Assembly (NCBI GenBank): GCA_963422375.2
Contig: OY729427.2
Location: 800,001 to 864,000, forward strand
Length of the DNA stretch: 64,000 nucleotides
From: Bryobacterales bacterium
Lineage (GTDB): Bacteria; Acidobacteriota; Terriglobia; Bryobacterales; UBA6623
Direction of reading: 5' to 3'
Of this stretch, positions 1-64,000 are shown piece after piece (position 1 is the stretch's first letter; each line of letters opens with the position of its first letter). The translations under genes and the position numbers were made by a program. The notes under the pieces are model-generated. The model saw nothing but the letters and a program-made list of their open reading frames with translations, was not told the DNA's origin and made no database searches.

Positions 1-1917
1 GAGCAGCGCAGCGGCCATCGCTCATTCGGCGCCATGCCCGCAGAGGGATTCGGATTCGACTACGCGGGCTTGGATCCGGGGACGATTCCCAACGTGCGCC
101 TCTGGAACGACATCGGCCAGCTGCAGCTCCACGTCGCGCCCTTCATCAATTCCGAGAGATCCGTCCAGACCACGCTCCAGCTGTTCTACCACCAGGAGCT
201 GCAGGTGCGCCGGCACGCCGTGCGCGCGGGCCTGTTCGCCCAGCAGGGCTCGTGGCCGTTCGCGAACACGGAGAATCACGCCGGCAGCTTCAGCTTCCCG
301 CTGCCGCCGGCACCCCCGTCCAGGTTTCGCGGCCAAGGCCTGCGGGACCTGCTGCTGGGCCGCCCGAGCGAGTACCGGCTGCAGACCGAGCGCAGCCTTC
401 AGCTGCAATGGCAGGAGTTCGCCGCGTACACCGAGGCGGAGGTCCGACCGTGGCGCACGTTCAAGGTCACGGTGGGGCTGCGCTACGAGCGGCAGCCACC
501 CGGCACGGACCGGCAGGACCGCCTCATGACCTTCCGCGAGGGGACGCAAAGCCTGAGGTTCCCCGACTCGCTGCCCAACCTGCTCTTCCCCGGCGACACG
601 GATCCGGAAGGCAGCCTCGTGCCGCGTTCGACGATCCTCTCCCGCGGGCGGAACTTCTCGCCGCGCATCGGCGTCGCGTTCTCCCCGTCCCGGACAGGCA
701 GGGCCTCTCGATGGGTGCTCGGCGAGTCGGGCCGGTCGGTCTTCCGAGCGGCCTACGGCGTTTTCTTCGATCACGGCACGTTTGCTGGGTCGAGCGCGGC
801 CGCGCTGTTCCAAGCCACCTACCCTCCGTTCAGTGTCGATAACCGCTTCGTCCTACGCAACCCGGCGGGAGCCTTCCAAGCCCCCATCCGGGCGCTGCCG
901 ACGCGCGAGCCGTCCACGTTCCGTCCCTCCGTGGTGCGCTACCCCATTCTGGTGTTCGACCCGCACTTCGAGAACGCGCGGGCCGAGCACTGGAACGCCA
1001 GCTGGCAGCGGCTGCTGCCGGGCCGGGTGTTCCTCACGGCAAGCTACCTAGGAACCCGCTCCACCCGCCTCCAGCAGCAGCGCGAGCTGAACGTCTTCGT
1101 GCGCCATCCGCTGCGCAGCTTCGGCTTCGCCCGCAAGATGCGCAGGTTCCCGCGTTTCGGCAACATCCGCTCGTTCGAGAGCACGGGCCGGTCCCATTAC
1201 GAATCCGTCCAGCTGAGGGCCAACCGCTACCTGCATCGCGGCCTGGCGCTCGACATCGGCTACAACTGGAGCCGGTCGCTCGACGACGGCAGCACGGTCT
1301 TCGGGAACGAGCTAGTCGGCGAGGCATGGACCTACTCGAGCTTCGACCGCCGCCACTCTCTGACCGCGGTGTGGCACTACCGGCTGCGCCTGCCGCGCCG
1401 CTGGACAGACCGGCACCGCTGGACAGACCGGTGGACCGTGAGCGGCGTGTGGCGGTGGCGTTCCGGCCTGCCGCTGGACGTGCGGCAGACCTACGACCCG
1501 ACCTACACCTTCCAGCAGGTCGGACGGCCCGACCGGGTCGGCCCCTACCTCAGGCTGGACCCGGGCACCATGCGGACGTTCGAGATGCCGAGCGGCCGGC
1601 TGCTGCCGGCGCGCTTCGCTTTCGATCCCCGGGCCTTCCGCCCAGTGCGGCCGAGCAGCTTCCACGAGGTGCGCCAAGGCACCTCAAGGCGCAACGAGTA
1701 CCGGGTCGCCGGCTTCCAGCAGTGGGACTTCCGCATCGCGCGGGGCGTGGAGGTCGGCGAGCTCGCCTCGATGGAGATCGGGTTCGACGTGCTCAACGCG
1801 TTCGGCACGCGCAACTGGGCCGCGCCGTTCAGCAACATCGACCACGTGTACTTCGGGGTCACCCGGATGGCCGGCCTGGGTCGGACAGTGCAGGGAGCGG
1901 TGCGCCTGCGCTTCTAG
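1..1917 (+). CDS. TonB-dependent outer-membrane receptor (Oar-like), C-terminal part; 5' end lies outside the window
   Basis: Frame is open from base 1. Beta-barrel motifs GLRYE, NFSPRIGVAFSP, FRAAYGVFFD; C-terminus GRTVQGAVRLRF ends in Phe. Confidence 0.85.
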   Translation, partial: EQRSGHRSFGAMPAEGFGFDYAGLDPGTIPNVRLWNDIGQLQLHVAPFINSERSVQTTLQLFYHQELQVRRHAVRAGLFAQQGSWPFANTENHAGSFSFPLPPAPPSRFRGQGLRDLLLGRPSEYRLQTERSLQLQWQEFAAYTEAEVRPWRTFKVTVGLRYERQPPGTDRQDRLMTFREGTQSLRFPDSLPNLLFPGDTDPEGSLVPRSTILSRGRNFSPRIGVAFSPSRTGRASRWVLGESGRSVFRAAYGVFFDHGTFAGSSAAALFQATYPPFSVDNRFVLRNPAGAFQAPIRALPTREPSTFRPSVVRYPILVFDPHFENARAEHWNASWQRLLPGRVFLTASYLGTRSTRLQQQRELNVFVRHPLRSFGFARKMRRFPRFGNIRSFESTGRSHYESVQLRANRYLHRGLALDIGYNWSRSLDDGSTVFGNELVGEAWTYSSFDRRHSLTAVWHYRLRLPRRWTDRHRWTDRWTVSGVWRWRSGLPLDVRQTYDPTYTFQQVGRPDRVGPYLRLDPGTMRTFEMPSGRLLPARFAFDPRAFRPVRPSSFHEVRQGTSRRNEYRVAGFQQWDFRIARGVEVGELASMEIGFDVLNAFGTRNWAAPFSNIDHVYFGVTRMAGLGRTVQGAVRLRF

Positions 1918-2057
1918 GCGCTCCGCTCGCGAGCCCGCCGTAGCGGAGCCGGCCCCGAGCCGTGCCAAGCCTTCAGCCGAGGGCGACGCGACGGGGATCG
2001 AGCCGACTGCCCGGGAGCCGTCGACGGCGGTCGGCGCGAGCGGGCCTCGGGATCTAT

Positions 2058-2963
2058 TCAGGCCACTGCCGTGACAGCCTCGTGCCGGAGCAGACCCAAG
2101 CCGTCCAGCACGCGCTCGACGATCGCGCAGCTGGCGGGCGACGGGCGAGTCATCGGCAGGCGGTAGCGCGCCTGGTCCAGCAGGCCCATCCGCTCCAGAG
2201 CGACCTTGACCGGACCGGGGCTGGTCTCGCAGAAGTTGGCATCCATCAGATCGAGGCAAAGGCGGTGGATGGCCCGCGCGCCCGCGAAGTCGCCTGCCAG
2301 CGCCAGGTCGCACAAGCGGGCCATGTCGCCGGGAATCTCGTTCGAGACGACGGAGATCACCCCGTCGCCCCCCAAGGCTATCAGCGGCAGGGTGATCGAA
2401 TCGTCCCCGGAGAGCACCGAGAAGCCGTCCGGGACGGACTGGCAAATCCGGCCCATCTGCCCGATGTCGCCGGACGCCTCCTTGACGGCAACTATGCTCG
2501 GAATGTCAGCCAGCCGGGCCAGCAGGTCCGGCTTGACGTTGCAGCACGTCCGGCCGGGCACGTTGTAGACCACGACCGGCAGATCGGTCGCGTCCGCCAG
2601 GGCAGCGTAATGCCGGTAGAGCCCCGCCGGCGTGGGCTTGTTGTAGTACGGGGTGACGGACAGCAGCCCTTGGACGCCGAGAGCACGGAGGCGCTTCGCC
2701 AGACCGACGATGCCGGCGGTGTCGTAGCCGCCGCAGCCGGCCACGACGGGCACGCTTCCGCGTGCCTCGTCGAGCGTGACCTCGACCAGCCGGAGGTGCT
2801 CCGCCTGGGACAGCGTGGGGCTCTCGCCGGTGGTTCCGCCGGGAACGAGGAAATGAACGCCGGCCTCGACCTGGCGGCGGACGAGCCGACGCAAGGTCGG
2901 CTCGTCCAGCGAGCCGTCCGCGGCGAAGGGAGTGATCAGGGCAGTGCCGCATCCCTTGAACAT
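2058..2963 (-). CDS. dapA: 4-hydroxy-tetrahydrodipicolinate synthase
   Basis: MFKGCGTALITPF, GTTGESPTL, VTPYYNKP, YNVPGRT, KEASGD motifs. Confidence 0.95.
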   Translation of the reverse strand: MFKGCGTALITPFAADGSLDEPTLRRLVRRQVEAGVHFLVPGGTTGESPTLSQAEHLRLVEVTLDEARGSVPVVAGCGGYDTAGIVGLAKRLRALGVQGLLSVTPYYNKPTPAGLYRHYAALADATDLPVVVYNVPGRTCCNVKPDLLARLADIPSIVAVKEASGDIGQMGRICQSVPDGFSVLSGDDSITLPLIALGGDGVISVVSNEIPGDMARLCDLALAGDFAGARAIHRLCLDLMDANFCETSPGPVKVALERMGLLDQARYRLPMTRPSPASCAIVERVLDGLGLLRHEAVTAVA

Positions 2964-3075
2964 CACGAGAGTCCAGTCGGCCCCCATTCTCGCATGCCGG
3001 GGCGTTCGCGTGAGGCGGCGCCCGGGCCGGCGTCCGGAGCGGACCCGCCTCCCGCGCGGCTGCTAGGATGCGGGC

Positions 3076-4236
3076 ATGCGCCGTTGGATTCCCGCTCTCC
3101 TGGCGGCGTCGCTGCTTACGGCGGCGCGGGCCGAGATCGACGCCGGCCACTCTTATCGCGGGCGCGCCGCGATCCTGCTGGCTAACGAGCGGATCCGGCT
3201 GGTCGTTCTCCGGAACGGCGGCTCGTTCGCGTCGATCACCCTGGCCGGCGACGCCGCGGGAACGAATCCCATGTGGGACTCCCTGCGGGCCGACCTCGAG
3301 CAGGGGCGCCCCGAGCGCGCGACCGGAGGGGTCGGGCACTTCGTCTGCGTGGACGGTTTCGGGCCGCCCTCCGACAGCGAGCGGGCCGCGGGCATGGAAG
3401 GCCACGGCGAAGCGCACCGCCTGCCGTGGTCGACTGAGTTCGCCGGAGAGCGGGACGGCGCGACCGTCCTGCGCCAGTCGGTTTCGCTGCCCCGCGTGCA
3501 GGAGGTGCTGCGCAGGGAGGTGCGCCTGCTGCACGCGGAGCAGGTAGTCTACGTTAAGTCCAACCTGACGAGCCTGCTCGACTTTGACCGCCCGGTCAAC
3601 TGGGCCGAGCACGCCACCATCGGGTCGCCGTTCCTGGAGCGAGGGGTCACCGTGGTGGACATGTCGCCGAACCGTGCCCTGACTCGACCCCGCGCAGAGG
3701 CGTCCCGCAGCGGGCTGGCGCACCGGCTGGCGAGCGAGCGCGAGTTCAAGTGGCCGCTGGCCCCGGCCCGCGAGGGAGGTCTGGTCGACTTGCGGGCGGC
3801 TCCGCTCGAGTCGCACTCCCTGGACCATACCGGCCACCGCATGGAGCCCGGAGCCGGATGGGCGTTCGTGACAGCCCTGCATCCCGAGAAGCGCCTGCTG
3901 CTCGGATACTTGTTCCGTCCGAGCGAGTTTCCGTGGCTGCAGACCTGGGAGTCCTACCCCCGCGACCGCATGCTGGCGAGGGGGCTGGAGTTCGCGACGC
4001 AGGCCTTTGACGTGCCCCGGCGGGAGGCCGTGAGGGCCGGGCGCCTGTTCGAGACGCCGCTGTACCGCTGGCTGCCGGCGCGGTCATCCATCGAATCCTC
4101 GTACCTGCTGTTCTGGACCAAGACGCCGGAGGGCTTCGCCGGAGTGGACGAGGCGGTCTGGGAGAACGGCACCCTCCGGATCGAGGACGGCCGGTCGGGC
4201 CTGAAGATCGAGCTCGCCGCCCGCGGCCGCCTCTGA
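3076..4236 (+). CDS. Secreted hypothetical protein, possibly galactose-mutarotase-like fold
   Basis: Signal peptide MRRWIPALLAASLLTAARA; HGEAH and NWAEHATIG motifs; GC3-rich codon usage. Confidence 0.6.
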   Translation: MRRWIPALLAASLLTAARAEIDAGHSYRGRAAILLANERIRLVVLRNGGSFASITLAGDAAGTNPMWDSLRADLEQGRPERATGGVGHFVCVDGFGPPSDSERAAGMEGHGEAHRLPWSTEFAGERDGATVLRQSVSLPRVQEVLRREVRLLHAEQVVYVKSNLTSLLDFDRPVNWAEHATIGSPFLERGVTVVDMSPNRALTRPRAEASRSGLAHRLASEREFKWPLAPAREGGLVDLRAAPLESHSLDHTGHRMEPGAGWAFVTALHPEKRLLLGYLFRPSEFPWLQTWESYPRDRMLARGLEFATQAFDVPRREAVRAGRLFETPLYRWLPARSSIESSYLLFWTKTPEGFAGVDEAVWENGTLRIEDGRSGLKIELAARGRL

Positions 4237-4257
4237 GAGGGAAGGCGGCCAGCCCGC

Positions 4258-4497
4258 ATGATTGACTACGCCTGCAAGGCCTGCGGGGCGAGCCTGCTCG
4301 TGCGGGTGCCGTTCAAGGGGAGGCTGATCTGGGCCATCGACCGGGAGAACCCCGAATTCAGCTCGCGATTCCCCGAACCGCGCGGCGAGTACGGAACGGC
4401 CAAGGTGGTCTGCTCGGCGGACCCGCTGCACAGCACGGGCTTCGATCTCATCGACGGATCCGTCGAGAGGGACCTAGCCTCCAAGGCCTGGGACTGA
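4258..4497 (+). CDS. Small hypothetical protein (79 aa), possible Zn-binding (CKAC...CSADPLH)
   Basis: GAGGGAAGG upstream; host-like codon usage; 21 nt after the previous gene. Confidence 0.6.
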   Translation: MIDYACKACGASLLVRVPFKGRLIWAIDRENPEFSSRFPEPRGEYGTAKVVCSADPLHSTGFDLIDGSVERDLASKAWD

Positions 4498-4531
4498 GGC
4501 TCCGGGGCGGCCGGAATCCCGGGCGGCTCCG

Positions 4532-6199
4532 TCAGTCGCCCGCGGCCATGACCTGCGCGGTGTCCCGGCGGAACCGGATCACCGCCTCCACCACCAGCCA
4601 CAGGCTCAGCACGAAGATCGAGGCGGCGACGCCCAGCAGGAGCAGTTGCCCGCCGTCCATGTACCTGCGAATGTCGAGCACCATCGCGATGATCGTTACC
4701 GACAGCATGAAGGCCATCGGAAGGAACGTGTAGACGTAGTTCCGGCCCTTCTGCCGCAGGTAGATGGACGCGGCCAGCAGCGTCAGCGCGCCAAGCACTT
4801 GATTCGTGCTGCCGAAGAGACTCCAGAGCGCCAGGCCGACAGGCTGGCCCTCGACCTCGTAGAAGGCGAAGAACCCGATCAGCGCCACGGCGAGCGCCGA
4901 GGCGACGTGCCGCTGGCCGAGGGCGGGAAGGGAGATCGACTGGGAAATCTCCTCGAGGTTGTAGCGGAGCAGCCGCGTGCCCGAGTCCAGCGAAGTCAGC
5001 GCGAACGAGACGGCCACGAGCGCGATGAAGGCCTGCGCGAGTTCCGTGGGGATGCCAAGCGACCCGAGGAACGTGGCCGTGCCGTCGATGAAGGCCTTCA
5101 TCTTCTCGGCCAGACCGTTGGCCGCGCCCCAGCTCGCGTAGTGCTCGGACCACGTCTCCGCGGAGCGGAAGCCGGCAGTGCAGGCGAGAACGGCCAGCAG
5201 GCCGAGCAGCGACTCTCCCACCATGCCGCCGTAGCCGATGGGCACGGCGTCCGTTTCCTTGTCAATCTGCTTCGATGTCGTCCCGGAAGACACCAAGCCG
5301 TGAAAGCCGGAGATCGCGCCACACGCAATCACGATGAATACGAACGGAAAGATCGGCGGCGCGTCCGCAGGCTGCGTGTCGATCACGGGCGCTGCGAACG
5401 ACGGGCCCAGGACGAAGAGCCCTGCGTACGACGCGGCGAGGCCTAGATAGAGCAGCCAGGAGTTCAGGTAGTCGCGAGGCTGCAGCAGCGACCACACGGG
5501 GAGGGTCGACGCCGCGAAGGCATACAGCAGCAGAATGACGATCCAGGATCCGCTGCCCAGGTCGGGCCTCCCGATACTCAGCCCGACCCCGATCGACGCG
5601 AGCATCAGCACGAAGCCGACGACGGTCAGGCGGACGATCGAGACTCCGCGCTTGTAGACGAGCCAGCCGATGACCATCGCGATGCCGATGAGCGCGAACG
5701 TCGGAAACACCGACTCGGGGTAGAACTCGGCCGTGAACAGCCCGGCCACCGTCCGGACGAAGACGCCCATAACCAGGCAGATGAGAAACAGGATGATCAG
5801 CAGGAAGATGCCCTTGGCGCGCCTGCCAATGAGATCCTCGGCGACCTTGCCGATGCTCATGCCGCGATGGCGCATCGACACCACCAAGGCGCTGAAGTCA
5901 TGCACCGCGCCGATGAACAGGGTGCCCAGCACCACCCACAGCAGGCCAGGCAGCCATCCCCAGATCACGGCAATCGCGGGGCCGAGCATGGGCGCCAGGC
6001 CGGCGATCGACGCGTAGTGGTGGCCGAACAGGACCATGCGCCGGCACGGCACGTAGTCGACGCCGTCGCGCATGGCGTGCGCCGGCGTGGGAGCGGCGGG
6101 ATCCAACTGGAAGATACGCGATCCCAGGTGACGCGCGTAGAAGCGGTAGACAAGCGCGTACGCGACGAAGCAGCACACGGCGACGAGAACAGGTTGCAT
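4532..6199 (-). CDS. cstA: Carbon starvation protein A family peptide/pyruvate transporter
   Basis: DGVDYVP, LFGHHYASIAG, IACGAISGFHGLVSSGTTSKQ, LTSLDSGTRLLRY; many TM helices; GAGGAGG SD upstream of ATG 6199. Confidence 0.93.
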   Translation of the reverse strand: MQPVLVAVCCFVAYALVYRFYARHLGSRIFQLDPAAPTPAHAMRDGVDYVPCRRMVLFGHHYASIAGLAPMLGPAIAVIWGWLPGLLWVVLGTLFIGAVHDFSALVVSMRHRGMSIGKVAEDLIGRRAKGIFLLIILFLICLVMGVFVRTVAGLFTAEFYPESVFPTFALIGIAMVIGWLVYKRGVSIVRLTVVGFVLMLASIGVGLSIGRPDLGSGSWIVILLLYAFAASTLPVWSLLQPRDYLNSWLLYLGLAASYAGLFVLGPSFAAPVIDTQPADAPPIFPFVFIVIACGAISGFHGLVSSGTTSKQIDKETDAVPIGYGGMVGESLLGLLAVLACTAGFRSAETWSEHYASWGAANGLAEKMKAFIDGTATFLGSLGIPTELAQAFIALVAVSFALTSLDSGTRLLRYNLEEISQSISLPALGQRHVASALAVALIGFFAFYEVEGQPVGLALWSLFGSTNQVLGALTLLAASIYLRQKGRNYVYTFLPMAFMLSVTIIAMVLDIRRYMDGGQLLLLGVAASIFVLSLWLVVEAVIRFRRDTAQVMAAGD

Positions 6200-6384
6200 C
6201 CGATCGAAGGCCTCCTCGGGCGGGACCCTAGGTATGGTAGCGCCCGCCCGAAGCCCGGCAACCGCCGTTCCTCGGCCGACAGCGCCCCGTCCCCGGGAGA
6301 GCAATGCACGCCTTGGCGTTTCGCACCGTCTCGGCTGCAGCGGGCCTCGCCCGGGGACTTAGAATGAGAGACGGGCGACGCACC

Positions 6385-6846
6385 ATGCGACGGCGAAGGA
6401 ATCGCGGATTCTCTCTGATCGAACTGCTTATCGTGATCGCGATCATCCTGATCATCAGCGCTATCGCGATCCCCCGGGTCACCAGCACGAAGCGCATGGC
6501 CAACGAAGTCGCAGCCATCCGGTCCTGCCAAGCCGTCAACACCGCCCAGATCCAGTACTTCGCCCAGTTCGGGCGCTACGCGTCCACGCTGAACGAGCTC
6601 GGCCCCGCTCCCGGCGACGCCGGGCCGACCCCGGCCGCGGCGAACCTCCTTGACGAGAATCTCATCGACGGCATCCATCTCGGGTACGCGTTCTCCATGA
6701 TCGGCACGCCGGCGGGTTACTCGCTGAACGCGGACCCGCAGTCCACCGACTCCGGCAGCAGGACGTTCTATACCGATCACAGCACCACCGTGCGATACCG
6801 GTACGGGACCGATCCGGCGTCGGACACCGACCCTCCCATCGAATAG
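6385..6846 (+). CDS. Type IV pilin / prepilin-type N-terminal cleavage-methylation protein
   Basis: Class III signal RG|FSLIELLIVIAIILIISAIAIP; alternative ATG at 6364. Confidence 0.9.
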   Translation: MRRRRNRGFSLIELLIVIAIILIISAIAIPRVTSTKRMANEVAAIRSCQAVNTAQIQYFAQFGRYASTLNELGPAPGDAGPTPAAANLLDENLIDGIHLGYAFSMIGTPAGYSLNADPQSTDSGSRTFYTDHSTTVRYRYGTDPASDTDPPIE

Positions 6847-6881
6847 CGCGACGCGCGGCAGGGCACGGAAGCGACCAAGGG

Positions 6882-8282
6882 ATGCCCGACCGGGCGGCCG
6901 CGAGCAGGGGGGCGCGCAGTTCGGTCAACCCGAGCGCGTCTCGGCAGGAGAGGGGCTTGGATGTTTCCGAATCCGCGTTGCCGGTTCCAAGCGACCTAGA
7001 AGAGCGCTTCGCGACCAGGACGGCGCGCTGCGGGGTCGTCGGTCTCGGGTACGCGGGACTGCCTCTCGCGATTGAGATTGCGCGCGCGGGCTTCGCTGTC
7101 ACCGGCCTCGATGCGGACCGGGCCAAGGTCGCCGCACTTGAGGCGGGCAGATCCCACGTCACTGACGTCGAAAGCGAGTGGATCCGCGAACTCGCTGACT
7201 CCGGGCAGCTCCGCCTGACCGCGGACTTCGCCGACTTGGAAGAGTGCAACGCCGTGTCCGTCTGCGTGCCGACGCCCCTGCGCAAGACACGCGACCCCGA
7301 CCTGACGCACGTGCTCCGAGCCACCCGCGATCTGTCGAGGCACATGGGCCGGGGGACCCTTGTGATCCTCGAATCGACCACCTATCCGGGCACGACGGAG
7401 GAAGCCGTGCTGCCGATTCTCGAGGAATCCGGCTTCACGGTCGGCAAGGACTTCTTCCTCTGCTACTCCCCGGAACGCGTGGACCCGGGCAATGCCGAAT
7501 TCGGAACCCGCAACATTCCGAAGGTGATCGGCGGCACCACGCAGTCCTGCCTCCGGATGGGACAGGCCTATTACGGTCGGGTCATGGACGAACTGGTGCC
7601 CGTGTCGTCGACGCTCGCGGCAGAGACCGCCAAGCTCCTGGAGAATACGTTTCGGATGGTGAACATCGGGCTGGCCAACGAGACGGCGATCCTGTGCGAC
7701 CGGCTGGGGATCGACGTGTGGGAGGTCATCGACGCGGCCGCGACCAAGCCGTTCGGATTCATGCCGTTCTATCCCGGGCCGGGCCTAGGCGGGCACTGCG
7801 TCCCGCTGGACCCGCACTTCCTTTCGTGGAAGTCCAGGCAGACCGGGTACGAGCCGCGACTGATCCAGCTCGCCTCGGAGATCAACGGGGCAATGCCCCG
7901 GCATGTCGTCGGAAAGATACAGTCGGCGCTGAACGACCGATCCAAGGCGGTCCGCGGCAGCCGCGTTCACCTGGTCGGCGTGGCGTACAAGGCGGACGTG
8001 GCGGACACGAGGGAGTCCCCGGCTAGGGACATCGCGGCGCTTCTCGCCGCTCTAGGAGCCGACGTGGCCTTCAGCGACCCCCACGTCAGCGCGCTGGTGG
8101 TCGGGCCGCTCTCCCTGTCGCGCAGCCCCCTGCTCGACACGGCCCGGGTATCCGACATCTCGGTCATCGTCACGAATCACGGCGGGGTCGACTATCGCGG
8201 CCTCGCCACCGTCGCGCCTCTCGTTCTCGACACGCGGAACGTCCTCAATGGCGTGACGGCTCCGAATCTATTGCGGCTGTGA
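6882..8282 (+). CDS. UDP-N-acetylhexosamine dehydrogenase (WbpA/TviB/WecC family); start uncertain
   Basis: GLGYAGLP, CVPTP, LESTTYPGTT, SPERVDPGN, KLLENTFR, GLGGHCVPLDP, YKADVADTRESP. Confidence 0.9.
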   Translation: MPDRAAASRGARSSVNPSASRQERGLDVSESALPVPSDLEERFATRTARCGVVGLGYAGLPLAIEIARAGFAVTGLDADRAKVAALEAGRSHVTDVESEWIRELADSGQLRLTADFADLEECNAVSVCVPTPLRKTRDPDLTHVLRATRDLSRHMGRGTLVILESTTYPGTTEEAVLPILEESGFTVGKDFFLCYSPERVDPGNAEFGTRNIPKVIGGTTQSCLRMGQAYYGRVMDELVPVSSTLAAETAKLLENTFRMVNIGLANETAILCDRLGIDVWEVIDAAATKPFGFMPFYPGPGLGGHCVPLDPHFLSWKSRQTGYEPRLIQLASEINGAMPRHVVGKIQSALNDRSKAVRGSRVHLVGVAYKADVADTRESPARDIAALLAALGADVAFSDPHVSALVVGPLSLSRSPLLDTARVSDISVIVTNHGGVDYRGLATVAPLVLDTRNVLNGVTAPNLLRL

Positions 8283-8496
8283 CACCGATCTCCTGCGCGT
8301 TGGAGCCGCGGCACCGCCCCCGAGGGAGCCCCTCCTCCGCAACACCCGTGCGGGCCAGCGAACAGCCTCTCGCCGGCACGCCCGGGCTCGCCATGGCCGG
8401 CGACGGCAGTAACGTGACCGTGCGCCGCGGCTCAGGCACTCGAGACTGTCTGAACTCGCGCTCTGCAACACTGGCGGCAAAGGCGGAGGCACTCGA

Positions 8497-9911
8497 ATGA
8501 GTCCACTGAGCGATCCAGCCTTGACATCGATCGCGCGAGACCTTGCGTCCCAGCGCGTCGAACGAAAGCGGAACGCGTCCAACAGGAGCGCGATTCGGAG
8601 GAATATATGCGCCTTCGCGAACGACCTGCGCGCTTATAACGAACCCGGTGTGATCCTTATCGGCATTGAAGACGAGCTGCTTCGCGAACTCGCGCAGATG
8701 CGCCTTGACGGAAACATTCCCCCGCTACCCGCTATCTCCGTGGAAAAGCGGACGGTCGAAGGCTGCGAAATCGCTGTAGTCGTCGTCCAGCCCTCGAAGG
8801 ACACGCCGGTACGGTACCAAGGCCGGGTATGGGTGAGGGTGGGACCGACCGTCCAGTTGGCGATGCCCGAGGACGAGCGTCGGCTCGCGGAGAAGCGTCG
8901 AGAGTCGGACCTTCCATTCGACTTTCGGACGCTGGATCTGGAGATCGGGGTTCTGGGTTGCGAGTACATCCAGCGCAAGTATATACCGGCAGTGATCTCG
9001 CGCTAGATCCTCGATCAGAACGCACATTCGATAGAATATCAGTTCCAGTAATTGCGATTGTTAAGCAACAACGGAGTTACAAATAGTGCGCTCATTGCCT
9101 TCAAAAATAATCTGCAGATGTGGGTTCCTGGAGCATATATTCAGTTCTTGAGGATTGACGGAACGCAGCTCGAAGATCCGATCATAACGCAAAGCTTCCT
9201 GTCAGATAGACTGGAGATTATCTTGCGTGACCAAGACTTCATCCTAGCGAATAATATCGCTTGAGGACAGAAGTCACGTCAGAATTGACAGAGATTAAAA
9301 CTCCAGATTACCCACTTTCATCTCTGCGGCGACTTGCTCGTAATGCAGTCCTTCACCGATCATACTCCGGCTCAAACGCTCCAGTTCGGACCTATTGGTA
9401 TCAAGATTGCATCGAAATTCGAAATCCGGGCGGACTCTTCGGTTCGGTCACGAAGGACAACCTAAGTAATGCCCGTGACAAAACTCGTATCCCCTTGACA
9501 AAAAAGGCGTTAGATCCAATCTCTCAAGGCGAAGATTTCGCTGGAATGCTACGACTAATCCGAAATCCTGGCGATTCTGGGTAGAGCGCGGAAATCTTCG
9601 CGATTGGCGTCTGAGCAACTTCCGACCTTGGGCCCTATATGTTGTGTTTGGAGATCTATCCGAACTCAGGATGTAGTATGAAATGCTGGTCGGGCCAGAA
9701 TTCAGGGGGTTTGTCACAAGCACTAAGTACAGGCGAAACTTCCTACCGCAATCCTCCCATCGCAGAGATCATGCGTCACCTAGGTTTCGCCCAGCGGTTC
9801 GGTATTGGCATCCCCCTAGCAAGGCAAGCCCTCGAGAACAACGGAAACCCTCCCGTCGAATTCGACTGCGACCTGCATCATTTTTCGGCTATTGTGAGAC
9901 CCTTACTATGA
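8497..9911 (+). pseudogene. Schlafen/AlbA_2 + HATPase_c_4 (RecG-C-like) protein, disrupted
   Basis: ESQRVERK-like start, ICAFANDL, ARNAVLHRSY, IEIRNPGGLFG, YRNPPIAEIMRHLGFAQRFGIGI. In-frame stops at 9004-9006 and 9049-9051, frameshift near 9260, and a 261-bp insertion. Confidence 0.85.
9469..9723. mobile_element. MITE-like non-coding insertion
   Basis: Imperfect TIR TAATGCCCGTGACAAAAC (from 9467) vs reverse complement TAGTGCTTGTGACAAACC (from 9725). CTAAGTA direct repeat at 9462-9468 and 9723-9729. Removing 261 bp restores the host frame. Confidence 0.8.
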
Positions 9912-10897
9912 AGACTGTTGCGTTCTTCAGCACGTATTCCGGAGTAGGACAGACTGCTCTAGTGTACCATTTGGCACACATGTACGCCGACCTTGGCCTG
10001 AATGCTCTGTCCGTGGACTTTGATCCCCAGTCCAGTCTCACGTACGCGTGCCTAGATGAGACTATGCTGAATACACTATGGTCGGACAAGAATAGCATTC
10101 CGTCCACTGCATATGGGACCATTCGCTCCATCCTTAAAGGCAGGAATGCGTCGAACTCGCAGCGCACGATAGAAGTGTCTCCGGGTTTCAATATCCTAGC
10201 CGGAGATCTATTGCTTGGCAAATCCGAGAACGACCTAATCGAGCTATTGGCACGCTGCTCCGACCGGACAGAGCAGAGAAATCGACTCAACGACGGCATC
10301 CGGCTAGCTATGGAGCGTGCCGGGCCAGTCTCGGAAGCCAAACTAGGCCTGTTTGACGTAGGTCCGAGCCTCGGAGAGCTGAACCGGGCCGTGCTGTCTG
10401 CCAGCGACGAAGTCGTAGTCTCTCTAGCTCCCGACTTCCGCTCACTTAGGGGACTACAAGCATTCAGACCGGCGCTGCAGGCGTGGAATCGCTCTTGGAC
10501 AGGCCGCCTTGTGGCCCGGGGGCCCAGTTATGACACTCTCAATCTCAAGGGATCCGGCGTGAATTGTGCCGGCTGCTTCGTCATCGAGCAGCCCGCGCGC
10601 CTGAACCGGCCGCAGAACCGTCAGGCTTGGAGGCAGCGCGTGATTGCGGAGTTCCGTCATGTGATGCAAGAGATGCCGATGCGCAAAGAGGTTTCGTCGG
10701 CCTGCGCCCCTCTCGTCACCGTGCCGCATCACGGCATGCTAGTAACTCTTGCTCAAGAGGCTCGCAGGCCTATATTCTTCCTGAAACCCGCGGATGGCAT
10801 GACCGCCGTCGACATGGTATCCGTCCAAGATTGCTATCGCGAATTCCGCGAGATTGCATTGACTCTCTCAAGAGCTTGGAGGATCGATCTGGATTGA
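9908..10897 (+). CDS. ParA/Soj-family ATPase-like protein with degenerate Walker A
   Basis: MKTVAFFSTYSGVGQTALVYHLA (family consensus NNKGGVGKT), DFDPQSSLT, FDVGPSLGELNRAVL; ATGA overlap with the upstream stop. Confidence 0.8.
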   Translation: MKTVAFFSTYSGVGQTALVYHLAHMYADLGLNALSVDFDPQSSLTYACLDETMLNTLWSDKNSIPSTAYGTIRSILKGRNASNSQRTIEVSPGFNILAGDLLLGKSENDLIELLARCSDRTEQRNRLNDGIRLAMERAGPVSEAKLGLFDVGPSLGELNRAVLSASDEVVVSLAPDFRSLRGLQAFRPALQAWNRSWTGRLVARGPSYDTLNLKGSGVNCAGCFVIEQPARLNRPQNRQAWRQRVIAEFRHVMQEMPMRKEVSSACAPLVTVPHHGMLVTLAQEARRPIFFLKPADGMTAVDMVSVQDCYREFREIALTLSRAWRIDLD

Positions 10898-11278
10898 TAT
10901 AACCGACGAGACAGTTGCCTCTGCCTGCCTCTGTCGCGGGGGCACGCGCCTTCCAGCGAACCGGCCTCGGTCGCCATCCCCGCGGGCATGGAACGCCCGC
11001 CTGTGGGTTCGCCTTACATGCAGGCCTTACCAGCGACTGACCCAAGCCCAGTCACGCACGACTCCATGAACGAGCCAGAGGGGCGGCGAGCGCCCGCGCT
11101 GCCCTTCATTCGCGACCGCGCAGACGGGCAACATCAGGCAACATTGGACGCCATCGCGGTCGGCACCGGTCGACATCCGACGGCAGGCCGCCGTCCCCGT
11201 CCGGGGCGACCCAGCCCCTTGGCCCTTCGCCAGAGGCCCGTGAAGACGGCCCGTCGACTGATAGAATGAAAATTCGGG

Positions 11279-12346
11279 GTGTCGCAGGAACGCGTGGCGG
11301 CTCGCGTCGCGCGCTCCGTCAGTAGGCCTGCGTTCGGAATACCGGTGGGAGGCAAGCAGCTAGCCGCGCTTCTCTGGATCTTGCTGGCGCTCGGGCCGCC
11401 GGTCGGCCGGTCCCAAGATCCGGCTTGGGACGAGTCCATCGCCTCCGCAAGGCGAGCGGCTGCGTCCAAGCAGTTCGACCAGGCCGAACGCATCCTGCGG
11501 CAGGCGCGAAGCCTGTCGCGGACGTTCGCTACCGACGACCCCCGTCGCGTCGTGCCCCTGATGGAACTAGCCAGGCTGCACCTCGGTCGCGGCGACTACG
11601 CGCAGCCCGAGCAACTCTACCGGGAGGCCGACCCGATAGCGCGGCAGGCATGGGGAGCGGAGAGCCCGGAGTACGCCTCGCTCCTGAACGACATCGGACG
11701 CTACTACCATCTCCGGGTCCGGCACGCGGACGCCGAGCGGTTCTACAAGCTGGCATTCGGCATCCGCACCAGACTGCTCGGGAGGCAGCACCCGGACGTT
11801 GCCGCCAGTCTCTGCAACCTAGCCGTGCTCTACGAGAACCAAGTCCTCTACCCGAAGGCCGAGACCTACTACCGCACGGCCCTCGACATTCGCGAGAGAA
11901 GCGTCGGGCCGAACCATCCGGACACGGTCGTCACCCTAGAGCACTACGCGCGCCTGCTGCACAAGCTCTCGCGTTCTGACGAAGCTGCCCCGCTCGACCA
12001 GCGGGCTCGCACGTTCCGCCGGGCGAGATCCGAACAAGCGGAGACGTCGGATATCGGTCCCGTCAATGCCGGAGGAAGCGTGCGGTCGGCCGTCCTGCTC
12101 GAACGCACGGAGCCGGAATACACCGGCGAGGCGCGCATCGCGAACCACGAGGGCAGCGTGCTGCTGCAGGCCGACGTGAACGCCGAGGGGCGCGCGGCGA
12201 ACATCCTCGTCCTGCGCCATCTAGGCTTGGGCCTGGACGAGAAGGCTATCGAGGCCGTGGGTCAGTGGCGCTTCAGGCCGGCCCGCAGCCATGGACGCAG
12301 CGTCGCGTCCAGAGTCCGGCTGGAAATCGAATTCCGCCTGATGTAG
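11279..12346 (+). CDS. TPR-repeat protein fused to a TonB C-terminal domain; start uncertain
   Basis: Hydrophobic N-terminal segment; kinesin-light-chain-like TPRs (HPDVAASLCNLAVLY, HPDTVVTLEHYA); TonB_C motifs PEYTGEAR...GLDEKAIEAVGQWRFRPA. Confidence 0.85.
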   Translation: MSQERVAARVARSVSRPAFGIPVGGKQLAALLWILLALGPPVGRSQDPAWDESIASARRAAASKQFDQAERILRQARSLSRTFATDDPRRVVPLMELARLHLGRGDYAQPEQLYREADPIARQAWGAESPEYASLLNDIGRYYHLRVRHADAERFYKLAFGIRTRLLGRQHPDVAASLCNLAVLYENQVLYPKAETYYRTALDIRERSVGPNHPDTVVTLEHYARLLHKLSRSDEAAPLDQRARTFRRARSEQAETSDIGPVNAGGSVRSAVLLERTEPEYTGEARIANHEGSVLLQADVNAEGRAANILVLRHLGLGLDEKAIEAVGQWRFRPARSHGRSVASRVRLEIEFRLM

Positions 12347-12748
12347 CGGCATCCCCCAGCGCGCCCGGCGCAAGGGCGTCCGCGCACGAGCGGCGTCCAA
12401 GGCGGACCGTCGCGGCTGCCTCTCGCCAGTCCGGCACGGCGAACGCGCCTTAATGCCGGTCACGGTTCACGGCGGTTTCGACGAAGCCGCCGCAGCGAGC
12501 GGCCTCTGCACCGGCTGCGACCGGCGCGACTTACCGGAAGCGGGCGCTGCCGCCTCGCCATCTCAGGGATCGTCGATCACGCGAGCGCATGCCTCAGGGC
12601 GGTGCGTTCGGGCCGGCCGCAGGCTCCGCCAATCACGCTCGAACCGGCGGACTGCTCGTGAGAGCCGAGTCTCCGCGCGGACCCGCATCGGGAAGCTCTC
12701 GGCGCGCAGGGGAGGCACGCAGCACCCCGTCTGCCCCCCGAGCAGCCG

Positions 12749-12782
12749 AAAAAAGGAGGCCCTTCCCCGGGGAGGAAGGGCC
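12749..12782 (-). terminator. Rho-independent terminator of the 12835-14565 gene
   Basis: 9-bp stem GGCCCTTCC (12758-12766) / GGAAGGGCC (12774-12782), followed on the minus strand by TCC-TTTTTT. Confidence 0.75.
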
Positions 12783-12834
12783 CGGCCCGGTCGCGTCGGC
12801 GCATCCATGCCGCCGACGCACTCGGGATTACGCA

Positions 12835-14565
12835 CTATTCGACGTCGTAGTCGAACTCGTCACCGAAGAAGGTCCATTCCTCGAGCCAGTTAACGCCGTT
12901 GCAGAACGCGCCGATGCACGCGGCGCTGGTATCGAGAGCGCCATCGGAAGGGGGAGCGGCGCCGGCACCGATCAGCAAGGCCGGCGATCCAGCCTTCGGG
13001 CGCGGGTCGGGATTGCCCTCGTAGCGAACATTGACCAAGTCCGGGGCCAGGTCTTGGAACCCGATGGACGCTTCGACGCCCCCCTTGAACTGCGCCAAGC
13101 CCTCGAGGCCGCCGTTGGCGTGGATGATCGAGTTCTTGATGCTGCTGCTGCCGTTGCTGAAGAAGTCGGGAGAGTTGTCCCGCACGTCCAAGGCCTCGCC
13201 GCCGAACCCGGTCATCAGCAGGTTCCTTGCCGTTACCTGCGTGCCGACGCGAAGCCTCATTCCGTCACCCGACGAGGGCGCATTCTCGTCCTGCACCAGC
13301 GCACCAACCATCGTGACGTTGTAGAGCTTCGGGTGTGACCGGGGCGTCCTGTCGAAGCCCGAACTGTCGTTGTCGGCCTCGATGCCGTTGTCACCGTCTG
13401 GATCCTGGTGGATGAAGACGTACTGCGCGGTGCCCTGCCAGCCGAACGCCCAGTCGAGCGAGTCGTCCTTGGAACCACTCGACACGCAGTAGGTGCAGTT
13501 GGCCGTCCCGCCGAAGAACTCGATGCCGTCGTCCTCGCCCTCGTGAGCCTGGATATGGTCGATCACCGTGCCCGAGCCGACGCCGTGGAAGCCGAAGGCG
13601 TTGGGCTGGGTCTCGGGGTTGAAATCGACGCCGGCGAACTCGACCCGCACGTACCGCAGCACGCCGCTCGAGTCGTCAGGATTGCTTCCGCCGTAGACCG
13701 GCCGCGTCTCGGGATTCACGCCCTCGGCTAGGCCCGTACCGCGGGTCATCGGGGCGTCGCCCAGAACGATCAGGCCGGCCCAGCAGCCCGAATGGCGCTG
13801 GCCCACCGGGGCGTCGCAGGTCATCACGACCGGAGCTTCGCGACGGCCTTCGGCGTGGATCTTACCACCCTTCTCCACCACGATGACCGCATTCTGGCCC
13901 CTGGCCAGGATCAAGGTGCCGGCCTCGATGGTCAGGGTCGCTCCGGCGTTGACGAAGACTTGATGCTGGATCTTGTAAATCGTGTCGTTCGTCCAGCTCG
14001 TGTCCTCGGCGATCTCGGTGTCCTTGCCGTCGGCGCCCAGCACCACGTCCGCCTTTTCCGTCACCACGAACTTCGCATGCACGCGCTTGACTATCTGAGT
14101 CTTGTCAGGGCTGCGAAGCTCCCCGACAACCTCCCACAGGCCGGGCGCCGGCACGTTGCCCGACCAGATCTTCCGCTTCTCCATCGCGGCGATGCTCAGC
14201 GGAATGGGCTGGGACTGGTCCAAGGGCAGCCCGAGGGCGTCCATTACGGTCGTCGAAAGGGCGTCCGAATCCTCCCTGATATCCAGGTACCAGCGCTGGC
14301 CGGTCTCGATGCTCTGCATGTAGACGAAGGCCGTGTAGAGCCCGGCGTCGCCCATGTCGTCGATCGACAGGTAGACCTGCATCTGCTCGCCCGTCTCGTA
14401 GCCGAGCTTGTCCGTCCAAAGCACGGTCTTGGCCGGCGTCGGAGCCATGACGCCGCTCTCGGCTGCCATCGGGGCGATCCCCGGCAGCATTAGCTGGCCA
14501 GCCGCCACGAACGGCCCCGCGCAGAGCGCCGCCAGAATCAGCAACGGGATTAGAATGTGTCTCAT
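12835..14565 (-). CDS. Secreted protein with a predicted parallel beta-helix domain
   Basis: Signal peptide MRHILIPLLILAALCAGPFVAA; LTIEAGT, DDSSGVLRYVRVEFAG, DDGIEFFGG, DDSLDW motifs; GAGGAGG SD. Confidence 0.75.
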   Translation of the reverse strand: MRHILIPLLILAALCAGPFVAAGQLMLPGIAPMAAESGVMAPTPAKTVLWTDKLGYETGEQMQVYLSIDDMGDAGLYTAFVYMQSIETGQRWYLDIREDSDALSTTVMDALGLPLDQSQPIPLSIAAMEKRKIWSGNVPAPGLWEVVGELRSPDKTQIVKRVHAKFVVTEKADVVLGADGKDTEIAEDTSWTNDTIYKIQHQVFVNAGATLTIEAGTLILARGQNAVIVVEKGGKIHAEGRREAPVVMTCDAPVGQRHSGCWAGLIVLGDAPMTRGTGLAEGVNPETRPVYGGSNPDDSSGVLRYVRVEFAGVDFNPETQPNAFGFHGVGSGTVIDHIQAHEGEDDGIEFFGGTANCTYCVSSGSKDDSLDWAFGWQGTAQYVFIHQDPDGDNGIEADNDSSGFDRTPRSHPKLYNVTMVGALVQDENAPSSGDGMRLRVGTQVTARNLLMTGFGGEALDVRDNSPDFFSNGSSSIKNSIIHANGGLEGLAQFKGGVEASIGFQDLAPDLVNVRYEGNPDPRPKAGSPALLIGAGAAPPSDGALDTSAACIGAFCNGVNWLEEWTFFGDEFDYDVE

Positions 14566-14758
14566 TGGTCGAGTCCTCCTCACTGTCTTATGAATCGGCT
14601 GGCGGACCTGCGATCCGACCCGCCAAGCCTCCCTCTAGGAACTCTGGTGCGCTGCCCGCCGCCGACGCGACCGCGCATTGGCGCCAAGCGGCTCACCCTG
14701 CAAGGGCCCTCGGACGCGTGCCCGCACCCTGAACCTGATCTCAGCCTAGGCACGGAGT

Positions 14759-14796
14759 GTTACCCGCAAGCAACGGGTCGGTTAAGTCTCGGTGAA
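14759..14796 (-). promoter_or_regulatory. Putative OmpR/PhoB-type tandem direct-repeat operator
   Basis: Minus-strand pentamers TTCAC, TTAAC, GTTGC, GTAAC at exact 11-bp period (+ starts 14792, 14781, 14770, 14759) in a divergent intergenic region. Confidence 0.45.
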
Positions 14797-14863
14797 GATC
14801 GCCTCGGCAGGACAGGGCGCTCGGCTTCATGGAAGGGCCGCCGCGCCGTTCGACAATAGGGGC

Positions 14864-16141
<1,278 letters not shown>

Positions 16142-16208
16142 CTGCCCCCCGATCCGCTACGCTTGATGCGGCAGCGCCGGTCCGAGCTGCCCGAGCCGAC
16201 CAGTCACC

Positions 16209-17822
16209 ATGGAGACCACGCCATCCGGCTCCGCAGCTCCCGCTCGATGGGCGTGGCTCGTGCCGGTCGGCACGGTCTTCCTCTCGAGCCTCTGCATCAT
16301 GGTGCTCGAGCTTGTCGCGGGGCGGCTGATCGCCCGCCATGTCGGCAGCTCCCTCTACACCTGGACCTCGGTGATCGGCGTCGTCCTAGCCGGCATCGCC
16401 GCCGGAAACTACGTAGGCGGGCGCCTCGCCGACCGCTTCCCGCCAAAGGACACCCTGGCAGCGCTGTTCCTGGTCGCTTCAGCCATCTGCCTGCTCGTTC
16501 CCGTGCTCAACAATCGGGTCGGGGGCCTGGAGACCATGCGCACGCTGGACTGGCCGGTGCGCATCGCCCTGCACGTATTCCTGGTATTCTTCGCGCCGTC
16601 CTGCCTGCTGGGCATGATCAGCCCGGTCGCCGCCAAGATGGCCATCGAGCTCGGGCAGCAGCTGGGCCGCACCATCGGCAGCGTGTACTCGTGGGGCACA
16701 ATCGGCAGCATTATCGGGACGTTCCTGACCGGATACCTGCTGATCGCCAAGATGGGCACCACGGCCGTACTCCTGTCCGTTTCCGCGGTCCTGCTGCTGC
16801 TGGCGCTGGCTTTCGGCGGGTCAAGCGCGCTGCCGTACCTCTGGAGCGGCGTGCTGCTCGGCGTCCTAGTCGCCGCGTGGGGGCCGTTCGAGTGGGCCCG
16901 GACCATCGGGGAGCGCTTGGGATTCCGGGAGACCGGCTCCGATCTGGTGCTCTTGGAGGACGAGTCGCAGTACTCGTTCATCCGCGTCGAGGACGTGATC
17001 GAGACTCCGGGTCTGCGGTCGATGACGCTCGACTACCTCGTCCATGCCTACATCGACCTCAGCGACCCGGACAACCTGCACTACGACTACGAACGCATCT
17101 ACGCCGGAGTCACGGAAGAGACTGTCCGCGCCCATCACCCGGGCGGGGCCGTCCGGGCGCTGTTCCTAGGCGGTGGCGGGTACGTGTTCCCGCAGTGGCT
17201 CGTGCGCCGCTACCCGGCCAGCTTCGGCGAGGTCGTGGAGATCGACCCGCAGGTCACCCGCGCCGCTTTCGACGCCTTCGGCTTGGAGCCCGCCACGCCC
17301 CTGCACATCGTCCACCTGGACGCCCGCAACCGCGTCGACGAGCTGCTCGCGCTGGCGCAGCGCTCCGAGCTGCCCGCCAAGTTCGACTTGGTGTACAACG
17401 ACGCCTTCAACCACTACTCCCCGCCGTTCCATCTCACGACGGTGGAATACGTGCGCAAGCTCCGCGCCCTGATGAGCGACGACTCCGTGTTCCTCGCCAA
17501 CACGATCGACATCTTCCGCTCGGGCCGCTTCCTCGGCGCGATGATCAACACGGTGGAGGAGGTCTTTCCATACGTCTACACCTTCTGCACGTCCCCGGGC
17601 GGCCCCTCGGACGAGGACGACCGGGACACCTTCGTGGTCGCCGGCTCCACCCGGATGCTGCCGGTGCTCGGCCTCGACTACCTGAAGTACAGCGCGGCGC
17701 TGCTGTCGCCCCGGGACACGGCCCTGCTGCGCCGACGGTCCAAGGGCCTGGTCCTCACCGACGACTACGCGCCGGTGGACAATCTGCTCACGCCGGTCAT
17801 TCGCTTGGTGGAGCGGGAGTAG
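16209..17822 (+). CDS. Fused membrane (MFS-like) / spermidine-synthase-like methyltransferase
   Basis: MVLELVAGRLIARHVGSSLYTWTSVIG, LFLGGGGY, VEIDPQV, DAF, LTDDYAPVDNL. Confidence 0.9.
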   Translation: METTPSGSAAPARWAWLVPVGTVFLSSLCIMVLELVAGRLIARHVGSSLYTWTSVIGVVLAGIAAGNYVGGRLADRFPPKDTLAALFLVASAICLLVPVLNNRVGGLETMRTLDWPVRIALHVFLVFFAPSCLLGMISPVAAKMAIELGQQLGRTIGSVYSWGTIGSIIGTFLTGYLLIAKMGTTAVLLSVSAVLLLLALAFGGSSALPYLWSGVLLGVLVAAWGPFEWARTIGERLGFRETGSDLVLLEDESQYSFIRVEDVIETPGLRSMTLDYLVHAYIDLSDPDNLHYDYERIYAGVTEETVRAHHPGGAVRALFLGGGGYVFPQWLVRRYPASFGEVVEIDPQVTRAAFDAFGLEPATPLHIVHLDARNRVDELLALAQRSELPAKFDLVYNDAFNHYSPPFHLTTVEYVRKLRALMSDDSVFLANTIDIFRSGRFLGAMINTVEEVFPYVYTFCTSPGGPSDEDDRDTFVVAGSTRMLPVLGLDYLKYSAALLSPRDTALLRRRSKGLVLTDDYAPVDNLLTPVIRLVERE

Positions 17823-19008
17823 CCCTCGGGCGACGGACCGCCCGGGCCTCGGTCGGACTCGCCAGGTCGTAGATCCGCCCCCGCCAGGCGATGCGACGCG
17901 TGAGGGCGGACCGCAGGAAGGCGTGCAGCCAGACCCAAGTGGCCAGCGGCGTCATCCAGAAGTAGACCCAGCCGTAGCGCTCCAGCCAGCCCTCGCGCTC
18001 GGGGAACACCAGCGCGCAGACGTAGGCGCGCATCCCGCCCTTCGCCATTCCGGGCAGCAGGATCAGCAGCAGGGCGGCGAGCCCGACCGGATTCCCCTGC
18101 AGTGCCTGCAGCAGGCACAGCGCCTGCGCCCCGCAGTAGGCCACATGGCTGACGCATCCGGCCAGCCACGTCCGGAACCGGTAGACGCGCATGATCGTCA
18201 GCTGCCGCACGGTCCAGGACAGGAACTCGGACCGGCCGCACTGCCCGGTCGAGGCGACCATGGCCTCAGGCGCGAACCGGATGCCGAGGCCGGCCGCGCT
18301 CAGCGCGTCGCTCAGGCGCAGGTCGTCGCTGACCGCTCCCCGCCAGAAGTCGCGGACCCGGGCCGAGTCGAACACGGAGCGGCGCAGGGCCGTGCCCCCG
18401 CCCCACGCGAAGCTCCGGCCGTTCCGGTCCATGATGGTGGTCACGGCGGAATCCCACACGCTGCGGAGCAGCGGCCAGAATCCGCCTTCCTCCGGAAAGT
18501 GCCAGCGGTAGGCCGTGACCGCCCCGAGCGCGGGGTCGGCCAGGGGGGCGACGAGCTTCCGCAGCCAGCCCGGCGTGACCTCGCCGTCCGAGTCCGCGAA
18601 GACCAGCACCTCCGCGCCATCACCCGCCGCATCAACCCCGGCGAGCAGGTTGTGAACCTTCTCGCCGGTTCCGGGAGGCGGCTCGCCCGCGACCGCCACG
18701 CGGCAGCCGGGCCCGAGCGCGAGGCGGGCCGCTCCGAGAGCCGGGTCGGACGCGTCGGCGCAGCAGACCACGACCTGGTAGCGCGGGTAGTCCTGCAAGG
18801 CGAGGGACGCAAGATTCGCCGCCAGGCCGTGCTCGGCGCCCTTGACGGGCACGACCAGCGCTACCGCGGGGAGCTCGCGGTCGGGAACGCGAGGCGGGTC
18901 GCGCAGGCGGTCCTCGACGTAGTCGAGAAAATCGCGGCCGCTCTTGGCGGACAGCAGCGCGCCGACGCAGGCCGGAACGGCGAAGAGCCAGAACAGCGCG
19001 TCAAGCAC
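17797..19008 (-). CDS. Glycosyltransferase family 2/21 (ceramide glucosyltransferase / HpnI-like)
   Basis: VPVKG, LQDYP, EKVHNL, FADSD, SDDL, RQ motif, C-terminal [11 protein letters not shown] start at 19008. Confidence 0.85.
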
Positions 19009-19091
19009 GTCGGAGCATAGCACGCGCGGCGGTCCCCCGCCGGGCGGCTCGGGAGGCGGGGGCGCCGCTCGGCCGTGATACGTTGGCTTGC

Positions 19092-20642
<1,551 letters not shown>

Positions 20643-20667
20643 GATCGCGGCAGGCCCTGACCCGTCG

Positions 20668-21087
20668 CTAGCCCTGCTCGAGCGCGCTGAAGAAGAACGC
20701 CCGCTCGGCGACCGCGGTCCCGGGGGCGTCGGAGCCGTGGATGGCATTCCTCTCGATGTCGGTGCCGAAGAGGTTCCGGATCGTGCCCTCGGCCGCCTGC
20801 AGCGAGTTCGTGGCTCCCATGACCTCGCGCAGCGCCGCGACCGCGCCGTCGCGCTCGAGCACCATCGCGACGATCGGGCCCGATGTCATGAATGCGACCA
20901 GGCTGTCGAAGAAGGGCCGCTCCCGATGCACGGCGTAGAAGCTGCGGGCCCGCGCCTCGCTGAGCGTGAGCTTCTTCATGGCGACGATCACAAAGCCTTC
21001 CCGCTCGAGGCGTGCGATGATACGGCCCGCGTTTCCGGCGGCGACGGCATCCGGCTTGATGATGCTCAGCGTTCGTTCGATTTGCAT
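20668..21087 (-). CDS. ndk: Nucleoside-diphosphate kinase
   Basis: ERTLSIIKPDAV, FYAVHRERPFF, RNAIHGSD. Confidence 0.97.
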   Translation of the reverse strand: MQIERTLSIIKPDAVAAGNAGRIIARLEREGFVIVAMKKLTLSEARARSFYAVHRERPFFDSLVAFMTSGPIVAMVLERDGAVAALREVMGATNSLQAAEGTIRNLFGTDIERNAIHGSDAPGTAVAERAFFFSALEQG

Positions 21088-21140
21088 CGGCTCCTCCCAC
21101 GGCCCGCCGGGCGACGGGCACATTGCGACGGACCGGCCGA

Positions 21141-22004
21141 CTACAGCAGCCCGGCCAGCGTGGACGCAAGCTCCGCCGGGGTGGGAGCCACCGCGATGCC
21201 CGCCGCTTCCATCGCCGCCTGCTTGGCTCCGGCGGTGCCCTTGCCTCCGGAAATGATCGCCCCCGCGTGCCCCATGCGGCGCCCGGGGGGTGCCGTGGCC
21301 CCGGCGATGAAGCCGGCGATGGGCTTGCTGAAACCGCGCTGGACCCACTCGGCGGCTTCCTCTTCGGCCGATCCCCCGATCTCGCCGATCATGATGACGC
21401 CGTTCGTGGCGGGGTCGCGGTTGAACAGGTCCAGCACGTCGATGAAGCTCGTGCCGATGATCGGGTCGCCGCCGATCCCGATGCAGGTAGACTGCCCGAT
21501 TCCCATGCCGGTGAGCTGGCCCACCGCCTCGTAGGTCAGCGTCCCGGATCGCGAGACCACGCCGACCGCCCCTTGGCGATGGATGTGACCCGGCATGATG
21601 CCCAGCTTGCACCTGCCCGGCGAGATCACGCCGGGGCAGTTCGGCCCGACCAGGCGCGTGCGGCTGCCCCGCAGGGCCGCAGCGACGGAGATCATGTCGC
21701 GGACGGGAATGCCTTCGGTGATGCAGGCGACCAGGCCGATCTCGGATTCCACCGCTTCCAGAATCGCGTCCCCCGCCGCCGGCGCCGGGACGAATATGAT
21801 CGAGGCGTTCGGGCGGGCCTGCTCGACGGCCGCGCGCATCGAGTCGAACACCGGGAATCCGAGGGCCGTCTGACCGCCCCGCCCGGGATGGACGCCGGCC
21901 ACGACGTTCGCCCCGAAGCGCATGCACTGGTCGGCATGGAACAGGCCGGCCCTGCCCAGCCCTTGGACGGCGACACGGGTCTCTTCGTTGACTAGGATGC
22001 TCAT
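21141..22004 (-). CDS. sucD: Succinyl-CoA synthetase alpha subunit
   Basis: [29 protein letters not shown]. Confidence 0.97.
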
Positions 22005-22017
22005 GGCTGCTCGCCCG

Positions 22018-23172
22018 CTACGCGGCCCTCGCGACGGCCTGGGTCGCGGCTTCTTTCATGTCGGGAGCGACGATGAAGTCGAGTCCCGAGCTGGCGAGAA
22101 TCTCGCGGCCCTGCTCGACGTTGGTCCCCTCCAGGCGCAGCACGATCGGCACGCCGATCGCCAGCTCCCTGGCCGCGGCCACGATGCCCTCCGCGAGGAC
22201 GTCGACCTTGAGGATCCCGCCGAAGATGTTGACGAGAATGGCCTTCACGTTCGGGTCGGACAGGATGATTCGGAAGCCGTTCTTGATCTGCTCCGTGTTC
22301 GCGCCGCCGCCGACGTCGAGGAAGTTCGCCGGCATGCCGCCCGCGTACTGGATGATGTCCATCGTGGCCATCGCCAGCCCGGCCCCGTTTACCATGCATC
22401 CCACGTTGCCGTCCAGCTTGATGTAGTTGAGAGCGTGGTCGATGGCGTCCGTCTCGAGGGGCTCCTCCTCGTCGAGATCCCGCAGCCGGACTAGGTCGGG
22501 ATGGCGGAACAGCGCGCTGTCGTCGATGTCCATCTTGGCGTCCAGCGCGACGGCGCGGCCGTCACTTGTCAGCACGAAGGGATTGATCTCGACAAGAGAG
22601 GCGTCCGCCTCGCCGTAAGCCCTGGCCAGGGCCTGGATGGCCTGCAGGGTCGGCTTGAGGAGATCGCCTCCGATACCCAGCCCGAAGGCGAGGCGCCGCG
22701 CGCGGTACGGGCGCAGCCCGCTCTCGTCCAAGGCCTCCCGCAGGATGGCCTGCGGGTTGCGGGCGGCGACAACCTCGATTTCCATGCCGCCTTCGGCGGA
22801 CGCCATGAATGTCGGCCGGGCCAGCGAGCGGTCCAGCGTGATCCCGAGGTAGATCTCGCGCTCGATCGGGAGCTGCTCCTCGACCAGCACGCGCTTGACC
22901 AGCCGGCCCGCCGGGCCGGTCTGGTGGGTCACCAAGTTCATGCCGAGGATGCGGGCCGCCTGGCGCTCGGCCTCGCCGGCGCTGGCGGCGAGCTGGACGC
23001 CCCCACCCTTGCCACGCCCGCCGGCGTGGATCTGCGCCTTCACGACCACCTTCCCTCCGAGCCGCTCGGCCGCCTCGCGCGCCTCGGAGGGGGAAGCCGC
23101 GACGATGCCCCGCGGCGTCGGCACGCCGTACGCGCGCAGGACCCCCTTGGCCTGGTATTCGTGAATCTTCAT
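22018..23172 (-). CDS. sucC: Succinyl-CoA synthetase beta subunit
   Basis: [45 protein letters not shown]. Confidence 0.97.
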
Positions 23173-23307
23173 GCGCGGACTCCGGCTGGGTATGATCAGG
23201 GGCGACCGGCGGCGCCCGAAATCCTACTACAGAGAGCGTAGAAAGCGATTGTACCGAATCTGTTGCGGCGCTCGACTGCGCGTCTCGAACCCCGGAGGAC
23301 GGAGACT

Positions 23308-24546
23308 ATGACGGCTACGGTCACCTTCCAAGAGCGCGGGTACTGTCGCAAGCCGGGATACCCTCGCACCGATGCCGCGCTAGGCTGGTTGCGCTGGCTC
23401 TACAACACGACGCTAGCCGAGAGGAAGACGGCCAGGGAGGAGCGCTCCGAGTCGGTCACGTACCTCGACCGATGCGGAGGCCTGCCCCGGCTTCGCAAGG
23501 CGGAGCCCGAGCAGCTCGGCAGCCTCTACGGAAGAGTGCTCGAAGCCAAGCCGTCTCGCGTGGACATGGTGTTCGAGGCCTTCTTCCGCAGGGTCGAGGC
23601 CGGCGATCGGCCGGGCTATCCGCGCTTCGAGCCTGCGAGCCGCTTCCGCGCGATTGAGTGCTTGCGTCCTCGGAAGCTGCGGGCACGCGGCAACGGTCGC
23701 TACCTCCTGCGGATCATGTGTCTTCCGAGAGAAGCCGTCAAGCCGCGGCAGGAGCTTCCAGGTATCAAGCCGAAGTTCGTCCGCATCGCGCGCACGGACT
23801 GGGCCAGCAACCTGGAATTGGTGTTCGACGGCATCTGCAAGCAGCCGCTGGCTCCGAGCGAGTCGGCCGCGGCCATCGGCCTCGGCGTGACGGATCAACG
23901 GGCCACCGGCGACGGCGAGCGGCTCGAGGGAGTCGACGACTCGGCTCATCGGAAGACGGTGCGCAAGCGACAGCGGGCGGTCGCTCGCTGCAGGAAGGGC
24001 AGCCGGACTCGCAGGAACCGCGTGCGGTCCCCGGGTAAGGCGCACGGTATGCGGCATCTGTCGAAGCGAAATGCCTGCGATCGCACGTCCCCTCGCCTTG
24101 TCCGCCGGCACGGCACGCTGGTTGACGAGGACTTGCCGATCCACAGCATGCCGCGTTCCGCGAACGCCACGGCCGAGGCGCCCGGAACGAACGGCAGGCA
24201 GAAGGCTGGACAGAATCGCTCGCTTCCGCGCCAGAGCCGGGGATCGCCGCTGGAGCAGCTTGCAGACAAGCCAGAGTGGGCCGGTCGCAGGTTCGAGCGA
24301 GTCAATCCCGGCTATACGTCGCAGCGGTGCCATCGCTGCGGCGAGGATGAGACGCGCCATCGCCAAGGCAAGCCGTACGCGTCCAAGCGCTGCGGATTCT
24401 CCCGCGATGCGGACGTAAGCGTCGCGATCAGCGCCTTGCAGGCCGTGAACTCGCCCGCGGTAGCTTCCAACCGCGGCAATGGCCGCGGTGCTGCCGGAAT
24501 TCGCTTGAGTCGGCATCGAGCCTTGAGGCGTTCGGTATACCGGTAG
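23308..24546 (+). mobile_element. tnpB: IS200/IS605-family TnpB (no tnpA nearby); open ORF with mutated RuvC-I and Zn-finger
   Basis: LYNTTLAER, FEAFFRR...PGYPRF, AAIGLGV (in place of GIDLG), EDL, VNPGYTSQRCHRCG, RDAD; 412 codons with no stop. Confidence 0.85.
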
Positions 24547-24567
24547 AAGAAGTCGGAAGGCAATCCC

Positions 24568-25605
24568 ATGCCCGCGGTCCAAGCAGCGCTGCACCGAGCC
24601 GCCGACCGGCAGGATCTGCAGGAGAGGCAGGCCCATGCCGCGATGCTGTCGATCCTGCGGGGCGAGTCAACGCCCGTCCTGACGGCCGCCCTGCTGGCCG
24701 CCCTGCGCGCGAAGGGCGAGACGGCGGCCGAGTTGACGGGCTTCGCGCGAGCGATGCGCGAGAACGCGGTCAGGGTCCGGCCCCGCTCGACGCCGCCCGA
24801 GCGTCTCGTGGACACTTGCGGCACCGGCGGCGACGGCGGATCCACCTTCAACATCTCCACGGCGGCGGCGCTAGTGGCGGCCGGGGCGGGCCTGGCCGTG
24901 GCCAAGCACGGCAACCGGTCCGTGTCGAGCCGGTGCGGCTCGGCCGACGTGCTGGAAGCCCTCGGAGTCCGGGTCGGGCTCGGTGCCGAGCAGGTCGCTC
25001 GATCGATCGACGAGACGGGCATCGGCTTCCTCTTCGCGCCCGCGCTGCATCCGGCCATGCGCCACGCCGGGCCGGTGCGGCGGGAGCTGGGCATGAGGAC
25101 GGTGTTCAACCTGCTCGGTCCGCTGTGCAACCCGGCCGCAGCTGCGGTGCAGGTCGTCGGCGTCTACGAAGACCGGGCGGTGGCGCTGGTGGCCGAGGCG
25201 CTCGCCCGGCTCGGCGCGCGACGGGCCCTGGTCGTTCACGGGAGCGACGGCATGGACGAGATCACCCTGACGGGACCGACCCGCTTCGCCGAGGTCCGGG
25301 ACGGCCGCGTCCGGCACGGCAGCGTGGAGCCGGCCGACTTCGGTCTGCCGGCCGTCGGCGGCGGTTTCGAGGGGGGCGACGCGATGGCCAATGCGGCGAC
25401 GGTCCGCGCCGTGCTGGACGGCCGGCCGGGGCCCGCCAGGGATATCGTGGTCATGAATGCCGGAGCGGTGCTCGGCGCCGCCGGCGCGGCGGGAAGCTGG
25501 CGCGAGGGCGCGGAGCGCGCCGCGGCAGCCATCGACACCGGAGCCGCCGCCGCCAAGCTGGCCGAGCTGGCGGCGTTCTCCCAACGCCTCGCCGCGACGC
25601 CCTGA
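24568..25605 (+). CDS. trpD: Anthranilate phosphoribosyltransferase
   Basis: DTCGTGGDG, FNIST, KHGNRSVSSRCGSADVLE, RTVFNLLGPL, GMDEI. Confidence 0.97.
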   Translation: MPAVQAALHRAADRQDLQERQAHAAMLSILRGESTPVLTAALLAALRAKGETAAELTGFARAMRENAVRVRPRSTPPERLVDTCGTGGDGGSTFNISTAAALVAAGAGLAVAKHGNRSVSSRCGSADVLEALGVRVGLGAEQVARSIDETGIGFLFAPALHPAMRHAGPVRRELGMRTVFNLLGPLCNPAAAAVQVVGVYEDRAVALVAEALARLGARRALVVHGSDGMDEITLTGPTRFAEVRDGRVRHGSVEPADFGLPAVGGGFEGGDAMANAATVRAVLDGRPGPARDIVVMNAGAVLGAAGAAGSWREGAERAAAAIDTGAAAAKLAELAAFSQRLAATP

Positions 25606-25629
25606 TCCCCGACCGAGTCGGAGCTCGGG

Positions 25630-26652
25630 CTAGCGGCCCGCCCCGTCGGCCAGGCGGTCCTCGAGCTTCTCGATGTGCCGGGCAAGCGCCGCCGCGACCC
25701 GCGCGGGCATTCTCTCGAACCGGTCCTCGCCCCCTGCCCGCTTGCGCTCCACCTCGCGGAACGCCGCCAAGGCCGCCTGATCGTCCCCCGCGGCCTCGCT
25801 CATCGCAGCTGTCTCGAGCGCGAACGTGTACGCCCGCGGGAAGTCGTCCGCGAGCGAGCGAAACAGCGCCGCGGCCTCGGCCGGCCGCCGCTCGCGGCGA
25901 TGCAGTAGCGCGAGGAGGAGGCGCGCGTCGTCGCGGTTCTGCTGCCCCTCGCTCGCAACGCGCGCGATCATGCCGGCGCCGCGCTTGCGGTTGCCGCGAT
26001 AGCCGCTCAGCGCGATGACCGCGCGCGCCGCCCACGGAAGACTCCCGAGAATGTACTCGTCGACCCCGGCTACGAGCAGACCGTCCACGAATTCCGGGTA
26101 GAGGCTGCACACGCGGTAGCTCGCCGCCCTGGCCCGCCGGCCGCTTGCCAGCGCGGCAAGGTACGACTTGGCGACCAGGAACTCGAAGCTCGCCCGCAGC
26201 GCGAGGACCTGCGCGAGGACGTGCAGCGCCTCCCGGTCGTCCGGAACGGACTGCAGGCGGCGCTCGCAGGCCGCCCGAGCCCGCGCGAAGGCCTCGCGAA
26301 GGGACCGGTTGATCTGCGGGTCGCGCTTCGCCTTTGGGACAGAGTTGTAGGCTTCATCGCCGCGAAAGGCGCTCGTGCCGATCAGTCCGAGCCGGCCGAG
26401 CTCGTGCGATAGCAGGGCCTTGGCCAAGAGCATGCGGGCACGCACGTCCCGCGGGTCCTCCTCGACCAGCCGCTCGAACCAGCGGACCGCCTCGGCGTGC
26501 TCCCGGTTGAAGAAGTAGTCGTGGCCGGGGACGTAGCGGTCCGACGCCACTCCGGCTCGGACCCCGAGCAGCACCAAGGCCGCGAGGCATGCCAAGGACG
26601 CCCGCGGCAGGCACTCGCGCCTAGCAGAGTACAAGAACCTCCAGGATGGCAT
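25630..26652 (-). CDS. Secreted TPR-like helical-repeat protein; start uncertain
   Basis: Signal-like LACLAALVLLG; Ala-rich helical repeats; host codon usage. Confidence 0.65.
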   Translation of the reverse strand: MPSWRFLYSARRECLPRASLACLAALVLLGVRAGVASDRYVPGHDYFFNREHAEAVRWFERLVEEDPRDVRARMLLAKALLSHELGRLGLIGTSAFRGDEAYNSVPKAKRDPQINRSLREAFARARAACERRLQSVPDDREALHVLAQVLALRASFEFLVAKSYLAALASGRRARAASYRVCSLYPEFVDGLLVAGVDEYILGSLPWAARAVIALSGYRGNRKRGAGMIARVASEGQQNRDDARLLLALLHRRERRPAEAAALFRSLADDFPRAYTFALETAAMSEAAGDDQAALAAFREVERKRAGGEDRFERMPARVAAALARHIEKLEDRLADGAGR

Positions 26653-27316
26653 CCCTCTTCAGATAGAAATGCACGGCGCGCGCCTGAGGGAACAGGGTCT
26701 CGAGCTTGCGAGTGCTGAACTCCTGGGAGGGCCGGCGACGACCGACCTCGCGCAGAGAGAAGGTGCTCTCGGAGTGGATCGAACAATTCAAGGCCGGGAT
26801 CGGCTCCACGCTCGACTCGCCGTGAAACAGGCAGAAGATCATGCCGCTCGGGCGCAAGATCTTGGCGCAGTGGGCGATCGTCACCCTCATCGCCCCTTGA
26901 TCGAGGTGCTGCAGGACATCCCATGCGAGCACCGCATGGAAGCTGTTCGGAGCGAAGTCCAGATTCATCCGTACGATTCGGCGCGCCGCTTCCACGGAGA
27001 CCTGGCCGTTCTCGTCAGCGAGCTCGGCCTTTGCCCTGTCAAACGTGTGCAGCAAGCTGACAAAGTTGATCCGGTGGCCCTGGCCGCCCACGAACCACGC
27101 CGTCCCCTCCGACAGCATCCCCAAGTCGAGGACCTTGAGATCCTCTACGCCCTCGAGATGGTCGAAGAGGCACCGAAGGCCGTGGCTCTCTCGAATCTGG
27201 GGCGACCCTTCGGACGAAGGCCGCCACGCGCCAGAAGAGTCGGGACTGCGGCTCTCCAGCTCGGCCCGGACGCCGCCGTCCCGCTTTCGGGCACTTCTTG
27301 GACGCAGTTTCAGCAA
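26621..27316 (-). CDS. Class I SAM-dependent methyltransferase-like protein
   Basis: KVLDLG, SFHAVLAWDVLQHL, ILRPSGMI. Confidence 0.7.
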   Translation of the reverse strand: MLKLRPRSARKRDGGVRAELESRSPDSSGAWRPSSEGSPQIRESHGLRCLFDHLEGVEDLKVLDLGMLSEGTAWFVGGQGHRINFVSLLHTFDRAKAELADENGQVSVEAARRIVRMNLDFAPNSFHAVLAWDVLQHLDQGAMRVTIAHCAKILRPSGMIFCLFHGESSVEPIPALNCSIHSESTFSLREVGRRRPSQEFSTRKLETLFPQARAVHFYLKRDAILEVLVLC

Positions 27317-27504
27317 CGGAGTGCCTCCTTCGCTAGAACTCGCGCAGCAGGCAGCGCGAGGCGCTTCTCGAGAGCTCCCCCGACGCTCCGTCTCGAGCCC
27401 GGTCCCAGCGGCCTAGGCGCCCGGGAGACGCCGCGCCCGGGCGGGGCGCGAGGCCATCGGATCGCACGAACGCCTGCGGGCCAGCCACGTGTCCGGCCTC
27501 GGTC

Positions 27505-28101
27505 TCATGCCTTGGCAGGCCGGACGAGGGCGGGGCCCGACGGAGCGGGCTTGGCCGCCTTCGTGGCCGACGCGGCCGCAGGCGTCTCGGCACTCGCCGC
27601 GCGCGACACAACGGGGTCACCGTCGCGACCCTTGACCTCGCTAGTCCCGCAAAAGACGGCGCCGTCCTCGACGACGAGCCGCTTTGAGATCAGGTTGCCC
27701 TCCAAGCGCCCCTCCTTCTTGATCTCGATCCGTTCGTGAACGTTCACCTTGCCGTGAAGGGTGCCGCGCAGCAGGAGCGAACGCGCTTCAATCTCGGCAT
27801 GCACCTCGCCGTTCGTGCCGATCAGGAGGCGGTTCTTCGGGATGCTGATCTTGCCCTCGATCAGGCCGTGCACGTCGATATCCTCTTGGGAGTCGATAGT
27901 GCCCCGAAACTTGACCGTCTTCCCGATCACGGAGTTCTGCTGGGCCCTGGGCTCGGCGGTGCGTTCCGATCTCGGTTGCGCGACTGGGGCGTCGGCCTCC
28001 CTGGGCGGGGGCTGGGGCGTTACAGGCGCACGACGGGGCAGCGGATCCGCTTTCTCGGCGCCTGCGGACTGATCCGGGCCTCTTCGTCCCCACATACTCA
28101 T
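27505..28101 (-). CDS. Bactofilin (polymer-forming cytoskeletal protein)
   Basis: SVIGKTVKFRGTIDSQEDIDVHGLIEG...VEDGAVFCG domain with Pro/Ala-rich tails. Confidence 0.92.
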   Translation of the reverse strand: MSMWGRRGPDQSAGAEKADPLPRRAPVTPQPPPREADAPVAQPRSERTAEPRAQQNSVIGKTVKFRGTIDSQEDIDVHGLIEGKISIPKNRLLIGTNGEVHAEIEARSLLLRGTLHGKVNVHERIEIKKEGRLEGNLISKRLVVEDGAVFCGTSEVKGRDGDPVVSRAASAETPAAASATKAAKPAPSGPALVRPAKA

Positions 28102-28239
28102 GATTTCATCCTGTCCCTCTCTGCCGCGTTGCGACTCGCCAGAAACCAATCAGTATAGCCAGACACGAGCGCCGACGGAGTGTTTGACGGAACATCAATG
28201 GTAGGCTACGCTCGGAACTTCGGGGCCGCACTCCCTCCC

Positions 28240-29250
28240 ATGCATGCATTCGAACTGACACGGGCGCTGATCGACATCGAATCCGTCACCCCAAACGAGC
28301 GCGAAATCGGGGATTTCTTGTTCGAGCACCTGTATCCACTGGCAGAGCGGCATGGCGGGAAGATCGAGAGGCAGGAGGTCGAGCCGGGCCGCAACAACGT
28401 CTGGGCTCGCTGGGGCGAGCCGGAGGTGGTGTTCTCCACGCACATGGACACCGTGCCGCCGTTTATCCCGTCAAGGGAGGACGACGAGTTCATCTGGGGG
28501 CGCGGCGCCTGCGACACCCACGGCATTGCCGCTGCGATGATCAACGCCGTGGAATCGCTGCTCGAGGACGGCCTGCAAGGCCTCGGCATCCTGCTGGTCG
28601 TGGGCGAGGAAGTCGACGGGGCCGGCGCGCGGCACGCCAACTCGCGGCCGCCGCGGGCTAGGTACCTAATCAACGGCGAACCCACGGAGAACCTGCTGGC
28701 CCTCGCGTCCAAGGGCACGCTGGGCCTGCGGATCCGGGCCTCGGGGCGCGCGTGCCATTCGGCGTACCCCGAACTCGGCGTGTCCGCCACCGACATCCTG
28801 CTGGACAGGCTGAATCGCCTGCGGGCGATCGACTGGCCGTCCGACCCGCTGCTGGGGGAGACGACCCTAAACGTCGGCACGCTCGAGGCCGGGCCGGCGG
28901 CGAACATCGTCGCCGACTACGCCGTCGCGTCAGTCGTCATCCGAGTCGTGGCCGACCTAGCCGCCACCAAGGCGCTCGCTTTTTCCGCGCTCGACGGGGT
29001 GGACGTGGAGGTGTTCTCGTACACGCCCGCTCTCCGCCTCCACGCCCTGGAGGGTTTCGAGACGTCGATCGTCAAGTACACGACCGATATCCCGAAGCTG
29101 ACGAACTGGGGTCGGCCGCTGCTGGTCGGACCCGGATCGATTCACCACGCGCATACGGTCGACGAGCGGATTCCCAAGGCCCAAATCGTGGAGGCGATCG
29201 ACCTGTACAAGCGGCTCGCCCTCTCGCTGAAGGGGGCGGGAAGGGGCTAA
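28240..29250 (+). CDS. M20-family metallopeptidase (ArgE/DapE-like deacylase)
   Basis: STHMDTVPP, GRGACD, GEE, NGEPT, GPGSIHHAHTVDE. Confidence 0.9.
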   Translation: MHAFELTRALIDIESVTPNEREIGDFLFEHLYPLAERHGGKIERQEVEPGRNNVWARWGEPEVVFSTHMDTVPPFIPSREDDEFIWGRGACDTHGIAAAMINAVESLLEDGLQGLGILLVVGEEVDGAGARHANSRPPRARYLINGEPTENLLALASKGTLGLRIRASGRACHSAYPELGVSATDILLDRLNRLRAIDWPSDPLLGETTLNVGTLEAGPAANIVADYAVASVVIRVVADLAATKALAFSALDGVDVEVFSYTPALRLHALEGFETSIVKYTTDIPKLTNWGRPLLVGPGSIHHAHTVDERIPKAQIVEAIDLYKRLALSLKGAGRG

Positions 29251-29258
29251 TCGGCTCG

Positions 29259-30005
29259 ATGCGGCAGGGCTACCGCATCTTCGACACCCACACGCACCTC
29301 GGGCGGGCACGGCACTCGGGGCGCGTGGCCGCCGCCGCCGACCTGCTCCGCGCCATGGACGCGGCGGGCGTGGACCGGTCGCTGCTGATTCCCTTCCCGG
29401 TGGTCGACGACTGCCGCAGGGAGCACGACGAGATCGGAGCCGCGATTCGCGCTCATCCGGACCGATTCGCCGGGGCTGCCTGCATGGACCCCTTCGTGCC
29501 CGAAGCCGAGTTCCGGAGCGAAGTCCGGCGCTGCCGAGAGCGCCACGGCTTCCGGGCGCTGAAGTTCCAGCCGCAGTACCAAGGCCTGAACCCCCTGTCC
29601 GAGCGCAGCGGCTTCCTGTTCGAGACCGCGCTCGAGAACGAGCTCGCGCTGGTCTGCCACACGGGCGCGGGCGCTCCGTTCGCGCTCCCCTCGCTGTATA
29701 TCCACCCCGCCCGGCGGTTCCCGGATCTGCGTATCGTGCTGGGCCACGCCGGCGGAGGCATCTACGCTCTCGAAGCGGCGGTCGCCGCCTCGGTCTGCCC
29801 GAACATCTATGTCGAGCTCTCCACGCTCACTCCGCATGCCGTGCTCGAGATCATGCAGCACGTCCCGTCGGACCGACTGATGGCCGGGTCGGACCTGCCG
29901 GAAAGCGTGGAGACCGAGATCGGAAAGATCCTGACGCTGCCCATCGCGGCCGCCGAGAAGCGCGCGATCCTCTGGGAAACGCCGACGGAGGTCTTCGGGG
30001 AATGA
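29259..30005 (+). CDS. Amidohydrolase_2 family protein
   Basis: DTHTH, CHTG, VLGHAGG, GSDLP. Confidence 0.85.
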   Translation: MRQGYRIFDTHTHLGRARHSGRVAAAADLLRAMDAAGVDRSLLIPFPVVDDCRREHDEIGAAIRAHPDRFAGAACMDPFVPEAEFRSEVRRCRERHGFRALKFQPQYQGLNPLSERSGFLFETALENELALVCHTGAGAPFALPSLYIHPARRFPDLRIVLGHAGGGIYALEAAVAASVCPNIYVELSTLTPHAVLEIMQHVPSDRLMAGSDLPESVETEIGKILTLPIAAAEKRAILWETPTEVFGE

Positions 30006-30125
30006 CGGCGCCAGCGACGCGTCTCTCGACGGCCGGGCCTCTCGCCGCGCCCCGCGGGATTGATCCGGCGGATACCGTCTGCGATACTCGTATCTAACCG
30101 ACGGAGCGCGAATTCAAGGAACTGC

Positions 30126-30347
30126 ATGGCAAAAGAAGAGGGCATCGAGGTCACCGGCACGATAATCGAGCGGCATCCGGGCGGCATCTTCAGCGTGGAA
30201 CTCGATGACAAGCACAAGGTTCTCGCTCAGATCGCCGGCAAGCTGCGCAAGCACCGCATCCGGATCCTAACCGGGGACCGCGTCAACGTGGAGCTGTCCC
30301 CCTACGACCTCACCCGCGGCCGTATCGTCTACCGCTATCGAAGCTGA
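30126..30347 (+). CDS. infA: Translation initiation factor IF-1
   Basis: [11 protein letters not shown]...[26 protein letters not shown]. Confidence 0.97.
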
Positions 30348-30410
30348 GGCGGCACGGGTCCATCGGGTCCACGGGGGCCGGACGGCGCGGGCGCGATAGT
30401 CTGGACGCTT

Positions 30411-30896
30411 ATGAGGCTGTTCGTGCTGCGCCACGCCATCGCGGAGGAGCCTCGGGCGGGCAAGCCGGACTCTGCGAGGCAGCTTACGGAGCCCGGCAGA
30501 GCCAAGGCCCGGCGCATGCTAGCGCACGCGCGAAGCGTCGGCGTCCGTCCCGCATCCATTCTGTCGAGTCCGTACCGGCGTGCCGCGCAGACCGCCGAGA
30601 TCGCATGCGCGGAACTGCAGCACCCGCACCCTGCCATCGAGACGCGCTCCCTGCTCCCCTACGTCAGCCTGTTCGACCTCTGGGAGGAGATTCGCGCGCA
30701 GGCGGCCGCCGGAGACGTAATGGTCGTCGGCCACAATCCCCAGCTGAGTTCGCTGACCGCCGCCCTGCTCGGAGCCCGGTCGGACGCCCTCTGGCTGAAG
30801 AAATCCGGCCTCGTCGCGCTGGACCTGGGCGCAGCGGGCAGCAACCCGCGCGCCTCTCTCTTGTGGCTGCTCACACCCGGCTCGGTCGGTCGCTGA
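30411..30896 (+). CDS. sixA: Phosphohistidine phosphatase SixA
   Basis: LRHA, DSARQLT, SSPYRRAAQTA, VVGHNP. Confidence 0.9.
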   Translation: MRLFVLRHAIAEEPRAGKPDSARQLTEPGRAKARRMLAHARSVGVRPASILSSPYRRAAQTAEIACAELQHPHPAIETRSLLPYVSLFDLWEEIRAQAAAGDVMVVGHNPQLSSLTAALLGARSDALWLKKSGLVALDLGAAGSNPRASLLWLLTPGSVGR

Positions 30897-30920
30897 TCCG
30901 TCGCGCAGGCCTCGACCCCG

Positions 30921-31559
30921 ATGCGGGACCGTTTCGCGGAGCTCCACCTCCCGCTCGCTAGGTTCTTCCGCGGCCGCCGCCTGCGCCGCTTCGCGCGGGC
31001 GTTCGACGTCAGCGAGTCCACCACCGTGCTCGACCTAGGCGGGAGCGAGTACTACTGGGCGTGGGTCGCGCCCCTTCCCAAGGTCACCGTGGCGAACCTG
31101 GAAGCACGCGACATACGTCGGGAACGGCTGCCGTGGGTCCGCGCGGACGGGCGGCTGCTCCCGTTCGCGGACCGGGCGTTCGACATAGTGTTCTGCAACT
31201 CGGTGATAGAGCACCTGCCTGACGAGCGCAGCAGGAAGCTGCTGGCCGGGGAGATCGCGCGCGTCGGGCGGGGCTACTGCGTGCAGACGCCGAACCGCTG
31301 GTTCCCGGTCGAGCCCCACACTCTCACGCCCGGGTTCCAGTTCCTCCCCCGGGGCTGGCAGGCCGGCTTGGCGCGAAACTTCACCGTGTGGGGCTGGCTC
31401 CGGCGCCCGGACCGCGTCGAGGCGCGGGGATTCGTCGAGAGCACGAACCTGCTGTCCGCCAAGAAACTTGTCCGGCTATTCCCGGACGCCCGGATCGACC
31501 GGGAGCGCTTTCTCGGCCTCACCAAGTCGATAAGCGCGGTCCGCAGCCGACGCGACTAG
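30921..31559 (+). CDS. Class I SAM-dependent methyltransferase
   Basis: VLDLGG, ADGRLLPFADRAFDIVFCNSVIEH, QTPNRWFPVEPH. Confidence 0.88.
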   Translation: MRDRFAELHLPLARFFRGRRLRRFARAFDVSESTTVLDLGGSEYYWAWVAPLPKVTVANLEARDIRRERLPWVRADGRLLPFADRAFDIVFCNSVIEHLPDERSRKLLAGEIARVGRGYCVQTPNRWFPVEPHTLTPGFQFLPRGWQAGLARNFTVWGWLRRPDRVEARGFVESTNLLSAKKLVRLFPDARIDRERFLGLTKSISAVRSRRD

Positions 31560-31958
31560 AATCCGGATCGGTAGCTCTCCGAGGGAAGCGCACGGCGGAC
31601 GACCTAAGATTCTGAAGCGCCGGATCGCCGTGCTCGGCGACCGCCCGCAACAAGCCGAGAATCCTGGCGTGAGCTCCCTCTCGTCCGGCGCGTGGATATC
31701 CGCGCTCGCACGAATTGAATTCGGCGTCCGGGGACTGGCTCCTGTCCGGAACCGAAGCGGGAGGCGCAGGAGACCCGGCGCTCTCTCGACGCCATACCGA
31801 GCGCAATCCGAGCCTCGCACCCGAGCCGCTCCGACTCGTCAAACAGGCCATGGCCGGAGCGTCCGGAGAAGCGCGCCGGCCATTGGCGGCAGCAAGCAAT
31901 GCCGGGCTTGGCGAACCCCTGCGACGGACTGAGTACACGAGCGGGTCACCCTTGTAAA

Positions 31959-33407
31959 GGGAATTATTTATCTGAGTGCCGAGGCAGCGGATTTGGCAAG
32001 TTATCAATCCATAAATTAATTTGACATTTCTCTTGGATATCTGTTGAAATTCGGTGGAAGTTCTTGATAGAATGGTTCCGATATAGGAGGTCATAGTTGA
32101 AGAATTTGAAGAAGAACTGTCCCGGAAATTGGTTTCGTAAAGGCATCACGTTGATTGAAGTGATCGCCATGTTCCCCGATGACGAATCCGCGGAAAAGTG
32201 GTTCGTCTCCGTGCGCTGGCCGGACCGTCCGGCATGCCCCCGCTGCCGCGGCTCCAGCGTGCAGTCCGGCGCGGCCCACCCTTCGATGCCGTACCGTTGC
32301 CGCGGTTGCGGCAAGCGCTTTTCCGTGCGCACCGGCAGCGTGACGGCCGACACCAAGCTCGGCCACCGCGTCCGGGCCATCGCCATGTTTCTGCTGACCA
32401 CCGGCCTCAAGGGCGTCTCCAGCATGAAGCTGCACCGCGACCCGGGCATCAGCCGGAAGTCGGCCCGGCACCTGGCGCACCGCATCCGCGCGTGCCGGGA
32501 GCGGGACCGGGACCTGTTCGTCGGCCCGGTGGAAGTGGACGAGACGTACGTCGGCGGCAAGGAGCGCAACAAGCACGAGAGCAAGAAGGCCCGCGCCGGG
32601 CGCGGGCCGGCCGGCAAGACCCCCGTGGCGGGCGCGCGGGACCGCGCCACGAACGAAGTGGCCGCCCGGCCGCTGCCGGGCACGACCGAGGGCGACCTGC
32701 AGGGCTTCGCGCGCGGCCGGGTCGCGCCGGGCGCGCAGGTCCGCTCCGACGAGGCGGCGGCCTGCGCCGGCATGGCGGAGTTCGCGCACGAGGGCGTCAA
32801 GCACTCCGGCGGCGAGTACGTGCGCGGGGCGACGCATGCGAACGGCATCGAGTCGTTCCGGTCCCTGTTCAAGCGCGGCCTCTACGGAACCTATCAGCGG
32901 ATGAGCGTCCAACATTCGGGCCGCTACCTCACGGAGTTCGCGGGACGGCGCAACGCCCGCAACTGCGACACGGCGGAACGGATGCGGCGCATGGCGCGGG
33001 GCCCGGTCGGCCGGACGCTGACCTACCGGCAACTGGTCGGCAAGGCCGCGGTCGCGGCCCGAGCACGGCCTGGCCGGTCCGCTGCGGCCTCTCTTCACGC
33101 TCGGTGCGAAGGGCGCTCCGGATCCGGAATCCCGCGCCGCGACCGGTGTCCAGTCCGGACAATTCATAGATGCAGCCGCCTTGGAAGGGGAGCCTCTCCA
33201 CGGCAATCCGGGTTCCACCGGGGCGCCCGAGGCGGCCTCTCCAGTCCGTGCGCCGCGAAATCCGCTGGCCGCCGCGATTCAGATACGAACCGACCTTTCG
33301 GTGCCCACCTCGGCTGCACACGAAAGACCCGAGCTAGACGCCGACGTCCCCAATCAGAGCAGTTCTAGCCGGATATGGCGTCGTCGGCACTCAGATATAT
33401 AATTCCC
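31959..33407 (+). mobile_element. Complete IS1595-family element (ISNwi1-like ends); transposase ORF 32097-33368
   Basis: 24-bp TIRs GGGAATTATTTATCTGAGTGCCGA (31959-31982) and 33384-33407, one mismatch. 8-bp TSD CTTGTAAA at 31951-31958 and 33408-33415. Zn ribbon plus VEVDETY, SDE, NGIES motifs. Confidence 0.95.
32044..32090 (+). promoter_or_regulatory. Sigma70-type promoter and SD of the IS1595 transposase
   Basis: TTGAAA-18nt-TAGAAT (TGn extended -10); AGGAGG 32085-32090; TTG start 32097. Confidence 0.6.
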
Positions 33408-33652
33408 CTTGTAAACGGCCGGCCTGCGGCGGCGCACTCGAGGGAGTGCCTCACCGTGCGCGACCCGTCGATGGCGGCGACGCCGCGCGCATCGAGCTGA
33501 AAGACGCGCTTCCGGCCGGTGGCCCGATCAAGGCCCGGGGCGGCCAGCACAGCCCCGCCCGGCTGCGGGTCGGGCAGACGAATCCCCTCATGGGCCCGCA
33601 GGTCTTTCGATCCCGCTCCTAGCTGAGCCCGCACTAGTGTACGATGCAGCCG

Positions 33653-35086
33653 ATGCTTCGACCCCTCGCACTGGCGACCTCGCTCCTGGTGGCAGCCCTG
33701 CCCGGCCTGTGCTCGCCCAACATCGTCTTCATGATGGCCGACGACCTCGGGTGGAACGACGTCGGCTACCACGGAAGCGACATCCGCACCCCGAACATCG
33801 ACTCAATCGCCGCGCGCGGCATGCAGCTCGACAGGTACTACGCGACGCCCCTCTGCAGTCCCACTCGGGCCGGCTTCCTGACTGGGAGGATTCCCCTCCG
33901 TCTCGGAGTGGACCGCCCCATCGAAATGCAAGGCGGCCTGCCGACCCGCGAGCGGCTGCTGCCGGAAGTGCTGCGGGAGGCCGGCTACCGGACCGCGATC
34001 GCGGGCAAGTGGCATCTCGGCTTGCACCATGTCCGCTACCATCCGCATAACCGGGGGTTCGAGAGCGCCTACGGGCACCTTGGCCCGGCAGTGGACTACT
34101 GGACCCACATCTTCGAGGGCGGTCTCGACTGGCACCGAGACGGCAAGGCCCTCGACGAGGACGGATACTCGACGGAGCTGATCGGCAAGGAAGCCGAGCG
34201 CGTGATCCGGGGTCGCGGCGACGGGAACCCGTTCTTCCTGTACGTCGCCTTCAATGCGCCCCACACCCCGCTGCAGGCACCCGAAGCCGCCGTTGAGCGC
34301 TACGGTGCGCTCCGCAATCCGAATCGACGCGTCTACGCAGCCGTGGTCAGCGAAATGGACCGGGCCGTGGGCGGAATCATCGAAGCGCTGGACGAGGAGG
34401 GCCTGCTCCCAAGCACCTTGGTCGTGTTTGCCAGCGACAACGGAGGAGCCGTTCGCATGGGCGCGGAGAACGCACCCCTCCGAGACGGAAAGGGGGGAGC
34501 CTTCGAGGGCGGGATTCGCGTGCCCGCGCTGGTCTGGATGCCGGACAGAATCGAAGGCGGCGGGACGTTTTCGCAGATGATGACGGTCACTGACTGGCTG
34601 CCGACTCTCGCAGCGGCGGCCGGAATCGAAGGCGGCGCGGACCAAGCGACCGACGGGATCGACATGTGGCCGGCACTCGCGGAAGGCGCGACGGCCGAGC
34701 GAACGGAGCCCTACGTTGTAGGAGTGTTCGGCAATTTCGCCGTGATCGACGGGGACTGGAAGTACGTCAAGGCCGTGCCCCGACGAGGCACCGAGGCGGC
34801 GGAGTATCTCTTCCGGCTCGACCTTGATCCGGAAGAATCCAACGACCTTGCGGCGTCCAGCCCGCAGAGGCTGGAAGCGATGCGGGCGCAGCTGGAAGCC
34901 TTCCCTCGAGCGCAAACCGTGTCTCCTGACGTGACCGGGCCCGGGGGCGGGGCCGGCGGCCCGGGGAGGCGGGGCCGGGCCAAGAGAAAGGCGGCCGGCG
35001 GTCCTCCGATCACGCGGGCGGGCGCGCTGGCGGGCTGGAAGGAGATCAACCGGCGGCCGTGGGTGGAGCTGGCGAGCAGGGACTAG
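33653..35086 (+). CDS. Arylsulfatase (Cys-type, ArsB-like), secreted
   Basis: PNIVFMMADDLGW, CSPTR formylglycine motif, GKWHLG, SDNGG, EGGIRVP; alternative ATG at 33644. Confidence 0.93.
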   Translation: MLRPLALATSLLVAALPGLCSPNIVFMMADDLGWNDVGYHGSDIRTPNIDSIAARGMQLDRYYATPLCSPTRAGFLTGRIPLRLGVDRPIEMQGGLPTRERLLPEVLREAGYRTAIAGKWHLGLHHVRYHPHNRGFESAYGHLGPAVDYWTHIFEGGLDWHRDGKALDEDGYSTELIGKEAERVIRGRGDGNPFFLYVAFNAPHTPLQAPEAAVERYGALRNPNRRVYAAVVSEMDRAVGGIIEALDEEGLLPSTLVVFASDNGGAVRMGAENAPLRDGKGGAFEGGIRVPALVWMPDRIEGGGTFSQMMTVTDWLPTLAAAAGIEGGADQATDGIDMWPALAEGATAERTEPYVVGVFGNFAVIDGDWKYVKAVPRRGTEAAEYLFRLDLDPEESNDLAASSPQRLEAMRAQLEAFPRAQTVSPDVTGPGGGAGGPGRRGRAKRKAAGGPPITRAGALAGWKEINRRPWVELASRD

Positions 35087-35884
35087 CTCGCCCGGCCGAC
35101 GCCGCTTTCCGCGAGCAGCGACGGCAGGTCGCGAACGGAGTCCAGCACCCAGTGCGGGCGGTCTGGGGAGTCGAGATCGGCCGACCGGAACTTCCCCGTG
35201 CGCACGAGCGCGGAGCGAAGGCCTGCCCGCTGCGTGCCCAACGCGTCGGCTCGCAGGTCGTCGCCGACCATCAGCAGATCGCCGGGGGCGACGCCCAGAA
35301 TCTGCGACGCCTGCACGAAGAAATCCCTGGCCGGCTTGCCCAGCACTACCGCACGGCGGCCCGCGGCGCACTCCAAGGCAGCCACGAACGGCGCGACGTC
35401 CGGGTTAGCACTGTCAGGCGACTGCCAGTACCGGGTCATCCCCAGCGCCACCAGCTCGCGCCGCGGGCATTCGTGCAGAAGGCGGAAGGCGCGGTTGAGC
35501 GTCGCGTAGTTCCAGGCCGCGCCGAGATCCCCGATGACCACGTAGGCCAAGTCCGCCGGGGCGGTGGCATCAACGGTCTCCAGTCCGCGGAATTCCTCGC
35601 GCGTCGCATCCGGCACAAACAGCGCGGCGAGGCCGGCTCCGCGGCTCCGGATTCGAGCCGCCGCGGCGACCGGCGGCGTCAGCAAGTCTTCCGTCCCGGC
35701 AGGAATGCCGAACCGGGCCAGCTTCGCAACCAGCGCCCGCCTCGGTCGGCGAGGTCGCGTTCGTGACGAATAGCGACGGGATGCCGGCCTCTCGCACCGC
35801 TGCGACGGCGTCGGCGGCACCCGCAATCGGCTCCTCGCCGTTGTAGATCATGCCGTCCAAGTCGATCAGAACGCCGCGGAGCAT
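35083..35884 (-). pseudogene. HAD-IIA hydrolase with a 1-nt frameshift
   Basis: DLDG, FVTN in one frame; GKP, MVGDD, RTGKF in another. Removing one base at about 35749 (ACC TCG [C] CGA CCG) joins them. Confidence 0.85.
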
Positions 35885-35899
35885 GCCTCACAGTCTACT

Positions 35900-36725
35900 G
35901 GCCGCGTCAACAGTCGTTGCTGAGCTTGCGGACCGGCCGCGCGGACTTGCGATGGCAGGCGTTGCGCTTGGACACGCGCCGCTTACGGCGCACCTCGCCG
36001 CGCGCCCGCACCCGCTTCTTGCGCGTCCTGCCGCCCTTCTTCGGGCGGTCGACGGCACGACTGCCCTCGCGGGTCGCCTTGCGATGCTGCGTATCGCCAA
36101 CGCGTCGGATACGCTCGCCATCGCTGGTTGCGACTTGATCCGCGACGCGCGGGTCGATGCCCGCGACGGACGCGGACGGCGGCAGAGGCAGCTTGCGGAC
36201 GCCGTGGAGCACCATGTCCACGTTGATCCCTGCGTCCGTGCGGGTGATGCGGACGAGCTGCGGCTCGAGGCTCGGCAAGCCGCGCCGCGGCTTGATCTTG
36301 ATCTGAGGCAGGCCCTCGATGCGCGGGACGTACCAGCCGCCGCCGCGCCTCCAGAGCCGTGGCCGGCGCTAGCACTCGATCGTGCGGAACCTGCTAGCGG
36401 GCTTGCACCGCGGGTAGCCCGGCTGCTCGCCGGCCCTGCACCGCCGGAAGAACGCCTTGAATGCCTAGTCCACCCGCGAGAGCGTGGCATCGATCACCTT
36501 CGCGTAGTCACCGCCAAGCATCGCCGGCTCCGCCTTGCGGAGTTCCGGCAGCCGGCTGCGCTGGTCGAAGTACGAGACGTTGCGCTTGGCTTAGTCCCAG
36601 GCCTTCTCGCGCTCCTCCAGCGCCTTGGCGCAAAGCCAGCAGAGCCAGCCCAGCACGGCGCCGATCCGGGCAAAGCAGGATTCCGGCAGTGCCCGCGCTC
36701 TTGGCAGGTGACTGTAGCGACCGCT
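35900..36725 (-). pseudogene. tnpB: TnpB remnant, paralogous to the 23308 copy, 3'-truncated
   Basis: Matches the first copy (ATVTCQERG, AFFRR...PGYPR, GIDPRVADQVATSDGER); stops and frameshifts; ends before the Zn-finger. Confidence 0.85.
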
Positions 36726-36828
36726 GGATTGAGTCAATCACGCCAAGACTTCAGCGTGAACCTGAATCACAGATTTCGTGCGGTGACACCCCTAATTCCG
36801 AACGAACCTGATCCCCCCGAGAAACTGG

Positions 36829-37960
36829 CTTGATTGCCCAGCCGAGGGCGCACGGCCGGGGAGGTGGCAGGTGAGCTGGACGGCCACCCCGCGGGGGCCG
36901 TGGCATCATCCTTGCGACTGGCCGTCATCCGCGGTGGGCGCCTTGGCCTGGCAGTGCCCGCTCCGCTCCGGTTGCCATTTTATTCGAAATTGATTGGTTG
37001 TTTCGAGCAATATGCTAGATGTCTTCGGGCTTCTGGGTCGGAGATCATGAAAATGCTAGGCGAGATCTATTATGCGATTAGTGTTAGTAACGTAGGATAG
37101 AGCTAAGTAACAATTCGTACTTAAGGCTCTTGAAACTCTCCATGTCGAAGAACAAGATCTAGTTCCAGAAGGGTCTCAGCTTGGGCGACTTCCTCGCCGA
37201 CTTCGGGAGCGAGGAGCGGTGCGAGCAGGCCCTGTTCGCCATCCGCCGGCCCGAGGGCCGCGCCCGGTGGCAGCGCAACGGCTGCAAGCGCCAGGTCTCG
37301 CTGCTGGCGGGCGCGATCTTCCAGAGCACCAAGCTGCCGCCGACCACCTGGTTCCTCGCCATGTATCTGCTCTCGGAGACCGGGAACGGCATCTCGGCGC
37401 TCGAACCGGGGCTCCTGCGGGCGTGAACAGCAGCACGGACTGGAGGCTCCAGCACAAGCTCCTGCCGGATCGCGAGGGCGATCGCCTCTTGAAGGGCTTC
37501 GTGCATGTCGGCGGCGAGCGCGGTCGCGGGGCGGAAGGCAAGACCCGGCTGGTGGCGGCGGAGCAGGTGACGGACCAGGACGAGCGGCAGCCGGTGGTGC
37601 TCAAGCCGAGCGTGCTGGAGGGCTTCCGCAAGGAGGAGCTGGAGCGCTGGGCGCGGGAGCACCTGGCGCCGGGCACGACGGTGCAGTCGGACGGGCCGGG
37701 CTGCTTCGCGGGCGTCGAAGCGGCCGGCTGCGAGCACGAGGCCACGGTCACGGACGGGGGCAAGCGCGACTGCGCGCTGCCGCAGCTGCCGTGGGTAAAC
37801 ACGGTGCCGGGCAACGTCAAGCGTTCCATTGACTGGACCTACCACGCGGTCGGGCCGAAGTACGCGGGGCGCTACCTGGCGGACTTCCTGCACCGCCTCA
37901 ACCGGCGCGACGACCTGAAGGCGATCGCGGGCCGGCTGCTGCGGGCGGCCGCCGATGCCG
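36829..37960 (+). pseudogene. IS1595-family (IS1595 subgroup) transposase remnant
   Basis: ATG 37142 MSKNKI*FQKGLSLGDF; GAIFQSTKLPPTTWFLAMYLL; WVNTVPGNVKRSI..TYHA; RYLADF..RLNRR. Putative left end CTTGATTGCCCA at 36829; no right end seen. Confidence 0.8.
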
Positions 37961-38362
37961 TACTCAATGCGGACCGGAGGTCCGTTCTGCGGGCGCTAGG
38001 TCGCGGAGGCAGCGCCCCGGCCCTCGGCGGCGCCCGAGCGCGGAGGGCCGCGCCAGGATCCACGGACGGACCGCCCGGGGGCGGCGCTGCGGGTCGGGCC
38101 CGAATGGGGCCCGTGCGCGGACGACGCCTTGGATTCCACGGGATCCGGCTGGCCGAGCAGCCGCCCGACGAACGGCTAAGGGCTCCTCGCGTGCCCGAGT
38201 GCCGCCCCTCAAGTCGGCCCGTTTGTCTAGATTGTTCGGTCGGATGGGGCTAGTCGGGAAGTACGATGACATTTGACGCGTTCTGTAGAACGCGCGCGGC
38301 CGGCCGTGGCGACCCGGACCCGCTGATACACTGGTCGCTGCGACCTTGGACCGCGCCTGCTG

Positions 38363-40042
38363 ATGCCGCACCCACTGAAACACGCCAGCGCGACGATTAC
38401 CGACGGACGCGACAGGGCCCCCGCCCGGTCGATGTTCAAGGCCATCGGATTCAGCGACGCCGACCTCGCCAAGCCCATCATCGGCATCGCGAACACCTGG
38501 ATCGAGACGATGCCCTGCAACTTCACCCTGCGGGACCTAGCCGTCAAGGTCAAGGAAGGCGTGCGCGCCGCCGGCGGCACGCCGATGGAGTTCAACACGA
38601 TCGCCGTGAGCGACGGGATCACCATGGGCACCGAGGGCATGAAGGGATCCCTAGTAAGTCGCGAGATCATCGCCGACTCGATCGAGCTCGCGGCTCGCAG
38701 CTACATGTTTGACGGGCTGGTCGCTCTGGTCGCCTGCGACAAGACTATTCCGGGCGGCGCCATGGGCCTGGCGCGGGTCAACGTGCCATCGGTCCTGCTG
38801 TACGGCGGCTCGATCCTGCCGGGCCAGGTCAACGGCGTGGACATTACGATCCAGGACGTGTTCGAGGCGGTCGGAGCGCACGCCGCGGGCAAGATCAGCG
38901 ACGAGGAGTTGCTCGCGATTGAGGACAATGCCTGCCCGGGCGCCGGGGCCTGCGGGGGCCAGTACACCGCCAACACCATGGCCACCGCGATGGAAGTCAT
39001 CGGCATCTCGCCCATGGGCACGGCCAGCATCCCGGCCGTCGATCCGCGCAAGGACGATGCCGCGTACCGCGCGGGATTCGTGCTGATGGAGGCGCTCAAG
39101 GCGGACCGCCGCCCGTGCGACATCATGAATCGCAGGGCGTTCGAGAGCGCAGTCGCCAGCGTCGCCGCCACCGGCGGCTCGACCAACGCCGTGCTGCACC
39201 TGCTCGCCCTGGCCAGGGACTGCGGCGTCGATCTCACCATCGACGACTTCGACGCGATCAGCGAGCGCACTCCCCTGCTAGTTGATCTCAAGCCCGGCGG
39301 CAGGTACGTCGCGGCCGACGTCGACAAGGCCGGCGGCATCCAGCTGATCGCCCGGCGCCTGGTCGAGGGCGGCTACGCCGACGGATCGCAGATGACCGTG
39401 ACCGGAGCGTCCCTCGCCGAGGCTAGCGCGACCGCCACCGAGACACCGGGGCAGGACGTGATCCGATCGGTCGGCAACCCGATCAAGCCCACCGGGGGGC
39501 TCGTCATTCTCAAGGGCAACCTCGCGCCCGAGGGGGGCGTCGTCAAGGTCGCCGGATCCGGTCACCTGCGGCACCGGGGCCCGGCAAGAGTCTTCGAGAA
39601 CGAGGAATCGGCCATGCAGGCGGTCACGGGCGGCGCGATCGCCGACGGCGACGTGCTGGTCGTCCGCTACGAGGGCCCGGCGGGCGGGCCCGGCATGCGC
39701 GAAATGCTCGGCGTCACGGCTGCCATCGTCGGGGCCGGGCTCGGAGAGACGGTAGCGCTGCTCACCGACGGGCGCTTCAGCGGCGCGACACGTGGGCTGA
39801 TGGTCGGGCACGTCGCACCGGAAGCCGCCAGGCGCGGGCCGATCGCGGCCGTCCGGGACGGCGACTTCGTGGTGATCGACTGCGCCGAGCGGAGGCTTGA
39901 CCTAGAAGTGCCAGACGAGGAGATCGAGCGCCGCCTGAACGCCCTCGAGCCGCCTCCCGCGCGCTACGCCTCCGGCGTCTTCGCCAAGTACGCGCTGCTC
40001 GTGTCGTCCTCGTCCCGGGGCGCGGTCACGCATCCGGAGTGA
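38363..40042 (+). CDS. ilvD: Dihydroxy-acid dehydratase
   Basis: [51 protein letters not shown]. Confidence 0.97.
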
Positions 40043-41366
40043 GCCCGGAAGCGACCGCTCCGTCGTGGCGGTCGAGGATCTCCCGAATCCCGGCGCGGTC
40101 GGGCGCTGCCGTGACCGGCGCGTTGCCGAACGAGGGGCGAATCGGGTCACCTGAAGGCGTCTCCAATCGGCCCGCATGGTAGCGGTAGACGAAGTCCGGG
40201 TCCTTCAGCAGGTGACCGGTCAGGATCCCTACTACGTCGGCCGCGGGCTCGATAACGCCCGCACGCACGAGCTTGCGGATTCCCGCCAAGGTGGCGGCCG
40301 ATGCGGGCTCGCAGCCGATGCCGCAGCGGCCGACGATCGCCTTCGCGTCGGCTATCTCCTGCTCGGTCACGGACTCTACGACACCACCCGCCGATCCGAC
40401 CTCGAATGCGGCCTTCCGCCACGAAACCGGGTCACCGATGCGAATCGCCGTCGCCAGAGTCTCGGGCTCGCGCACCGGGCGCAAGTCCCCGCCGTCCCGG
40501 AACTGCGCAAAGAACGGAGCCGAATTCGCGGCCTGAATCACGGCGATGCGAGGCATGGCGGGGACGATTCCGATCTCGCGCAACTCACGCAGCCCCTTTC
40601 CGAGGGCGCTGACGTTGCCTAGGTTCCCCCCGGGCAGGACGATCCAGTCGGGGACGCGCCAGGCCCGTTGCTCGAGCAGCTCGACACCGATCGACTTCTG
40701 CCCCTCGATCCGGAACGGGTTGATGGAATTCAGCAGGTAGATTCCGAGTTCCTGGGCCAGGTCCCGCACCAAGGCCAGTATGCGGTCGAAATTGGCCTCC
40801 ACCTGAATGGTGAGCGCGCCGTACTCGAGGGCCTGGGCGAGCTTGCCGTAGGCGATCTTGCCGGCAGGTAGGAAGACCGCCGCCTGCATGCCGGCGGCCG
40901 CGGCATACGCGGCCATGGACGCGGACGTGTTGCCCGTAGAGACGCAGGCGACCCGGCGCATGCCGAGAATCGCCGCCTGCGTGACCCCGGCCGTCATGCC
41001 GTTGTCCTTGAAGGATCCGGTCGGATTGTAGCCCTGGTGCTTGAACTGCAGCCGCTCGAGGCCGGCGTGCGAGGCGGCTGCGGGGGCCTCGAATAGGGGC
41101 GTGTTCCCTTCGGGCAGGGAGACGATGCGACCGATGTCGGTCACGAACGGCAGCATCTCGCGGAAGCGCCATACGCCGCTGACGTCGACCCTAGCGAGGC
41201 TGAGCTTGCGCAGCTGCCATGTCGACCGCAGCCGGTCCGGGTCGGCACCAGGGAAGGAGTTGGCGACCTCGAGCAGGCTGCCGCACGCGCCGCAGGTGTA
41301 GACGACCTCGCCAAGTCCGTAGCGCCTGCCGCAGTTCCGGTCGAAGCAGGCCAGCTGGGAGGCCAT
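40026..41366 (-). CDS. thrC: Threonine synthase
   Basis: [55 protein letters not shown]. Confidence 0.95.
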
Positions 41367-41477
41367 CGCGGGCAAGGCTCATCCTACCAACGAGGCCCAC
41401 GGCCCGATTCCCGTGCGGCGAGCGGCGCGAGCCGGCGACTTGCCCCGATGGCCGTCGCTGCGACAGAATCTTGAGAA

Positions 41478-42842
41478 ATGCCTCGCACCTGCCTCGCCCT
41501 GTCCGTCCTCTCGCTGGCCCTCGCGCCGATGGCGCGGGCCCAGCCGAACATCTTGCTCGTGCTGGCAGACGACCTGAGCTGGGTGGGCACCTCGGTCGCA
41601 ATGGATCCGGACCGGCCCGACTCGAAATCCGACTACCACAGCACGCCCGCGCTGGAACGCCTCGCTCGGGAGGGCATGCGCTTCACGGACGCCTACGCGC
41701 CCCATCCCAACTGCTCGCCGACCCGCCTCGCGATCCAGACCGGAAAGTCCCCGGCGCAGCTCAACATGACGGACATCATCAACCGCAACAGCGGTCCGTT
41801 CTACGAGGGCCTCCCCCTCATCCCGCCGCAGCACAGGAACCATATCCCGCACGAGGAAGTCACGATCGCGGAATTTCTGAAGCAGCACCGACCGGGCTAC
41901 GTGACGGCGCACTTCGGAAAGTGGCACCTCGGCGGGGGCGGCCCGGGCCGGCACGGGTACGACGACCACAGCGGCCCGACCTCCAACCGCGAGGGCGGAT
42001 CCGGCTCCCCCGACCCGAAGCGCACGGTCAGCGTGACGACCCGCGCGGAGGATTTCCTGCGGCACCGCAAGGATGCGGGCGAGCCGTTCTTCCTGCAGGT
42101 CTCCTACTACGCCGTCCACCTCGGGATCCGCGCGTTCGACGAGACGATCCGGGAATTCGAGGCGAAGACCCGGGGCGCGAGGCACAAGCATCCGGGCCAC
42201 GCGGCCATGACTCACGAGCTGGACGAGGGCGTCGGCCGGCTCCTCGACGCCCTCGACCGCTTGGGACTGAATGAGAGCACGTACGTGATCTTCACCTCGG
42301 ACAACGGGTCCTACCATGACCAAGGGCGCAGCGAGGTGTGCAGCAACGCGCCGCTACGGGGCCAGAAGGCGTCCACCTGGGAGGGCGGCATCCGCGTGCC
42401 GCTCATCGTCCGCGGGCCGGGCATCGCAGCCGGGGGCGCCTCCCGGGTCGCGGTGACCGGCACGGACCTCTATCCCACGATCGCCGCGATGGCTCGCATA
42501 CAGGCCGAGCTGCCTCCGTCGATCGAGGGCGGCAGCCTGCTGGACGTGCTCCATGCGGGCGGCTCCGGCAGCGTGCGACGCCGCTTCGACAGTCTCGTCT
42601 GGCATTTCCCCCACTACCAGACGCTGAAGGGCACGACGCCGATGTCTTCGATCCGGGAAGGGAAATGGAAACTGGTGCGGCTGTACGAGACCGGCGCGAC
42701 GCACCTTGTCGACCTGTCCAAGGACCTTGGGGAAACAGAAGACCTGAGCGCCTCCGAGCCGGCCGTCGCGCAGCGTCTCGAGGACCGGCTGGCCAGCTAC
42801 CTCCAGGCGATCAACGCGCCGATGGCGCGACCGCGACAGTGA
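41478..42842 (+). CDS. Sulfatase (Cys-type), secreted
   Basis: Signal peptide; PNILLVLADDL, CSPTR, GKWHLG, SDNG, EGGIRVP, WHFPHY. Confidence 0.93.
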   Translation: MPRTCLALSVLSLALAPMARAQPNILLVLADDLSWVGTSVAMDPDRPDSKSDYHSTPALERLAREGMRFTDAYAPHPNCSPTRLAIQTGKSPAQLNMTDIINRNSGPFYEGLPLIPPQHRNHIPHEEVTIAEFLKQHRPGYVTAHFGKWHLGGGGPGRHGYDDHSGPTSNREGGSGSPDPKRTVSVTTRAEDFLRHRKDAGEPFFLQVSYYAVHLGIRAFDETIREFEAKTRGARHKHPGHAAMTHELDEGVGRLLDALDRLGLNESTYVIFTSDNGSYHDQGRSEVCSNAPLRGQKASTWEGGIRVPLIVRGPGIAAGGASRVAVTGTDLYPTIAAMARIQAELPPSIEGGSLLDVLHAGGSGSVRRRFDSLVWHFPHYQTLKGTTPMSSIREGKWKLVRLYETGATHLVDLSKDLGETEDLSASEPAVAQRLEDRLASYLQAINAPMARPRQ

Positions 42843-45079
42843 CGGTCCGGCCGTCAGGCGGCGGATCGAGGGCCGTGTCCGAGTCGCGTCGTCAGGGAGT
42901 GATAGCCCGGGAGCGTCGCGCCGCGGCCAACGCCGACCGGCCGCCTGGGCAGCGCGTCGCGAACGCGCTGCGCGTGCTGGCGGTGATCGCCTCGCTGGGC
43001 GCGGCCGGCGGCCTAGGTGCTCAGGACTTGGACCTGGTCCTGTACGCGGGCGACCCTTCAAGGCGCACCTTGGCGGACCAGATCGAGGATCCCGAGGAGC
43101 GAGCGGCCTTCGAGACACTGCGGGCGGCCACGGATGCCGCCGAAAAGCGAGCACTGGCCGAGCAGTTTCTGAAGCGCTTCCCCGACTCGTGGTTCGTGAG
43201 CTTCGCGCACTTCTCGGCAGCCATGGCCTGCATCGATCTCGACGACCTGCAGGCCGCGCTCGAGCACGGAGAGCGATCATTGCGGATCCTGCCCGAAAAC
43301 GGAACGCTCCAAGTCGCTCTCGCCAACGTCCGGGTCCACTATGGCCTGCTGGACGACGCGAGGCGCGGCGCGATGGACGCGCTGGAGATGCTCGCAAGAT
43401 TCCAAGGGCCCTCGCACTACGAGGCAGCGGAGTGGGCGCGCACTCGGCGCGAGCTGGAAGCCTCGGCGCACTTCGTGCTGGGCCGGGTGGCGGCTACGAG
43501 GGCGTTCCGGCAGTCCGGAGAGGAAGCGGACGCGGGGCTGTCGTCGGCCAGGGCGTCCCTGCTCGAGTCCCTGCAGCTCAACCCCTCCGATGGCATCGCG
43601 CTGCTGCTGCTTGGCATCGTGGAAGAAGGACTCGGAAACAGGGAGGCGTCGCTGTCGGCCGTCGAGGCAGCCGCGCGGCTGCCGGGTCCGGCGCAGGCCC
43701 GGGCGACGGACAAGCTGCGCGAGGCCTTCCGGCAGCGTCCCGGAGGGGCCGAGACCTTCCAAGACTTCCGGGCGGCGATCCGGCCGCTGCGGCCGACAGG
43801 CAATGGCGACGGACCGGCCGCCCGCGACCGGAACGCCGCCCCGGCCGCGTACGCGGGCAGCGAGAGCTGCCGCGAATGCCACCAGCAGGTCTACGACGCG
43901 TGGAGGGACACGGGCATGGCGCGGATGTTCCGTCCCTACGCCTCCGAGAACGTGATCGGCGACTTCTCGGAGCACGCCGAGTTCCGCGACCCGGCCGGGA
44001 CGCTCCTGAGCCGCATGCTCGTCGATGGCGACCGGCACTTCTTCGAGCTGCCCGCGGACAGCGGCTCGAAGCGGTTCCGCGTGGACTACACGATCGGATC
44101 GAAGTGGCAGCAGGCCTACGCCACGCGCCTTCCGAACGGGCGAATCCACGTGATCCCGATCCAGTACAACGCGCTGCACGGCAGGTGGGTGAACTTCTGG
44201 GAGACGCTCGACGACGGCCCCTCGGAGCGATCGCGCGTGCGGGACTTCCATCGCATGGACGCCGCTACCAGCTACCAAGTCCACTGCTCGCCGTGCCACA
44301 CGAGCCAAGTGCAGGCTGAAGGCAGTCTGGTCATGCCCGAACGCATGACGTTCCGCGAAAGCGGAATCAACTGCGAGATGTGCCACGGGCCGTCGCAGGG
44401 GCATGCGGCCGACATACGCGACGGGCGCACGGCGGCGACCGAGCCGACAGACCCTCCCCTGCGATTCGGGCAGCTCGACCATCGAGATTACGTGGAAGTC
44501 TGCGCGCAGTGCCACATGCAGTCCGCCGTGATCGAACCGGGGCCCCGGGGCGAGATCAACTACACGGGCAGGCAGGCGAAGTTCGTCAACGGGCGCTTGC
44601 AGCGCCCGTACGACAACTACTCCCGGAGCGCCTTCTACAAGGACGGTCGATTCCGCGAGACGACGTTCATTGCCGAGGCCTTCGTCCGGACGCAGTGCTA
44701 CCGGCAGGGCCAAGCCCATTGCGGGCACTGCCATGACCCGCATCCTGCCGACAGCGCCGACAATCCTACGTCTCTGAAGCATCGCGACGATCCGAACCGC
44801 ATGTGCCTGCAATGCCACGCGGCGCCGACCTACGACGTTCCGGCCCACACAAGGCACGCCGCCGGTTCCGAAGCCAGCCGCTGCGGGGCCTGCCACATGC
44901 CGAAGATCATGAACAGCATGATGTTCATGGCGAGCACCCATCGCATCGACGACATACCCGACGCCGCTATGACGGAGCGCTTCGGACCGGCCGAGAGCCC
45001 GAATGCCTGCCTGAGCTGCCACGCGGACAAGCCGGTCCGGTGGCTGGCGCCGGCCCTGGCCGAGTGGCAGGTCCGCTAG
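42839..45079 (+). CDS. TPR-domain multiheme (8 CxxCH) c-type cytochrome; start uncertain
   Basis: CRECH, CSPCH, CEMCH, CAQCH, CGHCH, CLQCH, CGACH, CLSCH; N-terminal hydrophobic segment and TPR-like helices; GTGA overlap with the sulfatase stop. Confidence 0.88.
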   Translation: MTVRPSGGGSRAVSESRRQGVIARERRAAANADRPPGQRVANALRVLAVIASLGAAGGLGAQDLDLVLYAGDPSRRTLADQIEDPEERAAFETLRAATDAAEKRALAEQFLKRFPDSWFVSFAHFSAAMACIDLDDLQAALEHGERSLRILPENGTLQVALANVRVHYGLLDDARRGAMDALEMLARFQGPSHYEAAEWARTRRELEASAHFVLGRVAATRAFRQSGEEADAGLSSARASLLESLQLNPSDGIALLLLGIVEEGLGNREASLSAVEAAARLPGPAQARATDKLREAFRQRPGGAETFQDFRAAIRPLRPTGNGDGPAARDRNAAPAAYAGSESCRECHQQVYDAWRDTGMARMFRPYASENVIGDFSEHAEFRDPAGTLLSRMLVDGDRHFFELPADSGSKRFRVDYTIGSKWQQAYATRLPNGRIHVIPIQYNALHGRWVNFWETLDDGPSERSRVRDFHRMDAATSYQVHCSPCHTSQVQAEGSLVMPERMTFRESGINCEMCHGPSQGHAADIRDGRTAATEPTDPPLRFGQLDHRDYVEVCAQCHMQSAVIEPGPRGEINYTGRQAKFVNGRLQRPYDNYSRSAFYKDGRFRETTFIAEAFVRTQCYRQGQAHCGHCHDPHPADSADNPTSLKHRDDPNRMCLQCHAAPTYDVPAHTRHAAGSEASRCGACHMPKIMNSMMFMASTHRIDDIPDAAMTERFGPAESPNACLSCHADKPVRWLAPALAEWQVR

Positions 45080-45091
45080 CCGGCCGCGCGC

Positions 45092-45877
45092 CTAGCGACC
45101 GCTGAAGGCGGGCCCCCGCTTCTCCAGGAACGCGCGCGTGCCTTCGCGGACGTCATCGGTGGCGCAGCTAAGCGCGTACTGCGAGACCTCCCAGTCCAGC
45201 GCCGCGTCAAGGGGCATGGCCAGTCCCCGGTCGACGGCTTGCAAGGTGAGGGCGACCGCGACCGGGCCGTTACGCAGGATTCGGGCGGCCAGCGCAGCGG
45301 CGTCCGCCAGCAGGCGCTCCGGCTCGGCGACCCGGTTGACCAATCCCATGGCCTGCGCCTCGTCCGCGCTGACCGGATCGCCCGTGAGAAGCATCTCGAG
45401 TGCCCTGCCTCTGCCCACGAGCCGGGGCAGCCGCTGCGTGCCTCCGAAGCCGGGCACGATGCCGAGCCGGAGCTCGGGCTGGCCCAGCCGCGCCCGCGAC
45501 GAGGCGACCCGCAGGTGGCAGGCCATGGCCAGCTCGAGACCCCCGCCAAGGGCGTAGCCGTTGATCGCGGCGATCACGGGCTTGCGCAGCGACTCGACGC
45601 GACGCAGCATAGCCTGCCCGCGCAGGCCCCACGCGCGCGCCTCCAGCGCGCTGAATCCGGATACTTCGTCAATGTCGGCCCCGGCGACGAAGCTCCTGTC
45701 GCCAGATCCGGTTACGATGATCGCGCGGATTCCGTCGTCCTCCCCAGCGTCGAGGAAGAAACGGTCCAGCGCGTCGACCGTCGCGCCGTCGAGAGCGTTG
45801 AGCTTGCCCGGACGGTTGACGGTCACGACCGTGACACCGCGGTCTGTCGCGATCAGAAGGTTCGGATACGGCGGCAT
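45092..45877 (-). CDS. Enoyl-CoA hydratase / crotonase family
   Basis: NRPGKLNAL, FVAGADI, AINGYALGGGLELA, GQPE..LGIVPGFGGTQRLPRL. Confidence 0.93.
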   Translation of the reverse strand: MPPYPNLLIATDRGVTVVTVNRPGKLNALDGATVDALDRFFLDAGEDDGIRAIIVTGSGDRSFVAGADIDEVSGFSALEARAWGLRGQAMLRRVESLRKPVIAAINGYALGGGLELAMACHLRVASSRARLGQPELRLGIVPGFGGTQRLPRLVGRGRALEMLLTGDPVSADEAQAMGLVNRVAEPERLLADAAALAARILRNGPVAVALTLQAVDRGLAMPLDAALDWEVSQYALSCATDDVREGTRAFLEKRGPAFSGR

Positions 45878-45921
45878 CCGGCCCAGTGTACAGCGGCGCT
45901 TCCGGCAGCGATCCGACACGG

Positions 45922-45991
45922 TGCCGCCCCGCTTGCCCGTGCCGGGACTTGATACGGGGTCGTCAATCGGACGGGCAAGCGACTGGCGGCA
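45922..45991. repeat. Long intergenic stem-loop (REP-like)
   Basis: CGCTTGCCCGT (45930-45940) / ACGGGCAAGCG (45971-45981) with outer TGCCGCC/GGCGGCA arms. Confidence 0.5.
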
Positions 45992-46619
45992 GGCAGGGCC
46001 GGAACCCAGTGCCACGGCGTCAATCGCAAGGCCTCGCGCCTGCAACCGTACGCGGTCGAACGCCCCGCCAAGTACCGGTTCGAGACCCTCCGTTCCAAGC
46101 CCCTTGAAGCCGACTGTATCCCGCAAGTCCTACCTGTCACGCGCAGCGCCGACCCGACCGGCCGGCACTTCCCCCGACTCAGGAGCCGAATGAACAGCTC
46201 TCTTGATCGCCGCAAGCGCACTCGAGCGCCGCCTGCCTCTCAGGCATCGCACCAGCCCTCTTCCACAGAATCCACATCGCCACTAGTCAGCGCCCGGTCA
46301 AGGTCCTCGAATTCTTCCCAAGTGCATTCCCAGACAGCCACCTCGACACCGGGGGCGTCCGGGCCCTCTTGCCTTAAGTCGATTCGGAGGCCACCCACCG
46401 CCGAGCGGGGGGCAGAGCTGGAGAAGCGGGCCAAAGTCTAAGTGTACGCCCTCGCTCGAGCCGACGGGCCCCCGCGGCCTGCCCATGTCCCATAGGTCGG
46501 CGTTGACAAACGGAAGCCCCGGGCACAGGGAGTTGCGGAGCGGGGCCTTAGGATAAGCAGACGGCAGGGCCAGTCCGCGCAGTCGGCGAGACCCCGGCAG
46601 CGGGACGGTCGCAGCCGCC

Positions 46620-48856
46620 CGGTGTTTTTCCCACGGAGCCCTCGACAAACGGCCGCCGAGCTGCCTTCAACGGGTCATGCCCCGGAACCGCATTCTCGAA
46701 ACGCTGTCGGGCCCGGAGGGTCTCCTCCGCCTGCGAGCGCTGCTGGACGCGGAGACCTTCCCCCATCGCACCGCGCTCGCCGCGTACGTGTGCGCCAACT
46801 TCCGCTTCCACGACGCTCGCGGAAACTGCCAAGCGGTCACCTGCCTGAAGGCCTTGCGGACCCTCCACGCCCGCAACAGCATCGCTCTCCCGCCGCCCGT
46901 CCGCCACGGCGGGCACGGCCGCCCCGTCGAGGCCCCGCGGTCCGTGCCGGCGCGCGCCGGCGCCGTCGAGGACCTGCGCCTCGAACTCGTCGCCGACGAC
47001 CGCAGCCGCCGGCTCCGGACCGAACTGATCGCCCGCGAGCATCCCCGAGGCGCCGCCTGCCACATCGGTCCCCAGCTGCGCTACCTGCCGCTCTCGCGGC
47101 ACGGCATCCTCGCCGCCTCCGCCCTGGCTCTCGCCGACCGCTGGATCGGCTGGGACGCCGAGCGCTGTCGCAACCGGCCTTGCGCGCAGTGCCGCAACCT
47201 CGCCTCCAAGGCCCTCGCTCCGGGCCTGCGCCGCCTCCCCGCCGACCTCCGACGGCGCTACGGCTGCGAACCCCTCCTCGCGGAGACCTTCGTCGACCGC
47301 CGGCGCCGGCCTCAAGGCCGCCAACTGAATCCACATCGGCCGCACCGCAGGCCGCGGGCGCTGCGCCCCGACCGGCGCGACCGTGCCCATCAAGGCCGTC
47401 TTCCTGTATCCCCTGCGGCACGACTGGCGCCGCCAGCCGGGCGTGCCCGCGCCCCCCGTGCCGGACCTCGCCGCCGGGCTGCACCGCGACAGCTGGGCCC
47501 GGCCCGAGTTCGGCAGTGCTCGACTTTGAGATGTACGCCGGAGCCGCCGCCCGGTGCAATGCTCGGCCGCCATGATCGACGCGCCGCGGGCCTCGTTCGT
47601 CTCCGCAGCCTAGTCCGACCGCGCCCTGATGAAGGCCTGATACCGCATGATCGACCAGCCGGCCGAGGCCGTCGTGCTGTGCGTCCAGGACAGAAGCGAC
47701 CTCAAGTTCGCCGAGCGACCGGACTGCGTCGGCCCGGGGCTGATCGGCAGGAACAACCGTTCCAAGGGCACCCTCGGCCTGCACATGCATTCGACGCCGG
47801 CCGTCAACGGCGACGGCATCCCGCTGGGCGTGCCGCCTATCCAGTTCGAGGCCCGGGACGGCCGGGCCGGGAAGCACAAGCCGGCCGAGCTGCGCAAGAC
47901 GCAGCGCTGGGTGCGAGAGCTGCGGGACACGGCCGAGCTGGCCGGGCGGCTGCGGGGGACACGGCCGGTCGCGGTCATGGACCGCGAGGCGGACGTGTTC
48001 GAGCTGATCGCCGCGCGCCGGCGGCTGGATGGGATCGACCTGCCGGTGCGGGCCAGGCACAACCGCAGTCTCGGCCAGGACCGGCCGAAGCTCTTCGACC
48101 GCCCAGGCGCGCCCGGCGCTACGCGTCCCGCGCAGCTCGGCCCGGCGCGGCACGCGGCGGCAGGCGGCGAGCGAGTTGCGCCCGGCGCACGGCCAGAGGT
48201 GGTGCTGCGCCGGCAGACGGTCCCGCTGCCGGCGCCGGCCGAGGGACCCGAGCGCGGGAGCGAGCCGATTCGCCTGAACATGGTGCACGTGCGGGAAGAC
48301 GCGGCCCCGGACGGCGCCGAGCCGCTGGAATGGTTCCTGCTGACGAGCTTGCCGATGCGGTCGCGGGCGGACGCGGAGCGCATCCTCACCTGGTATCGCC
48401 TGCGCTGGCGCATCGAGGACTGGCACCGGGTGCTCAAGTCCGGCTGCCGGGCGGAACACCTCGGCCATCGCCGCGGCGAGCGGATCGAGCGGGCGGTCAC
48501 GATCAAGGCGGCGATCGCGTGGCGCCTGACCGTGATGACGCTGCCGGGCCGGGACACGCCCGAACTGCCGCCGCGCGATCAATTCTCCGACGCCGAGCTG
48601 CGGGCGCCGGGCGACTTCGCCAAGGCTCGCCAGTTGCCGGCACCCGACAACCTAGGGCGCGCAGCGCTCACCACGGCGATGCTCGGCGGCTATCTCAACC
48701 GCAAGCACAATCCCCCGCCCGGGCGCGAGGTTCTCTGGGAGGGCTACACGCGACTCGCTACGGCCACGCAGACGTACGAGCGGCTGATCGACCTAGATAA
48801 AGCCAGTAACTTGTACCGAAACCTGCCCTTAACCAAGACTCATGGGAAAAAGGCAG
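46620..48856 (+). mobile_element. Degenerate IS4-family (IS50/Tn5-like) element with N-terminal DUF4338-like domain
   Basis: VQD, MDREAD, WYRLRWRIEDWHRVLKSGC (YREK), LGGYLNRK..PPG..VLWEG. IS50-like ends CGGTGTTTTTCCCAC (46620) and ACTCATGGGAAAAAGGCAG (48838-48856). Frameshifts around 47300-47650. Confidence 0.85.
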
Positions 48857-49033
48857 CCCGCGGCCGCAAGCCTGCCTACAGGCGACGCAAGCAGCGACCG
48901 TCGAGGGCGGTCTCGTCGCTCCCTTGAAGACGACCCAGTCGCCAGCGATTCTAAGTTTGGGCATCTTAGGACTTCCAGAGTGTCTGACAAGTGTGTCGAA
49001 GGCAGATTGGCGCAGCCTGGCACTTGACTCTTC

Positions 49034-49820
49034 CTAGTGCTGTGTCCCGCAAATACGCGCAGAGAGACGTTCGGGCTCGTTGAAGATCGACTCGGCCGTC
49101 GCGACCCGGATGAGGGGGAAGCGGGGGGGCATAGTATTGCGCGATGAAGGCCTCGATCATCTAGACTCGTTGAGCGACGCTGCCGAACGAGCCTCGCTTG
49201 ATGGCACGCTGGCTGACGAGACCGAACCGGCATTCCACCTAGTGGAGCCACGAGGCGGATGTCGACGTGAAGTGAAGATGGTAGCGCGGTCTCTCGGCGA
49301 GCCGCGCTCGGACCCTCGGATGCTTGCGGGTCGCGTAGTTGTCCAGGACGGGATGAATTTCGAGTGCGGGCGATGTCTCGCGGTCAGCGAGCCGCGGGAA
49401 GGCGGGAAACTCCCGATTGCGCCGGCGCCGGGAGCATTTGCCGAGCATCTTACCGGCGGCCGCGTCGAGAGCGGCGAAGAGCGTCGCGGTTCCGTGCCGG
49501 ATGCAGTCATGGTCATGGCCTTCGGCATAGCCCGGTCCCATCGGCAGCGCGGGCCGAGGGTGATGGAGCGCCTGTATCCGGCGCTTCTCATCGACGCGCA
49601 ACGCCATGGCGCTGTCCGGGGGATTGAGACAAGGGCCAGTCACGTCGCGCACCTTATTGATGGAGAACGCCACCCTGCGCGCAGGCCGCCGCGATGCGTG
49701 CCCGCTGGACCGGACCATGGGGCATCGAAGTGGACTGCGAGAGGGCAGTCAGCTGTGCGTGCTGCTCATCTGTGAGCACCACTGGTGGAGTTGGCGTCCG
49801 CGCGGGACCGTGCGGGATGA
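49034..49820 (-). pseudogene. IS630-family transposase remnant nested in the ISNCY element
   Basis: VVLTDEQ..., VDEK, RHGT.TLFAALD, LDNYATRKHP, HFT.TSASWL; internal deletion and stops; end TAGTGCTGTGTCCC at 49035. Confidence 0.88.
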
Positions 49821-49944
49821 CTGGAAGTGTCGGCGGTGGCGACGGCCATGCGGCGTAGGCGCGCGAGCGGGGCAGAGAGGGGTCCGGCCGCGCTCGGCAG
49901 GCGCGCCAAGGCCGAGGCAGCACAAGCTGCTGGAAAAGCGGGGG

Positions 49945-50075
49945 TTACGGCCCTGTTGTGGGTTGGGCGGGCGATGCTTGCGCGCCTGCCTGGTGCCGGA
50001 TCTCGTAGTTCCAGCGCGCGATGTCCGTCCCCTTGACGAGGTTGAGATGGTTCATCTGCCGGTCGCCGAGAGTCG
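49945..50075 (-). pseudogene. C-terminal fragment resembling an ISAzo13-family transposase
   Basis: GDRQMNHLNL.....ARWNYEIR resembles the conserved ISAzo13 C-terminus (..WNYTI.P). Confidence 0.5.
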
Positions 50076-51393
50076 CATCTCCTGCGACAACCGGATCCGC
50101 AACTTGCTCGACGGCGTCGAGCCGGCCGCATTCGACCCGCTGTTCCGACTGTGCCTCGAGACCGTGGGCGCGCTCGAGCCCTTCCAGCGCCTCGACGAGC
50201 GCCTGCCGGTGGCTCTGGAGGGCATCCGGTTCCACTGCTCGGACACGTCGCATTGCCCGCGGTGCTCGGTGCGCCACGCCGGGAGCGAGCGCCGGCCGCA
50301 TCCCTCTCACCATGGTCGCGGCGACCGTGGTGGCCGACGGCCACGCCACCGTCCTGCCGCCGATGCCCGAGTTCGCACGCCCGCAACAGGACGCGGCCGC
50401 GACCCGGGCCGACCTGAGCGAGACTAAGCGCAAGCAGGACTGCGCGCGCAACGCCGCAAAGCGCTGGATTCCCGCTCATGGCGACTGGCTGCAGGCCTGC
50501 CGCCCCGTCCTAGCGGGCGACGATCTGTACTGCTGCCAGCCACTCTGCGAGGCCGCCGAGGCGGCCGGGATGGACTACATCCTGGCATGCAAGCCCGGAT
50601 CCCGGATCCCACTAGCGCTTGTACGAGGTGCTGGAGAGCCGGCAGGCGAGCGGCGCAGTGCAATAGACCGGCTGGCTGCCGCGGCGCGGGCAGCGCACTT
50701 GGATCGATTACGCCGCGAAGCGCGGCGGCAAGCGCACCTGCGCCAACTGCTTCTTGACCACTCTCCGGGTGACCGCGGACAACGCGGAGCGGATCGCGCG
50801 GGACGGACGGGCGCGCTGAAAGATCGAGAACGAGGGGTTCAACTGCCTGGCGCGGGACGGCTGCAACTGCAAGCGCAAGTTCGGGCACGGCAAGGCCGCG
50901 CCGACCAATGTGCTGGCCGCGCTGAACATGTTCGCCTTCATGCTCCATGCCGTGCCGGCAGTGCCGACGCACGCGGGTCACGCGCCGCGACTTTTTCGAG
51001 GAGCTGAAGGTCGCGCTGCGCTGGTGTCCGCTTCCCGGACTGGCCGACTCTGCGGGCGACGGTGCCCGACGGAGGCGCTTCGCCGGACTGCCAGCCGGCC
51101 CCGGCCTAGCCTCCGCGCAGCTTCGTGCCAACAGCGTCCGGCGAGCGGCCGACCGAGGCACCCGGCTACCGCCGGAGTGCGTCGGGCCGCGAGTACACCG
51201 CCGAGGCCGCGCCCCAGCCATACCAGCTATCCGACGCTCCCGCGGGGCGGCCTCAGCAGCTCGACCGCTCAGTCGACTCGTTCAACTCATCCTCCTACTA
51301 CGACATTCGCCACCATCCTAATGGCCAAATTTAAAATCGCTGACCCGGTCGCAGGACCGGTCGACGAGCGACCAACCGGGCCCGCTGGCCCGC

Positions 51394-52392
51394 CTAGCGG
51401 GTCTCCGCGACTTCCGGACTCGGTGGCAGCGCCGGCACAAACAGCACGCGCACCTCGGAGCTCACCTCGGCGATCATCAGCGGCTCGCGAAGGTCGTCGG
51501 TCAGGCGGAAGACGTTGCCCCCGGCCAAGGACTCGAGCGCTGTCGGCGCGCACGCGCAAGGGGTCAGTTTGGGCATGCCGCCCGCAAGCGGAATCGAGGC
51601 GATCCCGCCCGCCACCGCGACCGCCACGTAACTCCCGTCCGAGGTGGGCCTGGCGCGGAACGGATTCCTCACCGCGTCGATCTCCGACGCGATCACGGAC
51701 GACTGCCGCCGCGTCTCCACTCCCGAATACAGGAGAACTTCGCCCGCCGCGCTGTCCGTCACCACCGCGTCGTCCCGCCCGGCGAAGAAGGCCACGTCCG
51801 AGACCCGCTGCACGCCGCCGATCCGAGCCGGAGCGCGCCCCGGACGTAGCAGGAAGAGCGAGCCGGACTCTGGACGGGCCGAGGCGGCCACGACCGCTCC
51901 GGAGTCGCTGATCGCGAACGCCGTCCACTCGCCGACTCCCTCGTCAAGCCGGAGCGTCTCGCCGAACGTCGGAAGACCGGGCAGCCCGTCGAGCAGATGG
52001 ATCCGGCCCGTCTCGGACGATACCAAGGCCGCGTGCCGCGCCGCGGGGCTGATCACCGCCGTCAGCGCCCCCCCCGGTGCCGCCTCCAGCGCGACCGCTT
52101 CCGGCGGGTCCGCGGACAGATCGACGAACAGCGTCCGCCCCTGTTCGTCGCGAACAATAGCGAATTGCTGGGTGGGGGCGATCACGGCCTGCGCCAGGAC
52201 CATGCCTAGGTCGAGCGCGGGCGCCATGCTTGATGCTCCCGGAATCCCGTCGACCCTGTGGAGCGAGCCGGCCTCCTGGTCGAATACGTAGCCGAGAATG
52301 GGCGCGCTCACGGTATAGCCGGCCGCGGCCAGCAGCAGCGGGGCCGCAAGGAGAGCCGCCCCCAATGCGAAGGTGCCGAGTCGAGTGATCAT
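51394..52392 (-). CDS. Secreted hypothetical protein, probable beta-propeller
   Basis: Signal peptide; PILGYVFD...GIPGAS motif; repeated beta-strand pattern. Confidence 0.65.
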   Translation of the reverse strand: MITRLGTFALGAALLAAPLLLAAAGYTVSAPILGYVFDQEAGSLHRVDGIPGASSMAPALDLGMVLAQAVIAPTQQFAIVRDEQGRTLFVDLSADPPEAVALEAAPGGALTAVISPAARHAALVSSETGRIHLLDGLPGLPTFGETLRLDEGVGEWTAFAISDSGAVVAASARPESGSLFLLRPGRAPARIGGVQRVSDVAFFAGRDDAVVTDSAAGEVLLYSGVETRRQSSVIASEIDAVRNPFRARPTSDGSYVAVAVAGGIASIPLAGGMPKLTPCACAPTALESLAGGNVFRLTDDLREPLMIAEVSSEVRVLFVPALPPSPEVAETR

Positions 52393-52497
52393 GCGTAGGG
52401 ATCCCTGTCTCAATTATGGCGCATCCGCGAGCCCTAAGTTACCTTCCGCCCGCCCCGACCCGCTGGCGGCCGCGGGCGTTGCTAGAATCGAAGGGCT

Positions 52498-53337
52498 GTG
52501 CCAGCGGCCAAGCTTCGCGTCTGCGCGGTCAGCTACCTGAACACCGCGCCGCTGGTCTGGGGCCTGTCGAGCGGGCGGCAGCGGGGGGCGTTCGAGCTCT
52601 CGTTCGCGCTCCCTTCCGAATGCGCCGACCGGCTGCGCAAGAACGAGGCGGATGTCGGGCTGGTGCCGGTCATCGAGCTGGCGCGCCAGCCCGGGCTGGC
52701 CGTCGTGCCCGGGCTCGGAGTCGCGTGCGAAGGCCCCGTCCGCAGCATCGTCCTCGTTTCCAAGAAGCCATTCGGGGCGATCGATTCGTTCGCCGCCGAC
52801 AGCGGCTCGCGCACGTCCGTGGTACTGGCCCGGATCCTAGCCGCCCGGGCCCACGGCATCCGGCCGCGAGTCCTGCCTCGCCCTCCAAGGCTGGACGAGA
52901 TGCTCGAGGTGGCCGACGCCGCGCTGGTCATAGGGGATCCGGCGCTGCGGATCGACACGGCGATGTCGAGCTGGAAGGGCCACCCCGTCCACGTCTACGA
53001 CCTCGGGGCCGAATGGCAGGACCTGACCGGACTCCCGATGGTCTTCGCCGTGTGGGGCGTCAGGGCAGCCGCGCGGACGGAAGGCCTCGCGCAGGCACTG
53101 GCCGAGTCTGCCGCGTACGGACGGGCGCGGATCCACGAGATCGTCCGTGCCGAGAGCGCCCGCCTCGGCTTCGCGCCCGCAGTGGTCCGGGAGTACCTGA
53201 CGCGACTCGTGCGCTTCGAGATCGGGCCGCGCGAGATCGAGGGCCTGCGGCTCTACTTGCGCCTAGCCTCGGAGCTCGGGCTGGCGGCACCCTCGCCCGG
53301 CCCGCGCTTCCTGGCGGAGCAGTCGCTGTCGAGGTAA
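52498..53337 (+). CDS. mqnA: Chorismate dehydratase (futalosine menaquinone pathway)
   Basis: VSYLNTAPL, GPVRSI, SRTSVVL, LVIGDPAL, DLGAEW..LTGLPMVFAVW; adjacent to mqnC. Confidence 0.92.
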   Translation: MPAAKLRVCAVSYLNTAPLVWGLSSGRQRGAFELSFALPSECADRLRKNEADVGLVPVIELARQPGLAVVPGLGVACEGPVRSIVLVSKKPFGAIDSFAADSGSRTSVVLARILAARAHGIRPRVLPRPPRLDEMLEVADAALVIGDPALRIDTAMSSWKGHPVHVYDLGAEWQDLTGLPMVFAVWGVRAAARTEGLAQALAESAAYGRARIHEIVRAESARLGFAPAVVREYLTRLVRFEIGPREIEGLRLYLRLASELGLAAPSPGPRFLAEQSLSR

Positions 53338-53347
53338 ACGAGCCATC

Positions 53348-54382
53348 ATGATGACGAACGAACGCGCGCTCGACTGCTTCGCCAGCGACGACCTGATCGG
53401 AATCGGCATGGAAGCCGACGCGGTCCGGGAGAGCCTGCACCCCCATCGAATCGCGAGCTACATCATCGACCGCAACATCAACCACACCAACGAATGCACG
53501 GAGTACTGCAGCTTCTGCGCGTTCTATCGCCCCATGGGCCACGACGAGGGCTACGTGCTGCCCTTCGAGACGATCGCGCAGAAGATCCAGGAAACCGTGG
53601 ACTGCGGCGGCACGGGCGTGCTCATGCAGGGCGGCGTGAATCCGAACCTCGACATCGGCTACTTCGAGTCTCTCTTCAGCCGGCTCAAGCAGCGCTTCCC
53701 CGCGTTCCAGCTGCACTGCCTGTCGGCCCCGGAAATCCTCTCCGTCGCGGAAGCGAGCGGCCTGTCCATCCGCGACACGTTGCTGCGACTGCGCGACGCG
53801 GGCATGGACTCGATGCCGGGAGCGGGAGCGGAGATCCTCGACGACGAGGTCCGCTTCCGCATCGCGCGACTGAAATGCACCACGGACCAGTGGCTGGACG
53901 TGCATCGCACCGCCCACCGCATCGGAATGAACACCACCGCGACGATGATGTTCGGCTGCGGCGAGACCGTGGAGCACCGCGTGCAGCACTTGGAAAAGCT
54001 GCGCCAGCTGCAGGACGAGACGGGAGGTTTCACGGCCTTCATCCCGTGGCCTTTCCAGCCGGCTCACACCGCCCTAGGAAAAAGGGTCCCCGAGGAGGCG
54101 ACCGCCTGCGAGTTCCTGCGCACGCTGGCGATCTCGCGCATCTACCTGCACAACTTCCTCAACGTCCAGACCTCGTGGGTGACGCAGGGACTGAAGGTCT
54201 GCCAGCTGGGCCTGCGCTTCGGAGGCAACGATGTCGGGAGCGTGATGCTGGAGGAGAATGTGGTGCGCCAGGCGGGAGCGAGCCATTCCGCCACCGAAGA
54301 GGACCTCCGCCGGATGATCCGCGAGGCCGGCTTCGTGCCGAAGCAGCGCGACACGCTCTACCGGACGTACTTCCTGAACTGA
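53348..54382 (+). CDS. mqnC: Cyclic dehypoxanthine futalosine synthase (radical SAM)
   Basis: IDRNINHTNECTEYCSFCAFYR, PGAGAEIL, TATMMFG, FTAFIPW, MLEENVV, QRDTLY. Confidence 0.92.
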   Translation: MMTNERALDCFASDDLIGIGMEADAVRESLHPHRIASYIIDRNINHTNECTEYCSFCAFYRPMGHDEGYVLPFETIAQKIQETVDCGGTGVLMQGGVNPNLDIGYFESLFSRLKQRFPAFQLHCLSAPEILSVAEASGLSIRDTLLRLRDAGMDSMPGAGAEILDDEVRFRIARLKCTTDQWLDVHRTAHRIGMNTTATMMFGCGETVEHRVQHLEKLRQLQDETGGFTAFIPWPFQPAHTALGKRVPEEATACEFLRTLAISRIYLHNFLNVQTSWVTQGLKVCQLGLRFGGNDVGSVMLEENVVRQAGASHSATEEDLRRMIREAGFVPKQRDTLYRTYFLN

Positions 54383-54405
54383 CGGCGGCTCCGCCGGAAA
54401 CCGCC

Positions 54406-54762
54406 CTAGCGGGCGCGCTTGCCGGTGACGCGGACGGTGGCCTCGGTGTCGAGGTTGACGCGCTCGCCCTTGATGGAATTGCGGCCTACCTCCGCGGTCC
54501 ACTCGAATTCCACGCCCTTCTCGACGGTCGTGAACTCCAAGTCCCGGCCCAGGAGCAGTCCGTACTCCACCTCAACGGAGTCGCCGCCCGGCAGCCGGAC
54601 CGTACCGCGAACGTCGCCTTGGTCCTCGACGAAGTCGGCGCGGAACGTCTGCCCGCCCACCTTCAGCTCCCAAGCGCCGGCCAGCAGGGACTGCTTCTGC
54701 GCCAAGGCTGGCACCGCCGCCAGCGCAAGGGCCAGCGCCAAAAGGGCCGTTCGCGCGCGCAT
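54406..54762 (-). CDS. Small secreted hypothetical protein
   Basis: Signal peptide ending ..AVPALA; LAGAWEL beta-rich domain; GGAGG SD. Confidence 0.7.
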   Translation of the reverse strand: MRARTALLALALALAAVPALAQKQSLLAGAWELKVGGQTFRADFVEDQGDVRGTVRLPGGDSVEVEYGLLLGRDLEFTTVEKGVEFEWTAEVGRNSIKGERVNLDTEATVRVTGKRAR

Positions 54763-54912
54763 GGGACTGCTCGCCTCCCATGATACGACCTCGCGGGCCC
54801 TGCCCGCGCCCGGCTTGCGCGCCGGGAGGGTGGCGGCGCTCCGGAAACTTGCGGGGCGCGCGCGCTACGGGGGATGCTGGAATCAGGCGCAACACGTCTC
54901 CCGACCCTCTCG

Positions 54913-56154
54913 ATGGTCACGCTCAAGCCAATCCCGCACGCTCTCGTGCCCGTCGGATCCGACGCGGCGCAGGCGCTCTCCAGCCCGAATTACGACGAGT
55001 TCCAAAGCGACCGCGAGATCGCCGATCTCATCCGGCGCCAGCCCGACAGCGTCCTGCGCATCACGATGCCGCACGCCTCGGCCGCCCGGGCGGACTCCGG
55101 GCCGGCCGAGGGCTCGCCCGCTGCCCTGGAGGCGGCGCACGCCCGCATGGCCGAGCTGCGCCTGAGCCCGCTGACCCGGGAGGTCGCCGACGCCATGTTC
55201 CTGTACGAGATCGCCGACCCGGGCCGGCCCGGCACCAGGCAACTCGGCCTCGGCGGGCTGGCCCCGGCCAAGGACATACTCACCGACGAGGCGCCCGGGG
55301 GCACCATCGTCAGGAATGAGGGAGTGCGGCCGAAGAAGGCGCGCGGGCGCGCTGACCTGATCCGCGCGACGAACGCGATCATCGGCACGGTCAACAACGC
55401 CGTCGAAGACGCCGACGGCCGCTTCGCCGCCGCGCTGGCGGCTCGGGCGGACCGCCGCGCACCGGACTTCGTCGCCAGCGCGGACGACGGGTGCAGGCAC
55501 CGCATCTGGCTGCTGCCTGAGAGCCGGGAACGCCGCGGCCTGGCCGCAGAGGTCGGCCGCGAGAGATTCGCGTACGTCGCGGACGGCAATCACCGCAGCG
55601 CCGCGGCCGCGATGGTGGGGCTGGACGGCTTCCTAGCGGTGGTGTTCCCTGCCGCCTCCATGGGCCTGGCACCCTACAACCGACTGGTCAGGGCGGACTC
55701 AGGTTCCGCGGACTGGTGGCGGTCCGCTCTGTCAGCTGCGTTCGAGGTGAGCCCCGCACCTGGGTCCGCGGCGTACCAGCCGACCGAGACCCACTCGATC
55801 GGGCTGTACTCCCAAGGCGCGTGGCTGCGCCTCCGCCCTAGGGCCGGGTCGTTCGACGCGGCCGACGCGGCGGCCTCGATCGACGCGGCGATCGTGCAGC
55901 GCCGGATCTTCGAAGGGGTCTGCGGCATCGCCGACGCGCGCGACGAGCGCCTGACGTTCGTGGGCGGCAACCGCGACGCCGCCTACCTCCGATCGCGGGT
56001 CGACTCGGGCGAGTTCGGCTTCGCGGTCACGCTGTCGCCGGTGACGATGCGACAGTTCATCGAAGTGTGCCGACAGAGGCGCATGATGCCGCCCAAATCG
56101 ACCTGGTTCTCGCCGAAAATCCGCAGCGGGCTCGTCATGGCGCTGCTGGACTGA
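54913..56154 (+). CDS. DUF1015 family protein
   Basis: SPNYD, YVADGNHRSAAA, YNRLV, MPPKSTWFSPKIRSGL. Confidence 0.88.
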   Translation: MVTLKPIPHALVPVGSDAAQALSSPNYDEFQSDREIADLIRRQPDSVLRITMPHASAARADSGPAEGSPAALEAAHARMAELRLSPLTREVADAMFLYEIADPGRPGTRQLGLGGLAPAKDILTDEAPGGTIVRNEGVRPKKARGRADLIRATNAIIGTVNNAVEDADGRFAAALAARADRRAPDFVASADDGCRHRIWLLPESRERRGLAAEVGRERFAYVADGNHRSAAAAMVGLDGFLAVVFPAASMGLAPYNRLVRADSGSADWWRSALSAAFEVSPAPGSAAYQPTETHSIGLYSQGAWLRLRPRAGSFDAADAAASIDAAIVQRRIFEGVCGIADARDERLTFVGGNRDAAYLRSRVDSGEFGFAVTLSPVTMRQFIEVCRQRRMMPPKSTWFSPKIRSGLVMALLD

Positions 56155-56202
56155 CCGGGCAGACACGGGCTCCGGCCTGTGGCAGAATACCAGAACCGCG
56201 CC

Positions 56203-57837
56203 ATGAATCGCACCGCCTCGCTCCTCCTGCTGCTCGCACTCGCGTGGGCAGCCCCGGGCGCCAATAGGCCCGACCGCGTCGAGTGGTTCCGCGACCTCGG
56301 GCTCGGGCTATTCATCCACTGGAGCCTCGACAGCCAGCTCACGTCGGTGATCAGCCATTCGATGGTCGGCGCCGACGAGGCCTACCTAAGGCGCTACGTG
56401 GAGGAGCTCCCGCGCAGCTTCAACCCGCAGCAGTTCGACCCGCGGGAATGGGCCCGCGCGGCGAGGCTGGCCGGCTTCCGCTACGTGGTCTTCACGGCGA
56501 AGCACCATTCCGGATTCTGCATGTTCGCGACGTCGACGACCGACTTCAGCATCATGCACACCCCGTTCGCCCGGGACATCGCCAAGGAAATCGCCGACGC
56601 GTTCCGGGCGGAGGGCATCGCCGTGGGGTGGTACTTCTCGCCCGACGACTTCCATTTCCTGTACCGGCAAGGCACGCTGATCAGCCGCTTGCGACCCGAA
56701 GCGCTGCCTCCGAACAACTCGGGCCTGCTGCAGCTGAACCTCGCCCAAGAGCGGGAGCTGATGACGAATTACGGCCCCATCGACGTGGTGTTCTTCGACC
56801 CGCCGACCAACGCCGCGCTGCCGCGCGACGAAATCGTCGACCGGATGAAGCGGCTGATCTGGGAGATCTCTCCCGATACCGTGGTGACGCGAGGCGAGAT
56901 CGAGACTCCCGAGCAGTACACGCCCGGCGTACCGCTGGAAGGGGCCTGGGAAGGCAACATGACGATGGGCACCCAATGGCAGTACCGCGGCACGAACGAG
57001 CACTACAAGTCGGGCGGCGAGCTGATCGGCGCGTGGATCGAGACCCGCGCGAAAGGCGGGAATTTTCTGCTCAACATAGGGCCGAAGCCGAACGGAGAGC
57101 TTCCCGTCGAGCAGGACGCGCGGATGCGGGAGATGGCTCTCTGGCACATGGTGAACGCAGAGGCCGTGGGCGCGGTGCGGCCGTGGGTCATCACCAACGA
57201 GGGCGACATCTGGTTCACCAAGGCGAGGGTGGAGAACACGGTCTACGCCTTCGTGCCGGGCGCCGGATGGACCTGGGGCACGCAGAAGACGATCGTGCTG
57301 CAGTCCGTCACGGCGGGCGAGGGCACCGCGATCTCCGTTCTGGGCCAGAACGACAAGGTCCTCGAATATCGCACCGAGATCAGGCCCGAGACCGAATGGG
57401 AGCAGACCGCGGACGGGCTGCAGATCCGGGCCTACCGGGCCCAGCGACTGTACAACGACCGGCAGTGGCCGAATCCGGTCGTGCTCCGCATCGCGAACGC
57501 CTCGCCCGGTCTGAAGCCGCCGGTGGTCGAGACTCTTGCCGGCACCGAGTGGGGCCCTAAGGGCGCGCTGCTCGAAGGCGAGCTCCGGGAGACCGGGGAC
57601 GCCTCGTCCGTTCGGGTGGGATTCGAGTACCGGCGCAGGAAGGGCACCGCCGAGATGTACGAGCCCGACGACCCGTGGAAGCCCGTCGGACAGAGGCTGT
57701 CGTCGATGTCCGCCCCCGGGCGGTTCTCCGCGCTGCTGGGGCGGGCGGACCCGCGCCGTGCGTGGGAATACCGGGCCGTAGCGGAGCACCCGAAGGTCCG
57801 GCTGCACGGCCAAGCCCTGACCTTGGGTCCGAAATAG
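56203..57837 (+). CDS. Alpha-L-fucosidase (GH29), secreted
   Basis: WFRD..LGLFIHW, FNPQQFDPREW, TAKHHSGF, GGNFLLNIGP. Confidence 0.9.
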   Translation: MNRTASLLLLLALAWAAPGANRPDRVEWFRDLGLGLFIHWSLDSQLTSVISHSMVGADEAYLRRYVEELPRSFNPQQFDPREWARAARLAGFRYVVFTAKHHSGFCMFATSTTDFSIMHTPFARDIAKEIADAFRAEGIAVGWYFSPDDFHFLYRQGTLISRLRPEALPPNNSGLLQLNLAQERELMTNYGPIDVVFFDPPTNAALPRDEIVDRMKRLIWEISPDTVVTRGEIETPEQYTPGVPLEGAWEGNMTMGTQWQYRGTNEHYKSGGELIGAWIETRAKGGNFLLNIGPKPNGELPVEQDARMREMALWHMVNAEAVGAVRPWVITNEGDIWFTKARVENTVYAFVPGAGWTWGTQKTIVLQSVTAGEGTAISVLGQNDKVLEYRTEIRPETEWEQTADGLQIRAYRAQRLYNDRQWPNPVVLRIANASPGLKPPVVETLAGTEWGPKGALLEGELRETGDASSVRVGFEYRRRKGTAEMYEPDDPWKPVGQRLSSMSAPGRFSALLGRADPRRAWEYRAVAEHPKVRLHGQALTLGPK

Positions 57838-59460
57838 ATGCACGTCGAGCGGTCCGCGGGCGAAGCCGAGCGCCTGACGGCGCTGCAGCGAGCCCTGTTC
57901 CTCGCGGTTTGCGCCCAGGCGCTGCTCGGAGCTGCCGTGCTCGAGCTACCGGTAGGAGTGACCGCCGCCGGGAGTCCGATTCACGCGCTCGTCGAGGAGG
58001 GGGCCCTCGAACCCAGCGACCCGGGCCCCAGCGTGCTGCTAGTTGCGGGTCTGGACGGCAGAGACGAGTCCGTGGATCTCGCGGCAGCCCTCCTGCGGCC
58101 TCCTTCCGAACGGGGCTATCGCCTCTCCGCAGTGCTGAACGCGTTTCCGGACCGCGGGCCAGCTGCGGCCTTCCCGCCGCCGGGAGCGGCCTATAGCGGA
58201 GACGCCGTCGAGTCCCAGTACGTGTGGCGGTTCATCGGCATGCTCGCCCCGGACCTAGTCGTGGATCTGCGCACGGACGACGCCCCCAGCCGCCTCGAAC
58301 GCGCCCTGAGGGGCGGCGCCACGCCGGCCGGCACGGGGCGAATCCTCGCCGCGACGCTGCGCCTCGCGGGCCGGGACAAGAGCTTGGACCAGCTCCGGGC
58401 GGAGGCGTCCGCCCGACTAAGGACCTTGGCGACCGACCTGCCCGTGTCGCACGCCCGGCGCGAACTCCGCGCCCGCATCGAGCGCACCCCGATCAAGACG
58501 GCCGCCGCGCTCGAGCAGGCCTACGGGCACGCCCTCGACAGCGCCACCTACATCCCGGCGCTCGCGCTGGTCGGGCGGCTCCGCCTCGGCGACCTCACAG
58601 GGGAGAGCCGCCTGGCGGACGTCGAGCGGATCGTCCGCCCCTTTCTCGAAGGGAAGCCGTCGCTCGGGCCGCGCCCGTCCGGCAGCCACGTTTCCGGGCA
58701 CTTGCTGTTCGCCGAGCTGTACGAGCGCACCCGCACGCCCGAGTACCTAGGCCTCGCGCTATCCGCCGCGAGCCTCGGGTTCGACCGGGACGGCTCGCCG
58801 AAGCCCTCCATGCCGTTTCACAACGAGATGAGCGACTCGGTCTTCATGGGATGCGCGATCCTGGCACGAGCGGGCAGATTGACCGGTGAGCGCCGGTACT
58901 TCGGCATGGCGCTGCGGCACCTGCGTTTCATGCAGGTACTGGACCTGCGACCGGACGGCCTGTACCGGCACTCGCCCCTAGACCCGGCGGCGTGGGGCAG
59001 GGGGAACGGTTTCCCCGCTCTTGGACTGGCCCTCGCGCTGAGCGACTGGCCAGCCGAGCATCCGGGTTTCGCGGAGGTCAGGAACTCCTACGCGCGGCAC
59101 ATGCGGGCTTTGGCCCGCCACCAAGACCCAACCGGCGCGTGGCACCAAGTCGTCGACCGGCCGGAGAGCTATCGCGAGCTGACGGCTACCGCGATGATCG
59201 GCTTCGCGATCCTGCGCGGATTGCGGAAAGGATGGCTGCCACTCGAGGAATTCGAATCGGTCGCGGACCGGGCATGGCGGGCCGTGCAGGCCCGCGTCAA
59301 GTCCGACGCGACGCTGGTCGATGTATGCAGGAGCACGGGACGGCAAGACTCCCTGCGGGCCTACTTCGATCGCGAGGCCATCCTAGGACGGGACGACCGC
59401 GGCGGAGCGATGGCCCTGCTCGTTGCCACCGAACGGGCGCACTGGCTGCGCGAGCGCTAG
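57838..59460 (+). CDS. GH88/GH105 unsaturated glycosyl hydrolase with an extra N-terminal domain
   Basis: MSDSVFM, DGLYRH, WGRGNGF, QDPTGAWHQV, ELTATAM; starts directly after the fucosidase stop (TAG-ATG). Confidence 0.85.
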   Translation: MHVERSAGEAERLTALQRALFLAVCAQALLGAAVLELPVGVTAAGSPIHALVEEGALEPSDPGPSVLLVAGLDGRDESVDLAAALLRPPSERGYRLSAVLNAFPDRGPAAAFPPPGAAYSGDAVESQYVWRFIGMLAPDLVVDLRTDDAPSRLERALRGGATPAGTGRILAATLRLAGRDKSLDQLRAEASARLRTLATDLPVSHARRELRARIERTPIKTAAALEQAYGHALDSATYIPALALVGRLRLGDLTGESRLADVERIVRPFLEGKPSLGPRPSGSHVSGHLLFAELYERTRTPEYLGLALSAASLGFDRDGSPKPSMPFHNEMSDSVFMGCAILARAGRLTGERRYFGMALRHLRFMQVLDLRPDGLYRHSPLDPAAWGRGNGFPALGLALALSDWPAEHPGFAEVRNSYARHMRALARHQDPTGAWHQVVDRPESYRELTATAMIGFAILRGLRKGWLPLEEFESVADRAWRAVQARVKSDATLVDVCRSTGRQDSLRAYFDREAILGRDDRGGAMALLVATERAHWLRER

Positions 59461-59463
59461 GCC

Positions 59464-59526
59464 CGCCCCGCCCGCATCCCCTAGCGAAGCGACCGGTCCA
59501 GTCGAGCCAAGGATGCGGGCGGGGCG
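59464..59526. repeat. Perfect 16-bp inverted repeat just after the GH88 stop (possible terminator or 3' stabiliser)
   Basis: CGCCCCGCCCGCATCC (59464-59479) / GGATGCGGGCGGGGCG (59511-59526); no U-tract. Confidence 0.6.
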
Positions 59527-60230
59527 ATCAAGCCGATCGAATCGAACGGCCTAGAGTCTCATCCCAGAGCCCCGGCGCTCCGAACTGCGCTCGCTAGGCT
59601 AGGCCCGCCCGCGCGTCCGACCGGCGGAATCGCACGGCTCCGCGTGGCGAGAACCTCCGGTCGACCAGGTGCCTGGGCCGCCGACCGTTGCCGGTGGGGA
59701 TTGCAATCGCCCAAGAAGCAGCTCGACACCGTCGGCACCCGGGCCGGCCTAGGAGACTTCCGCGGCACCTCTAGGAGGCTCAAGCATAGCGGCACCAAGC
59801 CGACCAGCATCTGAAGGCATTGCGAAGCCTCTTCCAACACGGCATGGCAAGGGAAGGAGGCCCGAGGCCTCCGCTCACAGCGCCGCGAGTGTTACCCGGA
59901 CAAGCGCACCTCGGTAACGCGAATGCACCTGCGTGCTACGATGTACCAGCGAGATCGACGGCTCCCGCGGCCGCGCTCTAGACTGGTCGCGGAGGAGCGA
60001 GGTTCGCTGCTCCTGATCCGACGTGCCGTGCGACGGGGCCTCGGAGGCGCGGTTCCTTCTCTCGCGGAAGCGAATCACTCGACCGATGTGAGAGGCGTGC
60101 ATTTCGAAGCTCCCACTTGCGAATTGCACTCTCGTGGGTACGCGACAAAGGCAGGACCTCGGACGTGAACCTCGGCGGCGAATCCAGACCCGCTGCGAGC
60201 GATAGCGACGGTCGACCGGGCTCGGGCACC

Positions 60231-61217
60231 GTGATTCCGGAATCGGCCTGCGACCTGTGCGGGGCTCGCGAAGCGGATCTGGTCGCCTCGGTCGACCGGG
60301 ACGGGTGTCCGCTTCGGTCTGTTATCTGTCGCAGATGCGGGTTGGTCTGGACCGATCCTGTTCCGGATGAGGAGGTCCTGCGGGAGTTCTACGAAGGCAC
60401 CTACCGCTGGGAGTACAAGGGCGTGAACAAGCCAACGCCAAGGCATATATACCGGGGCGGGCTGCTGGCAGCGGAACGCATCCGGCATATCCGCGAACTC
60501 GCGGAACCGGGATCAGTGATCGTCGACGTAGGGTCGGGGTGCGGCGAATTCGTCTACTTGCTTCGCCAGCTCGGCTTCGACGCACAGGGAGTTCAGCCAC
60601 CGGACGGGTACGCACGCTACTCCCGTGAAGAACTGGGGATTCCGGTACATATAGGATTCGCCAGGGATATCGGCCTGCCTCAATCATCTTGTCAGGTAGT
60701 GACACTATTCCACTCTCTGGAGCACATGAGCTTCCCTCCTCGCGTCTTGGAACACGTAAGGGATTGGTTGCGGCCACGGGGCTGGCTAGTAGTGGAGGTT
60801 CCTAATATCGAGGCTGTCTGCCATGCGCCGAGCCATCGCTTTCACAGGGCCCATCTCTTCGGATTCAACGTGGCCACGTTGCGGAGAATCGGCGAGAGGG
60901 CGGGATTCGAGGTTGACTCCGAGCACGAATCTGCGAGTGGGGAAAACATCTCCGTGATCTTTCGAAGGTCGGATGCCAACCGGTTACTGGCAGGGACGAT
61001 CCCCGGCAACTGCGAGAGAATCAAGCGGACAATTCGGGACCATACGCCGCTCCGTCACTACACCAGCATTCACCCGTACGTTCGGCCGCTCGCGAGGCTC
61101 GTTCGGACTACAAGGGAAAGGTCCGCAGTCAAGGCTATCGGCGGTGCGGGCAAGGACTTGCTCGACGCAATCCGCACTAGGAAACTGCAGAGTAGGCATC
61201 CGGCCTGCAGTCCGTAG
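60231..61217 (+). CDS. Class I SAM-dependent methyltransferase with N-terminal Zn-binding CxxC pairs; start uncertain
   Basis: CDLC...CRRCGL, VDVGSGCG, FHSLEH, LRPRGWLVVEVPN. Confidence 0.85.
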   Translation: MIPESACDLCGAREADLVASVDRDGCPLRSVICRRCGLVWTDPVPDEEVLREFYEGTYRWEYKGVNKPTPRHIYRGGLLAAERIRHIRELAEPGSVIVDVGSGCGEFVYLLRQLGFDAQGVQPPDGYARYSREELGIPVHIGFARDIGLPQSSCQVVTLFHSLEHMSFPPRVLEHVRDWLRPRGWLVVEVPNIEAVCHAPSHRFHRAHLFGFNVATLRRIGERAGFEVDSEHESASGENISVIFRRSDANRLLAGTIPGNCERIKRTIRDHTPLRHYTSIHPYVRPLARLVRTTRERSAVKAIGGAGKDLLDAIRTRKLQSRHPACSP

Positions 61218-61335
61218 ACGAACTCCAGGGACAAGGGGCCGTTCACGGATTCCGCACTGCCGGCTCGAGTACGGACGCGAAGGGGCTCGGCCCATGGGAA
61301 TCCAGCCGCCGGGGCCGAGCCGTCCCTCCGGAGGC

Positions 61336-62349
61336 TCACCCAACCGAGGCGGGCGCCCCGCCCGCAAGCCGCGACCGGTTCATCGCCAGTGCCATGCGCA
61401 CGGACTCGGCCGAATCCTCGGGACGGCAGGCCGCGGGCGCCTCGCCGGACGCGCAGGCGTCCACGAACGCCTGGAGTTCCCCTGCGAATCCGTCGCCGTC
61501 CGGCAGCCCGACCTCGACCATCTCCCCGGACGCGGCGTGAAGCCGCAGCCCGGGCTTATCGGACCTGTAGTCGAGGGTCCCGCCGTCGCACAGAATGGTG
61601 AATTCCATCGAAAACGGGAAGCTCGCCGGGTGGTGCCAGCCTCCCGAGATCACTACGGGCACTCCGTCCCCGTAGTCCAGCAGCGCCTCGACGAAGTCGA
61701 TCCCTACATCGGGATCCTGCACGCCGACGGCGCGAATCTCGCTGGGCCGACCGAAGAGCTGCTGGCAGTAGTCGAAGTCGTGGATCAGCAGGTCGAACGC
61801 CCCTCCGCCGCTGCGACGGGGATCTTTGAGCCACCGGCCCCAAGCCGGGGCGGCGCAGCGGCGGCGGAACGTGGCGGCACGGACGTTGCCGAGCCGACCC
61901 GACCGAATCTCGGAGCGGGCCTGCACGTACTCGGGGAAGAACCGCAGGACTTGGGCAACCATCAGGACCCTGCCGACATCCCGGGCAGCGCTGACCATCT
62001 CGTCGCATTCCGCGCCGCTCAGAGCCATCGGCTTCTCGACGAGAACGTGCTTGCCGGCCGCCAGCGCGCGCAGGGCGAGCGGCTTGTGCAGGTCGGTCGG
62101 CGTGCAAATGTCGACGGCGTCGACGGCGCGGTCGTCGATCAGGTCCTCGGCTCGGGTGTAGCGCTGAGCAGCGCCGAAGTCCACCACGCCCCCGCCCCGG
62201 TCTAGGTTCCCGCCGACATCGCTCAGGTCGCCAGCCAGTTTCCTCGGACTCGAGCTCGACACGGCCGCCAGTTCGAAGCCGCTGACGTTCCGGTATGCCT
62301 CCAGGTGCGTGCTGCCCATGAAGCCGAGGCCGATCAGTCCGATTCGCAT
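61336..62349 (-). CDS. Gfo/Idh/MocA oxidoreductase
   Basis: IGLGFMG, CTPTDLH, GKHVLVEKPMA, DLLIHDFD. Confidence 0.93.
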   Translation of the reverse strand: MRIGLIGLGFMGSTHLEAYRNVSGFELAAVSSSSPRKLAGDLSDVGGNLDRGGGVVDFGAAQRYTRAEDLIDDRAVDAVDICTPTDLHKPLALRALAAGKHVLVEKPMALSGAECDEMVSAARDVGRVLMVAQVLRFFPEYVQARSEIRSGRLGNVRAATFRRRCAAPAWGRWLKDPRRSGGGAFDLLIHDFDYCQQLFGRPSEIRAVGVQDPDVGIDFVEALLDYGDGVPVVISGGWHHPASFPFSMEFTILCDGGTLDYRSDKPGLRLHAASGEMVEVGLPDGDGFAGELQAFVDACASGEAPAACRPEDSAESVRMALAMNRSRLAGGAPASVG

Positions 62350-62414
62350 CGCGCCAGTCCTTGCCTTACTCTACTCCGGGCTGGGACCGCCCCCCGAGGC
62401 GCGGTTCGCTCCCC

Positions 62415-63365
62415 TCAGCGACGACTCCAAACGAACGAGGGAAAGGATGCAACGGCCCGGAACCCGCAGCGTTCGTAGAACCTAACGGCCGCGGAATTCG
62501 ACGACGTAACGACCAAGGAGACACAGTCGCAGCCGGCATCGGCGAGGGCGCTCATCGACCGTCGCAGCAACTCACGGCCAATTCCGCGCCTTCGATCCGG
62601 AGGCGCGACGCAAAGGTGGATGACATGGCCGACGCGCGCGCTCAGGAGTGTGGCGAGGCACATCCCGACGAGCGCGTCCTCGTCCGGCACAGAAGCCACG
62701 AACCCGGCCGCAGGAAGGAATTCGCCGCAGGAGGACTCGCGGATGATCTCAACCAAGCAGCGCCGCGGACCGAGAGCGCTTCCCAGCCGCTCTTCGATCT
62801 CGGCGTCCACATGCCCTCGGAAGCTGGATCCGACTAGATCCGAGGCGGGCTGCATGAAGGAGTCCGACCACCGAGAGAAGCGCACCGGATGGAATTCCGT
62901 GCCTCCCGGACTCAGATCGCGCAGGCCGCTCGCATGCATCAGCACCCTGGGGAAGACCTTCAGCCTCCCTCTGCGGTCGGCCCTGACGCTCGGGAACCGG
63001 TCCAAGCAAGGCAAGTGGCCCTCCACCCGCTCGACTTCTTGACCAGAGCAGGCCGAGTTCAGCGTGCCTTCAACGAGACCTCGCAGCACGCGCCTCGGGT
63101 TTCCGGGTGCGACGAACAGATCGCCGACGACGGCCCTGCGGCCCTCCGCGGCGAAGCGGCTGTATCCTACGGCGCGGCCGAAGCGGACCGCCGCGAGACC
63201 GGTCAGCGCGCCCCGGTCCAACATGCGACGAACCGACTCGAGTCCCGGCCGACAGTCCCAACTGAAGCGCTCCTGCCAGAATTTCGCCTGGTTGGCCAAG
63301 AGGCCTTCCAAGTCGCGACTGCGGAGCGCTCTGATGTCGACGAAGCTCGTGTTCGACCAATGCAC
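62415..63365 (-). CDS. Tandem GNAT N-acetyltransferase; start uncertain
   Basis: HLCVAPPDRRRGIGRELL...VTSSNSAAVRFYERCGF plus an N-terminal GNAT-like half. Confidence 0.8.
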   Translation of the reverse strand: MHWSNTSFVDIRALRSRDLEGLLANQAKFWQERFSWDCRPGLESVRRMLDRGALTGLAAVRFGRAVGYSRFAAEGRRAVVGDLFVAPGNPRRVLRGLVEGTLNSACSGQEVERVEGHLPCLDRFPSVRADRRGRLKVFPRVLMHASGLRDLSPGGTEFHPVRFSRWSDSFMQPASDLVGSSFRGHVDAEIEERLGSALGPRRCLVEIIRESSCGEFLPAAGFVASVPDEDALVGMCLATLLSARVGHVIHLCVAPPDRRRGIGRELLRRSMSALADAGCDCVSLVVTSSNSAAVRFYERCGFRAVASFPSFVWSRR

Positions 63366-63569
63366 GACGCGTCGGGGCCTGTGCGATGTCCACAGCTTAA
63401 CGCATTCAAGCGCTGCCCGCACGGGCGGGACAGCCGGTTCTGGCCGGCAAGGCAGATCCGGGGGCCCGGCGCCGCACGCAGCTCGCGCATACGCGCAGCG
63501 CTTGAATCGGCTCCGAGCGCCAACTGCGCTGCGCCTCCCCGCAGAAAGCAGAAGTTCGCAACCTAGGAG

Positions 63570-64000
63570 AAGACCGATCCCAACGTCACAAATCATTCTC
63601 TCGATTAATTCAATCGAATGACAAGATTCCATCTAATCTAGTTCGAATCCCATACAATCAATCGCCAAGTCAATTGAGATCAAATTCAAGAATCCTGCAT
63701 ATCTATCGATGGACCATCAGGTACTCCATTCTTAGACCTCATGTATCCATCCAGTTCTTCCCCAGCGTTCTCAATGTTTCTCTGCAGGATCGACATCGCA
63801 TACCCTCCGCTCAGGAAGAGAAATGTATCGTTGGCATATTGCCGATCAAGATTGTTGCGGAAAGGGAGCTTGATAAATATACGCTCCCAAGAGCTCGCGG
63901 ACTCATGTAGACGACCCGTGTATCTTCCTGCGTCGCTTCCATCGGCCTGTGCCTTGAGAATCTTGCAATATTTCCGGATTGAGCAGGAATTCAATGCTCC
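63570..64000. other. Low-GC segment at the window edge, unassigned (minus-strand ORF ends at 63686)
   Basis: Abrupt compositional shift; no recognisable family. Confidence 0.35.

Follow-up and report, generated by a model that had tools for sequence, protein, structure and literature searches.

Skewed spread of G:C alleles among dead IS1595 copies in a Bryobacterales genome with balanced new mutations

Introduction

Whether biased conversion or selection holds bacterial GC content above its mutational equilibrium is a long-standing question, which is hard to test because the two processes look alike in functional genes. In fungi, RIP ruins transposon copies in a repeat-linked, directional, and context-dependent manner by creating new C>T changes and stops, and gene conversion reportedly occurs among non-functional insertion sequence (IS) copies of Wolbachia. 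Bacterial GC-biased gene conversion is, according to the available part of its description, a recombination-linked fixation bias towards G:C by which even damaging alleles can be fixed, with rare alleles balanced and common ones skewed (Lassalle et al. 2015, PMC4450053); the IS copies analyzed here resemble it in these respects. They also resemble Vsr very short patch repair, which changes T:G to C:G one way, in a sequence context and in short patches. The Vsr systems compared are Dcm/Vsr of E. coli, gonococcal V.NgoAXIII and V.NgoAXIV, and VsrA of Caulobacter, as described in the available portions of PMC2715241, PMC6116569, and PMC12907096; a gonococcal Vsr cuts CTGG/CCGG mismatches (PMC6116569, available portion).

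Materials and Methods

The DNA studied, hereafter the window, is a stretch of 64,000 nt from a Bryobacterales bacterium (GCA_963422375.2, contig OY729427.2, positions 800,001-864,000, forward strand). Its genome is called G000; G003, G012, G045, and G046 are other genomes used for comparison. Two IS1595 families were aligned, F1 with the 76 near-full copies of the genome (window element included) and F2 with 87 copies, and changes in both were polarized against outgroup transposases. Counting copies against their consensus was rejected in favor of this polarization; such counts mask the effect because common derived alleles turn into the consensus. Copies below the BLAST identity or coverage cut-offs, outgroup P0030, and multi-step codon changes were left out, and a length window for outgroup proteins retained 90/120 for IS630 and 110/120 for F2. 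Counts are given as changes per opportunities, A:T>G:C first and G:C>A:T second.

Results

Dead elements of the window

The dead elements and the frameshifted host gene considered here are listed in Table 1. All 13 residue strings searched from an earlier note on this DNA were found at the elements it named, and the A:T>G:C excess it had claimed for dead IS elements was borne out. Against the outgroup profile, the window IS1595 copy shows 13/112 vs. 0/155. Five positions occupied by W, L, Q, W, and W in 96-100% of 96 outgroup transposases carry CGG or CCG codons in the window, and the three altered codons between 32442 and 32468 are all CTGG>CCGG on one or the other strand. The stop is still TGA in 46 of the 76 F1 copies; because it became CGA at 33060, the window frame reads on for ~100 codons, as the note had described. 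CGG recoding or RNA editing was ruled out, since both strands are affected and L>P and Y>C do not fit.

Table 1. Features of the window (positions within the 64,000 nt).
Feature	Position	Strand	Remarks
TnpB (IS605-type) remnant	23263..24546	+	open frame of 427 aa; PF07282, weak PF01385
IS1595 copy, family F1	31956..33407	+	transposase frame 32097-33368 with read-through; PF12762 and PF12760
W>R codon CGG at CTGG site	32373..32375	+	common to 65/76 copies
L>P (40/76), Q>R (65/76), and W>R (17/76) codons	32442..32468	+	F1 copies
W>R codon in IESF motif	32859..32861	+	28/76 copies
Former TGA stop, now CGA	33060..33062	+	CGA in 29/76 F1 copies
Frameshifted single-copy host HAD hydrolase gene	35083..35884	-	two tblastn pieces joining near 35749
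Second TnpB remnant, with stops	35925..36713	-	7/56 vs. 6/111
Frameshifted IS1595 remnant	37142..37950	+	PF12762
IS4-superfamily (DDE_Tnp_1) remnant, low copy number	47647..48927	+	PF01609
IS630 remnant, internal deletion	49116..49806	-	single copy at DNA level
Decayed copy of repeat family F3	50063..51345	+	28 longer copies aligned

The other remnants lean in the same direction. IS630, which has no other BLASTN match of at least 80 bp, shows 17/105 vs. 6/124 (p=0.007; ratio 3.35-fold), and the IS4 remnant 7/114 vs. 3/179 (p=0.05), five of its seven A:T>G:C changes being L>P at CTGG. The first TnpB remnant gives 17/110 vs. 11/179 (p=0.013) against 26 distant congener proteins, an outgroup only ~40% identical. 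For the frameshifted IS1595 remnant, which lacks a paralogue at 80% identity or more, the count is 10/91 vs. 3/113 against an F2 profile of ~50% identity.

The bias that the note had also seen in the host HAD gene did not hold up: this pseudogene, for which no paralogue was found, has 1/114 vs. 4/187 (n=5 changes) and 1/12 CTGG sites changed, and the quoted string ALECAAG is present in 2/12 congener orthologues too. Host pseudogenes were also sought more widely through 1.48 Mb of G003, where 800 ORFs gave 408 intact and 30 flagged genes; the flagged genes showed no excess over the intact ones, and many flags were N-terminal artefacts; on these scant data, a bias shared by host pseudogenes is unsupported. 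A triplicated prophage-like region (36/4594 vs. 44/13151) was not used, as it is noisy, rich in transversions, and under selection.

That the alleles reflect an assembly artefact, either modification-dependent base-calling errors or mis-polished repeats, is very improbable. Site independence and several CCTGG sites do resemble methylation-linked calling errors; moreover, recovery of words sampled from window 26000-33600 reached only 91%, a raw Illumina run gave only 7 reads, and none of the run contigs listed spans the interior of the window IS1595 copy. HAD and IS630, however, are matched by long contigs from three public runs in two studies, with 0 differences for HAD and 0-1 for the IS630 region, although these runs may be source data themselves. 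The same alleles reappear, newly combined and in one case nearly ancestral, in proteins from contigs of other lengths, and W>R occurs only 5 times among 90,693 codons of core genes.

New alleles are balanced, spread alleles are skewed

The earlier note had proposed that unselected DNA decays mostly by A:T>G:C, through a reversed mutation spectrum. New changes contradict this: private transitions in 11 repeat families number 286 A:T>G:C vs. 705 G:C>A:T (per-site ratios 0.42-1.30), and the single-copy alleles of F1 and F2 pooled (29/277 vs. 38/361) give a normalized ratio of 0.99, the balance that had been set beforehand as speaking against such a reversal.

Among alleles present in at least 5 copies of F1 and F2, by comparison, 34 are A:T>G:C and 1 is G:C>A:T (p=1.8e-8), and the skew is significant in each family by itself (p=3e-5 and p=3e-7). 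A/T>G/C alleles are commoner in both families without mutation input explaining it and, as GC-biased conversion implies, transversions are covered as well as transitions (common alleles: 18 A:T>C:G vs. 2 G:C>T:A, p=6e-4). Relative to GC-neutral alleles, those of the types G:C>A:T and G:C>T:A less often reach high frequency (p=5e-4). A fit of the conversion bias gives B ~12 (support 6-20) for F1 and F2, a value to be read as an average only because a uniform-bias simulation fails to yield the bimodal spectrum. Singletons have N/S = 135/69 across both families, and the load of hot alleles is not correlated with private changes (age effect, rho -0.08).

As a point against GC-biased conversion, some of the GC-neutral alleles seen at high frequency may be founder differences.

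A reversed spectrum due to loss of mismatch repair (MMR), in a present or past mutator phase with decayed founders amplified in trans and recombination unbiased, seems unlikely to us. An A:T>G:C excess is established in MMR-defective strains, and the biased alleles are the shared, that is, older ones; in 15/84 bacterial spectra, T>C outnumbers every other class (PMC10625568, available part). Yet present-day singletons are balanced, HAD is unbiased, and the IS630 ratio would predict 13 common G:C>A:T alleles where 1 is seen (p=3e-5). The mutS gene (860 aa) has novel residues at 4 of 403 conserved sites and, like mutL, is intact, so that neither mark of an MMR-deficient mutator, broken mutS/mutL or an A:T>G:C excess among new mutations, is present. 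Of the three causes that the note had offered, repair loss is not supported and GC-biased conversion agrees with our best reading; an adenine-damaging activity would not account for T>G transversions and shared C/G polymorphisms.

Common changes depend on short motifs

Common alleles occupy 14/19 CTGG, 5/5 GTAGG, and 25/47 TRG sites vs. 9/230 sites elsewhere. The check for strand and context bias suggested earlier revealed favored contexts on both strands (18 T>C and 16 A>G). Outside T-R-G sites the skew remains (9 vs. 1, p=0.005). Templating by quasi-palindromes or direct repeats showed no enrichment (p=0.16 and 0.86), and a TC>TG preference among C/G polymorphisms was not significant (p=0.11).

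Such motifs could also be genome-wide mutation hotspots, with T>C at TpG and most of all at CTGG/GTAGG, whose products are merely shuffled by unbiased conversion; Vsr or a glycosylase excising the correct T from replication mismatches would be an example of the agent. Several observations fit: all GTAGG sites and 7/7 CTGGG sites are altered, single-copy IS630 is changed at 13/42 TG/TAG contexts vs. 4/69 elsewhere, core genes compared with G003 show additional TpG>CpG (odds ratios 0.28-0.43 vs. 0.57), and no endonuclease V was found in the genome. In E. coli, Vsr can promote CTAGG>CCAGG mutation (PMC2715241, available portion). We nevertheless regard hotspots as a possible but doubtful explanation. 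They do not explain why common G:C>A:T alleles are so few compared with neutral ones or why transversions run 18:2, and the HAD gene has kept nearly all its CTGG sites. Furthermore, 4/19 CTGG sites are unchanged in every copy, which hot mutation alone never gives in simulation, whereas biased conversion with 5x mutation produces both empty and swept sites; within CTGGC, allele frequencies span 0 to 73 copies. At other TG sites, singletons (10/87) are as frequent as at TC/TT sites (13/125). Singletons as a whole show no one-way elevation, but the best fit includes a modest rise in mutation specific to the motif.

Selection for these alleles, through higher element GC or an inactive transposase, would leave the same frequency signature as biased conversion (PMC4450053, PMC6867656, available parts), and dead transposases could benefit the host. 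Stops would inactivate the transposase equally, yet they are rare, being carried by 11/76 copies of F1 and 6/87 of F2. F1 and F2 share the same strict nucleotide motif at a protein identity of ~30%, which points to an enzyme rather than protein fitness and makes selection quite improbable.

IS1595 copies are mosaics

As assembled, the IS1595 copies show r2 near independence past 30-60 bp, and the four-gamete fraction in F2 is 0.71 at 4-10 bp. Differences within the 12 closest copy pairs mostly involve alleles common in the family, 56 of these being C/G, and in a sister trio each member is ancestral where the other two are derived, adjacent double changes included. The copies are fine-scale mosaics and, therefore, gene conversion occurs: linkage decay, four-gamete tests, shared C/G alleles, and trio reversions all document the recombination on which GC-biased conversion depends. 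The odd-one-out common alleles of the trio show no G/C excess (14 towards A/T, 7 towards G/C), a count of little power against GC-biased conversion, the trio being unrooted. Genomic distance bears no relation to copy similarity in F2 and is weakly negatively correlated with it in F1.

Repair genes, core genes, and relatives

Besides mutS and mutL, the genes mutY, recA, and vsr are intact; nucS was not found in the 96% complete genome. The vsr gene (G000:C2:2578398-2578835) matches TIGR00632 with 154 bits (cut-off 97.85) and PDB 1cw0 with E=1e-29, and its product aligns with E. coli Vsr at what we take to be the catalytic positions. No match to two G000 methylases lies within 18 kb around vsr or at 7/8 congener vsr loci (~3 kb each). 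Unlinked C5 methylases occur in G000, as do two UDG-superfamily genes, one of family 4 and one for a Thermus 2d3y-like protein.

Core genes have no CTGG-specific depletion, and T is enriched in them at C[T]AGG (odds ratio 1.79) and at C[T]TGG (1.25). Among pentamers, CCWGG is the most strongly depleted, and enrichment is seen for CTAGG. The G000 pattern lacks Dcm-type C[T]WGG specificity, and a classical Dcm-type Vsr is disfavored because it would remove T at C[T]AGG and C[T]TGG. Part of the push towards G/C is genome-wide, as judged from the core TpG>CpG excess and from mutS, whose GC3 of 0.92 is the highest among 30 genus genomes.

A Vsr match is present in 30/31 genus genomes. The single genome without it, the divergent G045, shows the usual direction of decay (4/585 vs. 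29/785). Against a role of Vsr, the congener IS copies sampled are nevertheless for the most part intact and show no bias (35/5421 vs. 50/7885). An IS4 family of G046 (36/40 fetched copies kept) is young, with 0/32 TGG/TAG sites changed and a singleton ratio of 0.42, and G012 gives 20/305 vs. 12/398 (p=0.03) with a distant outgroup.

Discussion

We favor, at a probability of roughly 55%, a GC-favoring short-patch repair by a putative enzyme during recombination of IS copies, together with somewhat raised mutation at the motifs. New point mutations in unselected DNA are about balanced between the two directions. High-copy IS families, old and relaxed, would swap very short patches, presumably by RecA-type ectopic conversion, which the observed mosaicism suggests. 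Mismatches in the hybrid DNA would then preferentially be resolved to G:C, heteroduplex repair being a probable source of the observed fixation bias. The bias peaks at T within CTGG, GTAGG, and further T-R-G sites, with T>G after T as a second component; likely agents would be a Vsr-type T:G nicking enzyme and MutY, and the same repair probably raises T>C mutation somewhat at CTGG/GTAGG-type motifs. Spread over ~80 copies, alleles for W>R, L>P, Q>R, and Y>C, together with loss of the stop, would rise to high frequency, with nonsense alleles staying rare; because of this, no full copy fits the conserved profile, yet most frames are open. The biased single-copy IS630 and lone IS1595 remnants, which have no close present-day donor, speak against short-patch conversion and call for former copies, allelic conversion, or a true mutation bias.

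More speculatively, and with considerable doubt, a solitary, genus-conserved Vsr-type activity might restrain high-copy transposons in a homology-dependent way, as a kind of RIP in reverse that also raises genome GC. If so, recombination between copies and near one-way repair at CTGG/GTAGG would spread loss-of-function codons until no copy is intact.

With its ~160 dead copies, this single genome contains a population of its own in which the mutational input is balanced and fixation runs 34:1 against protein function, and the motif in the fixation skew names a testable candidate enzyme. Annotators should be aware that dead transposases can retain long open frames. The pattern also suggests a possible route to self-extinction of high-copy IS families.

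Compared with the known systems, GC-biased conversion as described in PMC4450053 concerns allelic recombination in core genes, whereas here paralogous IS copies within one genome are affected in a sharply motif-dependent manner; the available part of that text never mentions VSP, MutY, insertion sequence, or paralog. Unlike in the Vsr systems compared, vsr of G000 has no adjoining methylase, the motif would be S-T-R-G-G instead of C-T-W-G-G, CCWGG decay products persist, and T>G transversions need another enzyme. The TDG-driven TpG/CpA>CpG bias of mammalian CpG islands likewise involves a mismatch-specific enzyme making CpG from TpG, but that enzyme is a eukaryotic glycosylase acting on damaged pairs (PMC4041421, available part). 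The Wolbachia case (Cordaux 2009), to judge by its title, shares ectopic conversion among dead bacterial IS copies, and the title names no GC or motif bias. The likeness to RIP lies in a repeat-linked, directional, and context-dependent process; unlike in RIP, existing alleles spread to G:C and the frames stay open.

Directional decay of the insertion elements

The genome under study (G000; 6.0 Mb, 67% GC, three contigs, C1 to C3) carries a heavy repeat load: in a self-comparison, repeats cover ∼0.5 Mb of it ten or more times, and two IS1595 families, F1 and F2, contribute ∼80 copies each. Because of these copy numbers, the direction of decay can be counted directly within the genome. The window spans C1:800001-864000, and positions of the features discussed are collected in the table.

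All motif strings quoted in the earlier note as traces of A:T>G:C decay were found in the window. In its IS1595 copy, R and P stand where W, L and Q are 96-100% conserved among 96 outgroup transposases, and polarisation against the outgroup gave 13 changes per 112 opportunities for A:T>G:C versus 0/155 for G:C>A:T. At the changed sites, a near-ancestral family member from elsewhere in the contig set reads W, L, Q, W, W and Q, which supports this polarity. The stop codon was indeed lost, reading CGA in the window copy; within F1, TGA is present in 46/76 copies and CGA in 29/76. The same excess was confirmed for IS630 (17/105 vs 6/124, p=0.007), IS4 (7/114 vs 3/179, p=0.05) and, relative to a distant outgroup, TnpB (17/110 vs 11/179). 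Since congener copies scored identically show no A:T>G:C excess (IS4, 4/2671 vs 11/4157; TnpB, 12/3713 vs 20/5815; pooled IS matches, 35/5421 vs 50/7885), it is not an artefact of scoring conserved residues. The host HAD gene, cited as a further case, is frameshifted, yet unbiased (1/114 vs 4/187), and its supposed decay mark ALECAAG recurs in 2/12 orthologues. In contigs from three public runs, possibly including the source data, HAD is identical and the IS630 region has 0-1 differences; none of the listed contigs reaches across the IS1595 interior.

Positions of the features discussed
Feature	Position	Description
IS1595 copy, family F1	window 31956..33407 (+)	
CGA replacing its stop codon	window 33060	
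MITE	window 9467-9725	259 bp, 49% GC, 63 copies
Triplicated region	C1 ends; C2:1307817-1350163; C3 ends	>30 kb, 96-100% identity
vsr	C2:2578398-2578835 (L086:8399-8836)	product of 145 aa

Mutation input and shared alleles

A reversed mutation spectrum, as proposed to explain this decay, was not borne out by rare changes. Private changes in the 76 aligned F1 copies comprise 73 A:T>G:C (0.0022 per site) and 170 G:C>A:T (0.0024 per site); singleton transitions in 11 repeat families number 286 and 705, respectively, with per-site ratios of 0.42-1.30, and polarised singletons at conserved residues of F1 and F2 are balanced (29/277 vs 38/361). Mutation input in this genome leans towards A/T less than is commonly supposed for bacteria, though it is still unreversed. 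The decay excess is a genuine feature, whereas its framing as a reversed mutation spectrum is wrong. A published survey of bacterial spectra lists C>T as the foremost change in 69/84 and T>C in 15/84 (PMC10625568). Private changes in the MITE are AT-biased, with 20 A:T>G:C and 35 G:C>A:T transitions at equal opportunity.

Alleles present in at least five copies (F1+F2) are strongly skewed: 34 A:T>G:C versus 1 G:C>A:T transitions, and 18 A:T>C:G versus 2 G:C>T:A transversions. Each family alone shows the GC excess, and alleles towards A/T reach high frequency less often than GC-neutral alleles do (p=5e-4). A Poisson random field fit gave a GC-favouring bias B near 12 and a transition mutation ratio of 0.96. 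Even the least damaged copies have 3 (F1) or 5 (F2) changes, some family-wide, at residues at least 90% conserved among outgroups; 51/76 F1 and 50/87 F2 copies lack any stop or deletion. Altered conserved residues in stop-free frames make this a “dead but open” pattern.

Exchange between copies

In F1 subfamily 2 and in F2, r2 is near independence beyond 30-60 bp, and 71% of F2 site pairs 4-10 bp apart show all four haplotypes. Between the members of the 12 closest F1 pairs, the differences fall on 245 family-common alleles, of which 56 are C/G, and on 66 rare alleles. Within a sister trio, defined by three shared rare alleles, every copy has the ancestral state at one site or more at which both its partners are derived, adjacent double changes included. 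Short-patch exchange explains this well and recurrent point mutation poorly; the trio by itself has no GC skew (7 towards G/C vs 14 towards A/T). Young intact IS of congeners also fail four-gamete tests (0.3-0.7), namely IS4 in G046 (L304-L343) and IS1595 in G008 and G015 (L087-L103), and exchange among IS copies may be common across the genus.

Motif specificity

With sites written on the T strand, the derived allele is common at 14/19 CTGG, 5/5 GTAGG and 25/47 TRG sites versus 9/230 elsewhere (F1+F2), and T>C-type motif changes occur on both strands. At CTGGC sites, 0 to 73 copies carry the derived allele. In simple simulations with rough, hand-chosen parameter sets, hot mutation alone left no empty sites and biased conversion alone too many, while strong bias plus fivefold mutation reproduced the U shape; a uniform-bias simulation did not match the whole frequency spectrum. 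T>G prefers a 5′ T (14/64 sites vs 4/231 otherwise, F1+F2). These T>G changes form a second directional class (K>Q, Q>P, M>L and similar) that T:G repair does not explain; in F2, F>L (TTC>TTG) contributes several common alleles as well.

Repair genes and genome-wide signals

Repair loss, one suggested cause, is not supported, the mutS and mutL frames being open; mutY, nth, recA, rdgB and two UDG-superfamily genes are open as well. Searches of G000 found neither nucS nor endonuclease V, and all MutT-like matches fell under the cut-off. MutY takes A out of A:G and A:C mismatches and could thereby provide the transversion arm. The solitary vsr gene lies among housekeeping genes and adjoins a nucleoside phosphorylase gene, as in 3/8 congener loci; vsr of G005, G002 and G044 is 74-82% identical, with a conserved neighbourhood. 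Known Vsr enzymes perform one-way T:G repair, are sometimes mutagenic and sometimes solitary, and one cuts CTGG/CCGG (PMC2715241, PMC12907096, PMC6116569). Vsr matches occur in 30/31 genus genomes; in G045, the exception and a single divergent genome, IS remnants decay towards A/T (4/585 vs 29/785). G045 is also the smallest of the listed genus genomes (4.4 Mb), with the weakest mutS DNA match. The triplicated region, which links contig ends and could represent either a prophage in several copies or a break in the assembly, encodes a C5 methyltransferase match of the same score in all three copies.

CCWGG is the most depleted pentamer genome-wide (0.67) and CTAGG is enriched (1.27), a composition that fits a Dcm-type site whose deaminated 5mC goes unrepaired. 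These enriched decay products oppose a simple Vsr account, as do the core genes, in which TpG is depleted in general and CTGG not particularly. GTGCAC occurs at 0.19 of expectation in the whole genome, and 20/76 F1 copies carry a synonymous CTG>CTA change that falls within a CCTGG site.

IS630 has no DNA paralogue in G000, yet is 3.35-fold biased, chiefly at TG sites; G000 has the highest mutS GC3 among 30 genus genomes, and 408 of its core genes show extra TpG>CpG relative to G003, a single-outgroup, unpolarised comparison. This makes it likely that a weaker component outside our best model, either mutational or arising through allelic conversion, acts across the genome. In the 408 core genes of G000 and G003, third-position T/C usage by 3′ context (sense strand) closely follows A/G usage in the mirrored context (e.g., TCC 0.35, GGR 0.35; antisense ORFs possibly included), which suggests that strand-symmetric processes shape synonymous usage.

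Relation to known systems

Conversion among dead IS copies was reportedly described by Cordaux in 2009. It is already known, as are VSP repair and GC-biased conversion in bacteria, the last from PMC4450053. In the open-access literature searched, we found no paper on a GC drive that is tied to sequence motifs and acts between the IS copies of a bacterium. The pattern in G000 is best read as a variant form of biased conversion.
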